DNA from: Bugula neritina
Lineage: Eukaryota > Animalia > Bryozoa
NCBI GenBank assembly: GCA_964035545.1
Contig: OZ037768.1
Span: 16,599,875-16,663,874, forward strand
Length of the DNA stretch: 64,000 nt
Direction: 5' to 3'
Shown here: positions 1 to 64,000 of the stretch, in pieces
Numbering within the stretch: position 1 is the stretch's first letter
How the letters are laid out: every line of letters starts with the position of its first letter
The notes under the pieces: model-generated
Told to the model about the DNA's origin: nothing
The model's input: the letters and a program-made list of their open reading frames with translations, nothing else
Database searches by the model: none
Program-made: the position numbers and the translations under genes

Positions 1-479
1 GAACTGTCCATGGCTAAGTGCACTTGAGTAAGCAGTAACTCAACACTGCAGCATGATACAGAGAGCCACAGGCCAAATCCACTAAACTATTATATGGAAA
101 TAGATTTTATAAACCGTAATCCTTTACAAAATTGATTAAAACAGATATTGTGTAACTTATAAATTTTAATTTTCTGTGGCTTCACTAGAATCAAATTGAA
201 ACATAAACAACTACACATATTTGTGTAGAATAGAGTATACTAATTTTCTTAACTAATATGCAACAAGTCATTGGAAACCAATATCTAATACCGTAAAGAT
301 TTCTTTTGAAGCTCTCCAAGCTCTTTCCTGCAAATTTAATTATTGATAAAGCTATTATATAGTGCATTACCATTTCAAATAGATTCTCTGATTGTCATGC
401 AACTTCAACTTAGTTGGTATTTAAATTGGGAAAGGAAAACATTAATGTTTTTACATCTATTATTTTCAAACACACTCGC

Positions 480-769
480 CTGTTGAACTGACATCTACTG
501 TAGTATGTATTCCTAAAACTTGGAAAGCCTCAGAGATAACTTCAGACAGAGGAACATCAGGTTCTTCTGGTATATAGTTGTCATATACTGTAGCTTCTGT
601 GTTGATAGAGATTTGATTACCAGAATCAATTTTAGGAAATGAAATGACAGAGTTCACTGGTAGAATACTATGATTTTGGGTAAAGTCTTCAAGGGCAACA
701 GGAGCTACCCTCTCAACATTATCCCATAAATGAGTGTCAGATACTGCAGCTGGCATACTGAAAAAGTGT
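480..769 (-). pseudogene. ZNF cluster copy C: 5'-truncated N-terminal-domain exon; finger exon, if any, lies left of the window
   Basis: ORF 466..756 matches the paralogous exon (PEEPDVPLSEVISEAFQVLG). At ~769 the exon joins directly to sequence homologous to ~9655 onward of copy B, so the ATG micro-exon and the exon's 5' part are deleted. Donor reads GCGAGT instead of GTGAGT. Confidence 0.75.
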
Positions 770-1019
770 AGCAGTAGTATATATAAATGCTGATTGAACG
801 ATGGTGATGAAATTAAACTTAAGTCAGAATTATTTTGATCTTAAACTTAATATAATGTTTTAGTTTGTTTTTATCAATACTTGCAAATTTATTGAAAAGA
901 TACAATTTGTGATAGAGATCGCCAATATTAATACTTCAAAGTTCAAAACTCAAATATCACTTGAGTGCTTGATTAGTGTTATTTTTCTCAGCTGAAATGC
1001 ATAAAATACATTCACTTGA

Positions 1020-1325
1020 AAGACCACCAGATGATGGGCTTTATTATACCAAATAACTTGTATATAAAGAATGTCTGGTAAAACCAGCTAATCTTAGTTT
1101 TATACAACAGTAATCTTCATCATCTGAGACTTCTACAATGACTGACATAAAAGGAGATACAACTATATATATTTTTCAAAATCTAAAAATTCTATGTCTG
1201 ATACAAAAGGAAAGACTTGCATAGCTGTGCCCACAGATTCACAGTCACTGCTCACTTCAAGTTCTGTTCCTAACATCTCTGGATACCAAGTCCTCATGCG
1301 TCTTGGATATTTGTTCTGAGACTTC
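1020..1325 (-). pseudogene. Copy of unknown acidic 'SSDCES' exon module (companion family)
   Basis: Translates KSQNKYPRRMRTWYPEMLGTELEVSSDCESVGTAMQVFPFVSDIE...; has a partial internal duplication and an altered acceptor (taag vs ttag in paralogs). Confidence 0.6.
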
Positions 1326-2566
1326 TTAATAAAACAACAAAACGCAAAATATAATCTTGAAGATAATCTGATGACACCCAGTTATAAATGGCACTTTGCT
1401 GGTATTATTTATGAGAGATAGATAACTGCATGAAAGGAAAATTAGAGTTGTTTAAAGAATTTACATTCTGATGCAAGTTTTTATATATACATTTCTCACA
1501 CTATAAAGTAGTAGTGTCTTTGTGGCATGTTTTAGTTTACGGAAGATAATTGCTATTATGTTATTATTATTAATCATATTCTCATTAATTATACTGCAAT
1601 CACTGAATATCCCGTATATGAAAGCCTGATAAGCCCAGCATAAGTACAGAAGTCAGAATTGGTCCAATCCCAACCTACAAAACATATTTTGTATCTTGTA
1701 GAAGTATAATTAGTTTTAGTGGAATAATTTCAATAGAGTAAATATGGAAGATATGCACTAACAGAATTGAATGCAATTTGATTCTTACCTACTCTACTGT
1801 TTCAGTTATAAGCACGTTAATCTTATGAAAAGATATCTGTGAAAATGTCTTTGATTTTAAACTGAGTTACATATGTTATAACTGCTAGAAATTGTACATT
1901 TCAAATATTTAATATCTATTTTCTTGCTAGCTTTGGTTAATTTGTTAAGAAATAGCATAAAATGATTTCGCCATTATCAAATATGAAGAAAATGACTCAA
2001 CTGCATTTTGAAGAGCAAGTAACACAATGAGTAAGGCACCAGCTCAACATTTCAAGGTATTTTTCATTATTGTCGAATTACTGCACTACCAAATACCATG
2101 CAATATTACACATGTTTTATAATAAAGGAAGACAACATAACAAATAATTTGACTATTATGCATCATTGGCTATTAAATCTGCAAACATAATTCACACAAG
2201 CTTCCGTCTATAGATTATCTTGTCTTACAAAACTTATATAATTTTATTAAATTTCAAGAAGCATATAATATTTCCACTTTTACTGAGAGTTTTCTTTATT
2301 TTTCAGTTTATGTTGAACATGTTGTTTAAAAGCTATAATATTTACCCTATGATGGATGACTTTCTATTTTTTTTTATTAGTCAAAACTATAATGTACATC
2401 AAACTTTTACAAAGACACTTTTATTCGATGTTTAAAATATTTGTTAGAGTCTATATTTTGTCAATTCAGCAGTCTGTTTTATTGTTTCTATGCCTTGATA
2501 TTTAAGTGCCTATAACTATAAAAATGTTTATGATGCAAGTATATAGTTTAAAATTTATATTATTAG

Positions 2567-2779
2567 AAATCAAAAAAAGGTGAGGTATACACCAGGAAAG
2601 ATGATTCATCATATGTAGAAATGTCAGTCACTAAGAAACATGCTGACAAGTATGACTCAGTTGATATTTCTCAACCACAAGCAGTGAGTCAGTCTGGAAC
2701 TAACCTTGTAGACTCAGATGGCCATGTGGGACCTACTCAGAAGATGTATGCTAACATTGAACTTAAAATTCTTTGTTGA
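2567..2779 (+). other. Orphan exon-like segment resembling a receptor cytoplasmic tail with tyrosine motifs
   Basis: After tattag, 70 open codons: KSKKGEVYTRKDDSSYVEMSVTKKHADKYDSVDISQPQAVSQSGTNLVDSDGHVGPTQKMYANIELKILC*. No upstream transmembrane exon was identified. Confidence 0.4.
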
Positions 2780-3945
2780 GTATTCCTTGTGTGAGTGATA
2801 ATTGAAGGTATTTTATGCATGTTAGGTTTGATGTAGTATAAAATATGTACTAACATAATATTATTTCAATACTGTTAGGCATCTCTGTAAGCCCTTTTCT
2901 TTAAAAACTTTTACTGTACAAAGCATAGCGTTTAAGAAGGTGGATAAAATGAAACAATTGAAAAAATATACTATAACTGCTTGCATACAAAAATAAGTTT
3001 ATTAATTAGATTTATTAGAAAAATGAGCAATTTTAAAGAAGGTTACTATAAGTTTATATCCCGATTTATTGCATTTGCTTTAAACAAATATTAGAAACGC
3101 TGCATTGAACCTCTTCTCTTTTATTCTATATATAGGGGCTTTGCAGCTACTCTTGAAACACGTATAAAAATTGAGCGTATAGAAATGAGCTTATTTTTTT
3201 TGGAAAATTTGAATATTGATGAGTGCATGGTAGAATCTCTCAGAGCTATAAGGATAAGCAAACACAGACAGTTCTCTGCTTCTTCAACTGTTCAAATATA
3301 TACTTTAAAAGAACATCTAAACACTATCTAAAGCCTTAAACAAATTTTATTTTCAATTTTATTTACTGTATTTTGGTTTCTTTACTTCTCAACTGTGTAT
3401 ACAGTCTTTCTACATGTAGCATACCTGTGTGTTCACCATGGAAGTATAAAACTCTCTGAAACTATAGTTAAAAATCTGTCAATATTAAAATCCGACATTG
3501 TAAATCATGAATAGAGAGTTTTTAGTAAACTTTTTTATACAGATATGCAATATGTGTTGCTTTTCTTGCTACAATTATAGAAAAGCAAAAAAATGCTCAA
3601 ACCTTTATTTATTATGAACAATTAGACACACATCATATCAATAAGTTTGCACGAATTGATGGCAACCAACTAAAATATTTATATGTGAAAAAATCTCAAA
3701 AAACTTCCGGCCCAAGTTTAATTTCATCACAATTGTTCAATCAGCATTGTAATATATACCACAGCTAGTGTTTACTGAAAGCTTTTGTAAATAGCCAACA
3801 CAAAACAGTGCTAGAAACTGTTATTTACAGCATTTATCTTGAGAACTATTTAGGTGCAAAGCAAAGCAAAGCTTATGTAAATTTTATTCATGACAACTTT
3901 TTACCATACTTTCTTTGCTCATCAGCTGTGTACGGATCATCTAGC

Positions 3946-5884
3946 ATGTCTGTGTGCCCACCATGTAAGTATAAAATTCTGTAAAACTAGCAAATTTTAT
4001 TTCAATAAATAAAACAACCAGTGTACAACATGTAAAGCCAAACTTTCAGTGAATGTGTTTATATGATTGTAAGTATTGACTTGGTTTTTGTTTGTTGTCT
4101 TGTAGTTGTTAAACATCAAAAGATTCTTGAAACATCTAATCACTATGAGCAAGAAACACGTCATAGCTTTGAACACGGTCTATGGCAATATAATACTGGT
4201 TCAGTGATTTTAAAGACTCTAACTCCAGATACTCAACACTTTTTCAGTATGTCACCTGCAGCATCTGACACTTATTTATGGGATGATGAAGAGAGGGTAA
4301 CTCCTGTTGCCCTTGAAGATTTTGCTCAAAATCATAACATTTTTTCTACTAATTCAGCCATTTCTTTTCCTACAATTGATGCGAAAAATCAAATTTCCAT
4401 CAACACCGAAACTTTAGTATACAATGACTATATACCACAAGAACCTGATGTTCCTCTCTCTGAAGTTATCTCTGAGGCTTTTCAAGTTTTAGGAATGTAT
4501 TCCACAGCAAATTTCAACTCAGCAGGTGAGTGTATTTAAATTTATAATTGAAGTAAAGCCACTAAAGTTTTGCCTTCTCATTAAACACTAAGTGAATTGA
4601 AGCTGTGTGATGATCAAAGAGATAATAATAATCTAAAAATATTTATATTAAATAACATTATTTGATTCAGATTTCTGACTTTAGTAACAATTTTGCGCAA
4701 ACATATGCAGCTGTATCTTATATTTTAATTTGATTCTACTGAAAACACAAAATATTACAATGTAAAAATCAAACATCTTCTGATTTAACAGATCTGGTAG
4801 CTAATTCTGATTCAGAATTTATATTTCAGTATTACTAAAAAAAAGACAGGAGTAGAGGATTGAAGTACATGCATTTTCTTTTTAACTACGTGGCCGAGTT
4901 TAAATGACAAAAAAGTAAAAATTGCAAAACTGATTAGTAGTTCAAAATGCTACTTACTGTATACTTGTATTCACTTGTGTTTTGTAGACGGAGCCCAAAC
5001 CTATATGGATGAAAAAAACATTTCTGGTAGTCTGGTGAATCTATTGAGTAAAGTAGCAGATGAATACAACTTGAACAGAAGTACAGAGAGTTACACTGGT
5101 AATAATGTGCATGTAACTGCAAGTATGTTACTACATGCATGTAGCATATTTGGAGATTCATTCGATCAGACAGAAGATCCAGTGATTCAACCAAATAAAA
5201 ACAGTAACAAGAAAAAACCTGCACACAATATTTGTAAATTTACAAGACAGGTTAGTCTTGCTAAACCTAGACGGTTGCAGGGAATCAAAAAGAAATGCTT
5301 TCAATGTCTGTTATGTAACTACAAAACTGAACGTAAAAATAGTCTTACCCGGCATGTGAGAAGACACACAAATGAGAAGCCATTTGTGTGTAGAGTGTGT
5401 GGACGTGCTTTTACTCGTAGAGATAATCTCACAATACACATGAGAATACATACTGGGGATAAACCATTTCAATATAGTCAATGTGACTACAAGACAGCAC
5501 AGCAAGGTTCTCTCATGAAACACATGGTACTACATAGTGGGGAGAAACCACATGAGTGCAGTGTATGTGACTATAAAACTATATGGAGAAGTAATTTTAA
5601 TCAGCACATGAGAAATCACAATGAAAAGAAACTATATTCGTGCAAAACATGTGACTTCAAATCAGCACAGAAAAGTACTCTCACTTACCACACGAGGACA
5701 CACACAGGAGACAAACCATTTCCGTGCAGTGTATGTGAGTATAAAGCTAGACAAAAAAGTGATCTTAACAAGCACATGAGGACACACAGGAGAGAAGCCA
5801 TTTTACTGTAAACTTTGCAACTACAAGGCTGCTAAGAGGGAATATATCACTTCTCATACGAAAAATCACAATCGAGAAACATAA
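3946..5884 (+). CDS. C2H2 zinc-finger gene copy A (coding exons 3946-3964, 4106-4525, 4988-5884), 7 fingers; frameshift before finger 7 gives a stop at 5811
   Basis: GT-AG junctions with matching phase 1 give MSVCPP-FVKHQKILE...EAFQVLG...DGAQTYMDEK. CX2CX12HX3H fingers with TGEKP-type linkers. Finger 3 has Cys->Tyr. A 2-nt loss in ACACACA at ~5785 shifts the last finger (FYCKLCNYKAAKREYITSHTKNH) out of frame. Confidence 0.85.
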
Positions 5885-7198
5885 AATGCTGATGAATTTT
5901 AAAAATCAACATATACAAACATAATTATGGTCATATACAGTAAAGTTCACAATGTCACAGCAAAAATCACTTTGTTTTCTGTTTTTGGGTCTAGGATGAC
6001 AAGCTCTCTGCTCTTTGATGTTGCCACTTCATATGATACTCTTTAGATTATCAACTTTACGAATGTTCTAATTGTATTTTTAAAGCTACAAGATAAATAT
6101 CCGAAGGATGGATTCTGTTTAACACAAGCAGGAATTATCCTATTTGCATCTGAAACACAAAGCTAACTGAAAAGAACAAATTTTTCTAGTACCCTATAAG
6201 CCATTTTACTATTCTAAATAAATCTATTTGCTATTGCCTATAACCTGCTCTTTACCATCGTGCAAAGTCTTTAGTGATATAACAAACCATGCTTACTAAA
6301 TTTTGGAAAAAATGTTTTAATTTGATGAAAGCAACAAGATCTGAATTATGTGTCACTGAATCTGCAGATTTAGCGACACATAATTCAAATCTTGTTGCTT
6401 TCACCAAATTAAAATATGTTTTCCAACATTTAGTAAGTATTTCAATCGTCTTAGTTTATAGAAGTCTTATCATTCATATTTTAGACGTATATGTATTGTA
6501 TAATAAAATTTCTATTACTTGGCATGGTCCATTAATTTTTATTTTCAATAATATTCTATATTCATAGCATTTTATAATACACAATCATAATATTGAAAAT
6601 AAGTATCCCAAGTGTTTTTTGTTCTAATTCTCTTTTCATAACTATATCATCAACAAAATCGTCATTTGATTTTTAAGCTACAATATCAACATTTCTGACA
6701 ATAAAATTTTAGCTGCTATCCAATCAATATAAACAGTTAGTCGGTTAGTTAATTAATTAGTGTGAGTGAATGGGGCTGTGAGCAAGTGTGTGTGCGTGCG
6801 TGTGTGTGATACCAGCTAAAATTCTATTGCTAAAATTGTTTATATGCCAGCTTAAGAATTGAATATAACATATTAAAAAGAAAATTAGAACCACAAAAAT
6901 TGAGAATACTGATAGATCTAATAAAATGACTGCATATTGTAATGCACTATTAAAAATAATAGTATTAGATAGAGAGCTTAATTGACCAAAAGCAGTATAA
7001 TTTTTTTTAACAAAACATTTATTTTACTTACGAACAATAAGCAGTTTATAAAATATTATTTTTGAAATAATTACTAAATGTTGGTAAAAACTGCCTTAAT
7101 TTGGTAAGATGATTAAGATTTAGATCACATGCTGCTAAATACGAGTGTCATGTCACTAAAAAGTTTGCATAATGGTAAAGAGCTAGTTATAGTCAATA

Positions 7199-7202
<4 letters not shown>

Positions 7203-7248
<46 letters not shown>
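7203..7248. repeat. (TA)n microsatellite
   Basis: Read directly from the sequence. Confidence 0.95.
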
Positions 7249-7251
<3 letters not shown>

Positions 7252-8057
7252 AGCTAAATTGAATAGTGAAAAAATTAGGCTAGCAGAAGTATGTACTTTT
7301 TTCAATTACCTTTCCTAAATGACTTGACTTTAAAAACTGCTATAATCTTCATTTGATACCAGATGAAAGGTTACTGCCAAAATTGTTACTAGTTTTGCTT
7401 TATAATTAGTTAAAAGTTGTGAAAAGTAAGGTAAAGCCTAAAAAACTCAAGAAATTTTTTCAATAAAATGATTGTGTTTGCAGGTATAGAGTAGTATTAG
7501 ATAAAAAATTTAGTTGACAATATAATATTATAACTTTTATTGTACAACACAGTTATCTATAAGCCTATAATGAATAATAACAAATTTATAAAATTCATTA
7601 AAGTAATTACTAAATGTTGGTCAAAAATTGCTTTAGTTTGGTAAAAGCAACGGGATTTGAATCAAGTGTCACTAAAGTATATGGTCTGTTATATCACTGA
7701 AGAAGGTGCATAATAGTAAAGAACTGGTGGTCAATAGTCAACAGATTTATATAGAATGGTAGAATGATTAGGTTACCAAGATTATGTATCTTTTAAATTG
7801 GCTTTGAGTTTTATATGTAAGTATTAGAATTCCTATGTTGAAGTGAATCCAACCTTTATAGTTTTATGTAATGTAGCTTTACGTGCACAGTTATAACGCA
7901 TGTGTACAGTATACAATCAATGTGTAAAGCGCTTCTCATTCTAGACCCTCATTTAAGCCCTAAAGACAGCAAGCAATATAATTTCTATGGTGTTGTGAAA
8001 TCTACTGTAAAAAGCCTTCTGACTCTAAATGTAGATTTAAAAACATAATCATCCACT

Positions 8058-9435
8058 TCATGTTTCACAGTTGTGTTTCTTCATATGAGAAACAAGGTTT
8101 CCTTTCTGAGCAGCCTTGTAATCACATATTTTACAGTGGAATGGTTTCTCTCCAGTGTGTGTTCTCATGTGTATGGTAACATGATGCTTATGAGTAAAAG
8201 CATTACCACAGACTTTGCAGACAAATGGTTTCTCTCCAGTGTGTGTCCTCATGTGCACTGTGAGATTATCTCTTTGATTAAAAGCATGACCACACACTTT
8301 ACAGACAAATGGCTTCTCATTTGTGTGTCTTCTTTTATGTCTATTAAGATTACATTGATATTCAGTTTTGTAGCTACATACAAGACATTGAAAACTTTTC
8401 TTTTCCATGTCCTGAAACTGTCTAGGTTTAGCAGTACTAACCGGTTTTGCAAATCTATATTCACAAATATTATGTACAGGTTTCTTCTGGTTGCTGTTTT
8501 CATTTGATGGAACTACTAGAGCTTCCTGTTGATCAAACACATCTCTAAATATGCTACATGCATGTAATAACATACTGGTAGTCACATGAATATTATCACT
8601 AGTCTGATTCTCTGTAATTCTGTTTGAGTTGTATTTATCTGCTACTTTATTTAATAGGTTCACCAGATTACCAGAAGAGTTTCTTTCATCCAAATACGTT
8701 TGGGTTCTATCTGCAAAATACAAACAAAAACAATTTTATATACAGTAAGTATAGCATTTAGAACTTACTAATCAATTTTCCTTCTTTTATTTTAACATAT
8801 TTATTTATTGATTTTACTTAAATTATAAATTCAGACACACTCACCTGTTGAGTTGACATCTGTTGTGGAATAGTATCCTAGAACTTGAAAAGCCTCAGAG
8901 ATAACTTTAGACAGAGGAGCATCAGAATCTTCTGGTATATTACAGTTTTCATATACTGTAGCTTCTGTGTTGGTAGAGATAGAATTATCTGACTCGATTG
9001 TTGGAAATGAAATGACTGAGTTTACAAGAAGAAAACTATGATTTTCAGTAAAGTCCTCAAGAGTATCAGGAGCTATCCTCTCAACATCATCCCATAAGTG
9101 AGTGTCAGGTATTGCAGCTAGCATACTGAGAAAGTGTTGAGTATCTAGAATCTTTAAAATTACTGAACCAGTATTATATTGCCATACGCCATGTTCAAAG
9201 ATATGATTTGCTTCTTGCTCATCGTGATTAGGTGTTGCAAGAATCTTTTGATGTTCAATAACTACAACACAACAAAGAAAGACCTATCAAATACTTATAC
9301 TAATAATTACAAACGTATTTAATGAAAACTTGTCTCCAAATTTTTTTGTAAAAAATGCGTTTCAATCATTGACATAATTATAATTTACAGGTTTTACAAA
9401 ATGTTATTATACTTACATGGTGGGCTTACCGACAT
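8058..9435 (-). CDS. C2H2 zinc-finger gene copy B (coding exons 9435-9417, 9261-8845, 8710-8058), 4 fingers, apparently intact
   Basis: Canonical GT-AG sites; open frame through MSVSPP-FIEHQKIL...SKVISEAFQVLG...DRTQTYLDER; four complete C2H2 fingers; TGA at 8060-8058. Confidence 0.9.
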
Positions 9436-12400
9436 GCTAGATGATCTGTACACAGCTGATAAGCAAGAATGGGATCTTAAAAAAAATTGTTAAAAATAAA
9501 ATCTACATAAAAATTGCTAGTAAATGTAAACTGAATTAAAAAAAGTTCTACTGTTTATTGTCTAAATACATATATAGTTAACAGTATGAATGACGTAAAT
9601 AAAATTTACTAGCATGGTTTTGTGTTGGCTATAGTTGCAAAGCTTTCAGTAAAAAGCAGCTTTGTTATATTTAAATGCTGCATGATTGAACAATGGTGAT
9701 GAAGTTCAACTTAGGCCAGAATTATTTTGTGAAAAAATAATATGATATTTCAGTTTGGTTTTGCAAATTTATTGCAAAGATAAAATATATGATAGAAAGT
9801 AATATTAAGTTAAATTTGAATTGTAAAGGTTTAAAAACTGAAATTGACACAATTTGATGTTGATTTTTCTCACTTAGAAAAACAATTTGGCGGGTTTTTA
9901 GGTAGCATTTACTTATGCTCTATGCTGGTGAATACTATAGTCTTTTACATCTTTTCTTATGAAAAATAAAATTCTCAATAAAAATTACTAGTAAATGTAA
10001 ACTGAATTAGAAAATTTCTACTGATTTTTGTTGTTGCTATGATGTAATTGTATAGCAAATACGATGGCTGAAGACAAAAAGGCACCATTCAATAACTATG
10101 GGTTATAGTTAAATAATAATAGGATAGAATGCTTTGTGATAGCTTTCCTGTTTATATAGAGATCTGGTAGTCTGCAGTTTGGAGTAGAAGCTGCTTGACT
10201 TGTTGAATTCCAGGGTTAAAGTAAACTGGAAGCTTACCAGTTATTTCTAAAACTTTCTACATATTGTTTGCAATAATTAAATGTTATGCTTTCAACAGTT
10301 ATAAGTAGAATATGTGAATCACATGTGCAATAATAATAACGTGAAGCAGCTTAAAAACATATAGTGATGATTTGAGTGCTACTTTTACAAAATGTTAATT
10401 TTGTTGTACAAACAGAAACAAATATGCTATTTTTGTTGACAAAAAAATGTAGCATTAGCATCATCATAATATAAGGTAAAGTATTTTTGATAATCACTTA
10501 ATTAATTTCAACAATCAAAGTTTGTTGCCATGACTGCAATTGTTTACATTCTTTCAGATTTATTATAACTGTTGTACCATTTAATTTTATAACTGTTTAG
10601 CTGTTGTCTTACTTATTGAGTGATATGCTTTTCAAAATGCAGGTGAGCCATTTTTATATATTGCTATTCTGTGAGCAGAGAAATCAAAACTATAAACATT
10701 TAATATTAGCCACTTTAATTAGTATAAAGAACAAGTGTAGATCAATGTTCATTATGTACAAATGAACTTATAAGCATCTGACTGAGTAACGGGAGGATTA
10801 TTTGAAGAAACTTGTATTAGTTTGTGGGGAAATCTATCATAAGGACGTTTCATCACAGTTAATTGTTGACATGTCTGTGATCAATTGGTTAGCTACACAG
10901 CATTTGTAAAATGATTGAAGATTTTCGTTGATCTTAAGAATTTCATTGTTTACGTTTTTTAGTTCTATAAAACGACTAGGATCATATGCATGTAGATATG
11001 GGCTAAGCTTCCTAAATTGTGACTCTGTAAAACCTGTGAATTAATAACAGTTTGTGCCTAGAAAGAATCTTTACGAAGTTTTTGCTGCTTGAGTACAGTT
11101 GATTAGATAGCTGTTGAGTCTTTTTATTGTTTGATCAATGCAATTATTTTTTTTTACCTAATTTTTAAAATAAATTAAGCTTTTAGTAACCAAACAGGGT
11201 CCAATGGTTTGCTAATATCTATTAAAATTCCTAAGATTAAAGTTTTATAGATAAAAGCTGTGAGAGTATTGTTAGTAAATTCTATCAGCTCTATCATGAT
11301 TGTTTTCTAAAGCCATATTGACTTGCTTTGAATATCCCATTATTTTCCAAAATGTCTATTATTTGTTAATTCATTAGTTTTTCTAACATTCTACTAAAAA
11401 TAGAAAAAATAGAAATATACTTTTAATTTTCTGCGTATTTTGTATAGAACCTGTTATGAACTGGATTGATTCCATGGCACATTTCAGCTTTGATGAAAAA
11501 ATAACTGTTTGTATACAAAAATATATATTTGATATATTTGAAAAATGTTTTGCATGAAATATTATTATTTTTGCCGATGTACTGTGTACTCAAGCTATGA
11601 TGCTAAAACAGCCAGTGCAGTGAGCTCTCATACTCAATCTGTGATCTGAGAGTAGACCTTTGGGGTGCAACAAATAAACATACATGACTTAACATTGCTG
11701 AGTCAAGTTAGCAAGACATATAAAAATATACAAATCATGTTAACTGTAGTAAACAGTTTCTATAAATATTAATAGTCTGAAGGAAACTCATCTTTGACAT
11801 TTGGGATACTTAGTTTATTAGTTAGCTAGAATAGAGATCAAAATGCCAATTCACGGCTCTTTAGCAGTGACTGTATTTGTCTGTTTTGGTTGCCTTCCTT
11901 GACCTTCTCGCCAACTCATATCTTATGGTTAACAGTTAGATTACTTTAGAGGTCAAAATTCAATATCACTTGATTGTTTAGTGTTCTTTCTTTTCAGCTA
12001 AAGTTTTTGAAGTGTATCCACTTAAAACACCACCAAGCAACAAGCTTTATTACACCAAAGAAAGCTGACCTAAGTTACATCTGGTAAAACCAGTTAATCT
12101 TGGTTTTATACAACCATACTTTTCATCATCTGAAACTTCTATGTCTGATATGAAAGGAGAGACTGGCATAGCTGAGCCTACAGATTCCCAGTTACTGCTT
12201 TCTTGACATTCTCTTCTAACCATTTCTGCATGCAGCTAAAAATACATAAAGTGCATCCAATTGCATAAAAAACCACCAAATTATGGGACTTTGTTATATC
12301 AAAAACCTTTTGATATGCTTCAGAAAAGCTGCCAATAGTTCATGATATGCATCCATTTGTAAGACCACCAAATTATGGGCTTTGTTAGACCAAAAGACTT

Positions 12401-13600
12401 GTATAAGATATATCTTATAAAACCAGCTAACCTTGGTGTCATGCAGTCATAGTCTTGTTTATCTGGCATAGCTGAGCTCACAGATTCACAGTCACTGCTC
12501 TCTTCAAGTTCTCTTCCAATCTTTTCTGGGTACCGAGCCTCCATGCGTTTTGGATACTTGTTCTGAGACTTCCTAATTACACAACAAAGAACAAAAATAG
12601 AGTCTTGGAAGTGATTTAATGACACACAGTTATACATAACACTTTGTTGGTATTATTTATGAGAGATAGTTAACTGCTTGTAACGAAAATTAGAGTTGTC
12701 TTTCAGAAGAGTTCAATGTTTTTTAGTAGTAGAAAATCAAACAGTTCTAAAAGCTTTAACAGAGGTTGCATGTGTGTGTTTGACATACTTTTCCTCTTAC
12801 GTCAAATCACCATTCCTGAGGTGGAAAGAGTTGGAGTATGAGTAGATGATATTATCACTGACTCTACTGACTCTGTTATCTCTCTCAATGTCAGACACAT
12901 AAAGTGACACAGACATGGAGTCAATACATTCAGGTTCACTCATCTCTCCATCATCATTCTTTCCTGGATACCAGGTTTTCATGCGTCTTAGAGGGAGAGT
13001 TTCTTGTTGGGACCTACACATAAGATAATGCTCAAATATGTTTAAATAATTTACATTCATATGCAAGTTTTATATACATCCCTAGACTTCAAAGAAATGG
13101 TGTGTTTGCAGCATGCTTTAGCTTTTAGAAGATATTAATTATTAACATATCATAATTATTATTTACATTCTCACTAACTCTAGACTATACTCACTGAGTA
13201 TTACTAATACAGTAAGCTAACAGGCCTGGCCTAAGTTCAGAAGTCAGAAATTATCCAATCCCAACCTACTAAATATATTTTGTATCTTCCATATGTATAA
13301 TCATTTATATTTCAATAAAAGCAATGTAAAATATGGAGAATATGCACTATAACAGAATTGATAGCAGTTTGATCCTTAATTTACAGTTTTTGATATAAGC
13401 AACTTAATCTTATGAAAAATAGATATGAAAATTGGTTTTACATTGAGCTAAATTACCACTGTATTCAAGTATTAAAAATTGCACATTTGAATAGTTTAAT
13501 ATTTAAATATTTGCTAGCTTTGGTTAATTTGCTAAAAGAATATTATAATATAATATTACTATTATCAATTATTAAAAATGACTCACCTATATTTTAAAAA
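8990..13600. repeat. Segmental duplication unit, direct paralog of ~23110-28080 and inverted paralog of ~37714-44500 (the latter interrupted by a DNA transposon)
   Basis: Long co-linear non-coding identity, e.g. CCAGTGCAGTGAGCTCTCATACTCAATCTGTGATCTGAGAGTAGA at ~11612 and ~25804, with the reverse complement at ~42580-42622. Confidence 0.9.
12050..13013 (-). pseudogene. Companion acidic exon family: RSQQETLP..WYPGK exon plus two SSDCES units
   Basis: ORFs 12797..13066 and 12320..12637; AG acceptors before 13013 and 12572; units are diverged tandem copies. Confidence 0.55.
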
Positions 13601-16600
13601 GCAGATAACACAATGAGTCATACACCAACTAAACAGTTAAGTTATATGCATTGTAGTAACAGAAATTTGCTTTTTGGAGGTCAATAATTATGTAACATAG
13701 AATAGTATAGAAGCTTTTACAGCATGCAGTAATAATATTACAATATTAGGTAACCACAAATACATATTTTTCACAATATACTATTTACTCTTGCCTTTGC
13801 TGTGTTTCAGCCTTAATTACCATTGTTACTATTGCTGGCATTTCAGATCTACCTTTAAAAAACATGCATCAACAATGTTATTCAATATGCATTAAAAAAA
13901 TGGAAGTGATTATTTCCAATACCTATAAGCAATGTTTCCATTGAATTTTGGGCTATTCTAAATAGGCAGTCATATATTTACTGCACATTTCTTCATTCAC
14001 ATATCTGAACTTACTTCATAAACTTTTAGGTCAGTAAGTGCTAATATGTATGCATAAACAAATGGTGATGAAGCATAGTAAATATACCGTTGTTTTCAAC
14101 ATTCAAAATATTATTTTTAAAGCTTACCATTCTTCTTACTCCAGCACTCCTTGTTGAAAAACTTAAAATAATAATTCTGTGGTACAAAAGAAACGTAATT
14201 TTCAATGTTCATAACAACACATAATGTACGCATGTATAAAGCAAGTTATTCACTGTTTCATGCAAATTTGAGCTGATAACAAAGTTTGTCACTCCTGTAG
14301 ATACTTCATAACCTTGGCTTGAGTTTAGAAGAGTTTTAAACAAGTTTTAGTTCAAACTTAATTTTTTTTAAAATAAAAGTTGGGGCGTTTTTTAATAACA
14401 ACAATTCAAAAAAGATGTGTCACTCCTGAACTTACTTTAGCACTCAACCTTGTGTTTGCTAGTATTATGCACTCTAGCTTGAGTTTGTCAGTTTTTTTTT
14501 AAAAAATTTGGTTGAAACTCTTTCACATTAGACCTGGCCTCTAAACGTTACATCATCAATGTTCGTTTTTAAGTTGAAGTGTGGCAACCATATATTGCCA
14601 ATAATTTTTATTTATGTATGATGATTCTAGCTGCAGTATACTATTATCCATTTTTTAATGTTATTTTCTTACACACATTATTACTCTTAAAACTTATATA
14701 AATATAACCAATGATGTGTGTAGAATATAGTTCTATATTTATAGTTTTTTAAGATACACCAAAATAAAACTAAATTATAACAGAAGAAATAATTTTTATG
14801 ATAACAATGTGTACTGTTTGGTTTTACCAAATTTACTTAAAGTTTCTTCTCTTGCTGATCTCTCAGTTTAGTGGTGAGTTCACAGGTTCCCAAGATATCA
14901 ATATTGTAATGAGCAGCGGATAGTGTATTTTTGGTGACCGAAGAGTTGGTGATCCTAGCTTCTTCCAACTTTCTAATAAAATGAAGTTGTCTCTAGCTCT
15001 AGTGTCGACTTCTAGAAATAATGATTGAATTCAAAGTTGCAAACTCAGTTGGAGTTGTGGAATTGCGTTTACCATATTTGAGGCTTTCATAATCTTCAAG
15101 AACTTGTTGACCCTATATTTCTTCTTCCGCGGCAAGATTTCCAAAAATTTTGCGGTAGTTACATGAAGAACTCTTGTGCCGCCTGCAGTTAATAGAGAGA
15201 GGAATTGATTTATCACCGTAATAGCAATGTATTCACTGTTTGTAAGCAAATTCAAATTTCTGTATCAAAGTTTGTAACACCTGTATAAGTTATGTGAAAA
15301 TTCTGGCTTGAGGTTACAAGCTTGTTAAACACGCTTTGGTTGAAACTAACAACTACAGCATTAATGTTCTTCTTCATCTACACCGTAAATTATTTATATT
15401 TTGTTATTTATGTCAAATTGTTCTTGCTATGTATAACTCTCATGCAATTTATTGTTTAACGATTTTTTCCTTGCACACATTATATATTAAACTTCTAAAA
15501 AAGCAATACATCATGCTATAATTGCTCCGCCCACCTAAATGCTTCTAGTCACAATTTTTTGAGAGATGCTTTCATAGATGTACAACATTTTCAAAATATA
15601 CTTTTAATATCAAACTCAAATTACTCTTGTAATTGTATACTTAAAATTTCATGATACCCTCTTGAAAATTAGTGAACCCCTGTATACTCAACCTTTTTAA
15701 GCAAGAAGCCTCCTAGATCCAAAAAGTTATTTGCATATTTGAAATTGGCAGAATGTTGGCTTTGGAGTGATATATAGCAACAGAGGTTAGAGTAATTGTG
15801 CTCTACTCGCCCAGTGTTGCATGTTGGCACCCCCACCATATAGCATATTTTAAAAATTCATAGCTTATGGTGCACAACAATATAGTTTGCCAGTATAACT
15901 GTTTCATATAAGAGGGTTTATCGACTTCACACATAGTAACATGGTCTGTATATAGCACCTTGCAAGCTGTAGAACATATAATATATAGAAAAGGATATAT
16001 ATGAAAAAAAAATTATTTAATAATTTTGATGCATCTTTTTTTAACATTTTACTTTAATATGTTTTCAATCAGAACCATTATTTTACAAGCATAGAAAATG
16101 TCATAGATTTTCACATTCAAAGAGCTAAATTATTCTATTAATACTATAATAGTGTGCTGAACCAAAATAATATTATATTAAATAATGATTATTTCAAACT
16201 TGATTAAAAGAATATTTACAACTTGGTTTCGAAAAATTTTCTGATATTAAAATCTGTCAATTTTAGATTGGAACAAATTGAGCTTCTTATATGGCTTCAA
16301 ACACTTAGTATAACATGTCAATTGAATAATGAGTCATAATTTGGAGGTAGAAATTTGACATGTAAAATCTCGTTGAACTTTTTAATGCGACTTTGTAGTT
16401 AAACTAGTAGGTATATACTTTATAAAAAGCCAATTTAAAAAATAATCATAATGCTATTGTCGATATAATTTGCTATTTTTATTTCTAAAGTTTTATGTAA
16501 CATGTCCATAAAATCGCTACATAAAAACATTTGGATTATTATTATTATAAAAAATTATTTTCCTTGTTTGCTTTTAAGTGGGTGTAAATTAATAACGTAT

Positions 16601-16970
16601 TAATGAGCATTGTGTTCAGTTTCATAACAAACAATGCTATACTCTTATCTTAGAATTTGAACATGCATACGTATCTTGTATGTAAATATCCATCAGATCA
16701 TATTTTACCCAACAACTGCTGTGTAAATTAAATACATGGACACTCAAGAGACTGCATAAGCTGAGAGAAACTTTTTTGAAATTACCGGTTATTTTTCGAA
16801 TTGCAGACAAGTATAATTACTAGAATATATAAATTAGAATGAATGAGACAAAATAATAGATGCGATACAAGAAATTTATTTGTAATTTTTCCTTTCATAT
16901 AAATATAAATATCATAGTCCGTATAATCATTCCAGTCATCATCAACAATATTATCATCTTGTGGAATTTA

Positions 16971-17691
16971 TTAGATGGTAGTTGTGATCTCCTTCATCTT
17001 ATCATTGCATGCATCTTCATCACAATGACATCTAAGGTGGTCAATTCCATCATTAACAAATGGATTCACTATTTTCTCACAATCATCTCCCTCTAAACTT
17101 GCTAGGGCAAAACTGCATCCTCTGTGGTAGGTTGTGGTGTCTCCATTTACTTCTAAAGTTGGTAAAAATAGCAAAATGCATAAATAAAAATTTTTTTCTG
17201 ATAAATGTATAGAGTAATTTTAAAATAATTTGAAATTTAAAAAATTTTCTAAATAAGTCTACCAATATTGCATATCATATAAATGCAATATTGACAATTA
17301 TTTTATGATACATACAGGCTTTAATTCTATTAAAATTTATTAAATGATAATTTAAGGTAAAGGTTTATGAAAGAAATTACTAGAATTACCTTCAGTGATG
17401 TAGCAGGCAGTCAAGTAGCTGGCACAATCAGACAGGTCATCTTCATTAGCTTCAGCTGCACAGTCAGTACATTGGTAGCACTTGATGGCATTTGTGCTGG
17501 CAAGAGTTGCTGTGAAATTAATAAATTTCCACAATAATTATTTTTAGCAAAGGCTAAATATTTTTTTGTCTATCGATGATAATAAAGATTTAAAATAAGA
17601 AATTTTATATAAAAATAATAATTAATAATTAATAAATAAGAATTATAATAAACTTACCAACAAAGAGAGCGAGTAGAAGTAGCTTGTTCAT
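16971..17691 (-). CDS. Ly6/uPAR (three-finger, quiver/sleepless-like) protein; exons 17691-17658, 17509-17390, 17152-16971
   Basis: Signal peptide MNKLLLLALFVATLASTNA, then IKCYQC...RGC...CHCDEDACN with 10 Cys; phase-1 GT-AG introns; AATAAA at ~16880-16875. Confidence 0.88.
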
Positions 17692-17724
17692 CTTGTCTGG
17701 TATTCTGTAGAATGTCTTCTCAGC

Positions 17725-17759
17725 GAATGATAATATTCTGTCTCTCACCAATTTATATA
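17725..17759 (-). promoter_or_regulatory. TATA box plus initiator of the Ly6 gene
   Basis: TATATAAA (17759-17752) about 30 nt upstream of TCATTC (17730-17725), which is about 35 nt before the ATG. Confidence 0.65.
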
Positions 17760-19879
17760 CTAATTCACTTGGCGCACAGCTCCTTTAGAAGTAGTGTTAT
17801 TATGTAACCAACTTTCAATATAAACACATATAAATGATATAGTGAATATATAAAGGTACCAGTAAGGGAAGATCAAGCTCTTATATGGTTCAAAGCAGCG
17901 TTTATTCACTAATCTAAAAGATAAAAGCTTTGAAATAATATAATATATCCTATAATATCTTATCCAATTTTAAGTTTGGGGATGTCTTTGATGTTGTAGA
18001 TGTTTATCATTAAGCAAACTACCATCTTTTAAGTATCTTTTAAGTAACTATTCTCAGCAACTCTGCTATATTAGGCTCAGCTATTATTTTGTGCATTTAA
18101 TAAATCAATAGATAAATTAATATTAAATTAAGGAAGCAGGCAGCATAGAGGTTATATTATAGTGCTGACTTAGTAAGCAAAGGTTTAGTGTTTGGATCCT
18201 CACTAAAAACAATTTGTCATGTTGAAAAGAGAGCATCTATAGCTCCTTTAAGCCACAATATTGAAATTAAGAAGCCTTAGCCAGCCTAAAAATTCTTTTT
18301 CATTAAAGGTTCTTGGACAGAAAAAACCGATGATGAACCTGTTTGAGTAGGTAACTTATTATGAAGCTTTCTTTGCACCAATTAACAGCTGTACAAACTA
18401 TATAGTCAACTGCGGGTATTATATTGCATGTGTGATACATAATATTTAACCCGGAATATCTGTTAGTTTCAGGAATTTGTCGAAACCGGGTATTGGCACA
18501 TATAATAAATTTATACCCATCTATAATATTTCACCGCATTTTCAGATGCGAGCATTCATATTTTATTTTTGATTATTTTTTGCCTAAATTGAGAAATTAT
18601 AAGCAGCAAAAGTGGACCAAATAACCTTCCATTATTATGTAATTAAATTATTACATAACAATTAGGTTATTTTTAGTTACATTTTCTGGGGAAATTAGCT
18701 ATTTGAAGTATTAATATCTATGAAACATGAAAGTATATTTGTATTATTTTAGCAGTTTTAATCTACGAAGACTAAGTTACAAATTGGAAACACACAATGG
18801 CTCTATAAATGCTAAATGAACTCAAAACTAAACTTGTTTGGTAGGAGTTGTGATCACCACCTATAATAATGGTTTATCTATAATATAGAATCTTGGCATG
18901 ACCGTTTTAGCAAGATCTAAAGTTAAAACAACTTTATAAAGTTGTTTTAACTGTAGATGTTGGTAGCTCAAACTCTGAATCACATGATCAAATATCCTGT
19001 TATACATTCCTTTGAAGATTTATTATAGCAACACTTATCACTGTACCCTGATATAGCACTTGTCTACTATACTACCAAGTTTTAGTACAAAGCTTGGAAT
19101 GCTGTATGATTATATATCATGTTACAACATTTACATCTAAATTATACCTACCAGTATTCCAGTATCACTGCAATATGGCATGATAATATTATACTGTATT
19201 GAGGTTTTCTTTTAATATTTTGCAAAGCAAAGATAAGTCAGTTTGTATGTATGTATATGGACTGATGAAATCAACTTAAATTGGCTTAAGTAATATAAAC
19301 TATTTAAATTATTTTTTTTTACTTTTCAAAGAATTTTGATTAACAAAACTCTATATATTACTCTTTAAATGCAACTGATATTTAGTATAATTTTATAAGC
19401 TTTATATAATATCAAGATACACCAAAATGAAACTAAATTGTAACAGAATAAATACTCTATGAGAATATGTACGATTTGGTTTCAACACATTTTATGGCAA
19501 TAAATAAAACATTCAGCATCAGCTAAAATTCATTATAGACTAATTTTAGACAATTACCAACATAATACAGCATGAAGCATTGCTAAGCTGCTAAATATAT
19601 TGCATAGGAAAGAAAAATCTATATAAGCTAATATAGTTTGCATACCTAGTTAGTTATGGGGAACACATACATATTACCATTATAATATGTTCATAAGATA
19701 ATTTACAGCAGAAAGGTATTATCAAAGTTGTGTGACAAAAATAAATATACTATATAATGATGGTCAGATTAAAGCAAGTATAAACACAACTTTTTCAGTA
19801 TACTGTCTGATTGAAAAATGCTTTAGATTTTCTGAAGGTCAGTTGTGACATACTTTAAAAAAGCTGCCAATAATATATG

Positions 19880-21460
19880 AAATGCATCCACTTGAAAGAC
19901 CACCAAATTATGGGCTTTGTTATATTGAAAAACTTGTATATAAAGTATGTCTGGTAAAAGCAGCCAATTTTGGTTTTATACAACCATATTTTCCATCATC
20001 TGAGACTTCTATGTCTGACACAAAAGGAGAGACTGGTATAGCTGAGCCCACAGATTCACAGTCACTGCTTCCTTTAAGTTCTCTTCCAATCATCTCTGGA
20101 TGCCAAGGACTCATGTGTCTTGGATATTTGTTCTGAGACTTCCTAATTACACCACAAAATACAAAATAGAGTCTTGGAGGTGAATTAATGACACAAAGAT
20201 ATACATAACACTTTATTAGTATTATTTATGAGAGATAAAACATTGCGTGTAAGAAAAATTAGAGTTGTCTTTCAAAATAGTTCAATGTCCTTAAGTGAAA
20301 ATCAAACTGACTAGAACTTGTACAACTTGTACTGAATATGACTTTAATGCTCAAAGGTCATGAGACTAGCTTGCATTTATTAATATGTTTATTGATAATA
20401 AGTAAGTGTTGGCATATTTTAGCCAGTCGCTAGTTTATGTTCATACTAATACAGGCTTGCAGTATTGTATTGAATTCTACAGTTATTGGGATATTATAGT
20501 TAACAGGTCAGAAGTATATGATTTTCATTAAACTATAAGTTTAAATGAACTGAACAATGGTTTTTTATTAGCCTTCCGTAGTTTTGGAAACTTTAACAGA
20601 GGCTGTGTGTGTTTGACATACATCTCCTCCTACAGTGAATCACTATTCCTGAGGTGAAAGGAGTTGGAGTATGAGTAGACGATGAGTCACTATCTCTTTA
20701 TTTTTTTCTCTACTGACTCTATTCTTTCTCTCAAGATCATACACATAAAGTGACACAGACATGGAGTCAATGTATTCATGGTCACTCATCTCTTCATCAT
20801 CATTCTCTCCTGGGTACCAGGTTTTCATAAGTCTTGGAAGGAGAGGTTCTTGTTGGGACCTACACATAACATAACATAGTATTATGCATAGTTATATGTT
20901 CGAATATGATTAAATAATTTTTATTCAGATGCAAGTTCTTATAATATACATCTCCTACACTATAAAAAGTGGTGTGTTTGCAGTGTATATTTAGCTTACG
21001 GAAATTCATATTATATTACTATTATTTATATTCTCAATAATTATACTACACTTACTGATTATCACTGATACGGTAGACTGATAGGCCCATCATAATTACA
21101 GAAGTCAAAATTAGTCCAGTCCAATCCAAACCTACAAAGTAAAATTTGAATCTTGCATAAGTATAAGTTAAACTTGAACAGCAGCCACATAAAATATAAA
21201 CGATATGCACTATGAGATTTTAATGCCGTTTGATTCTTACACTACAGTTTCAGATAAATAGCTAGTTTATAAAAACATATATGTAATTTTTTTTCTATAT
21301 TAAACTAAAGTACTAAAATCGTAGTTTTCATTAGTTTAGTGTTAAAATGTTGTTTAGCTTTGATTAATTTGCTAAAAATATACCATATACTAAATATATA
21401 AAAATGTTTCACCTGCATTTTGAAGATCAAATCACACAATAAGTAAGACAGCAGCTATAT
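19880..21460 (-). pseudogene. Most complete copy of the companion gene: putative exon 1 (donor at 21412), exon 21131-21056, exon from 20859, and one SSDCES exon (~20141-19920)
   Basis: Splice-like sites recur in paralogs. In-phase join MMGLSVYRISDNQ|SQQEPLLPRLMKTWYPGEND... ends in a stop at 20643; ORF 19920..20114. Coding status uncertain. Confidence 0.5.
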
Positions 21461-22175
21461 GATTATAAAGTCAAATTGTACAATAGTCTTAATAAATCTG
21501 AGAAATAGCTTCTATAGAGAAAAATTATTCGCAGAATTTTATTTGAACAAAGTTTAAGATGAATTCAACAATCAGAATGTAAGCAATGGCAGTCATGGCA
21601 ACAAGCTTCGATTTTTGAAATTAAATTTATTAATAAAAACACTCTATCTTATATGATATGCAATGCTAATGTTACATTTTTTGTATCAACAATATTAGTA
21701 TATTTATTATCTTTAATGTACAAAAATGGAAAATTTGTAAAATTAGCACAATAATAATACACTTACATATAATATGACATATTTAAGAGGAAATCAATAA
21801 CTTTAGAAAGTGGGTAGGCAACTTCCAATTAATGTATGGTTTACCAATTGATAGCCTACTATGTGATTAATTTTGCAACTTTTAATAAAAAATTTTTGGT
21901 CACATATAATTGTTGTCAAGGAGCAAGTGCAATCTGCACATCTAAATAAAGACATGCGGAAATGTGTATTTAGTGTTTAGGTTCAAATAAGGCAATATTT
22001 TAATTATATGAAAAATTATATTAAAGAAAATGAGCAGTGTTTATTTGGAGCTATTTATAAAATGGCATATTGAGAAGAGGGTGGGCAACTTTAATTTGAT
22101 GCACATTTTGTTATAGAAATGACCAACAAAAATAGTTGGGAAATGCGTAGGTTGTAACTTCGATTTAAGGTAGGT

Positions 22176-22264
22176 TCTACATTTTACAATCTACATAATC
22201 TACATTCTACATTCTACATTCTACAATCTACATTCTACATTCTACAATCTACATTCTACATTCA
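22176..22264. repeat. 7-bp (TCTACAT/TCTACAA)n microsatellite
   Basis: Read directly from the sequence. Confidence 0.9.
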
Positions 22265-23109
22265 ACCTATAGAATGATCAAAAGTTGCAGTCATGGTACC
22301 AGGATGACTTATTTCAAAATAGTTCATATCATTTTCAGCTTTAAAAGCATTTTTTAAAGACATAAGAGAAAGAAGCATGGTACTCCTTTTCAATAAATTA
22401 CTTTAAAATGTACAATAAATTGTATTCTTCTATAGTTATTGATGTATTGTACATAAATGACTTAGGTTTGTACTTAACATCATTTGTGCATATCTATTTT
22501 ATTTAATTAAATTGATTAAAAGTTCTTTAAGGGTTTGGTCTTCATTCGAAAACAAGAGTTGAATGAATAAATATTTCCTCCAATGATAATTGACCGGTTT
22601 CAAATAATGGGAGTTGTGTTCACCATTTTATCAATAAAGTCATAGTTGAACTTGTGCTTTTACTCATTCACAATGTGTAAACCGCAGACAACTTAATTTG
22701 TAAGACTATAAACTTACCCAGCCAAGTACTTGGAAATAGTTCAATTGCTATCACCAACCCAAACCCAATATGTTAGAGCTCTTATTGATGCAGAGTCCAG
22801 ATATTTTTCTTCTCGATAATCATATGTATGATAATGGACTGAAGGAAAGTCATATCTGTTGGCCAACAAATAATATATACACATAATTAACTAAAATAGA
22901 CTGCAACACATTTGAGCTAAACAAATATCTGCTGAATTATAATTGTAGTGCCAATGATATAGTTGCAAATGCATATGTTCAAGAAAGCATTAAATATATG
23001 TACATTAACATGTGCATTGTATAATAATTCCATATTTTAGCAACCGTCTAATAAAAATATGTTGTGATAATTATTATTACTAACAGTTTAATAGGAATTC
23101 TAAAATATC

Positions 23110-23569
23110 TTTGTGTTGATAGAAATTGGATTATCCAGATTGATTGTGGGAAACGAAATGACCGAGTTCACAGAAAGAATATTCTGATTTTGAGTAAAGT
23201 CTTCAATGGTGACAGGAGTTACCTTCTCAACATCATCCCATAAATAAGTGTCAGGTACTGCAGCTGACATACTGAGAAAGTGTTGAGTTTCTTTAGTCTT
23301 TAAAATCACTGAACCAGTGTTATATTGCCATACACCATGTTCAAAGATATGATTTGTTTCTTGCTCATAGTGATTAGGTGTTGCAAGAATTGCTTGATGT
23401 TCAATAACTACAACACAGCAAAGACTTATTAGATATTTATACTTATATAATTATAGACGCATTTACTTAAGTCTTGTTTCCACATGTTGTACACTGTTTA
23501 TAATTATTTAGTGACATATAATTTAAAGTTTTACATAATTTTATACTTACACAGTGGACACAAAGACAT
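23110..23569 (-). pseudogene. ZNF cluster copy D: micro-exon (23569-23551) and N-terminal exon (from 23407) truncated at ~23110; no finger exon
   Basis: MSLCPL micro-exon; ORF 23100..23309 loses homology after ISINTK; no C2H2 sequence between 23100 and the next unit. Confidence 0.8.
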
Positions 23570-26241
23570 GCTAGATGATCTGTACACAGCTGATAAGCAT
23601 GAATTGGATCTTAAAAAAAAAGTTGTTAAAAATAAAGTCTACATAAAAATTGCTAGTAAATGTAAACTGAATTAAAAAAAGTTCTACTGTTTATTATCTA
23701 AATACATATATAGTTTACAGCATGAATGATGTAAATAAAATTTACTAGCTTTGTTTTGTGTTGGCTATATAGTTGCAAAGCTTTCAGTAAAAAGCAGCTG
23801 TGTTATATTTAAATGCTGCATGATTGAACAATGGTGATAAAGGTTAACTTAGGCCAGAATTATTTTGTGAATAAATAATATGATATTTCAGTTTGGTTTT
23901 GCTAATTTATTGCAAAGATAAAATATATGATAGAAAGTAATATTAAGTTAAATTTGAATTGTAAAGGTTTAAAAACTGAAATTGACACAATTTGATGTTG
24001 ATTTTTCTCACTTAGAAAAACAAATTGGCGGGTTTTTAGGTAGCATTTACGTATGCTATGCTGTTGAATACTAGCCCTTTACATCTTTTTTTCTGAAAAA
24101 TAAAATTCTCAATAGAAATTACTAATAAATGTAAAATAAATTAGAAAAGTTCTACTGATTTTTGTTGTTGCTAGGATCTAATTGTATAGCAAATACAATG
24201 GCTGAATACAAAAAGGTACCTTTCAATAACTATAGGTTATGGTTGGATGATAATAAGATAGAATGCTTTACAGCGATAATTTTCCTGTTTATATAGAGAA
24301 CTGGTTGTCTGCAGTTTAGAGTAAAAACTGCATGACTTGTTGAATTTCAGGGTTAAAGTAAAATAGAAGCTTGTCAGTTATTTCTAAAATTTTCTACATC
24401 TTGTTTGCAATAATTAAATGTTATGCTTTTAACAGTTATAAGTAGAATATGTGACTCACATGTGCAATAATAATAACGTGAAACAGCTTAAAAACTTAGT
24501 GATGGTTTGAGTGCTAATTTTACAAAATGTTAATTTTGGTGTACAAACAGAAACAAATATGCTATTTTTGTTGACAAAAGGAATGTAACATTAGCATAAT
24601 CATATAAAATAGAGTAGTTTTGATAATATCTAAATTAATTTCAACAATCAAAGTTTGTTGCTATGACTGCCATTGTTTACATTCTGATTGTTGTACTTAT
24701 GTTAAACTTTGTTCAAAAGAAATTCTGCTGCTAAATTCTTTCCAGCTCTTCAGCAGATTTATTAAAACTATTGTACAATTCGATTTTATAACTGTTTAGC
24801 TGCTGTCTTACTTATTGTGTGATTTGCTCTTCAAAATGCAGGTGAGCCATTTTTATATATTGCTATTCTGTGAGCAGATAAATCAAAACTATAAACATTT
24901 AATCACATTAATCACTTTAATCATTTTAATTAGTATAAAAAACAAGTGTATATCAATGTTCATTATGTGCAAATGAACTTATAAGCATCTGACTGAGTAA
25001 CGGGAGGATTAATTGAAGAAACTTGTGTTAAGTTTGCGTGGAAATCTATTCTGAGGATGTTTCACCACAGTTAATTGTTGACATGTCTGTGATCAATTGG
25101 TTAGCTACACAACATTTGTAAAATAATTGAAGATTTTCGTTTATCTTAAGAATTTCATTGTTTACGTTTTTTGGTTCTATAAAACAACTAGGATCATATG
25201 CATGTAGATATGGGCTAGGCTTCCTAAACTGTGACTCTGTAAAACCTGTGAATTAATAATAGTTTGTGCCTAGAAAGAATCTTTATGAGGTTTTTCTCGC
25301 TTGAGTACAGTTGATTAGATAGCTTTTGAGTCTCTTCATTGTTTTATCAATGCAATTATTTTTTTTAACTTTTAAAATAAACTAAACTTTTAGTAACCAA
25401 ACAGGGTCCAATGGTTTGCTAATATCTATTAAAATTCCTAAAATTAAAGTTCTATAGATAAAAGCTGTGAGAGTATTGTTAGTAAATTGTATCAGCTCTA
25501 TCAATATTATTTTCTAAAGCCATATTGATTTGCTTTGAATAGCTCATTATTTTTCAAAATGTCTATTATTTGTTAATTCATTAGTTTTTCTAACATTCTA
25601 CTAAAAATAGAAAAAATAGAAATATACCTGTAATTTTCTGCAGATATCATAGAACCTGTTTAAAACCAGATTTATTCTTGGACATTTCAGTTTTGATAAA
25701 AAAATAGCTGTTTGTATACAAAGATATTTTTGCAAAATGTTTTGCATGAAATATTATTATTTTTGCTGATATACTATGTACTCAAGCTATGATGCTAAAA
25801 CTTCCAGTGCAGTGAGCTCTCATACTCAATCTGTGATCTGAGAGTAGATGTTTGTGGTGCAACAGATAAACATACATGAAATAACATTGCTGAGTCAACT
25901 TAACAAGACATATAAAAATATACACATCATGTTAACTGTAGTGAACAGTTTTTATAAATATTAATAGTCTGAAGGAAACTCATCTTTGATATTTGGGATA
26001 CTTAGTTTATTAGTTAGCTAATATAGAGATCAAAATGTCAATTCACGGCTCTTTAGCAGTGACTGTATTTGTCTGTTTTGGTTGCCTTCCTTGACCTTCT
26101 CGCCAACTCATATCTTTTGGTTAACAGTTAGATTACTTTAAAGATCAAAATTCAATATCACTTGATTGTTTAGTGTTCTTTCTTTTCAGCTGAAGTTTTT
26201 GAAGAGTATTCACTTAAAACACCACCAAGCAACAAGCTTTA

Positions 26242-27460
26242 TTACACCAAAGAAAGCTGATCTAAGTTACATCTGATAAAACCGGTTAATCTCGGTTTCA
26301 TACAACCATATTCTTCATCATCTGAGACTTTTATGTCTGATATGAAAGGAGAGACTAACATAGTTGATCCTACAGATTCACAGTCACTGCTTTCTTGACG
26401 TTCTCTTCCAAACATTTCTGCAGCTAAAAATACAAAAAGTGCACTCATTTGCCTGAAAGACCACTAAAAAGTTGAACTTTGTTATATCAAGGGGGTTGTA
26501 TAAAATACTTTTGATAAAACCGGTCAATCTTGATTTTACACAACCATATTTTTCATCATCTGAAACTTCTATGTCTGATATGAAAGGAGAGACTGGCATA
26601 GTTAAGCTCCGTGATTCATAGTCACTGCTTTCTTCAAGTTCTCTTCCAAACATTTCTGCAGCTAAAAATACATAAAGTGCATCCAATTGCATCTAAGACC
26701 ACCAAATTATGGGACTTTGTTATATCAACAAACTTTTGATATGCTTTAGAAAAGCTGCCAACAGTTCATGATATGCATCCATGTGAAGGACAGTCAAATT
26801 GTGGGCTTTGTTAGACCAAAAAACTTGTATAAGATACATCTTATAAAACCAGCTAACGTTGGTGTCATATAGTCATAGTCTTGTTTATCTGGCATAGCTG
26901 TGCCCACAGATTCACAGTCACTGCTCTCTTCAAGTTCTCTTCCAATCATCTCTGGGTACCAAGTCCTCATGTGTTTTGGACATTTGTTCTGAGACTTCCT
27001 AATTACACAACGAAGAACAAAAATATGGTCTTGGAAGTGATTTAATGACACACAGTTATACATAACACTTTGTTGGTATTATTTATGAGATAGTTAACTG
27101 CATGTAAGGAAAATTCGAGTTGTTTTTCAAAATAGTGCAATGCTTCTAGTAGTAGAAAATCAAACATGCAGTATTAAAAGCTTTAACACAGGTTACATGT
27201 GTGTGTTTGACATACTTTTCATCCTACATCCTTATATCACCATTCCTGAGGTGGAAGGTGTTGGATTATGAGCAGATAATGAGTCACTATTTCCATATTC
27301 TCTTCTCTACTGATTCTATTCTTTCTCAAGATCAGACACATAAGGTGACATAGACATGGAGTCAATATATTCATGGTCAGGTTCACTCATCTCTCCATCA
27401 TCATTCTTTCCTGGATACCAGGTTTTCATGCGTCTTAGAGGGAGAGTTTCTTGTTGGGAC
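26242..27460 (-). pseudogene. Companion acidic exon family: WYPGK exon plus three tandem SSDCES units
   Basis: ORFs 26242..26448, 26384..26692 and 26794..27063 are mutually similar, ~240-330 bp period. Confidence 0.6.
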
Positions 27461-28499
27461 TTACGCATAAGATAATGCTCAAATTATATGTTTAAATAAC
27501 TTACATTCATATGCAAGTTTTATATACATCCCTAGACTTCAAAGAAGTGGCGTGTTTGCAGCTTGTTTTAGCTTTTAAAAGATAATTGCTAGTATATATC
27601 ATCATTATTATTTATATTCTCACTAACTCTATACTATACTTACTGAGTATTACTAATACAGTAAGCTGACAAGCCAGGTTTCAGTTCAGAAGTCAGAAAT
27701 TATCCAATCCCAACCTACTAAATATGTTTTATATCTTGCATATGCATGTATAATCATTTATATTTCAATAAAAGCAATGTAAAATACGGAAGATATGCAC
27801 TAACAGAGTTGATAGCAGTTTGATCCTTAATCTACAGTTTTTGATATAAGCAACTTAATCTTATGAAAAATAGATATGAAAATTGGTTTTATATTGAGCT
27901 AAACTACCACTGTATTTAAGTACTAAAAATTGCACATTTCAATAGCTTAATTTTTAAATGTTTGCTAGCTTTGGTTAATTTGGTAAAAGAATAGTATACC
28001 TATTATGATATCAACATCATCAAATGAAATAAATATGATTTAGCTGCATTTTAGAAAGCAAATATATCACAATGTGTATTCAGTCAAATACATTCAAGTT
28101 CCCTCAATGATATAATGTATACCTAATATCATGACTATATCCATGGTTACCAGCAGCAGAGTGTTTTGTATGTTGTATAAAGCAGCAAATAGATTATCAA
28201 TTTTCCTTTTTTGTGAAGTTGTTGGCATCAATCAACCCTCATCAAGGCAAGATGTGCATCACAGGACAAACAGAAGTAGAACACTTCAATGAGTCATGTC
28301 AGTTAGAGAACACAGGCCACGCTCATTATCTGAGTGAGTATATAAGTGTTTTGACAGAAATAATAAATTCTCGGACTATAAAGTTTCTAACTTTACTACT
28401 TGGGTAATGTTGTCACAGATAATAAATACACTCTAGTAATATTACTTCTCTAACTTTATTAAATGTTTGCACTTCAAAAAGTAACTGTTAATGATGACG

Positions 28500-29682
<1,183 letters not shown>

Positions 29683-29906
29683 GTATTGACTGCTTAACAC
29701 AAAACAATATTCATTATGAATTATATGGAACAATCTTCTAATTTTCACTGACCTTTTTGTAAGACAAAAGGACAGTATATAATACATTAACAATACACCT
29801 TATCCTTGAGGAACACTCATTAATGGAATGTTTGTTCAAACAATTAGAAGTATCAGGAATGCAAAATAAATAATTTACTGCAAATCAAAGAATTTTATTT
29901 ACGGGC

Positions 29907-30192
<286 letters not shown>

Positions 30193-30401
30193 GATCAAAT
30201 AATCTATTTTAGCATTTTGGCAATTGATTTCAAAGCAAATGTTTATTGCAATGAAAGTAATATGAAGCAATTTGGTTATAACATACGTTTTGAAGTTCAA
30301 TTCCAAGAAATGTTTTTTTAAAGATTATTTTATACAGTGTTGCATAATATTACACATTGTAGTGCAATTGATTTTATTTTAATAATAATATACATAATTT
30401 A

Positions 30402-30778
30402 TGTGGTCAAAAAGTCAGGAAAGATCTCCAATCCTCCGGAATACGCATTCCGGAGTTATCTTCTTTTACCTTTATTTTAATTTTTATCGTTTTGCAAAAA
30501 TGTTGATACTGGAAATTTGTTGTCCGAAATTTGGGGTTTCCGAACTTCGGTCTTTTCGAAGTTCAGAACCGCCGATCTTTGGACAACAAAGGATCTTTTG
30601 TGTGTGTCTTTTGATCTGCATGTATAAAAGCAGGCGAGTTCCAGTAGAGATTCAGTCTAGCACTGGAGCTCGCTTGCGAAGACCCGTTTTTTACGCTACT
30701 ATATAAAGACTGATTCTACCTACTACTTCAACACTCCTTGTTTTTGCACTAAGTTACATTCGACCCACAAGTTTATCA
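30402..30778 (+). repeat. Putative 5' LTR of the Gypsy element
   Basis: Starts TGTGGTC, contains TATAAAA at ~30623; ends either GACCCACA (30769) or TATCA (30778), just before the PBS. Boundaries unconfirmed because there is no second LTR. Confidence 0.6.
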
Positions 30779-30781
30779 CTC

Positions 30782-30799
30782 TGGTGGCAGCGGTGGGAT
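30782..30799 (+). promoter_or_regulatory. Primer-binding site complementary to the tRNA-Leu 3' end
   Basis: TGGTGGCAGCGGTGGGAT is the reverse complement of ATCCCACCGCTGCCACCA, the 3' end of metazoan tRNA-Leu(AAG/TAG). Confidence 0.8.
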
Positions 30800-33700
30800 C
30801 TCGAATAACTAAATGCTAAGGAGAACAGGATGGCTCCAGGGGAGGAGGAGAGGACGACTTCTGGAGCATTGGAGACACCAACCCTCACTGTTGAGGCTTT
30901 GGTTACAGCCTTCCAGACATTGCAGGGGAGGAGTCAGGCGCCACCTGGTGACAGGTACCACCTCAAGCCCCGATTTTTGGAGGTGAAGGGGATATCGAGC
31001 AGTTCATCTTTGAGTTTGAAGATGTGGCCACCATTGCTGAATGGCCAGCCCAGGTGCGCATCCTGCAACTCCAGGCCTGTTTGACAGGCCGGGCCAAGAG
31101 TTTTGCTCTAGAACCTGATGAGGCTCACATCCTGCGAGCCCTCAGGACCCGGTTTGGCCTGATGTCTGAAGAGGCTTCGGATCGCCTACAGGCCATGAGA
31201 AGGAACCGAAGTACGTCGCTAGAGTATCACGTGAATGCGGTAGAATGCATAGCTCAGGCTGCTTTCAGCCATGCCATGGGCACAGAGAGGAAACGCCTGG
31301 TATACAACGCGTTTTTCCGGAGTATCAACGATCCTGTTCTGCAACGCTACTGGCTGGCCGCGAAGGTCAGCAGTTTGGAAGAAGCCTATTTTCAGGTAGA
31401 ATGGCTTTAAGTGGCGGGCTTCTTCGTCCACCAGGTGGCCGAAGAGAACAAAAAGGCCGCCACGCCTTCTACTCCACGAGTGTGAGCAGCAACAACCTAG
31501 TTACCAAGCAAGTGCAGCTCACTACGTTGATAGACATGGTAAAGGGTTTGCAGGCTACGGTGACTAAGTTGCAACTATACCAGGCGGATAGGCGGACTCC
31601 CCGATAGAGGGACGACCCTGTCCGTTCCTCCCTGCCCACCTGCTGGAGGTGTGGCACACTGGGGCATGTAAAGAAGGCACTGCCCAAAAGGCCACTGGTC
31701 TTTAAACAGCCGAGGCTCACGATAACTTCCGCCGACCGTGGGCCCCAAGCCAACCCCATTCGGGAGAGGGGTCGGAAGATGACTGAGAGGACCTCTACCG
31801 AACCTGCCGATACCGAGTGGCAGGCACCTCAGAAATTTCGGAGACCAAAAGGTCTACTTGATCCTCCAGCCATGCCAGTCAAAGCCCGGATGGAGTCAGA
31901 AGACAAAGAATGGCAGGCACTTCGGAGATCTCAGAGATTGCAAGGTCTACCCGATCCTCCTGCCTGGCTACTCCGTAACCGGTTCGCTGGGTTGCCCGAG
32001 GAGGTTGTGGAAGACGATTCAGCTTACTCACAAGAGTACCCAAGCCCCCCTCCCAACCTCAGAAAACCCCCATTGTCTCTAAGACAAAGAGGAGGCTCGC
32101 TGTGCAAACTCAAGTTGTGTCTCCCCCAGAGACTAATCGCTCTAGGAGCACCCAACCTTACGGAAGCAGCTACTTCCTGCCTGGAAAAAACTTTGGGTAA
32201 AGCTGCCACATTTTTACTGGACACTGGGTGCACTACAAACCTGCTGAGTAGGCGTCTCTTTGATGCCTTTGGCGCCCGAGAGCCGGCGAGCCTCGAGTCG
32301 TACGAAGGTGCGCATGGTATGGCGGACGAATCATGCATTCCTTTTTACGGCGTCATCACGTTACCTGAACGCGTCCGTGATCAGGTGATTCACGAGACGT
32401 TTATAATCAGCAAGCTGAAGGAGGACACCATCCTGGAGATGCCATTCCTGGAGAAACACCAGTGTCATGAATTTCCAGAAGTCGGCGGTGGTGATGGCTG
32501 GGAAGGAACTGGTCTGTGTTGACAAGTTCGGCCCGCCCTTGGTGGGCAGAGTCCAGATAGTGCGGGACTGCATGGTTCCAGGAAGATCCCAGGCGACTCT
32601 CCGCTGCAGAGTCAACTGTAGGGAGATCGCCGGCCTGGGAGTGATAGAAGAAACGCACGGAGCAATCCGACTGGTAAACACCCTGAATTGGCTAGACTCT
32701 CCGAGAGAACTCCTCGTACAGTGTATCAAGCCTTTCACAGAACCTGTCCGATTATCGGCCGGAGAGCTGGTGGGGAAGTACCACTTCATCCAGGAGGCGA
32801 ATGTGGGTCCAGCAGTGGAAACAGTAACCGACACACAGGGAAACCCCCCATGCACCAGTCAAGGAGCAGTCCCGAAGCATATGGCTGACCTATAAAGTGG
32901 AGCGTGTGGTAACTGTACAAGTAGTACTGAGCGCCAAGTACTGGCTCAACTACTTACGGAGTACAGTTATGTCTTTCGCCGTAGTAATGGAGCCATGTGG
33001 CTGACCAGGATTATCTCCCACGAGATACCCCTGGCAGCTAGCACTACCCCTATCAGGCAGCCAACCCAATGTCTAGGCCCAAAAAAGGAGAATGAGGTTA
33101 GCGGGCAAGTGCAGGATCTTCTCAACCGGGATTTGATTGAGCCTGCCCACGGTGCGTGGAGCTCTCCAGTAGTCCTGGTCAAGAAGAAGGATAGTAGCTG
33201 GAGGTTCTGTGTGGACTACAGCAGACTCAACAGTGTCACCATCCAAGATGCCTACCCTCTCCCACAGATAGATGAGTCTTTGGATGCTCTCACGGGCAAC
33301 ACGTACTTTAGTACTTTGGTTCTGCTTAGTGGGTACTGGCAAGTACCCCTTAGTCTTGATGCCCAGGACAAAGCAGCATTCATTACTCGCAACGTGCTCT
33401 AGAAGTGGAAAGTACTGCCATTTAGACTTACGTCTGCTCTGGCAACTTTCCAACAACTCATGGAGCAGGACCTCAGTGGGCTACACTGGATGACCCTTCT
33501 AATTTATCTGGACGATGTCATTGTTATCTCCCCAGACTTTTCAACTCATGTCAGTCGTCTGCGGGAGATATTTGACCGTCTCCGGGCAGCTGGACTGAAG
33601 TTGAACCTTTTCAAATGTGCGCCCCTGCAGCCGGAGGTCTTGTACCTGGGCCATGTGGTTGGCCGTGATGGGGTCACTACCGACCCGAAAAAGGTACAGG

Positions 33701-36323
33701 CTGCGAAGGAGTGGGTTGTCCCTCGCGACCTCTCTGAGTTACGAGTATTCTTGGGCTTAGTAGAATACTATCGGCAGTATATACCTGGCTTTGCAGGGGT
33801 GGCTCAGCCGATAAATCGGGTTGGCCACAGGAGGAGCAGCAGACATTCGACCACCTCAAGCAACAGCTAATGGAGGCGCCAATCCTGATTTAGCCAAGTG
33901 TGGGAGCTGTTCTGTCCCAAGTCCAGGGTGGAAGTGAGGTGGTTGTGGCTTATTATAGCAAGATTATCGCGGCCGCCGAGAAGAACTACTACACCACTAG
34001 GAAGGAGCTCCAGGCACGAGTCAAGGCGGTCAAGCACTTTTGGCCATATCTGCATGGGAGAACGTTCCTATTGCGAACAGACCATGCATCACTGCTATGG
34101 CTGTGTAAATGTGCAAAGCCTTCGAGCCAGGTAGCTCGTTAGCTAGATATTTTTGCTAAGTTCTCTCACCGGATAGAGCACCATGCTGGCCGGAAGCATG
34201 AGAAGGCTGACGGCATGAGTCGTCGGCTGGTAGAGGACTGAAGCAATGCCTGCACATCGAGAAGCGGAACGGGGGACTCACTAATCTAAGGGAGGGCACC
34301 GTCTATCGGTGAGAGCATGGCCACCTTTGGACCGAAACCCACTCAGACGATGTCCAGGCACTTCGGGCCAACCCCACTCTATATCAAAATGTCAAGGAGC
34401 TGTGCCGACTCTAGGAGGCGCTACCCGGCACTGTAGCGGACATATTCCGGGCCAAGAAAGAGGGCCGACGACCTAGCGAGAATCAGCAGTGGCAGAGAGA
34501 CGTTGAGTTCCAACTCCTCTGTCGTCGTTGGGATTTCCTAAAGGTTAGTCCTGATGGCCTCCTGATGATAACGCTAGCAGCAGACAACCGTCAGCAGGAG
34601 AAAGACCGCGTCATCTGTTCACGCGCCCTCCAACGAGAACTGATTTGGGACACCCATAATCAGGTTCATGCTAAAGCTAGTCAGGTCATCAGGTGTCTGC
34701 AGCTGCGTTGGTACTGGCCCGGAATGACTCAGGATGTACGACTGCCAGTAGGGCAGTGCAAGGTCTGCCAAGCTACTAAGCATGGCTGCCCAACGGAAAT
34801 CACTGGTCGGCGCCGGCTATACGCTGGTCGACCGTGGCAAGCAGTGGCGGTAGACCTCGTTGGACCTATGCCGTTATCCACCAGAGGGAACACCTGGATA
34901 CTAGTGCTCAAGGACCACTATACCCGGTGGGCAAATGCCCCGGCTGTTCTAGATGCATCGGCCCCCACAGTGGCCCAGGCCCTGAACCAAAATGTATTCT
35001 GCTACATAGGGTTACCGGAACAGATACATACGGACCAGGGTGCCCAGTTTCAATTCCAGCTCATGGGGTACCTCTGCCGGATATGGAGGTGAACCAAAGT
35101 CAGACCACCCCATATCACATACAAGAGAACGGAGTCGTCGAGCAGAGTAACCGGATGTTGGGTGATGCCCTCAGAAGCCTGCTCCTCGATTTAGGTCAGG
35201 AAAAATGAGACGTGGTGCTACCACAAATCATGCGGGCCCATCACAGCACACCACACTCCACTACACAGGAGACCCCAAACTTCTTGATGTTAGGCCGGGA
35301 GATGCGAGTTCCGGAACACCTGACATACCATGTTCCAGCCCCCGAGTCTCCAGTACATGAGTACGTGGGGAGACTAATAAAGATTATGGGCAAGGCTCAT
35401 GATGCACTGCGGGCCCAGCAGTGGCAGATTTGCACAGAAAACTCATAAGGGCTCCCCTTGTACTAGGTTGGAGACTGGGTGTGGCTAGTGAGCTATCATA
35501 GGCGGCGCGGACAGTCGGCTAAACCTCAGCTTAAGTTCGTGGGTTTCTACTGCATGGTGGAAGTGCTGCCCAACCACACATATTGTGTGGAGCGTTCTGG
35601 ACAGACTTTGGTTCAGAGCGAGCAGCGCTTAAAGCCATACCATATTAGCCCCAATGCGGTAAGCCAGGCTCCACCCCTCCTGGAGCTCAACCGCCAACCC
35701 AATCATCGGGGGAGAGTAACCCAACTCAGAGAAGTAGAAATATTTGTCTGTAGGAGGCCAGAGCAAGAACAGACTTCTCTGCTAGAGCAGCTGGAACAGC
35801 AGCAGCGAAAAGAGCGGCAGCAGCAACAGACACTAGGGCCAGCACTCCTCTGGGGGAGGACACCCTCACCCGTGTTATGGGTGAAGGCAAGGACCCCCCT
35901 ACCCTGACGGCCGAAGAATCACCAGCAACAGTACTACCAGAGTCAAACCCTCTAGAGAAGCCAGAGAGACAGGAGATCCCTCATATATCTGACAGATTAT
36001 CACGACGGGCACCTAGGGTTACCTCCCGAAGTGGTAATTCATCCAACATGCATAACTATTCTCACTTGGTTGGTAAATTCCTCTAATACCCCGGAAATTT
36101 CCAACAAGCAAAAGAATTTTTAAACCAAATTTCGGAGGGCACGCGATCGTCTGAGTTGTCTCTTCGAAACTTGATGGAAATTTCAGACGATCATGTGATC
36201 GAAGACTCGGCAGGTAGGAGTTTTGAAACACGAGGCTCGGCCATTTTTACTACTGAGGACGCGCGAGTCACACGCAATTTTAAATCTCCAAATTATACTA
36301 AAATTAAAAATAAAATTATCAAA

Positions 36324-37552
36324 ATGGGTATCACTCTTCCTGAGGAGACCACCACACAATCAGGTGTTTCTTTAGAGTCAGATCCTCCGCTATGGGAGTC
36401 TAACCCAACTACTATTAACTGGGCAACACTAGATTCTTTTGAATCTACCTTATTAGAGGAAGATATTGATGTGGGTCTAGGAGATGACTCTCTCCACGAC
36501 TTCTTGCTAGACCAAGACGTGGGGTCAGTCACTCTCTGCAACTCACCTCAACTTCCAATCTTTCATAAAGTGCCATACAAGCAACTGCCAAATTTTGGCG
36601 ATAGCGAGACCGGCCTTACACGGCCTCTGCTACCTGTTTTAGGCACTGACATGGAATGCGATGAGGCGAGTGAGAGTCATGTTGACACCTCCCTCAACCA
36701 GTTTCTGTGACGGCTCTCAGCAGCTCACAGGACGCTACTCACTCTACAGAGGTGCTATCCACCAGCATTAGTAGCTCTGTTGCCAACCCTGTGGAGCTTC
36801 AGCTAGCCGCGAGGGAGGAGCAGCACATACTACTCAGTGAGCCCTCCACTGCTCTGGATGATGAAGAAAACCCTCTGAGACTGGCTCTATCTCAGGCACG
36901 GGTAAATCGCCAGTATTGGGTGTCTCAGGACACCAATCTTAAGATTGGTGAGACATGCGAAGGGTCGGGCAACCGCATCTGCCGCCAGTGTATGAGGAAG
37001 TTCTCCTCTACTCGGCGGCTGCGGGTTCACGCCTCTCAGCACTATGTGAATGTATTCTGCCTGTGTGGCAAATACTCTTATCAGCGCGATTATGTGCTGA
37101 GACATCAGCACATATAGCGCTGCCACATGGGCTATACCTTTGTGGTGGACCAGGTCACTTTCCTGAAGCTATGGGACTTTATCTTGCCGCACGTTGCGGA
37201 CCCCCACAAGCGCGCCACCCTCGGCCAGGGGTTCCCAGCATGCCGTCCGGTACAGGAAGAAGATAGAGAGCTCGCCGCCGCCCTCCAACCAACAGCCACC
37301 CAGCCTCTTCGAGTTGTGCTGGCAAGGGTCGGTGACGGTGCCAGGGCCGGTGCTCTGGACCTGGGCCCCCGACCCTCGGCCGCGGGCAGACAACGAGGAC
37401 TAGAGCGTAGCGCTCCCCACTCACAGCCTCAACCCCGGCTAGAGGAAGAAGTGCGTCACTTGCGACTTCAGCTGCGGCGGTGTGAGGAGGACTTGACGCA
37501 ATTAGGGAGGCTTATCTACTGCCTGGATCGACACCGAGACAACACCCAGTAA
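36324..37552 (+). pseudogene. Extra 3' ORF of the Gypsy element: acidic region + C2H2 finger + atypical second finger + coiled coil
   Basis: Three ORF pieces joined by one frameshift (~36685-36707) and one in-frame TAG (37115-37117). CRQCMRKFSSTRRLRVHASQH, FCLCGKYSYQRDYVLRHQHI*RCH, LEEEVRHLRLQLRRCEEDLTQL. Confidence 0.75.
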
Positions 37553-37713
37553 AGGCAGTTTCTCACATGGCAATGTTGGTGGGGCTGTTTGTAATATGTA
37601 AAGCTGTATTATGCAGACATTATATGCATATATTTATAAACAGTCATAATTGTTAGCCTATCCTTACTGTCAGTTTTTACCTACAAAAGCTGATATTAGC
37701 TTCACTGTTCATC

Positions 37714-38494
37714 AGTAGAGAAGAGAATACAGATAGCAACATATCATCTACTCATACTCCAATTTCTTCCACCTCAGGAAAGTTGATTAGACGTAGGAGG
37801 AGATGTAAATAGTATGTCAAACACATGCACAGCCTCTGTTATAGTTTCTGAAACTTGTTAAGATTGTTAACTACTAAATATAGTCAGCTCGTTTGAAAGA
37901 CAACTCCAATTTCCTTACATGCAATTATCTATCTCTCATAAATAATTAATACCAACAAATTGTTATTATGTGCAACTATGTGTCATTAAATCACCTTTAA
38001 GACTATATTTTTGTTTTTTGTTGTGTTATTAGGAAGTCTCAGAACAAAATATATCTAAGACATGAAAACTTGGTATTCAGAGATGATTGGAAGAGAACTT
38101 AAAGAGAGCAGTGACTGTGAATCTGTGGGCTCAGCTATGCCAGTCTCTCCTTTTGTGTTAAACATAAAAGTCTCAGATGATGAAAAATATGGTTGAATAA
38201 AATCAAGATTGACCAGTTTTATCAAAAGTATTTTATACAAGTTCCTCGATATAACAAAATCCAACTTTTTGGTGGTCTTTCATGCAAGTGGGTGCACTTT
38301 ATGTATTTTTAGCTGCAGAAATGTTAGGAAAAAAGCGTGAAGAAAGCAGTGACTATGAATCTCAAAGCTCAACTATGCCAGTCTCTCATTTTGTGTCAAA
38401 CATAGAAGTCTCAGATGATGAAAAATATGGTTGTATAAAACCAAGATTAACCGGTTTTACCAGACATAACTTAGATCAGCTTTCTTTGGTATAA
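37714..38494 (+). pseudogene. Companion acidic exon family, inverted copy (5'-truncated first exon plus two SSDCES units)
   Basis: Acceptor ttattag|GAAGTCTCAGAAC at ~38031; frameshift and TGA in unit 1; ORF 38282..38494. Confidence 0.65.
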
Positions 38495-38817
38495 CAAAGC
38501 CTATCTCTTTGTAGTGTTTTAAGTGGATACACTTCATGAACTTCAGCTGAAAAGAAAGAACGCTGAATTATTCTACCTGGTTACCATAAGAAATAATTTG
38601 GCAAAAAAGAGAAAGAAGGCAACCAAAACAGACAAATACAGTCACGGCTGAAAAGCAGTGAATTGACATTTTGATCTTCATTCTAGCTAACTAATAAACT
38701 AAGTATTCCAAATGTTAAAGATGAGTTTTCTTCAGACTATTAATATTTATAGAAAATGTTTACTACAGTTAACATGATTTGTATATTTTATATGTCTTGC
38801 TAACTTGACTCAGCAAT

Positions 38818-41800
38818 GGGTCATTCCGCGTCAACTCAACCAATGGCCCACGCCTTTGCGTCTCAGATTTTGTTCATATTTACACCAAATGGACCTACAC
38901 ATGTCTTGAGTGCTATTCTTGAGTATTTCTGGTCTGACACAAAAACCTTTTGAGAAATGAATATTTCCATGAACAAAGGTTGGGAAAAATTTTGGGGAAA
39001 ATTTGCGATTTTTACTTTTAGACCAATTTGTAAACGTCCATATCTCCATTATTTTTCCAGACTGAGCCTTAAAATTTGGTGTGTGATTTGATAACACTTA
39101 TCAATTTGCACTAGTAGTAACACATACTGCAGAATACTTTGTGTGCATATATGCTAAGCCATTGAATATTGGAAAATTTTTATGAATTTTGAAAAATTTC
39201 GAATATTTGCCACATCACAAAAGGCGTTAATTTTTATTTTACTTCCATAAATTTTTATCCATAAATAGTTTATTATGGTTACTTTATACTCCTTAATTTG
39301 TGTAATTTTGAAAATAATATTTTCTGAGATATAGACACCCAAAGTGAAGAAAATGTGAAAATTCGCCTAACTTCACAAGGATGTAACCCGATGTTTGAAT
39401 ACAGTAAAATCTTTCAAACAAGCATTTTCTGTAACATCATTTAGTGTATTTTGTAGATTCATAAATTTCGACGTCCTTATATTGTCCAAACTTGAAGTAA
39501 ATTGCACGGAAAAATGGTATGCGTACGAAAATCGGCAAAATGCAATTTTTCAATATAATATGTTGGGATCATACATTTTTTATTATTCATATTGTTCAAA
39601 ATATCAAGTAGATACATATATGTTTCCTATATATGTCAAATCTACTGAAGATTACGATAAAATCTGATTTGTGTGTAATATCGTAAGAAAAATTCTGCCG
39701 ATCGGCATTATATGATATTCCCATTAGGTTTCAGGTAGCAATTGTTATTTCTGTGAGTGAATGGTGTGAAACAGCTGAAATCTTGCTGAAATCAAGTACA
39801 TTAAGTAGCTGAGACAAGGGTAGCTTCAAAAAACATACCCAAATATAACACCATGGCCCTGAACACAATAGGCCTAATTAATTCGGCGACAGTGGTGTTT
39901 AATACATGCCGGAAATAATTGTGGCTTTTGAAACAGATGTGCCGAAATATAGCAGATTGGTCCGCACCCTAATCAGGTTAATAATTTGCCCAGGCTAAGA
40001 ATAATATTCATCATCCTAAAAAAATCTACAACTTTTTCTTTTAAATGTGGAGAGAATGGTCTTCCAACTTTACCATCTGGTTCAAACAGAATTCCCTTTG
40101 CAGTTTTCTGGCTTGCTGGGCCAGGTAATTGTTTGCTCCAGATTCTATGGCTGTTCTATCGATGGTCCAGCTTTTCGTGCTAATGTCAATAACTGGACCC
40201 TCTCTAGTCACAAGAAAACTTTCGCGTCCTTATTCAAGGATCAAGGATCATCAATTTGTTCAAATCTTTATGATTATTACGCTTCATATAGACATTTGTT
40301 GCTTCTGGGTGGAGTTCTTCTTCATCTATGACAAAGACTGTTTCTACCTTTTCAGTAATGACCTCCTGCAATTTCTTTCGTTTTTTTCCTATAGTTCACT
40401 CTACTGGATGGGCTAATTTTTGCAACTTTCAAGGGAGAAGCTCCCAATTCTGTCATTCTAGTGTTTAGTGTCTGCGCCTCCTTCTCAACTTCAAGAAATG
40501 CATCACTTTCAGTTTCCTGAGAGTATTCTGAGAGCTCATCTTTTTTTAAAGCAATTAATATTGCACAGTTCCTCTCAGTTTCTACAGTTCAATGGAGTAG
40601 AATTATACCAGGAGAGCCCTAAAAATTAGCCCTTCCAGTAAAGTGAACTATGGGGAAAAAAACAGAATCGAGTGGGGGAGGTCATTGCTAAGAAGGTTGC
40701 CACAGTTGCAAGTATAGAGGGAGAGGAACTCCACCCAGAATCAACAAATGCCTATATAAAGCCTAATAATTATAAAGATTTGAACATATTAATATGTCCC
40801 TTGAATAAGGTAAAAGTTTCTTTGGGACAAAAGAAGGTCCAGTTATTGACATTGGCACCAGAAAGCTGGACCATTGATAAGACATCTATAGAATTTGGAG
40901 TAAACAATTATCGTTGTGTTTTAAGTTAGAGAAATAAATATTTATTATGGTAACAGACTGAAGAAATAGCACCGTAAAAAAAGGTTATTTCATGAGTTAC
41001 AAGTTGCCAGTACAAGTGTGAAATGCAAGTCTGGATAAGAGAAAAACTGCTGGGTCTTTATAGTCGTAAAAAGTTAGCTTTTGTGTATTAGCTATAATGA
41101 AAATGGAAAAGCATAATATAGCTGAGATGACATGTGAAAAGCTATCATGTATTAGAAAAAAGCTTTCCCAGCTTATGTATAAACCCAACAATTACCTTGC
41201 ACAGCAAGCCAAAAGACTGCAAAAGGAGTTCTGTCTGAACCAGATACTAAAGTCGGAAGACCATTGCTTCCAGTTATGAAAAAGAGAGTTGTAAATTTTT
41301 TCAGGATGATGAACATTGGACATGGCATGACGCCAATTACTTGATTTTTTAACCAGTACTGACCAAATTAGGGCGAAGTTAGGGCCATTTTGCTATATTT
41401 CGGCACATCTGTTTCAAAAGCCACAATTATTTCCGGCATGTATTAAACACCACTGTCGTCGAATTAATTAGGCCTATTGTGTTCAGGGCCATGGTGTTAT
41501 ATTTGGGTATGTTTTTTGAAGCTACCCTTGCCTCAGCTACTTAATGTACTTGATTCCAGCAAGATTTCAGCTGTTTCACACCATTCACTCACAGAAATAA
41601 CAATTGCTACCTGAAACCTAATAGGAATATCATATAATGCCGATCGGCAGAATTTTTCTTACGATATTACACACAAATCAGATTTTATCGTAATCTTCAG
41701 TAGATTTGACATATATAGGAAACATATATGTATCTACTTGATATTTTGAACAATATTAATAATAAAAAATGTATGATCCCAACATATTATATTGAAAAAT

Positions 41801-42536
41801 TGCATTTTGCCGATTTTCGTACGCATACCATTTTTCCGTGCGATTTACTTCAAGTTTGGACAATATAAGGACGTCGAAATTTATGAATCTACAAAATACA
41901 CTAAATGACGTTACAGAAAATGCTTGTTTGAAAGATTTTACTGTATTCAAACATCGGGTTACATCCTTGTGAAGTTAGGCGAATTTTCACATTTTCTTCA
42001 CTTTAGGTGTCTATATCTCGGAAAATATTATTTTCAAAATTACACAAATTAAGGAGTATAAAGTAACCATAATAAACTATTTATGGATAAAAATTTATGG
42101 AAGTAAAATAAAAATTAACGCCTTTTGTGATGTGGCAAATATTCGAAATTTTTCAAAATTCATAAAAATTTGCCAATATTCAATGGCTTAGCATATATGC
42201 ACACAAAGTATTATGCAGTATGTGTTATTACTAGTGCAAATTGATAGGTGTTATCAAATCGCACACCAAATTTTAAGGCTCAGTCTGGAAAAATAATGGA
42301 GATATGGACGTTTACAAATTGGTCTAAAAGTAAAAATCGCAAATTTTCCTCAAAATTTTTCCCAACCTTTGTTCATGGAAATATTCATTTCTCAAAAAGT
42401 TTTTGTGTCAGGCCAGAAATATTCAAGAATAGCACTCAAGACATGTGTAGGTCCATTTGGTGTAAATATGAACAAAATCTGAGACGCAAAGGCGTGGGAC
42501 TTTCTGAAATTTGGTTGATTTGACACGGAATGACCC
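38818..42536. mobile_element. Non-autonomous DNA transposon, Sola2-like, ~1.14-kb TIRs, 4-bp TSD CAAT
   Basis: GGGTCATTCC...GGAATGACCC termini; CAAT at 38814-38817 and 42537-42540; the empty site in paralogs reads CAGCAATGTT. Arms 38818-~39954 and ~41391-42536 are near-identical inverted copies. Internal fragments KVQLLTLAPESWTIDKTSIEFGV and YLAQQAKRLQKE resemble Sola2 transposase. Confidence 0.85.
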
Positions 42537-43904
42537 CAATGCAAAGTCATGAACCCTTATCTGTTGCACCCCAAAGGTCTACTTTCAGATCACAGATTGA
42601 GTATGAGAGCTCACTGCACTGGCTGTTTTAGCTTCATAGCTTGAGTACACAATATTTCAGCAAAAGTAATAAAGTAGCATGAACATTTTGCAAAACTATC
42701 TTGTGTTTTATATAATTGAAGTATACAAGCAGCTATTTTTTCATCAAAACTGAAATGTGCCAGAAACAATCAGGTTTACTACAGGTTCTATGAAATCTGA
42801 AGAAAATTGCAAGCATATTTCTATTTTTTCTATTTTTAGTGGAATGTTAGAAAAACTAAAATAGTAAAAAATAATAGACATTTTGGAAAATAGTGAGTTA
42901 TTAGAAGGAAATTATTATAACTTTAGAAAAAAAATTATGATATAGCTGATAACATTTACTAACAATACTCTCACAGCTTTTATTTATAGAAGTTCAATTT
43001 CAGGAATTTTAATAGATTATAGAGAACCATTTAACCCTGTTGACCACAAACCTTCATTTTATAATTTAAAAAAAATAATTGCAGTGATGGAACAATAAAA
43101 AGACTCAAAAGCTATCTAATCAACTGTACTCAAGTGACAAAAAATTTAAGAAGATTTCTTTTGGGCATAAACAGTTATTAGTTCGCAGATTTTACAGAGT
43201 CACAATTTAGGAAGTCTAACCCATATATCTATGCAGACGTTACTGGTCGTTTTATAAAACCAAAAGACATAAACATTGTATTCTCAAGATTACCAAAAAT
43301 CGCCAATCATTTTACAAATTTTGAGTAACTAACCAATTGATCACAGACATGCCAACAATTAACTGAAATGAAATGTCCTCAGAATAGAATTAATACAGTT
43401 TTCTTCAAGTAATCTTCTCTTTACTCAATCAAATACTTATAGGTTCTTTTGCACATATTGTACATTGATCTACAATTGTTATTTATACTAACTACATTAT
43501 TTTTATAAAGACTAAAAAGTGTTGTGTTTGAGGGGTTAATATTGAATGTTTATAGTTTTGATTTATCTGCTCACAGAATAAAAATCGCTCACCTGCATTC
43601 TGAAGAGCAAATCGCACAATAAGTAAGTAGCTATACAGTTAAAAAGTATTCAACAGTATAACAAACATAAATTTATGCTATCACTGATCAATCATGCAGC
43701 ATTTGCATGAATATAACTCAGCTGCTTTTTACTGAAAGCTTTTTCAAATATAGCCAACACTACACGGCTGCCGGTAAACGTTATTTACATCATTCATACT
43801 GTGAGCTATTTAGACAAAAAACATAGTAAAATTTATGTAGATTTTATTTTCAATAACTTTTTACTATACTTTTTTGCTCATCAGCTGTGTACAGATCATC
43901 TAGC

Positions 43905-46900
43905 ATGTCGGTTTGTCCACCATGTAAGTATAATAACATTTTGTAAAACCCGATAATTATATGTCAATAATGGAAATGAACTTTTTACAAAATTTGGAGA
44001 CAAGTTTTCATTAAATCTGTTAGTAATTATTAGTATAAGCATTTGATAGGTCTTTCTTTGTTGTGTTGTAGTTATTGAGCATCAAAAGATTCTTGAAACA
44101 CCCAACCACTATGAGCAAGAAACAAGCCATATCTTTGAACATGGCGTATGGCAATATAACACTGGTTTAGTGACTTCAATGACTCCAGATACTCAACACT
44201 TTTTCAGTATGCCAGCTGCAGTACCTGACGCTCACTTATGGGATGATGTTGAGAGGGTAACTCCTGTCACCTTTGAAGACTTCACTCAAAGTTATAATAG
44301 TCTTCCTGTAAACTCAGTCATTTCCTTTCCTACAATCAATTCGGATAATCATATCTCAATCAACACGAAAGCTACAGTATATGACAACTATAATATACCA
44401 GAAGAACCTGATGTTCCTCTGTCTGAAGTTATCTCTGAGGCTTTTCAGGTTTTAGGAATGCATAATGAAGCAGATGGCAGTTCAATAGGTGAGTGTGTTT
44501 AAGTTGATAAAAGCAAAATCATCAAATCTTTCCCTTCACAGACAAAGTAAATTGATCAATCCATGGAATACCGGTGAATCTCTATTCCCGCAGCACCAAC
44601 ACCTGCATTCTTTGTATGCTTAGATCACACGCGTGTACTCTCTGCTTTAGTGATTGTTTAATTGTTAATGCTGAAGTAAGCATAATGCAATCTATATGGC
44701 ATGATTAGATTCACTATGGCATCCGGAGTCGACGTAGTCGGGTTCCCTGAATGCAAATTCGGGAGCTCAACTTTGCTGATTAAACTTTTCTTGAATTTTG
44801 GATGCCCTGAATCATTTCATTTGGTGGGTTCGAGTGTCTGCTGGTTGCCCAATTTGGATGAAGCATTTTACTGATATATAAGTAAGGTCAGATGCCTCAG
44901 CCAGTCAATTAAACTGGAACTGCACCTAGTAATGTTCTATTATCTATACATTTATATGTGACTATAATTGCCTTTTTGCAATTATACTGTTTGAAGAGTC
45001 AAACCTGGGCTCTGTAATAAGCAGATCTGCAGTACATCACAACTGACTGACACTTCCCGTCTTCTTTTTATTTCATTACAAAGAGTTGTTATGTTCTGGG
45101 CAAAGTAATATAAGAACTCTCACAACCCCCACTAGCAATTTTACTCTCTGCAATTCAACTACAATACAAAATTTTGGTGGTGGTAATTCTGAGATTCTAA
45201 GAGATAATTTGCTCCTAAACAAAAGAAGACACAGCAAAGCCTTGGACGGAGGTGATCGCCATATTGCGGCTGAGATGGTTGTTCCCTAGGGCCTAGTAGA
45301 AGAGGAGCAAACTCTACTACAGGCTGCCATCCTGGTCCTCCACATAGGACAGGCTGAATAGGCACTACCTGTCAACTGGCACCATCTTTAGGCTCCGGTC
45401 TTCAGCAGAGAAGGGGGCAGAGAAATTAATTACAGCCTTGAGTAATGTGGCGGCCGTTTCCAAAAATCTCTCTCATGTGGCACTCTTACACCTGTGGTCT
45501 TGTTTAACGTATTGGGCTAAACTCTGCAGGGTAGAAGCCAATGCAGACACTATCTTTGGGTGCTGTGATTCTAGTTTGGAACTGAGGCTCGAACTTAAGG
45601 TGCCTCTACAGAAGCATGCGACCCGGGTGGAGCGGTTGGTCCAGAGTGTTCATAATAATTTTGATAAGGCTAGCAGGAAGATTCTGTTGCTTTCAAAGCA
45701 TTCTTACAGTTATTTAGCAGCCTGGGACTACAGCCCCACGCATTGCAGCTAAGATTGAGACTGGGAAAAGGACTCTTAAATAATGGGAGACATATTTTTG
45801 GCTAGCTGATGTCACAAACAAGCAAACAAACAAACAAACTTGAATGATGCTGCCTGTGACAGCTGTACGAGCACCAAGTAGCACCTGGTGATGGAGCAGG
45901 GGCTAAGACATAGGCCTTACCAAGGTCATCGGCCTAAAAATTCTTCTGGCTGACAAGATGATTTTGAGAAGACAACCGACTCACAGACTGGCTTAGAAGA
46001 AATTGAGCCGTCAGGGGCAACACAGTTTAAACCAGGACCTGATCTGCAATACATAGAGATCTCCAGTTGTTCTGGTCTGGAAAAAGATGGCAGCTGTAGA
46101 TTGTGCAAGAATTGTCGCAAAATTAACAACATGACCATCCAGGATGTTTGCCCCTCTCTCTGGTAAATGAGTCGCCAGATGCCCGGCACATTCTTTAGCT
46201 CATTGGAGCTGCTGAGCGCATACTGGCAAACACCTATCAGTTTTGATGACTAAGAAAAGGCAGCAAAAGGTATTGCAGTTTGAGCTGACATCCATTCTGG
46301 CTACCTCCCAACGACTCACGAAACATCCTCAGAGGTTTACACTAAAAGTCACTGCTCATCTATCTCAAAGATGTCATCGTGACCTCCCCATGCGTCAGCT
46401 TTCCATTTGTCTGCCCCCATCAGGGGGTTAGATGCTGTTATATTTTGATCTTCTAGCTTTATTCTGTGTATATTTACATATTACAAAATTTTATAGTTGT
46501 AAGAAACATAGTGGCAAATTTATCTGACAAATGCACATCGTTTTTGTGTACGAAACTACTAGTAATAAATGCCATTATATTAATCAAATCTCATTTTATT
46601 TCTTCTAATGTCTACGCTCTAGATTTATTTCTATAGAGCACTCTAGTAACGTTTTATAAACACTCATTTTACTATTTTACGCTCCTTTAAGTAGAGCACT
46701 CTATTTATAAACTGCAAAATGGAACAACTAAGATTTGATTATTCAACTATGAATATACCGATTCCATCACAATCACTGTATATACGGAGACTGATCCAAT
46801 ACACAGAATCTTTAGTCATCAGAATGAGATGGGCTGCCTTCTTCTTCCTAAATCCTGACTCTAGATCTAGCATGAAGGAAACTTATGGATTCAGGTCTAA

Positions 46901-49900
46901 AAAGTCCCCACCACAGATCACAGCTATGCAAAGTTTCGAACAAGGATTAGCTGACATGATCCGATCTGTTAAGTTTAGACATGTCCACAATACTTTTCAA
47001 GACAAGCTATCCTCCGACATCAAGCATAAAATAACCATGAGCGACAATATAATAGTGCCTGCAGACAAAAGCAACAATTTCTACAAAATGGACAAAGAAT
47101 CGTATGACAGACTCTTAACTAACAACATCACTAAAACCTATAAGAAAATATCAAATGACAAAGTCTCCAACATCACTAGTGAGAACAAAGCCATGGCTGA
47201 ACAATTGGAACTTGATGACAGAATTACTATAACAGCTAAGAAACCCGCCTTCATTACTATCAAGGATCATAAGGCTAACTACATAACTAACCCCACCTGC
47301 CGCCTTATTAACCCCACTAAACCAGAGATAGGTAGGGTGAGTAAACAACTACTTGACAGAATTAATACATCGATAAACAGCAAACTTGGCCTAAGTCAGT
47401 GGAAAAGCACATCTGCAGTTTTACATTGGTTTGACAATTTGACCACCACAAACAGGCACTCTTTTATCGTGTTCGATATTGTGGAATTTTATCCATCTAT
47501 ATCGCCAAAGCTACTATCTGATGCTCTCGACTTTGCCAACTTGCATACTACAGTCAGCAACCATGAACGGAATATCATATTGCACACAAAAAAATCCATA
47601 TTGGTGCATGACAACTCATTTTGGGGTAAAAGGCAATCAGATAATTTGTTTGACGTCACTATGGGCTCACATGATGGTGCTGAAACATGTGAATTAGTAG
47701 GATTATTTTTGTTAAGTACAATCTCAAAAAAGTTCAAAGCTAACATTGGACTATATCGAGACGATGGGCTAGGTGTAACAGATCTTAAACCACAACTAGC
47801 TGAAAAACTGAAAAAAGATCTTTGCATATTATTCCAGTCACACGGTCTAAAGATCACCATAGATGTAAATATTAAGACAACTGACTATTTAGATGTCACC
47901 CTAGATCTGGTCAAGAAACATCATACACCATACTCCAAGCCCAACAACATCCCTCTGTATGTACACAAAGACTCTAACCATCTTCCCAGCATACTGAAAA
48001 ACATACCAGAATCTATAAACCGCAGACTTTGTGACATATCTACCAATGAAACTATCTTCAACAATGCCACCCCACTATATCAAGATGCTTTGGCTAAAAG
48101 CGGATATGACTACCAACTCAAATACAAAGACTATACTGACAACACCAATACAAGCATCAAACCCATCAGACAAAGACAAGTCATCTGGTACAATCCACCT
48201 TATAGCCGCAATGTAAAGACGAAAATCGGCTCCATATACCTCAAGCTGATAAAAGATATATTCAACACCAAACACCCACTGCACAAAATATTTAATAAAA
48301 ACACACTCAAACTCAGCTACAGTTGCTGCCCAAATTTAGAGCAGACCATCACTGCTCACAACAAAAGTGTTACTAAATGCAACACCACCCCTATATCACA
48401 GGCAGGCTGTAACTGTAGAAATGTAAAGACATGCCCGCTCCCAGGAGAATGCACCACCCCAAACATTGTGTACCAGGCCAAAGTATCCGTCTCATCAAAA
48501 GATACTGCCGAAACATATATAGGAATTTCCTCCACTGCATTCAAGGCAAGATATTACAAATACCTTGCTTCTTTCAGACACCCAACCAAGCGCATGCAAA
48601 CTGAGTTGAGCAAACACATCTGGACCTTAAAAGACAAAGGTCTGGATTTTACCATATCCTGGAAAATTCTCAGAAAAGCTCAACCATACAACAACAACAC
48701 TAAAATCTGTCAGCTATGCTCATGGGAAAAATTTTTCATTCTTTATAAGCCACAGTTGTCTTCCCTCAATAAGCGCTATGACTTTTTATCCATATGCAGA
48801 CATGGTAGTAAATTTTTACTCAAGAATGCTGTAACATAGCCAATTAATTACAATGCTACCTCTTTGTTGTATTTTGATCTTCTAGCTTTAATCTGTGTAT
48901 ATTTACATATTACATTATTTATAGTTGTAAGCAATCATAGTGGCTAATTTATCTGACGAGTGCACATCGTTCTTGTGTACGAAACTACTAGTAATAAATG
49001 CCATTATATTAATCAAATCTCATTTTATTTCTTCTAATGTCTACGCTCTAGATTTATTTCTATAGAGCACTCTAGTAACGTTTTATAAACACTCATTTTA
49101 TTATATATATATATATATATACAGGAGCAAGAGATCCAAATACATGTGTTGTCTTTTTCAACTACAAAAATGAAATTACATAACAGCAACTATTTTATGT
49201 AAAAGTAAAAACTAAAACAATCGTTAAAAAGTTGTAAGTGCTACTTATATTGCTTTTTTGTGTTTTGTAGATGGAGAACAAACTTATTGGAATGAAAGAA
49301 ACACTTTTGATAGTCTGGTGAATCTATTGAGTAAAGGAGCAGATGAATACAACTCCAACAGAATTACAGAAAATCACACTAGTAATAATATGCATGTGAC
49401 TGCAAGTATGCTGCTACATGCATGTAGCATACTTGAAGACTCTTTTGATCAAAAGGAAAATCTAGATATTCCAGCAAGTAATAAAAGTAACCAGGGAAAA
49501 CCTGTACACGATATTGGTGAATATGAATTTACAAATCAAGTTAGTCTTTCTACACCTAGACATTTGCAGGACACCAAAAAGAATGGTTTTCAACGCCTTC
49601 AATGTAATTACAAAACAAAACATGAAAATAGTCTTACCAAACACATGAGAACACACAGAGACAAGAAGCGATATGAATGTAAAGTGTGTGGTCACGCTTC
49701 TAGCCATAAAAGCAGTCTCACAGTGCACATGAGAATACATACTGGGGAGAAACCATTTCAATGTGATCAATGTGACTACAAGACAGCACAGCAAGGTTCT
49801 CTCATGAAACACATAAAAACACATACTGGTGAAAAACCACATGAGTGCAGTGTATGTGAATATAAAACTGGAAACAAAAGTAATCTTAGTCAACACATGA

Positions 49901-50333
49901 GAATACACACTGGAAATAAACTATTCTCATGTAAGTTTTGTAAAAAGAACTTTGCTTCTAAAGGTAACATGAAAACTCACATGAGAACACACACAGGAGA
50001 CAAACCATTTGTTTGTGAAATTTGCGGTTATGCTTCTACTCACAAGAGTCATTTAAACAGACACATGAAAACACACACAGGAGACAAACCATTTGTTTGT
50101 GAAATTTGTGGTTATGCTTCTACTCACAAGAGTCATTTAACAGACACATGAAAACACACACAAGAGACAAACCATTTGCGTGCAGTGTATGCGACTATAA
50201 GGCCAAACAAAAAGTTCATCTTAGCAATCACATTAGAATACATACTGGAGAAAATCCATTCCACTGTAAACTATGCGACTACAAGGCTGCTCGGAAAGTA
50301 TATCTTGTTTCTCACATGAAGAAACACAACTGA
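43905..50333 (+). CDS. C2H2 zinc-finger gene copy E (coding exons 43905-43923, 44072-44488, 49271-50333), 9 fingers; 1-nt deletion at ~50140 in finger 7
   Basis: Same phase-1 exon structure as A and B; 4.8-kb TE-filled intron; finger 1 Cys->Arg; ORFs 49258..50151 and 50106..50333 join across the frameshift. Confidence 0.85.
45990..46330 (+). mobile_element. Heavily decayed Gypsy RT fragment in the intron of copy E (GC-richer remnant probably extends ~45230-46430)
   Basis: Broken motifs KKDGSCRLC...KINNMTIQDV and YWQTPISFDD*EKAA parallel the RT at 33170-33380. Confidence 0.55.
46509..46577 (+). ncRNA. Degenerate hammerhead ribozyme in the 5' terminal repeat
   Basis: Same fold as the 3' copy, but the core reads CTGACAA (G8->A) and the first stem II pair is mismatched. 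Confidence 0.7.
46719..48839 (+). CDS. Penelope-type reverse transcriptase + GIY-YIG endonuclease, intact 706 aa
   Basis: PADKSNN, FDIVEFYPSI, MGSHDGAE, YRDDG, YLDVTL; linker CNCRNVKTCPLPGEC; NIVYQ...TYIG...FKARY; CQLC...CRH. Confidence 0.93.
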   Translation: MEQLRFDYSTMNIPIPSQSLYIRRLIQYTESLVIRMRWAAFFFLNPDSRSSMKETYGFRSKKSPPQITAMQSFEQGLADMIRSVKFRHVHNTFQDKLSSDIKHKITMSDNIIVPADKSNNFYKMDKESYDRLLTNNITKTYKKISNDKVSNITSENKAMAEQLELDDRITITAKKPAFITIKDHKANYITNPTCRLINPTKPEIGRVSKQLLDRINTSINSKLGLSQWKSTSAVLHWFDNLTTTNRHSFIVFDIVEFYPSISPKLLSDALDFANLHTTVSNHERNIILHTKKSILVHDNSFWGKRQSDNLFDVTMGSHDGAETCELVGLFLLSTISKKFKANIGLYRDDGLGVTDLKPQLAEKLKKDLCILFQSHGLKITIDVNIKTTDYLDVTLDLVKKHHTPYSKPNNIPLYVHKDSNHLPSILKNIPESINRRLCDISTNETIFNNATPLYQDALAKSGYDYQLKYKDYTDNTNTSIKPIRQRQVIWYNPPYSRNVKTKIGSIYLKLIKDIFNTKHPLHKIFNKNTLKLSYSCCPNLEQTITAHNKSVTKCNTTPISQAGCNCRNVKTCPLPGECTTPNIVYQAKVSVSSKDTAETYIGISSTAFKARYYKYLASFRHPTKRMQTELSKHIWTLKDKGLDFTISWKILRKAQPYNNNTKICQLCSWEKFFILYKPQLSSLNKRYDFLSICRHGSKFLLKNAVT
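48938..49006 (+). ncRNA. Type I minimal hammerhead ribozyme in the 3' terminal repeat
   Basis: Stem I ATTTAT/ATAAAT extended by TAGTGGC/GCCATTA; core CTGACGA; stem II GTGCACA/TGTGTAC; GAAA; 3-bp stem III ACT/AGT; cleavage triplet GTA ending at 48993. Confidence 0.88.
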
Positions 50334-51857
50334 GAAACATGAAATGCTGATAATGTTTAAAATGCACATTCATATAGTCGGAAAATTTTTCACAGCAGAT
50401 TCCACAACAGACATCATAGAGATTGTATCTTATTTGCTGTCTTTTGGAGCTAGAATGACAAGATCTTTACACGTTGATTATCAACTTTATATTTGTTTAA
50501 TTTTACCTGTAAAGCTATTACATAAAAATATGAATGATGGATTCACTTCAACAGTGAACTTATAATATTTTGATCTAAAAAACAAAGCTAACTAAAAAAT
50601 TCATACTTCTGGTAACCTAGTCTTTCCACCATTCTATATAAATCTATTTGCTATTGACTATAACCTGTTCTTTACCATTATGTGAAATTTTTAGTGAGAT
50701 AGCATACCGTGTTCAGTAACATGTAATCCAAATCTTGTTGCTATTACCAAATTAAAGCAATTTTTTAAAGACATTTAGTAATCATTTCAATAATTTTAAT
50801 TTAGTAAATTTTTTATTGTTCAGAGGTCACATGCATATGTTATTTGATATGATTTATTTTAATTTAGTAAATTTTTAGATTTTCTTTCCAATGTTAGTTT
50901 ATTTTAATAAACTACTACGATACACAATCATTATATTAAAGAAAAATTGTCGATGTTTTATTTGTTCTAATTCTCTTTTTATAACTATTACATATATTAT
51001 ACCAGGGCAATAATTATTTGATTCTTAAACAAACATATCAACAATTTTGACAATAACCTTTCAGTTGGTATCCAATAAATATGAGCAATTACTGTTTAGA
51101 TTTAAGACATTTAAGAAAATTAAAGAAAAAATTATCATAGTGTGTAAAGCATTTGTGGCAACACTATCCAAAAAAGTAAAGTTTAAAACCCCTATATTTT
51201 CAGCCAAATTGCGCACGTTAGGTGTCCTGTTTAAGTGACACAAATTATTAAAACGCTCCACTACTGCACTTCTCCACATACTGTGATACACATCTTTCAG
51301 TGATGGCGGTTGACTGATGACTGCAACTTTGTAAAACCAGCTATGAACGGTGCGATAATTTTGTGGGTTGGCAAAGTTAACTGGAGAACATAACTCTATG
51401 TAGTAAGGGGAGAGTGAGAAGACGATTTCCAAGTGTAGAGAATACTTTATTTTACCAGCAAATAAGTGTAATAGTTTTTATCAATGAAGTGTACTTTTTG
51501 TGCTGCAGTGATAGACTGATTCTAAACCGGTTGGCTCACCCCTGTTATGGGCTGTAAAATGTTTGAAATCAAACCCACAACAGACAAAGAACGCTTGGGT
51601 ATTTACATAAATAAAACAGTTAATGCATTCCAAAACCTCCTTTCAAAATATAATGTGATAATAACTTTCAAAATCTACTTCACCCTCCCCCCCCCTCATC
51701 AAAAAGCACCCCTCTTTTCGATAACAGAAATATAATTTGAGCCTCACAAAAAACATCCTACAAAATGAAACACACAAGAGAAAAAATATGAGGTTAACCA
51801 AAACAATATGTCATGATTAGTGGAGCAATACTAAAAGAAAAAACACATGCATAACAA

Positions 51858-51984
<127 letters not shown>

Positions 51985-52545
51985 TGCGGTGTCCGAGATA
52001 TCTGAGGTGCCTGCCACTCTACATCAAAAGTTCCATCCGTGTTTTCCTTGGCATTGTCTGTACCTCCTCCTGGATGGGGTTGGCGGAAGTTACCGCAGGC
52101 CGTGGGTGTTTAAAGACTGTCTCGGTTTACGTGTCCCTCAGACTCGCATTCCCCCAGCAAGTAAGGTGTAGAGGCTTGGCAGGATCGTCCCGTGTTTGAG
52201 AAGCTCGTCTGCCAGCCTGATTTTCTTGTACTTTCTCTAAGTCAGCTTGCAGGTCTTTCACAATATCCAGTAACATGGAAAACTTGGTGGGGCCGGTGTG
52301 GCTATGGTAGCGGCTGCTACTTGAGACACTGGTGGGGCAGGCGATGTCGCCACCTGTTCATCTGCTTCCAACTGGTATGCAGTAAAACCCGCTCATTATA
52401 GTTGCGTAATTACTCACTGTAGTGCACCCGATTCGATTTTCATAATAGTATACATAATGTTCCCTCATTGAAGAGGATGCTCAACACACCGTTAGATAGA
52501 GAAGCCTATATGAGCTAAGCCTCCGGCAACCACCCATTACTCAAA
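51985..52545 (-). mobile_element. Diverged gag fragment related to the Gypsy element at 30.4-37.5 kb
   Basis: Reverse complement shares GGGACGA(T/C)CCTG, GTCTTTAAACA, TAACTTCCGCC and GCCAACCCCAT with 31600-31760; LLDIVKDLQA vs LIDMVKGLQA. Confidence 0.75.
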
Positions 52546-55500
52546 TAAGACGGAGCAGAGATAGGTGAAGATAGATGAGGACACATAAATTATGCACACC
52601 TACTTTGTGAGTTAAAAAACGTAGGAGCTTCAAAAGTTTCTTATTACAGTAAAAATTGAACATGTTTAAAAATTCACTAGAATGAATTTTTTGAGCATGT
52701 TTTATGTTTATTGTTTCAATCACATGTGTCACTATTTTGTTATTTTAATAATAATTATTTATCCAATCAATAAAAACAAAGACAAAGATAAAGACAAAGA
52801 TAAAGACAAATTTGAAAAGAAAGTTTTTTGATATTCACATTTTTATCAAGGCGTTTAGTTGTCTTTGGGCATCCTAATTTGTTCTATATATAGAAGCTCT
52901 GTTTGAAATGAAAGCATTTCTATGCAGTGGTTGCTATGTAGAATATATTATGTAGTGTTCGGTTATGATCTTCCACATAGAAGGCGCTGTAGTTGAGAGA
53001 AGACAACTTTATAGTTATCTTTTGTGTAATACTTGGAGCTGAATAAAGCACTGCAGAAATAGCAGCAACTGCACTTTTTAGAACTCAGGCATTATATTTT
53101 GTTCCAACAGCAGCAGTTGTGAGTATTAAATACCAGAATAGTAATATATTAGTTTCCGTAATTATACAACGGTATCCAAGGAAATTTTTGGCATTTAAGA
53201 AATTAATTTCAAAAGGCATGTATTGAATAACATTATAACATAGAAAATAATGTCGTGAGCATTTGAAATTCATTTGGTCGGACTGTTCTCAAGTATTAAG
53301 AAGTTAAAACTTTAAGTTATGAAGTTCTTTAACATCGCCACATCAAATGGAAAAGAGTATTATGGCAAATAAGTTAATTGCATACATGCATGCATTTGAG
53401 TTGGCAAATAGGAAAATATTATTCATTAATAGTTATGATATTATCTAATCACATCAAGTCAATTTATTTAATAAATTACATAGAATCAAATTAAAAAAGA
53501 AACTAATTTAGCAGCAGCTGAAAAGCTGACCAGCAGACACTTATAAGAAAAAGACACTTGTAAGAAAGACATATTATAATGAATTAGATACAATGTAATA
53601 GCTGACATTTGACAAATTAGCATAAAAAATCTTTTTCACATTTAAAAGAAGACATAGACTGCATATAAAACAGGGATTCTTTAAATGATTCATTATATTT
53701 CTAAGAAAAAATATAGTAATAATTGTTAATAATTATTAGCTCCTTAAATATTTTAAACATGAGTTTTCAATTATACTGAAGATATAAAATTATTATTTGA
53801 AGTTTAAAGATTGTGAGATTATTGAATCTCTGACAGTTTTTCAAATTCAAGTCATGCAAACAGATAAACCTTGACTGTAAACAGCAGCTGCTTTAGAGTT
53901 TATTTTATCAGCAGTCACTCCAGTCTTTATCTAGACATGGTTAAGGTGATGAAATGTGGCACCCAGACAAATTCACATTTTATTTTTTTACTTTTCAATT
54001 ATAGTAATGTTAGTTGAAGGTCACTGCACACAGAGTTGTCTCCTCTATTGAAGCATAGAGTATTAGCTCACTATGTACAGCTTCTCTTTCTTCTTATTTG
54101 TTGCAAGCTCAGATGATATTAGCTCACTCTTTCCATTAGTAAACCTCACAAGCCATAAGCATTGAAAAGCAACTAATGGTTGGCCTCTTAGCTTGCTTAG
54201 GAGCAATGCATAAAAGACAATTTTATTTCGATTAGAGAATCTACCAATGCTAGTGACTAAGCTAAGTCGGAAGTTCAAAAACCTAAATAAATATTTAAGT
54301 TTAGCAACAAACAAGGCTTTGAATTTTAAAGCCTAAAGGCATAATGTAAATCAACAACTAGTGTACACTGACATTTAGTACAATTGTGCATCAAAATATA
54401 TTTATCATGCATAGTTTACAGAACATATTATTTTTATTCTCTCCATGCTAGTCTGAACTCTCAATATCATGTTATCTAAATCTTCCTAATATATTATAAT
54501 TATTTTGTATCTAACATTCTTTTTGAGAAATATCAACTCAGTTTGCTGCAATGCTATAGCACAACTTACTATTTGAAGTGGACTGAGCACCGTTCATGCA
54601 ATTCAGTCCTAGCCCTTCTTTAGTCTTATTTCAAACGGCATATAGCAACTCTCTCTTTGTTTCCATCTGAAATCCTAGAGCTACGATATTATGACTTTAA
54701 TGATAAGCACTGTAATTTCACTCTACTTTCGCTACAGCCCCATGACCTGTGATAATACAGTGTCAGTTTTCAAATGCAATAACATTGCATTTACTTTGTG
54801 TAGGCATTGTTTTTCCTTAGAACTTAAGCTACAAATATCATATGCTTGATTGGCGTAGGACATGTCTACAATTAATGGTTATCACCAGTCTTCTATTGCG
54901 AATGGTGACAGTTATTACTGCTATTGAATGTTACTTTAATTATTGCTTCATGTTACTTATTTTTAGCTACTTTGCATCTTATACTAAAATGCAGTATTTT
55001 GGTGAAACGATGGATTACTGCTAGAGTATTAGCATTATGATAATTAATTAGTAATGTTGGGATGTGAGGTAAATTCATACACAAAGAAAATTAGAAGAAG
55101 GTTGATGGACCATGATCTCACCATTTCCCTGCCGTTACTTACATTTATAGTAATTCTTATGCAATTCCCTTCATTCATAAACCTGTTTTACCACTTCTCT
55201 TAACTGGTCTTGTAAGATGATCAACTAATTTGGGTGCAGCAGTCATATTAGCAACTTTCAGGGCCTACGAATCAGCTGAGACCAACACACAATGTACGTT
55301 TAGAGTTTACACAATAATATTGTAATTATGTACGCTGCGGAATGTTTCGCCAATAAAAAGAGTGATATAAGGTAGTATTACAGTCTCTTCTTGTGTAATG
55401 TTATATTTATCTCTCTACTGATGTACAATATAGTAATAGTAGTATAACACAATGCATTAAGCTACCTCATCTAATTGCATTTCTTATGGTAGTTTGGCAG

Positions 55501-55764
55501 TGTATGTTGTTACTATTCAGGTTATTCTTCATGCTGATTGTAGAGATATCTTAGCCTTGGCTATAGATAAAATACTGTTTCTTCTTATAGCGGCTAGGGT
55601 ATCTATAGTCTATTTTAACTTTGCTCTTGGCAACTGTGCAGTGATTGTAGAGATAGTGGATGCTCTCGGATACAACTGCTTGCACTTTCTTAAAAAGTGA
55701 AATAACTGGGTAGTGAAAGTGGTTCATTGAGCTTGATGAGTTGATTGTGGAAATACTTTTATAT

Positions 55765-56520
55765 ACTCGGTGTACAAGTAAGTATACTTAGTATAAGAGT
55801 AAGTATATTATACTCAGTGTAGGAGTAAGTATACTATACTCAGTGTATATGTAAGTATACTTAGTGTAGGAGTAAGTATATTATACCCAGTGTATATGTA
55901 AGTATACTTAGTGTAGGAGTAAGTATATTATACTCAGTGTATATGTAAGTATACTTAGTGTAGGAGTAAGTATATTATACTCAGTGTATATGTAAGTATA
56001 CTTAGTGTAGGAGTAAGTATATTATACTCAGTGTATATGTAAGTATACTTAGTGTAGGAGTAAGTATATTATACTCAGTGTATATGTAAGTATACTTAGT
56101 GTAGGAGTAAGTATATTATACTCAGTGTAGAAGTAAGTATATTATACTCAGTGTAGGAGTAAGTATACTATACTCAGTGTATATGTAAGTATACTTAGTG
56201 TAGGAGTAAGTATATTATACCCAGTGTATATGTAAGTATACTTAGTGTAGGAGTAAGTATATTATACTCAGTGTATATGTAAGTATACTTAGTGTAGGAG
56301 TAAGTATATTATACTCAGTGTATATGTAAGTATACTTAGTGTAGGAGTAAGTATATTATACTCAGTGTATATGTAAGTATACTTAGTGTAGGAGTAAGTA
56401 TATTATACTCAGTGTATATGTAAGTATACTTAGTGTAGGAGTAAGTATATTATACTCAGTGTAGAAGTAAGTATATTATACTCAGTGTAGGAGTGAGTGC
56501 ATAAATACTGAGTGTGCAGG
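55765..56520. repeat. Minisatellite of 21- and 26-bp monomers (47-bp dimer) with a 334-bp higher-order period
   Basis: TATACTCAGTGTATATGTAAG + TATACTTAGTGTAGGAGTAAGTATAT; diagnostic variants recur 334 bp apart. Confidence 0.93.
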
Positions 56521-56946
56521 AATGTAGCTATACTTAGTGCACAGGTGAATTCTTTGTAGTTTTCATTCTATGTGTAATCCACAAAAGAGTAGAAATTGAA
56601 AATTGTCTGTTGATTATTGTGCAAGATTAATTTGCTTGCTGTAAACCTTTTCACTGCTGCGTTTAAAAAAATATTATAGATACTTTATTAAAAAAGAATA
56701 TATTATTGCAAGTATATTTATTACATAAAATAAAAATATAATGTTTGTATATGTGCCTGTATTGTAACTGTTATTCAGCGTTTACACATTTATTTAATTC
56801 AAACTATATAAAGTTGAAGTTCAATTGTTAGTTATTTATAGTGTTAAAGTTGCTCTGATGGCTTTATCATTTCAATTGTCAATGACGTACACATGTGTTG
56901 TTTTAGGCTTCTTCAAAGAGGGTTTAAAATAATTGAGTTATAAAGT

Positions 56947-59900
56947 ATGCTGCATCAGAGTGTAGAAAGAAAAGGTAGTTTACTGGCAAGATTCATAGTA
57001 GATCATCTGAGAGATTACACGGATCAGGTAAGGCTAATGTAACACACAACACAGTGCAGAGGTAGTAGTTTATTTATTCCTGTATTTCAAACTATAATTA
57101 GAGAAACCAGAATCATGATGCTCTAATATAGGCAAAATATGTGCATAGCTCGACATGACAATCAATATTATCCTTTCTATGTTGTTGGTTTTTTTCTTAA
57201 CAAAAAATATAAATACAAATACAAATGTTCGTAAACATATAATTTTTAATATTAATAACAAACTTTGATTATACATTTTATATATAACACTGTCTGGCAT
57301 GACTCAATTTTCCAACTCCAAGTGATGCTCTTTCAACTCTGGGATCATTTGAAAATGAAACGATTCAATTGTTATATAATGATATTGCTATGGTAACATG
57401 ATACAGCCAGTTCTCTTACTTTACAAATCAAGTTATATTTTATTAGAGCTCAACCAAGCTTAAAATATGTTATCCTTCACAATCTACTAAAAAAAATTGT
57501 AACTATAACTATAACTGCACTTGCAAGTGCTGTTTTCAATCTTTTAAATTTTATAATCATAAGCAGAAATAAAAGCTTAGTACAACGTAAAGCATGTTTT
57601 TAGCAACCTATAACACATATTAAACATTAAACTGTAAGCAATAGAAGCAATCACTGCAAAGTTAAAGTCGTTGTTAGTCTAAGTATTGTTTTTCCTCAAT
57701 CTTTACTTATTGGCAGCATTTCAGTAAACAGTGTGTTACCGTCGACTGGTTGTCTGTACAAGAAATAGTAAATGAAACTAAACTTTTCTGATACTTTTAC
57801 TGCCGCAGTTTTTACTTAACCTTAATTACTTTAGGTCAGAGTATCCCAAGCCCAAAACCCACACTCACTCAGTTGCATCTCCTTTGTCAATAGAGATGTG
57901 AATTCTTGTTACGCTAATTAATAGTTTAAAGTTTGGGTTCTGAAACAACTGCTAGACTTAGTGAGAACTGAGTTAATACCTTTTTGCTATATTTTTGTCT
58001 GAAATCTCAACTTGCTTTATTTCACAAACTCTTTAAATGTGAGGCATGCAGTCAAACTTTGTAACCCAAAGTCTGCTAAAATTTATGAGATACTTGAATT
58101 AACATACATATGCTATCTTATTCTTATAGGATGAAATATAAGAACAAGAACAATTATAAAATTAGAACTCTATCACTCGATCCTCAAATTTGAACGTACA
58201 AAGTTAGAAGATTTCATTATTTCTATAAATTCCAAACTGCATTGACAAGCATAAATTTTGCAGTTTTACTGTAAAAAGTCAATGGATGTGTCAAATCTCA
58301 AAGCTCAAACTTTTATTATCAAAGGTTTGAATAACAACATTTTAGTGTTGTCATTGTAGTTTTGTAGCGATTTTATACTGCAGTCATCTTGAAAGTTAAG
58401 GGTTTGGCAAGTAATTAAGAGGCAACAGTATAGCTTGAGTTATTGTGATTATCTCCCTCTATTCATGTGTTAACAAGACTCTATAATCTATATTATGCCT
58501 AATGCCAACTGATTTACAAAAAGGCCGTTGTAGATGCTTAAGGTCATACCACATTTGCCTAAGGTCATTAAATGCTCTGGAACCACGCTATTGTCTTGTA
58601 TTATAATAGAATGTTGAAAAAATATTTCATTTTTATAAACTTTCCATGCACTTAGATACAGATAGTGCCATAACAAAGAAAAGCCCATTATAATGCTTGT
58701 TTTGACAGGTCAAAGAAAATTTATCTCTATATCTGAACACAGCAGAAAAGATTAGAGTCAAGATTTCGAGAAACTCCTTTACACTTACTGATCGAACTGT
58801 ATTCCATAATAAGATAGAGAGAATACCAATCAGCCTGATCAAAGAATGTGAGGTGAGATTATTAATACTCATTGTAATAGAATTCACGTAACATCACAGG
58901 TTGCTATTCACATTTAAATGACTTCTGTCATGAGATTTACCATAGTGAGCTGTGATTTTTAATAATCAGATATATAATATCTAGATATGCAAATGTATAA
59001 AACAACCATTTGATATTATAACATTTATGCCTACACTACTTCAACTAAATATATCTATTTACAAAAACTCTTAGAAACAGAATAGTCTACTAAGATTTAT
59101 AAAAATCGTTTTTACAAAGTACTGAAGCTTACAATTTCTATTATAACTTTTCCACCATATTAAACCATTGGTATTTTTCCTTAAACAAATAGTCAGTGTC
59201 ATATTATAAAGATCAGCTGATAAAGTTGGCAGATTACACCCATCATTACTTTACCCTTACTTCTTTTCATCTTCAGCACATGCCCAGTCAACTTCTTACG
59301 CCCGTCGATCATGTCAAGTTGACTAAATAGTGTTTATAATTATCAGCAGTTGGCTTCTTTATCTTCAAGTTAAGATTACAGAATTAAGTTGAGAGTATGT
59401 AGATTTGCAGTCATTCAAAATAAATAATTTTTACACTATTTTCTTTGTTTATCGAAAGCTTCAATAAATTTTTAGGCGAATATGGTAAATCTCACATCAC
59501 CTCCTTTCATCACTCAATTTATAGCTGTAGATCTGAAACTTACATTATTCCAATCATGTTTGCATGCTACTTGTTCAGTATATAATGTCTTTAGTGAGTG
59601 TTAAGTATTCCTTTTCAAAGTGTAGATAGTAAAATATAGCTACATATCAGAGTGTATGTACCATCTATATAAAATATTTCATAACTTCAAAACTGCTTAT
59701 AGCTGTTGGCATCCTTCTAGAGTCAACTTTCTTTTTTAGCATGTTACACTAGCTGATATATGAAAGTGAGGCAGGGACAAATTTCTGTTGTGTGTCTGTT
59801 ATTTTGAATTATTTGTGAGAACCAATTTTACATTTCTTTTTAGTCCTAACAAAGATAGCATGCATAATTAGAGATCATAGTTGATCCACCCACTTGATCT

Positions 59901-62900
59901 AAACAGCTATTATAAGCATATTAGGTTATGTTGCAAAAATATTACAAAAAATATTTGATTAGCAAACTTTTATTTATACCTATTCCAAAAAAGAGAGGTA
60001 ATAACTAATGAACTGAGCAGTAGCCCTTCAAACCTTATTACTAGCCTCAGTTTCTATTTCTCAACTGTTCTACATATCGCATTCAGTGGGCAGTTTTTGT
60101 GCCTGATGCTTCTGTTCTGTCAAGGTTACAGCTCTTAATTAGGCACATGACAATTAGTAAAAGAATGAGTAGAATAGAGACTTTCTAAATTATTCTAGGT
60201 AAAAGTATTTATGTAAACTTAATAGAAAATCCTTATTGGAGTTGTCTGACTTTGAAGTCTATTGCCCAGCATATATAACTAACTGATTAGGATAGGAAAA
60301 TAAGCCACTGAAAATGCATTATGAATTATTAGTTCTAAAATATTGGTGTGAATCACCAGAAATATGAAACTTCACAGTTTTCTGTTATCACTAAAAAGTT
60401 AAGATTTATTAAAATCCAAATATAATTTTAAAGACATAATTATTTTAAGGATAATTGCATTAAAAAAAAATTCTGAAAATAAAAGTGTCTTATAAATGCA
60501 TTAGATAAAATTCAATAATATTTCAACGATGATTTTTTTTAAATTTTTTGTCTTCATGAACTACTAAGCACCAAGCTTTCTAATAATAATATTAACAGTT
60601 CTAGGCAGACCAAATTGCAATGATTCATATGTCATATTAGACATGCATGCAAAGCTATATTACATGTAGTCTATACTCTATATAGGCTATAGGTAAACTT
60701 GCTTGTTACATTCAAAAAATTTAAATACATGCCTGACAATTACTTTAATATACATATTGTTATAGACTATACAATTATAGTGAGGCCCAGTTGTTAGGAT
60801 TACAAGTAGAAAAACACCATTTTGAAAAGAGACAACAATTTCAATATCATAATTTCTTGTTTTAATTACCTAACGTCTATAGAATTATTGCACCTAAGTT
60901 CTTTGCATGTGAAATCACAATGTCTTTGAAAAATTTCTTTTAGTATTAGAGCATATAGTATTAAGAATTTTCAATCTACTGATATGTTATAACAAAACAA
61001 TACAAGTGTTGATGTGCACAGACCTGGGTCAATGTAAGTTCTTGGCAGCTACCTGTGGTAACTATAAGCTATGAGGAGCTTTCAGCAATTTCTATGTGAT
61101 TGACGCTTGAAAAGACATTGCCAGATTTAAGAAAATATGATGGCATATGCTATGTATAGCAAGCAACAGTTTCACTGCTGAACTTCTAGAAAACTATAAT
61201 TTGCATTACAAACTTCCTTAGTAATTGCTTTCATAAAAATTTTGAATTCTCACAAAAGTCTACTTTCTTAATACTGTTTACTTGTAGTTAATAGTAGATT
61301 GAACTACTTTTAGGTGGACCACGTGAGCCCAAAGATATGTTACTTCGCCAATGAAACTGTATCAAGCAAATACCAAGTGATAGTTCTTTTATGTAAAACA
61401 GCGGATGATTCCTTCCGAATTGTCAATCTGATAAAGCAGAAAGTCAAGACCCAAGGCTATTACAAAGCGCACAGTCAATGGCTACAAAAGGGTACTTTTT
61501 CGACTGACAATGAACAAACAACTCCGCAATCTAAACGGCGAACTCTTGCCTCAGTTGAGGTTGTGAGCAGCCCCAAAGAATACAAAAAATATGCTTGGGG
61601 GTTACGGCAAAGCCCCAGCATTAACTCATCTCGAGCACAGTCTACACGAAGCTCTACAGGGGAAAGTCTTAGAAGTCAGCCAACTCACAAGGGTCAAGGT
61701 CATAAGCATGCCAACAAAAGTTTAGAAGACAATTTCTCTAAATGCTCAGGGTATAGTCAAATGTGCCGCACTGATTCAATGCGTAGCAGCAAATCTTCTT
61801 TAACAAAAAGTAGAAAGAGTAACTCTTTACTTGTGAGTCAACCAACTCCAGCCACTGGCAAACATAGCGATGGTAAGGGAGTGTTAGTCCTAGCCAATAG
61901 AAAACCTGTTATTCACAGTTATCAAAGATCTTCTTCTTGTGACAAACCAACTTCTGATAGAGATTCTCGCGACAGCATCAAACAGGATGTGGTGATGAGA
62001 AAAGTGAGGGGCCGGTACAGGGATCCACTTTCAGGTACAGTATAATAGAATAACTAATAGCAAATACTCTATTGCCTTTTATAAATTAAAGACAATATAA
62101 TGTAGTTATGACTAAGAGTTGAAACTTGATATAGAATTAACAGCTTATTATAGTAAAATATTTTATGTATTTATAATATATGAGGTTTGCATATGTAATT
62201 ACAGTAAAAGATAGTTTAGCAGTTAGCTCAATGCCAATAGGTTTCATCAAGTCGGCCAATCAGTTCCTTGTTATATAAGAACAATAGAATGTTTTAAATA
62301 GCTTATTAAGTCATTCATCCTGTGTATATCAGTTGCTATGGCAACTTGTTATACTTTAAAACTTATATATTGCAATTTATAAGCTGCCAATGAAAAAATA
62401 TGCAACGAATAAATAATAAAACATGATTACTTTTCATCATGTTATACACTCAATTTGATATAATAATCATATAAACCAGTTAATTCATTTTTGAATAGTA
62501 GATACTAAACAATAATAAATTCTACTAAGTTGTTGTGAAAGTCTATTGCATCTCAGTACACAAACTACCTGCCAGTATACTAAGCATAAACACACTGGCA
62601 GGTTTGCTGCTATTAGTTTAGTATTTAAAGCACTCGCACAAATGCCTGCCTGTATACAGCATAAGTAATTTAATTGCACTATATTAGCAAGTTAGACTGT
62701 ATGTATGATATATAATATAATATTGATATATGTACTGGCAATAACAAACCCCATCAGTGCATTTCTCGTTTGCACTGCACCTCCACACACAAATACTGGA
62801 AGGTGTAGCTGGGCTGTAATGGATAATTTTACATAATTACAACATGTTCAAGACGTGAGTACAACTTTATTAACTGTTTCATAAGATGCGTGGTAAAGCA

Positions 62901-63349
62901 TCACAAATTTTCTATTATATCAACAAATATTTTCATCAATGTATATAAATATCTGGGATATCAATACAAATTATTAGCTCAATGCAAAATCTAGGCTATT
63001 ATTTTAATACTTGTTGTTTTATAAGCCTACTTGCTATGGTCAGAAAGATAGGCATAAAGATTTCAGTATATTCTTATTTTGGTCAATGGTGAAAATTTTT
63101 GTTGATAACGAAAACTATTGGGCATTTGCAAATACTACACGGTGAACTTGTACAGTGGCACACACATGTATGTGTAAATTAACTAACAAATAAATAAATA
63201 GATATAGCTACAGCCTACAGAGTTCAAAAACAGAGTATAAGTTATATTATATATACATGTATATTATATAATACTTGTATATACACACAAGGTGAAAGTC
63301 ATTATTTTGCAGATACATTTCTACAGGCTTATTCTACTACCATTTATAA
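56947..63349 (+). CDS. PTB/PH-like domain protein with Ser/Lys/Arg-rich tail; exons 56947-57027, 58709-58852, 61314-62034, probably 63327-63349
   Basis: GT-AG exons in matching phase: MLHQSVERKGSLLARFIVDHLRDYTDQ|VKENLSLYLNTAEKIRVKISRNSFTLTDRTVFHNKIERIPISLIKECE|VDHVSPKICYFANETVSSKYQVIVLLCKTADDSFRIVNLIKQ...YRDPLSG|LFYYHL*. The strand/terminal-helix pattern fits PTB; the last exon is tentative. Confidence 0.7.
62332..62345. promoter_or_regulatory. RFX X-box-like near-palindrome
   Basis: GTTGCTATGGCAAC; a weaker ATTGCTATGGTAAC lies at 57384-57397. Confidence 0.45.
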
Positions 63350-64000
63350 CTGTGGGATTTTATTAAAACAATCTGCATCTATTGCATAATGAAGAAAGAT
63401 ATAATGTTGCATGTAGTTTTACATTTATCATTATTACAACAGACTGAAAGAATGTCCATATAAGTTTCTCACTAAACACTTGCATAGGCAAACCATTTCT
63501 TCATTCCTGTGAATTTGATTATGCTTTTATTACTTGCTTATTAAGGTATGGAAGTTCTAATCACCGACTCAAAATATACAACAGTTTAGTTCATATAGAA
63601 TCAAGTATGCAGAGCTGAAGGATAACCCAATAACTAGATAATTAATTACCTTATCAGCTGCTATAATATAATGTCAGTCAGCAAACTCACCCATATTCAC
63701 CTGTAGGCTATGCAGTAATATGATATGTAACATAACAATATAATATCTTCATGTGTTCAAATGAGTAAACAACCTATAATACATACATTGCTAAAAATTC
63801 ACCTCTTCAATATAAACTTGTTATACAAAAAAATTCAATCAAAATTTGTTTGCTACAATCATATTGCTGTATCTGTTTCTAGCAACTGGAACAATTTATT
63901 GGAATTTTATACGAAAATATTGCTTGATAAATAGATTATCATGCGACTGCAATACAATACATGCATATATGTGTTCGTGTGTGCATGCACATTTTCAAGA

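Follow-up and report, generated by a model that had tools for sequence, protein, structure and literature searches.

An acidic, predicted-disordered N-terminal tail paired with variable zinc-finger arrays in a candidate Bugula-restricted gene cluster

The KRAB, ZAD, SCAN and FiNZ zinc-finger families are the main known route by which animals obtain fast-evolving sequence-specific regulators, often directed against transposons. A 64,000-nt stretch of contig OZ037768.1 of the bryozoan Bugula neritina, referred to below as the window, raises the question of whether a further family of this kind exists outside the groups in which they have been described. An earlier note on this stretch had reported five paralogs with a conserved, separately encoded N-terminus, three of which continue into variable fingers; every motif that it named was found where it had been placed, and tblastn recovers exactly five copies of a ~140-codon N-terminal exon (N-exon) and exactly three finger-bearing last exons, in copies A, B and E. 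As the note had also described, these last exons open with conserved helices and carry all of the fingers. The features of the five copies, and of a retroelement within one of them, are as follows.

480-769, reverse strand: Copy D, 3′ two-thirds of the N-exon; core motif at 511-591, break at 769
3921-3964, forward strand: Gene A, conserved 5′ block (ATCAGCTGTGTAC.GATCATCTAGC) and micro-exon (ATG..CCACCAT, MSVCPP, 19 nt, phase 1, then GTAAGT)
3946-3964, forward strand: Gene A, micro-exon proper
4106-4525, forward strand: Gene A, N-exon, 139 codons plus 3 split-codon bases; core motif at 4414-4494
4988-5884, forward strand: Gene A, last exon; pre-finger helices LVNLLSKVADEYN and VTASMLLHACSI, six in-frame fingers
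8058-8710, reverse strand: Gene B, last exon; pre-finger helices and four fingers, stop TGA at 8060-8058
8845-9261, reverse strand: Gene B, N-exon; core motif at 8876-8959, partly degenerate (EDSDAPLSKV)
9417-9460, reverse strand: Gene B, conserved 5′ block and micro-exon (MSVSPP)
9435-9417, reverse strand: Gene B, micro-exon proper
23100-23407, reverse strand: Copy C, truncated N-exon; homology up to ...ISINTK at ~23112, stop at 23102-23100
23551-23594, reverse strand: Copy C, conserved 5′ block and retained micro-exon (MSLCPL, GTAAGT donor)
43880-43923, forward strand: Gene E, conserved 5′ block and micro-exon (MSVCPP)
43905-43923, forward strand: Gene E, micro-exon proper
44072-44488, forward strand: Gene E, N-exon; core motif at 44374-44457
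46436-49104, forward strand: retroelement in intron 2 of Gene E; 714-codon ORF at 46695-48836
49271-50333, forward strand: Gene E, last exon; pre-finger helices and nine fingers

A 19-nt ATG micro-exon lies upstream of the N-exon in four of the five copies, among them Copy C, from which it had been thought deleted and in which it is present at 23569-23551. The 28-nt block ending in this ATG occurs four times in the window against an expectation of 0, which rules out chance for the 5′ block. Splice sites and phases are concordant across copies, with all junctions reading AG|...|GTAAGT or GTGAGT and with phase 1 following both the micro-exon and the N-exon in A, B and E, so that the proposed pairing of N-terminus and fingers appears compatible with splicing. 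The databases searched yielded neither a transcript nor a spliced protein with the N-exon in it, and its splicing and expression are therefore inferred from sequence only; searches and folding used the exons separately, with frameshifted genes treated as separate pieces.

The last exons encode tandem C-x2-C-x12-H-x3-H units with TGEKP-like linkers, as in Krueppel-type C2H2 proteins, and hmmscan of the three exons returned zf-H2C2_2 at E=1e-28 to 4e-49 and zf-C2H2 at E=8e-18 to 1e-31. Finger numbers are 7, 4 and 9 for A, B and E, matching the earlier count once degenerate and out-of-frame fingers are included. Matches to the pre-finger motif LVNLL at 1933 and 13520 sit in an unrelated repeat and are attributed to chance. 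Among the window copies, only B retains an uninterrupted three-exon reading frame. Genes A and E carry late frameshifts: in A, one of the six in-frame fingers has a Cys to Tyr change, and an (AC)n run near 5795 is short by 2 nt, which creates an in-frame stop at 5809-5811 and leaves the seventh and last finger, with its stop at 5882-5884, out of frame. In E, the first finger lacks one Cys and another is a very recent tandem duplicate, inside which the loss of 1 nt near 50140 produces an in-frame stop at 50149-50151, with two further fingers and the original stop (50331-50333) in another frame. Copies C and D are truncated pseudogenes. Copy C, with neither core motif nor finger exon detected in the window, is by its sequence a pseudogene fragment; Copy D has lost the 5′ half of the N-exon, intron 1, the micro-exon and part of the promoter, and its donor is GC in place of GT. 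Any finger exon of Copy D would fall outside the window, past its start.

What kind of N-terminal region do these genes encode? The N-exon has no Pfam-A match by hmmscan (five window N-exons at E up to 1, ten N-exons at E up to 0.1) and no PDB chain match, in line with the view that it is unlike the N-termini of the known families. KRAB (PF01352) was absent from the five window N-exons, the three last exons and the ten N-exons, SCAN (PF02023) and BTB/POZ were absent from the N-exons by Pfam, and the N-exons yielded no zf-AD (PF07776) match and no conserved cysteine in their alignment. The idea that the region forms a folded domain gained no support: AlphaFold2 predicts the N-exon to be disordered (mean pLDDT 49) except for one helix, formed by SEVISEAFQVL, and places two low-confidence helices in the pre-finger part of the last exon, from alignments of only 10 and 6 sequences, with which a novel fold may have been missed. 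All seven N-exons tested have a net charge of -13 to -19 and 18-33 W/F/Y/L residues, and this acidic composition is kept despite amino-acid identities of about 41-46%. On these predictions, the N-terminal region looks like an acidic floppy tail with one conserved docking helix rather than a KRAB-like folded domain.

Such a tail resembles the acidic activation domains of VP16, CITED2 and p53 AD1, which are likewise disordered and negatively charged, with W/F/Y/L set amid D/E (here LWDDVERV, FEDF and SEVISEAFQVL), and in which composition is conserved while sequence drifts. Under a published rule for such domains (a 39-residue tile with charge <= -9, W+F+Y+L >= 7 and (charge+9)-(WFYL-10) <= 0), no tile passes in the seven N-exons (PMC10550315). 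The best tiles have a charge of -8 with a WFYL count of 9, or a charge of -9 with a count of 7, and the diagonal value comes no closer than +2; they are near-misses like those reported for unphosphorylated p53 AD1 (PMC10550315). Composition leans slightly toward an activation-type tail, and the choice between activation and repression could fall either way.

The family extends beyond this locus. A profile search of 1.84 billion representative proteins gave only four N-exon matches, all short fragments, including the B. neritina hypothetical protein KAF6037386.1; in 5.8 billion proteins the family forms 6 clusters at 90% identity, which with the 5 window copies makes at least 11 distinct N-exon copies in all. 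Contigs of B. neritina hold two further divergent subfamilies, with about 41-46% amino-acid identity and the same three-exon plan, and the divergent copies L004, L006, L009 and L010 share the micro-exon, donor and acceptor structure. A multi-finger last exon lies downstream of the N-exon in L002 (a B. neritina counterpart of the window genes), L004, L009 and L010. Because finger arrays are also found in both divergent subfamily members that can be read beyond the N-exon, the link between N-exon and fingers is family-wide. The tree resolves three subfamilies, with that of the window forming a star-like burst. A profile scan and a 35-nt degenerate motif pattern gave nothing in metagenome contigs, where Bugula samples are evidently absent, and no relatives were found of the pre-finger part of the Gene E last exon (residues 1-105). 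Literature searches turned up no account of the sequence, and no ZNF family with a private N-terminus is known to have been described in bryozoans. As far as the data reach, this C2H2 subfamily is probably limited to Bugula, and the family looks small.

Conservation within the N-exon is concentrated in a nearly invariant core motif of ~27 residues, TVYDNY(I/L)PEEPDVPLSEVISEAFQVLG, the second half of which is the amphipathic helix. Also kept is the PhixxPhiPhi helix with which the last exon opens (LVNLL, LVDTI or LIDAI). Between subfamilies, dN is 0.05-0.28 in the core motif and 0.41-0.65 elsewhere in the N-exon. Outside the ~27-residue motif, constraint is weak (whole-exon dN/dS of 0.35-0.86). 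Between B and E, intron 1 is better conserved than the N-exon (92% vs 84%), from which much of the N-exon would be near neutral or scrambled by gene conversion; in the B-L002 pair, the intron is conserved as much as the exon or more. Gene B, the sole fully intact copy in the window, has a degraded core motif. The comparison of finger positions suggested by the earlier note went in its favor, with dN of 0.17-0.59 at DNA-contact residues vs 0.11-0.23 at other finger positions, an excess that is significant in one of five pairs. Third-position identity in the core motif is 0.85-0.96 vs about 0.55, which would imply striking synonymous-site conservation; once limited to identical amino-acid sites, the excess is only modest (same codon at 85-96% vs 52-77%, per-pair p from 0.004 to 1), and no weight is placed on it; an RNA-level cause is unsupported (fold z-score -0.13; nothing from Rfam in the window).

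Transposons were found in and around the genes, as had been claimed. In the retroelement in intron 2 of Gene E, the ORF encodes FDIVEFYPSI, YRDDG and GIY-YIG-like motifs and lies between 240-bp direct repeats of 95% identity. It has no Pfam match; from these motifs, we take the element to be Penelope-like. The corresponding intron of L002 does not contain it. A search for LTRs around a Ty3/Gypsy fragment found none, and ARAGORN found no tRNA in a ~200-nt insertion within intron 1 of L004. A repeated acidic ORF upstream of each gene was considered as a diverged N-exon copy and rejected (BLASTP E=0.19; hhalign probability 0.1%).

Taken together, the reading we favor, with somewhat better than even confidence, is a tandem and inverted Bugula C2H2 cluster whose genes carry a lineage-specific effector tail with helices that dock a transcriptional cofactor. 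Each gene would consist of the 19-nt ATG micro-exon, the ~140-codon acidic and predicted-disordered exon, and a last exon opening with one or two short helices ahead of a variable Krueppel-type array. Copies would arise by duplication and inversion in a birth-and-death cluster, many then decaying, while fingers may be gained, lost and duplicated and DNA-contact residues would change fastest. The N-terminal region would serve as an effector tail, the sequence of which drifts as its acidic-plus-hydrophobic composition is retained; the fingers would bind DNA, and the short conserved helices may dock the cofactor.

Among known systems, the Bugula tail is read as closest in kind to the FiNZ sequence of fish, a short (28 aa) Glu-rich N-terminal sequence without known homology, carried by about 700 FiNZ-ZNF copies in zebrafish; for this family there is evidence of expression at genome activation and of transposon de-repression after knock-down (PMC10547256). 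Both are lineage-restricted, clustered poly-zinc-finger families with a short, acidic, unmatched N-terminus and variable arrays and contact residues, a likeness drawn from the published description of FiNZ only. FiNZ-ZNFs belong to cyprinid fish, in another phylum, and the Bugula family numbers about a dozen copies rather than about 700; no fish proteins are among the N-exon matches in the 1.84 billion representatives. Unlike FiNZ, the Bugula motif closes a ~140-residue acidic tail that has an exon to itself, and the finger exon encodes a second short helix. KRAB-ZNFs share the separate N-terminal effector exon, the placement of all fingers in the last exon, and birth-and-death tandem clusters with transposons within them, but KRAB is a defined ~75-residue TRIM28-binding module, whereas the Bugula region is mostly predicted to be disordered and conserves only ~27 residues. 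The ZAD-ZNFs of insects are comparable as an invertebrate, lineage-specific, clustered C2H2 expansion with a family-specific N-terminus; ZAD, however, is a folded four-Cys zinc-binding dimerisation domain, and the Bugula N-exon has no conserved cysteines.

The parallels with KRAB- and FiNZ-ZNFs in architecture and cluster dynamics lend some weight to an unlikely but serious alternative, in which the genes are KRAB/FiNZ-style transposon repressors. Their N-terminal motif would bring in a silencing cofactor, with the PDVPL (PxVxL) core as the site for HP1 or the amphipathic helix as that for Sin3, and the fast-changing fingers would track transposon families. The insertions in and around the genes and the fastest divergence at contact residues fit this alternative, although the latter reaches significance in just the one pair and the family is small where hundreds of genes might be expected. 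A Mad-type Sin3-interaction domain (SID) is an amphipathic helix of the form Phi-Z-Z-Phi-Phi-x-A-A-x-x-Phi; compared by eye with this pattern, neither SEVISEAFQVL nor LVNLLSKVADEY has the paired Ala in register, and the Sin3 PAH-type site proposed earlier gains no support. The HP1 core (P/L/C-x-V/I-x-L/I/V) is present as a strict PDVPL pentamer in 7 of the 10 copies keeping the region (A, D, E, L001, L004, L009 and L010) and as PDIPL in L006, and is lost in B (SDAPL) and L002 (TDVPL). Its flanks are strongly acidic (YIPEEPDVPLSEVISE), reading Y-I-P-E-E and S-E-V-I-S-E, and position -1 is D. Functional HP1a-binding motifs of Drosophila need basic flanks and disfavor acidic or aromatic neighbors, and over half of all proteins contain the bare pentamer pattern (PMC12526061). 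The Bugula core does not follow this flank grammar. The most ambitious version, an independent bryozoan KRAB/FiNZ-like system in which the PDVPLSEVISEAFQVLG helix of the acidic module tethers HP1, Sin3 or a coactivator to transposon-tracking fingers, we regard as doubtful.

It is also rather improbable that the cluster is simply decaying, with little or no present function and with copies kept similar by recent duplication and gene conversion. The truncation of C and D, the frameshifts in A and E, dN/dS up to 0.86, the conserved introns of the B-E and B-L002 pairs and the failure to find transcripts in the databases searched would all suit such decay, as would L002, with ATA in place of ATG, GA in place of GT and a motif interrupted by a TAG stop, and the frameshifts in L009 and probably L004. 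Against it, frames are intact in B and L010, and three subfamilies separated by a saturated dS of about 1 keep their exon structure, phases, acidic composition and 27-residue motif, a pattern that requires purifying selection to have acted over the long term on some members at least. Least probable of all is that the conserved helix serves in localisation or self-association, for example as a CRM1 export signal or a dimerisation helix, rather than as a transcriptional effector: by eye, ISEAFQVLG with a following M, L or I matches the class-1a export pattern (Phi-x3-Phi-x2-Phi-x-Phi), and SCAN, ZAD and BTB N-terminal modules work in dimerisation, but export-like patterns are frequent in any amphipathic helix, and one ~11-residue helix within a disordered acidic tail offers little on which to build a dimer.

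What the locus offers at present is a clearly delimited family of unannotated genes whose motif can be tested, rather than a demonstrated system. With about a dozen genes, the family is small enough to be experimentally tractable. Should the helix turn out to dock a cofactor, it would add a new and compact effector motif, and this architecture would have one more independent origin; if the KRAB/FiNZ-like reading is true, no effector module of this sort would have been described before in Lophotrochozoa.

The genes of this cluster follow the architecture proposed in the earlier note, in which a 19-nt micro-exon carrying the ATG is followed by an N-terminal exon of about 140 codons (the N-exon) and a last exon bearing the C2H2 fingers. 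Every motif listed there lies where it had been placed, and the N-exon coordinates 4106-4525, 9261-8845 and 44072-44488 are exact. A tblastn search of the window with the exons of copy E recovers exactly five N-exons (copies A and E on the forward strand, B, C and D on the reverse strand) and three last exons (A, B and E). The micro-exon consists of ATG plus 16 nt followed by GTAAGT, in phase 1. The N-exon is preceded by a pyrimidine tract and AG, and its 3' end reads ...CAG/GTGAGT, also in phase 1; it starts within a codon, which is the only reason why its coordinates show stops when translated as they stand. The last-exon acceptor context is TTTTGTAG or TTTTGCAG, and the first two bases of the exon complete an Asp codon. 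These clean boundaries and matching phases indicate that the frame is continuous from micro-exon to last exon in each of A, B and E.

Only B reads through uninterrupted. In A, 2 nt are missing from an ACACAC run, putting the final finger out of frame, and in E, 1 nt is missing from the second of the two copies made by a recent finger duplication, putting the last two fingers out of frame; with one assembly as the basis, these frameshifts may be real or assembly errors. The micro-exon of C, previously taken to be deleted, is present at 23569-23551 and reads MSLCPL, behind a 28-nt 5' block common to other copies. Homology in the C N-exon ends after ISINTK, followed by a stop, and no finger exon lies downstream. 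In D, the N-exon has lost its first third, nothing of intron 1 or the micro-exon remains, and the promoter is incomplete; the N-exon donor is GC.

The 28-nt block (ATCAGCTGTGTACAGATCATCTAGCATG) includes a CAGCTG E-box, ends in the start codon, and is conserved better than the coding exons, with 0-1 mismatch in four copies:

3921-3948, 28-nt 5' block
9433-9460 (-), 28-nt 5' block
23567-23594 (-), 28-nt 5' block
43880-43907, 28-nt 5' block

Further common blocks, ATAGCCAACAC and ACTGAAAGC, lie about 130-170 nt upstream, and together these sequences are likely the core promoter and 5' UTR. Farther out, a repeated element of about 0.5 kb codes for a conserved acidic peptide (GRELEESSDCESV..SAMPVSPFVSDIEVSDDEKYGC):

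932-1451, acidic-peptide repeat, beside D
12323-12652 (-), acidic-peptide repeat
19843-20307 (-), acidic-peptide repeat, with no downstream gene
26387-27078 (-), acidic-peptide repeat
38062-38494 (+), acidic-peptide repeat
L002 (a family locus on another contig) 6495-6928, acidic-peptide repeat

Copies of the repeat precede B, C, E and the L002 gene by 3-5 kb, each oriented like its gene. Pfam offers no match to the repeat, which is unrelated to the N-exon and may represent an independent small gene, an exon lying upstream, or a piece of transposon that travelled with each duplication.

The N-exon is not a known domain according to Pfam and PDB profile searches. None of the ten known N-exons has a Pfam match, and even with a threshold of E=10 their profile matches no chain in PDB; for the last exons, Pfam reports strong C2H2 matches and no other family. 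Searches and folds were done exon by exon, with frameshifted genes handled as separate pieces. Against 1.84 billion representative proteins, the N-exon profile found four proteins only, all short single-exon fragments, in a search without a length filter, so that longer fusion proteins would have shown up. A collection of 5.8 billion proteins yielded six clusters at 90% identity. The sole named relative is KAF6037386.1, a 78-residue hypothetical protein from Bugula neritina. No relative turned up in the protein search for the last-exon segment that precedes the fingers, and searches of the literature yielded no account of a zinc-finger family in bryozoans.

AlphaFold2 on the ten-sequence N-exon alignment gave a mean pLDDT of 49 and a pTM of 0.13, and the only secondary-structure element predicted was a helix over SEVISEAFQVL; for the pre-finger segment it predicted a pair of helices, with pLDDT 50-60, that form no compact fold. 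The alignments are shallow, which makes this weak evidence against a fold. In the joined N-terminus, the motif helix might pack with the two pre-finger helices. In the seven N-exons tested, S/T/N/Q/P/G/D/E/K make up 55-64% of N-terminal residues, each exon contains 18-33 W/F/Y/L residues, and net charge remains at -13 to -19 despite sequence divergence. This composition agrees with the predicted disorder of the N-terminal region.

Constraint on the N-exon is uneven. Whole-exon dN/dS is 0.35-0.86 within the window's subfamily, and intron 1 is conserved almost as well as the N-exon (better than it in the B-E pair). Between subfamilies, dN is 0.41-0.65 over the first ~100 codons and 0.05-0.28 over the 27 codons TVYDNY(I/L)PEEPDVPLSEVISEAFQVLG at the exon's end, a core motif that holds the SEVISEAFQVL helix. 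Also kept family-wide are the start of the N-exon (V/I-E/D-H/Q-Q-x-I/V-L/F...NH), a DTQ..L.MP..V.DTYL element, and a PhixxPhiPhi helix that opens the last exon (SLVNLLSK.ADEY in the window, NLVDTIFKMADDY and NLIDAIFKKVDE elsewhere). The latter is the first of two last-exon helices previously proposed as conserved; the second, VTASMLLHACSI, is confined to the window's subfamily. At the DNA level, subfamilies that elsewhere share about 57% identity reach 77-94% over the core motif, and this conservation ends at the splice donor:

511-591 (-), core-motif DNA
4414-4494 (+), core-motif DNA
8876-8959 (-), core-motif DNA
44374-44457 (+), core-motif DNA
L004 (outside locus) 2598-2681, core-motif DNA
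L006 and L010 (outside loci), matching stretch

Once conserved amino acids are controlled for, identical codons are in modest excess (per-pair p from 0.004 to 1), and no RNA structure or Rfam family accounts for the conservation.

The family is not confined to this locus, as more copies occur on contigs from B. neritina data. The sources are Logan assemblies and two JGI samples whose contig names have a prefix in common, one of which also contains the NCBI B. neritina protein in identical form. Parts of the window align collinearly with the contig of KAF6037386.1 (L002, GCA_010799875.2) at 80-91% DNA identity, which places the window in B. neritina or a close relative from that species complex. 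L002 may be the orthologous region of a sibling species, or it may be a paralogous segment within one genome. The N-exon tree has three well-supported groups:

Group 1: L004, L009 and L010
Group 2: L006
Group 3, star-like: the five window copies, L001/L012 and L002

Amino-acid identity between the divergent groups and the window copies is only about 41-46%. The ATG micro-exon and GTAAGT donor occur in L004, L006, L009 and L010, while the G/GTGAGT donor after the N-exon and the ACAG/AT last-exon acceptor are common to L004, L009 and L010, where both junctions were read. The last exon carries 4-12 fingers in L002, L004, L009 and L010, which are all the cases with enough sequence. The same plan with fingers in divergent groups makes the association of N-terminus and fingers a family property, and one old enough that synonymous sites have become saturated between groups. 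The known distinct copies number about eleven, which suggests that the family is small; coverage of the host genome by these data may be incomplete.

Within the fingers, the contact positions (-1, 2, 3 and 6) differ more than other non-structural positions in all five pairs (dN 0.17-0.59 vs 0.11-0.23), with the excess individually significant only in B-E (p=0.002). A and B are inverted copies arranged tail-to-tail, D and A stand head-to-head, and B and C have in common an upstream block of 4.6 kb at 88-90% identity. L002 has one gene in place of the B-to-E segment of the window, and this gene is dead (ATG to ATA, donor GT to GA, and a TAG within the motif). The cluster is typical of birth-and-death evolution of zinc-finger genes.

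Transposons and repeats lie in and around the cluster, in a window whose AT-rich sequence (about 30% GC) is broken by GC-rich insertions, and at two outside loci:

28460-29700, (TG)n microsatellite, about 1.2 kb
29850-30210, (TA)n/(TATG)n-type run, about 350 bp
30809-37550, Ty3/Gypsy fragment between C and E, with aspartyl protease, RVT_1, integrase zinc-binding and rve matches
38806-40133 and 41187-42549, inverted repeats, 1.36 kb, 93% identity, about 1 kb apart
40126-40421 and 40621-40910, smaller inverted pair nested inside
46436-49104, retroelement in E intron 2, 2.7 kb, intact 714-codon ORF, absent from L002
51855-52196, Ty3/Gypsy remnant
55762-56539, tandem array downstream of the cluster, units roughly 75-100 bp, self-matches 86-94%
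L002 15995-18922, Ty3/Gypsy copy, 66% identical
L004 5485-7335, 617-codon ORF (called gene 5521-7338), precomputed Pfam Mutator-family match

The ORF in E intron 2 has no Pfam or PDB match. It contains RT-like (FDIVEFYPSI, YRDDG) and GIY-YIG-like motifs, and the element is flanked by 240-bp direct repeats that are 95% identical; on these features, the insertion is read as a young Penelope-like element. The Ty3/Gypsy fragment has many frame breaks and a GC content of 44-54% vs the 30% background, and a search for LTRs around it found none. The two microsatellite runs together adjoin this fragment. The inverted repeats upstream of E are read as a foldback-type element or a palindromic duplication. 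The Mutator-family ORF, on a B. neritina contig, is another transposon adjoining a family member, about 1.2 kb downstream of this divergent copy.

In the proposed mechanism, the fingers would bind DNA and the conserved helices would dock a transcriptional cofactor. The motif comparisons single out no partner. The Mad-type Sin3 pattern is unmatched by eye, contrary to the earlier suggestion of a Sin3 PAH-type docking helix. A class-1a export pattern is matched by eye, and such matches are common. In most copies, PDVPL agrees with the HP1 PxVxL pentamer. By itself the pentamer is uninformative, and the acidic residues flanking PDVPL contradict the grammar that functional HP1a-binding motifs are reported to follow (PMC12526061). 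The published acidic activation-domain rule (PMC10550315) is narrowly missed.

Among known systems, FiNZ comes nearest in kind; it is an N-terminal, Glu-rich stretch of 28 residues in zinc-finger genes of cyprinids (PMC10547256). A KRAB-analogous unrecognised domain serving a transposon-recognition system, as first envisaged, is more than the sequence supports. The present analysis documents the gene structure, the finger arrays, a restricted distribution, an acidic, predicted-disordered N-terminus and selective conservation of short helical motifs. The description that suits the genes best is a small zinc-finger subfamily, specific to Bugula, whose members combine a putative effector tail, acidic and predicted to be disordered, with a conserved candidate docking helix. 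Ultimately, this Bugula zinc-finger family is real and undescribed, and it turns over quickly, with many copies already broken.

Follow-up and report, generated by a model that had tools for sequence, protein, structure and literature searches.

Third ORFs other than env are already known from Gypsy retrotransposons, and tested roles for them are rare. Bdelloid elements carry third ORFs of the env, GDSL, DEDDy, CC and TM types (PMC5408684), env of the Oikopleura element Tor has an internal promoter (PMC4402516), and plant elements contain additional 3′ ORFs, e.g. gene23 of Grande (PMC7264820). Like errantivirus env, these extra ORFs lie between pol and the 3′ LTR, and some of them, in the passages of the literature drawn on here, are equipped with a promoter of their own or yield a nuclear product. 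Foamy viruses have a second promoter, located internally, and close to their 3′ LTR lies a non-structural gene (PMC7828637, PMC4402516). CERV, encoded by Cer1 of C. elegans, is a nuclear Gypsy regulator that contains a leucine zipper, a candidate basic NLS and a Cys-rich region (PMC10309623), and chromoviruses carry a chromatin-reading chromodomain module C-terminal to integrase (PMC13524379). The third ORF described here (ORF3) differs from the errantivirus, bdelloid, Tor and plant types in having no TM, fusion or enzyme domain. No sense-strand double zinc-finger protein was found in the portions of those descriptions consulted, nor was a double zinc-finger ORF3 in Gypsy found by searches of open-access literature, Repbase reports being outside their scope. 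If our reading is true, a self-encoded transcription factor would place an invertebrate retrotransposon alongside complex retroviruses in its level of regulation.

The window, the whole stretch of 64,000 nucleotides that was analysed, contains a decayed Ty3/Gypsy element, which is dead. Its parts upstream of ORF3 are as follows.

30402..30778, + strand: 5′ LTR with TG...CA ends, CpG observed/expected 1.09
30782..30799, + strand: primer-binding site TGGTGGCAGCGGTGGGAT, with a near-identical site at 4583-4600 in the relative L001
30809..31700, + strand: decayed gag region, 5′ limit approximate, with a degenerate zinc knuckle near 31640
31700..36030, + strand: decayed pol, comprising protease, RT, RNase H, integrase, low-complexity linker and tail
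near 35956-36030, + strand: pol tail of the R..PP.YL.DY type, after the low-complexity linker
36030..36323, + strand: AT-richer, CpG-retaining spacer, candidate internal promoter

Pfam matches to protease (PF13650, E 0.0012), RT (PF00078), RNase H (PF17917) and integrase (PF17921 and PF00665) follow one another between 31608 and 35089 in the Ty3/Gypsy pol order, while gag reached only E 0.068 with PF00098, under the cut-off. The primer-binding site is of a type that we take to be tRNA-Leu, and no tRNA genes occur within the 64-kb window. GC content is 0.52-0.55 in gag-pol, 0.38 in the spacer and 0.47, 0.53 and 0.62 in the three pieces of ORF3. The window has no 3′ LTR, the 3′ end of the element being lost, so the placement of ORF3 within an LTR pair was demonstrated on L001, the one complete element from which it could be read. 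L001 has LTRs at 4185-4581 and 11160-11557 that are 86.7% identical to each other, a TSD (ATGT), a PBS and a PPT; the window 5′ LTR shows short similarity to both L001 LTRs, and the two pol regions are about 75% identical. The ORF3 homologue of L001, P0009, lies at 10001-10993 between the two LTRs. A position inside the LTR pair, raised in the sequence-only reading, was found in L001 and is not seen in the window copy. A second, 330-residue gene of the L001 locus (11639-12631) is outside the element and matched neither Pfam nor the core profile, and scans of loci in metagenome contigs, viral contigs and prokaryote genomes gave no confirmed relatives.

ORF3 runs for 1229 nt from the ATG at 36324 to the TAA at 37552, with the following features.

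36324..37552, + strand: ORF3, gene for a non-env zinc-finger protein, frameshift near 36690, stop at 37115-37117
36420..36581, + strand: acidic-hydrophobic block and VPYK motif, candidate activation domain
36887..37252, + strand: conserved core of about 120-125 residues, whose flanking helices wrap both fingers
36980-37042, + strand: finger 1, C2H2, inside the conserved core
37058-37123, + strand: finger 2, CxC-x12-H-x5-C, inside the conserved core
37439..37525, + strand: C-terminal coiled coil with a basic patch ahead of it

These features agree with the earlier description of an ORF of about 410 codons with one frameshift and one TAG (37115-37117), containing an acidic block, a C2H2 finger, a CxC finger, an FVVD...LPHV block and C-terminal heptads; the two lesions mean that the ORF is not intact in the window copy. 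Eighteen homologues were found at E<=0.01 (best 3e-100), exceeding chance, and a profile search extended this to 263 relatives, bryozoan proteins among them, with no Pfam family. Over 93 aligned rows, the eight zinc ligands (C2H2 plus CxC..H..C) are 92-100% conserved. Finger 1 fits C-x2-C-x12-H-x3-H with ligands at 97-100%, F at 67% and L at 87%, and the helix residues matching R45, R46 and K48 are Lys or Arg in 77-84% of the rows. Finger 2, originally read as CxC...H...CH, is present, although its last ligand is the Cys of the 'CH' (92%) and not the His (46%); D70 is kept in 75% and Lys/Arg at position 74 in 74% of the same rows. Outside the core, the N-terminal part is net acidic in 34 of 38 homologues and the C-terminal part net basic in 65 of 73, many homologues have an Arg-rich patch ahead of the coil, and 36 of 73 tails reach a heptad score >=0.7, compared to 2.4 expected from shuffles. 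The transcription-factor-like architecture noticed in one copy is a property of the family (fingers, acidic N-part, basic C-part, heptads). The window finger scored 14.2 bits with PF13894, below the cut-off of 27, which one of 17 other homologues reached; PF00096 gave E 0.027 at best, in 5 of 18 members, without reaching the gathering score; and the best sequence-profile matches, SALL3/4 (E 3e-5 to 2e-3), cover finger 1 only.

Between the window and L001, dN/dS was 0.25 for the ORF3 core (121 codons; pN/pS 0.40, bootstrap 0.29-0.54), 0.44 for the acidic-hydrophobic block (74 codons), and 0.26, 0.28 and 0.22 for RT, RNase H and integrase, all from a single pair of decayed copies in a tblastn alignment. 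The core value is like those of RT and integrase, and the expectation of dN/dS<1, as opposed to neutral evolution, was borne out. ORF3 is almost certainly an integral gene of the element, kept by purifying selection.

The core of about 125 residues was predicted as one domain (pLDDT 95.3, pTM 0.87), and the model suggests one compact domain with tandem-finger geometry. All ten best VIA matches to it were multi-finger C2H2 DNA-binding domains, aligned over 50-57 residues at 2.2-3.9 A; these matches are weak, with Z<=4.0 and none at Z>=5 among 48,161 chains. Both ORF3 fingers superpose on Kaiso/ZBTB33 (5vmu, 57 residues at 2.5 A, Z 4.0, the top match), SALL4 ZFC4 (7y3k, 51 residues at 2.5 A, Z 3.5) and ZBTB20 (9kh2, 50 residues at 2.2 A, Z 3.4), Z values that lie below the tool's level for meaningful matches. 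ORF3 differs from all three in its five-residue linker without TGEKP, its CxC..H..C finger 2 and its unmatched flanking helices. Foldseek returned nothing at E<=0.001 with either model, VIA with a 226-residue model returned coiled coils only, and ESM Atlas gave unnamed or generic C2H2 clusters at 0.93-0.95 with <170 shared features, its structure rows being under the naming bar; DUF5810, ranked first in ESM Atlas, was set aside when other matches gave no support. The C-terminal helix is predicted to form a parallel homodimeric coiled coil, with a homodimer score of 0.45 compared to 0.00 for the best control, agreement between runs in >=93% of contacts and pLDDT 74. Among solved homodimers, 21 of 30 microbial and 17 of 29 eukaryotic ones reached the mark for a dimer, whereas none of the single chains did (0 of 23 and 0 of 30), and the pass of ORF3 may reflect likeness to solved coils. 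C2H2 fingers bind RNA and protein too, and here the helices on either side might mask the fingers or turn them elsewhere. With its small size, reliable prediction and presence in many divergent relatives, the core lends itself to routine assays for its DNA target, which can be compared with the LTR of each family.

Several identities were considered and dropped. An env gene had been doubted from the start, and the best 19-residue hydropathy, 0.44-1.07 in the window ORF3 pieces and 0.54-0.96 in eight homologues, indicates no TM segment or signal peptide, in agreement with that doubt. Pfam found no viral fusion glycoprotein family in 18 members, and Foldseek against BFVD and PDB gave no match at E<=0.001, absence from such lists not amounting to exclusion. 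For bZIP, prolines split the basic patch from the coil, no Asn lies ahead of the coil, and AP-1 and C/EBP profiles matched at E 1.1-8.9 only. A chromodomain had no Pfam match in 35467-35904 or in ORF3, and a Kruppel-type poly-ZNF array does not fit a finger linker of YVNVF in place of TGEKP. Neighbouring ZNF pieces match the core profile at domain E>=0.004, compared to 4e-30 for ORF3, and the view that ORF3 was not taken from these TGEKP-type genes stands. The ORF3 domain and terminal coil recur in bryozoan proteins that are annotated as host genes, and therefore the domain may have been captured from some other, non-neighbouring host gene.

We consider that the ORF3 product is probably a DNA-binding dimer. 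That it also activates its own element is a more tentative step, and the full reading, an element-encoded dimeric DNA-binding regulator promoting transcription of its own element, has in our judgement somewhat less than an even chance. The ORF3 product would act in the nucleus as a dimeric DNA-binding regulator; a CpG-rich internal promoter in the spacer would give a subgenomic mRNA, translation of ORF3 would begin at a conserved Met, the fingers would bind a site common to LTR and spacer, and the acidic block would recruit co-activators, giving positive feedback as with foamy-virus Tas. Tas activates both foamy virus promoters, and it serves as a model for the proposed action. The likeness consists of gene position, a second, internal promoter and proposed action: no link in sequence or fold was seen, and foamy viruses are retroviruses with env, whereas ORF3 combines zinc fingers with a coiled coil.

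Two features within the spacer bear on this proposal.

36125..36135, + strand: 11-mer CCAAATTTCGG, candidate binding site, identical in the window LTR and the L001 5′ LTR
36210..36247, + strand: block retained in divergent copies, ending in GGCCATTTT (36239-36247)

Spacer CpG observed/expected is 1.38 in the window and 1.14 in L001, compared to 0.55-0.68 and 0.60 in the respective gag-pol regions, with equally high peaks within pol (1.26 at 32200; 1.09 and 1.17 in L001). GGCCATTTT, presumably YY1-like, is also found in L001 at 9710, and GGCCATTT is present in both spacers. CpG richness and the YY1-like motif suggest an internal promoter. In the window LTR, CCAAATTTCGG lies on the minus strand at 30524-30534; it is not in the L001 spacer. 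The window spacer shares 16 8-mers with the window LTR (6.4 expected, 0 of 300 shuffles) and 16 with the L001 LTR (6.5 expected, 5 of 300), and the L001 spacer shows no such excess with either LTR (222 and 107 of 300 shuffles). TTYGAA sites, which both spacers contain but which also occur in other parts of the elements, were set aside. Loose ends at 36210 and at 36245-36246 occur in all three runs compared, which are contigs of unknown kind and carry no information on transcript starts or splicing.

Another explanation, which we regard as unlikely, is that ORF3 chiefly forms a C-terminal addition to Pol, with the finger domain tethered to integrase by a long linker and steering the pre-integration complex to DNA or chromatin sites, as the chromoviral chromodomain does. 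In five database proteins from four subfamilies (P0020, P0021, P0110, P0126, P0183), a stop-free frame leads from the tail motif across 84-165 spacer codons and into ORF3, so that a Pol fusion may be made too; the chance of such reading per frame is 4e-3 to 1e-5 at spacer composition. P0021 is collinear with window 35956-36030, 36009-36656 and 36764-37510, and the first 160 residues of the extensions hold 0-1 Trp, which argues against a TGA read-through artefact. Against this, a weak search for fused proteins of 708-2020 aa found none, and in one contig across 35764-36245, which may be decayed, the net length difference puts integrase and tail in different frames; that the tail motif lies in the integrase frame is presumed. 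Furthermore, spacer substitutions (at least 19, from 40 of 96 rows) fall 7/8/4 on codon positions 1/2/3, without amino-acid constraint, eight extended proteins have a Met 23-34 residues past the conserved motif, and bryozoan proteins have the ORF3 domain without Pol. In the window copy the spacer is interrupted by a stop at 36084-36086 and a frame change near 36030. The frame open from the pol tail was overlooked in the first reading, and is compatible with a fusion and a stand-alone gene alike. If used, it would resemble the arrangement that the chromovirus source sets out in part, a DNA- or chromatin-reading module after integrase; ORF3 has instead of a chromodomain a module of about 410 aa with an acidic block, a dimerisation coil and an internal start. 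Under the regulator reading, a Pol-linked form could additionally be made, the frame being open in several subfamilies. A broader version is doubtful: an old, large animal Gypsy lineage would encode a sequence-specific transcription factor whose double-finger fold is undescribed, made alone from an internal promoter and as a Pol tail, one module serving both expression and insertion site, and passed into bryozoan host genes.

It is rather improbable that ORF3 is a Rev/CERV-like factor, which would bind unspliced genomic RNA through the fingers or the basic patch, multimerise via the coiled coil and license nuclear export. CERV, an experimentally solved animal Gypsy regulator, works in such export (PMC10309623), and it shares with ORF3, in the parts of that account used here, a zipper or coil, a basic region and a Cys-rich part; the Arg-rich patch ahead of the coil also fits. 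The ORF3 core, however, resembles tandem DNA-binding fingers, and the acidic-hydrophobic N-block is conserved. CERV, as the same source describes it in part, is joined to gag exons by splicing, contains a G-protein-like domain, functions in gRNA export and lacks obvious homologues beyond nematodes (PMC10309623), and this description sets it apart from ORF3 with its C2H2 and C2HC core and its own conserved Met.

There is a slim chance that ORF3 binds DNA but, instead of activating its own promoters, represses transcription, controls copy number or modifies host genes or the silencing machinery. The ORF3 architecture fits this equally, and the bryozoan host-annotated proteins with domain and coil indicate that the domain can serve outside an element. 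Acidic-hydrophobic tracts usually activate, however, and the motif shared by window LTR and spacer points at the element itself.

A separate insertion, a neutrally decaying captured fragment or a diverged env is hardly credible and largely refuted: the window copy is broken and lacks its 3′ LTR, and only one complete element could be read, but L001 has ORF3 at the same place, five proteins have the pol tail continuous with ORF3, the core is constrained, no TM segment is seen and neighbouring ZNF genes match far more weakly. A core-domain tree, made by quick search on 118 rows and 125 columns with 17 of 109 branches starred, favours neither host nor element as the first owner of the domain. The bryozoan relatives can serve to examine whether DNA-binding domains are exchanged between elements and hosts.

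In the 64-kb window, which is animal DNA of ~30% GC, a GC-rich Gypsy element opens with an LTR and PBS, downstream of which lie gag, protease, RT, RNase H and integrase, all decayed. The sequence-only reading had placed an ORF with one frameshift and one stop after integrase and an AT-richer spacer, and we reproduced this gene, here called ORF3, with the spacer at 36030-36323. A complete relative of the element, L001, was reached through the ORF3 homologue P0009; its pol is ~75% identical to that of the window element, and it has a 4-bp duplication (ATGT), PBS and PPT.

30402, window: start of the GC-rich Gypsy element, TG...CA LTR then PBS
36324-37552, window: ORF3, ATG to TAA, after a 38%-GC spacer, interrupted near 36690 by a frameshift and at 37115-37117 by a stop
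4185-4581 and 11160-11557, L001: LTRs, 86.7% identical to each other
10001-10993, L001: ORF3 homologue, downstream of pol and an AT-richer spacer, upstream of the PPT

ORF3 belongs to the Gypsy element. Its expected position inside an LTR pair was found in L001, the single complete element compared, but not in the window, where no second LTR occurs anywhere in the 64 kb and host repeat family sequence runs from 37711 onward. Another relative, L002, carries the same gene on a shorter piece. With the 3′ part of ORF3 as query, 18 homologues of 40-66% identity were obtained, and an alignment-based search gave 53. Searching 1.84 billion representatives with a profile yielded 263 matches at E<=0.001, of which 150 are the matches listed, and 118 at 1e-10. 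The segment 36129-37750 was identical to a contig of run X1, a run possibly from the window's own source.

Comparison of the window with L001, one pair of copies that are both decayed, gave dN/dS of 0.25 for the ORF3 core, the conserved two-finger domain (121 codons; 27, 29 and 59 differences at codon positions 1, 2 and 3). The N-terminal block, with 74 codons, gave 0.44, and the entire 3′ part, with 273 codons, gave 0.37. Among the pol regions, dN/dS was 0.26 in RT, 0.28 in RNase H, 0.22 in integrase and 0.49 in the protease region; gag was saturated. The proposed dN/dS below 1 was thus obtained, and by these codon comparisons ORF3 is under selection. Between protease and RT, 32419-32895 encodes ~150 residues with 44% identity to L001 and no Pfam match, possibly a degenerate dUTPase-like domain.

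No Pfam family covers the ORF3 domain. In a hand-picked set of 93 rows that span the core, conservation was 92-100% for the ligands C-x2-C-x12-H-x3-H and C-x-C-x12-H-x5-C, for a W..T...I motif upstream of the fingers and for a VD...F motif downstream. The two fingers described earlier stand, but the His of the 'CH' in finger 2 is conserved in just 46% of those rows, and this finger ends in x5-C. AlphaFold2 modelled the L001 core (125 residues) as a single domain with pLDDT 95.3 and pTM 0.87, while the suggested Foldseek search with ORF3 models gave nothing significant. The best ten VIA-align rows were all multi-finger C2H2 DNA-binding domains with both fingers superposed, at Z of only 3.2-4.0. 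Two tandem copies of the core occur in P0058/P0188, P0075 and P0192.

The N-terminal part was net acidic in 34 of 38 fetched proteins, and the C-terminal part net basic in 65 of 73. One subfamily (P0006, P0110 and P0126) has no acidic block, its start region being joined straight to the pre-core linker. In the model of a 226-residue homologue, a helix of 39 residues follows the core, separated from it by a disordered segment. The C-terminal heptad coiled coil noted from sequence found agreement in an ad hoc heptad score: 36 of the 73 tails attained 0.7, 35 of them close to the C-end, against 2.4 expected, in a tally that counts two-domain proteins and isoforms repeatedly and leaves out windows with proline. 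The helix was also modelled as a parallel homodimer, scoring 0.45 against 0.00 for the best control, a score that may stem from resemblance to solved coils.

Relatives probably occur outside elements as well. Named members fell in 5 clusters (30 proteins looked up), every one bryozoan, namely XP_067944745 and XP_067940964/3 of Watersipora subatra and KAF6040922, KAF6040923 and KAF6037488 of Bugula neritina. Since an extra unnamed N-terminal block was restricted to three bryozoan relatives (P0156, P0189 and P0192; two genera; E 1e-10 to 1e-11) and was in no other fetched protein, their sequences suggest a host gene family. The core-domain tree gave no direction of host/element exchange, and for most of the distant matches the only link to an element is P0183's tail.

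The spacer is LTR-like in CpG o/e (1.38 in the window and 1.14 in L001, versus ~0.6 in gag-pol), with CpG peaks of similar height also inside pol. Its 36210-36246 block, common to divergent copies in three runs with differing flanks, ends with GGCCATTT, which we take to be a YY1-like motif and which L001 shares. An 11-mer is found in the window LTR, the window spacer and the L001 LTR, and is absent from the L001 spacer. In 25 proteins, which are not independent and whose starts were placed by eye, the residue after Met was Gly, Glu or Asp in every case (G-starting codons; background 0.28).

We infer a regulatory function for ORF3. The likeliest reading, which we hold tentatively, is a nuclear dimeric DNA-binding regulator: ORF3 would be expressed from an internal promoter of the element, its product would act in the nucleus as a DNA-binding dimer, and this regulator would feed back on its own element. 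Compatible with this, but unlikely, is a targeting module tethered to Pol as its C-terminal extension. Five of 200 fetched proteins (P0020, P0021, P0110, P0126 and P0183), from four subfamilies, have a stop-free frame from the integrase-tail motif, presumably the end of Pol, through 84-165 codons into ORF3, with a chance per frame of 4e-3 to 1e-5; most other matches begin further downstream and are uninformative on this frame. However, a search for a long fused protein found none, integrase and tail are out of frame with each other in one contig, and third-position bias is absent among the 19 spacer changes listed. A Rev/CERV-like export factor is somewhat less probable again, and a repressor or host-directed regulator slightly less so. 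An unrelated insert or env is highly improbable; hydropathy of the ORF3 proteins gave no membrane-protein sign, in line with the earlier statement that no TM segment is evident. ORF3 is a genuine accessory gene, conserved and distinct from env, whose double-finger domain is unnamed. Third-ORF Gypsy elements are already known, and this domain in the third ORF is the new part; our literature search, confined to open-access papers other than Repbase reports, found no report of a Gypsy ORF3 of the double-finger type.

The window also contains the following features.

4864-5881: TGEKP-type ZNF gene
8735-8061: TGEKP-type ZNF gene
49228-50330: TGEKP-type ZNF gene
1-28000, 37711-38800 and 42700-50330: large segmental duplications, both orientations, with TGEKP-type ZNF genes
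28500-29680: (GT)n tract, 1.2 kb
29905-30190: (AT)n tract immediately upstream of the window LTR
38842-39963 / 41382-42503: arms of a 1122-nt inverted repeat, 98% complementary, 1418 nt between
46056-46390 (+): Gypsy remnant, RT fragment
51987-52192 (-): Gypsy remnant resembling the gag-protease linker of the ORF3-bearing element
55642-56604: tandem array, 47-bp unit

The duplicated ZNF regions are an expanding ZNF cluster, and the inverted repeat probably represents a foldback or DNA transposon of recent origin.
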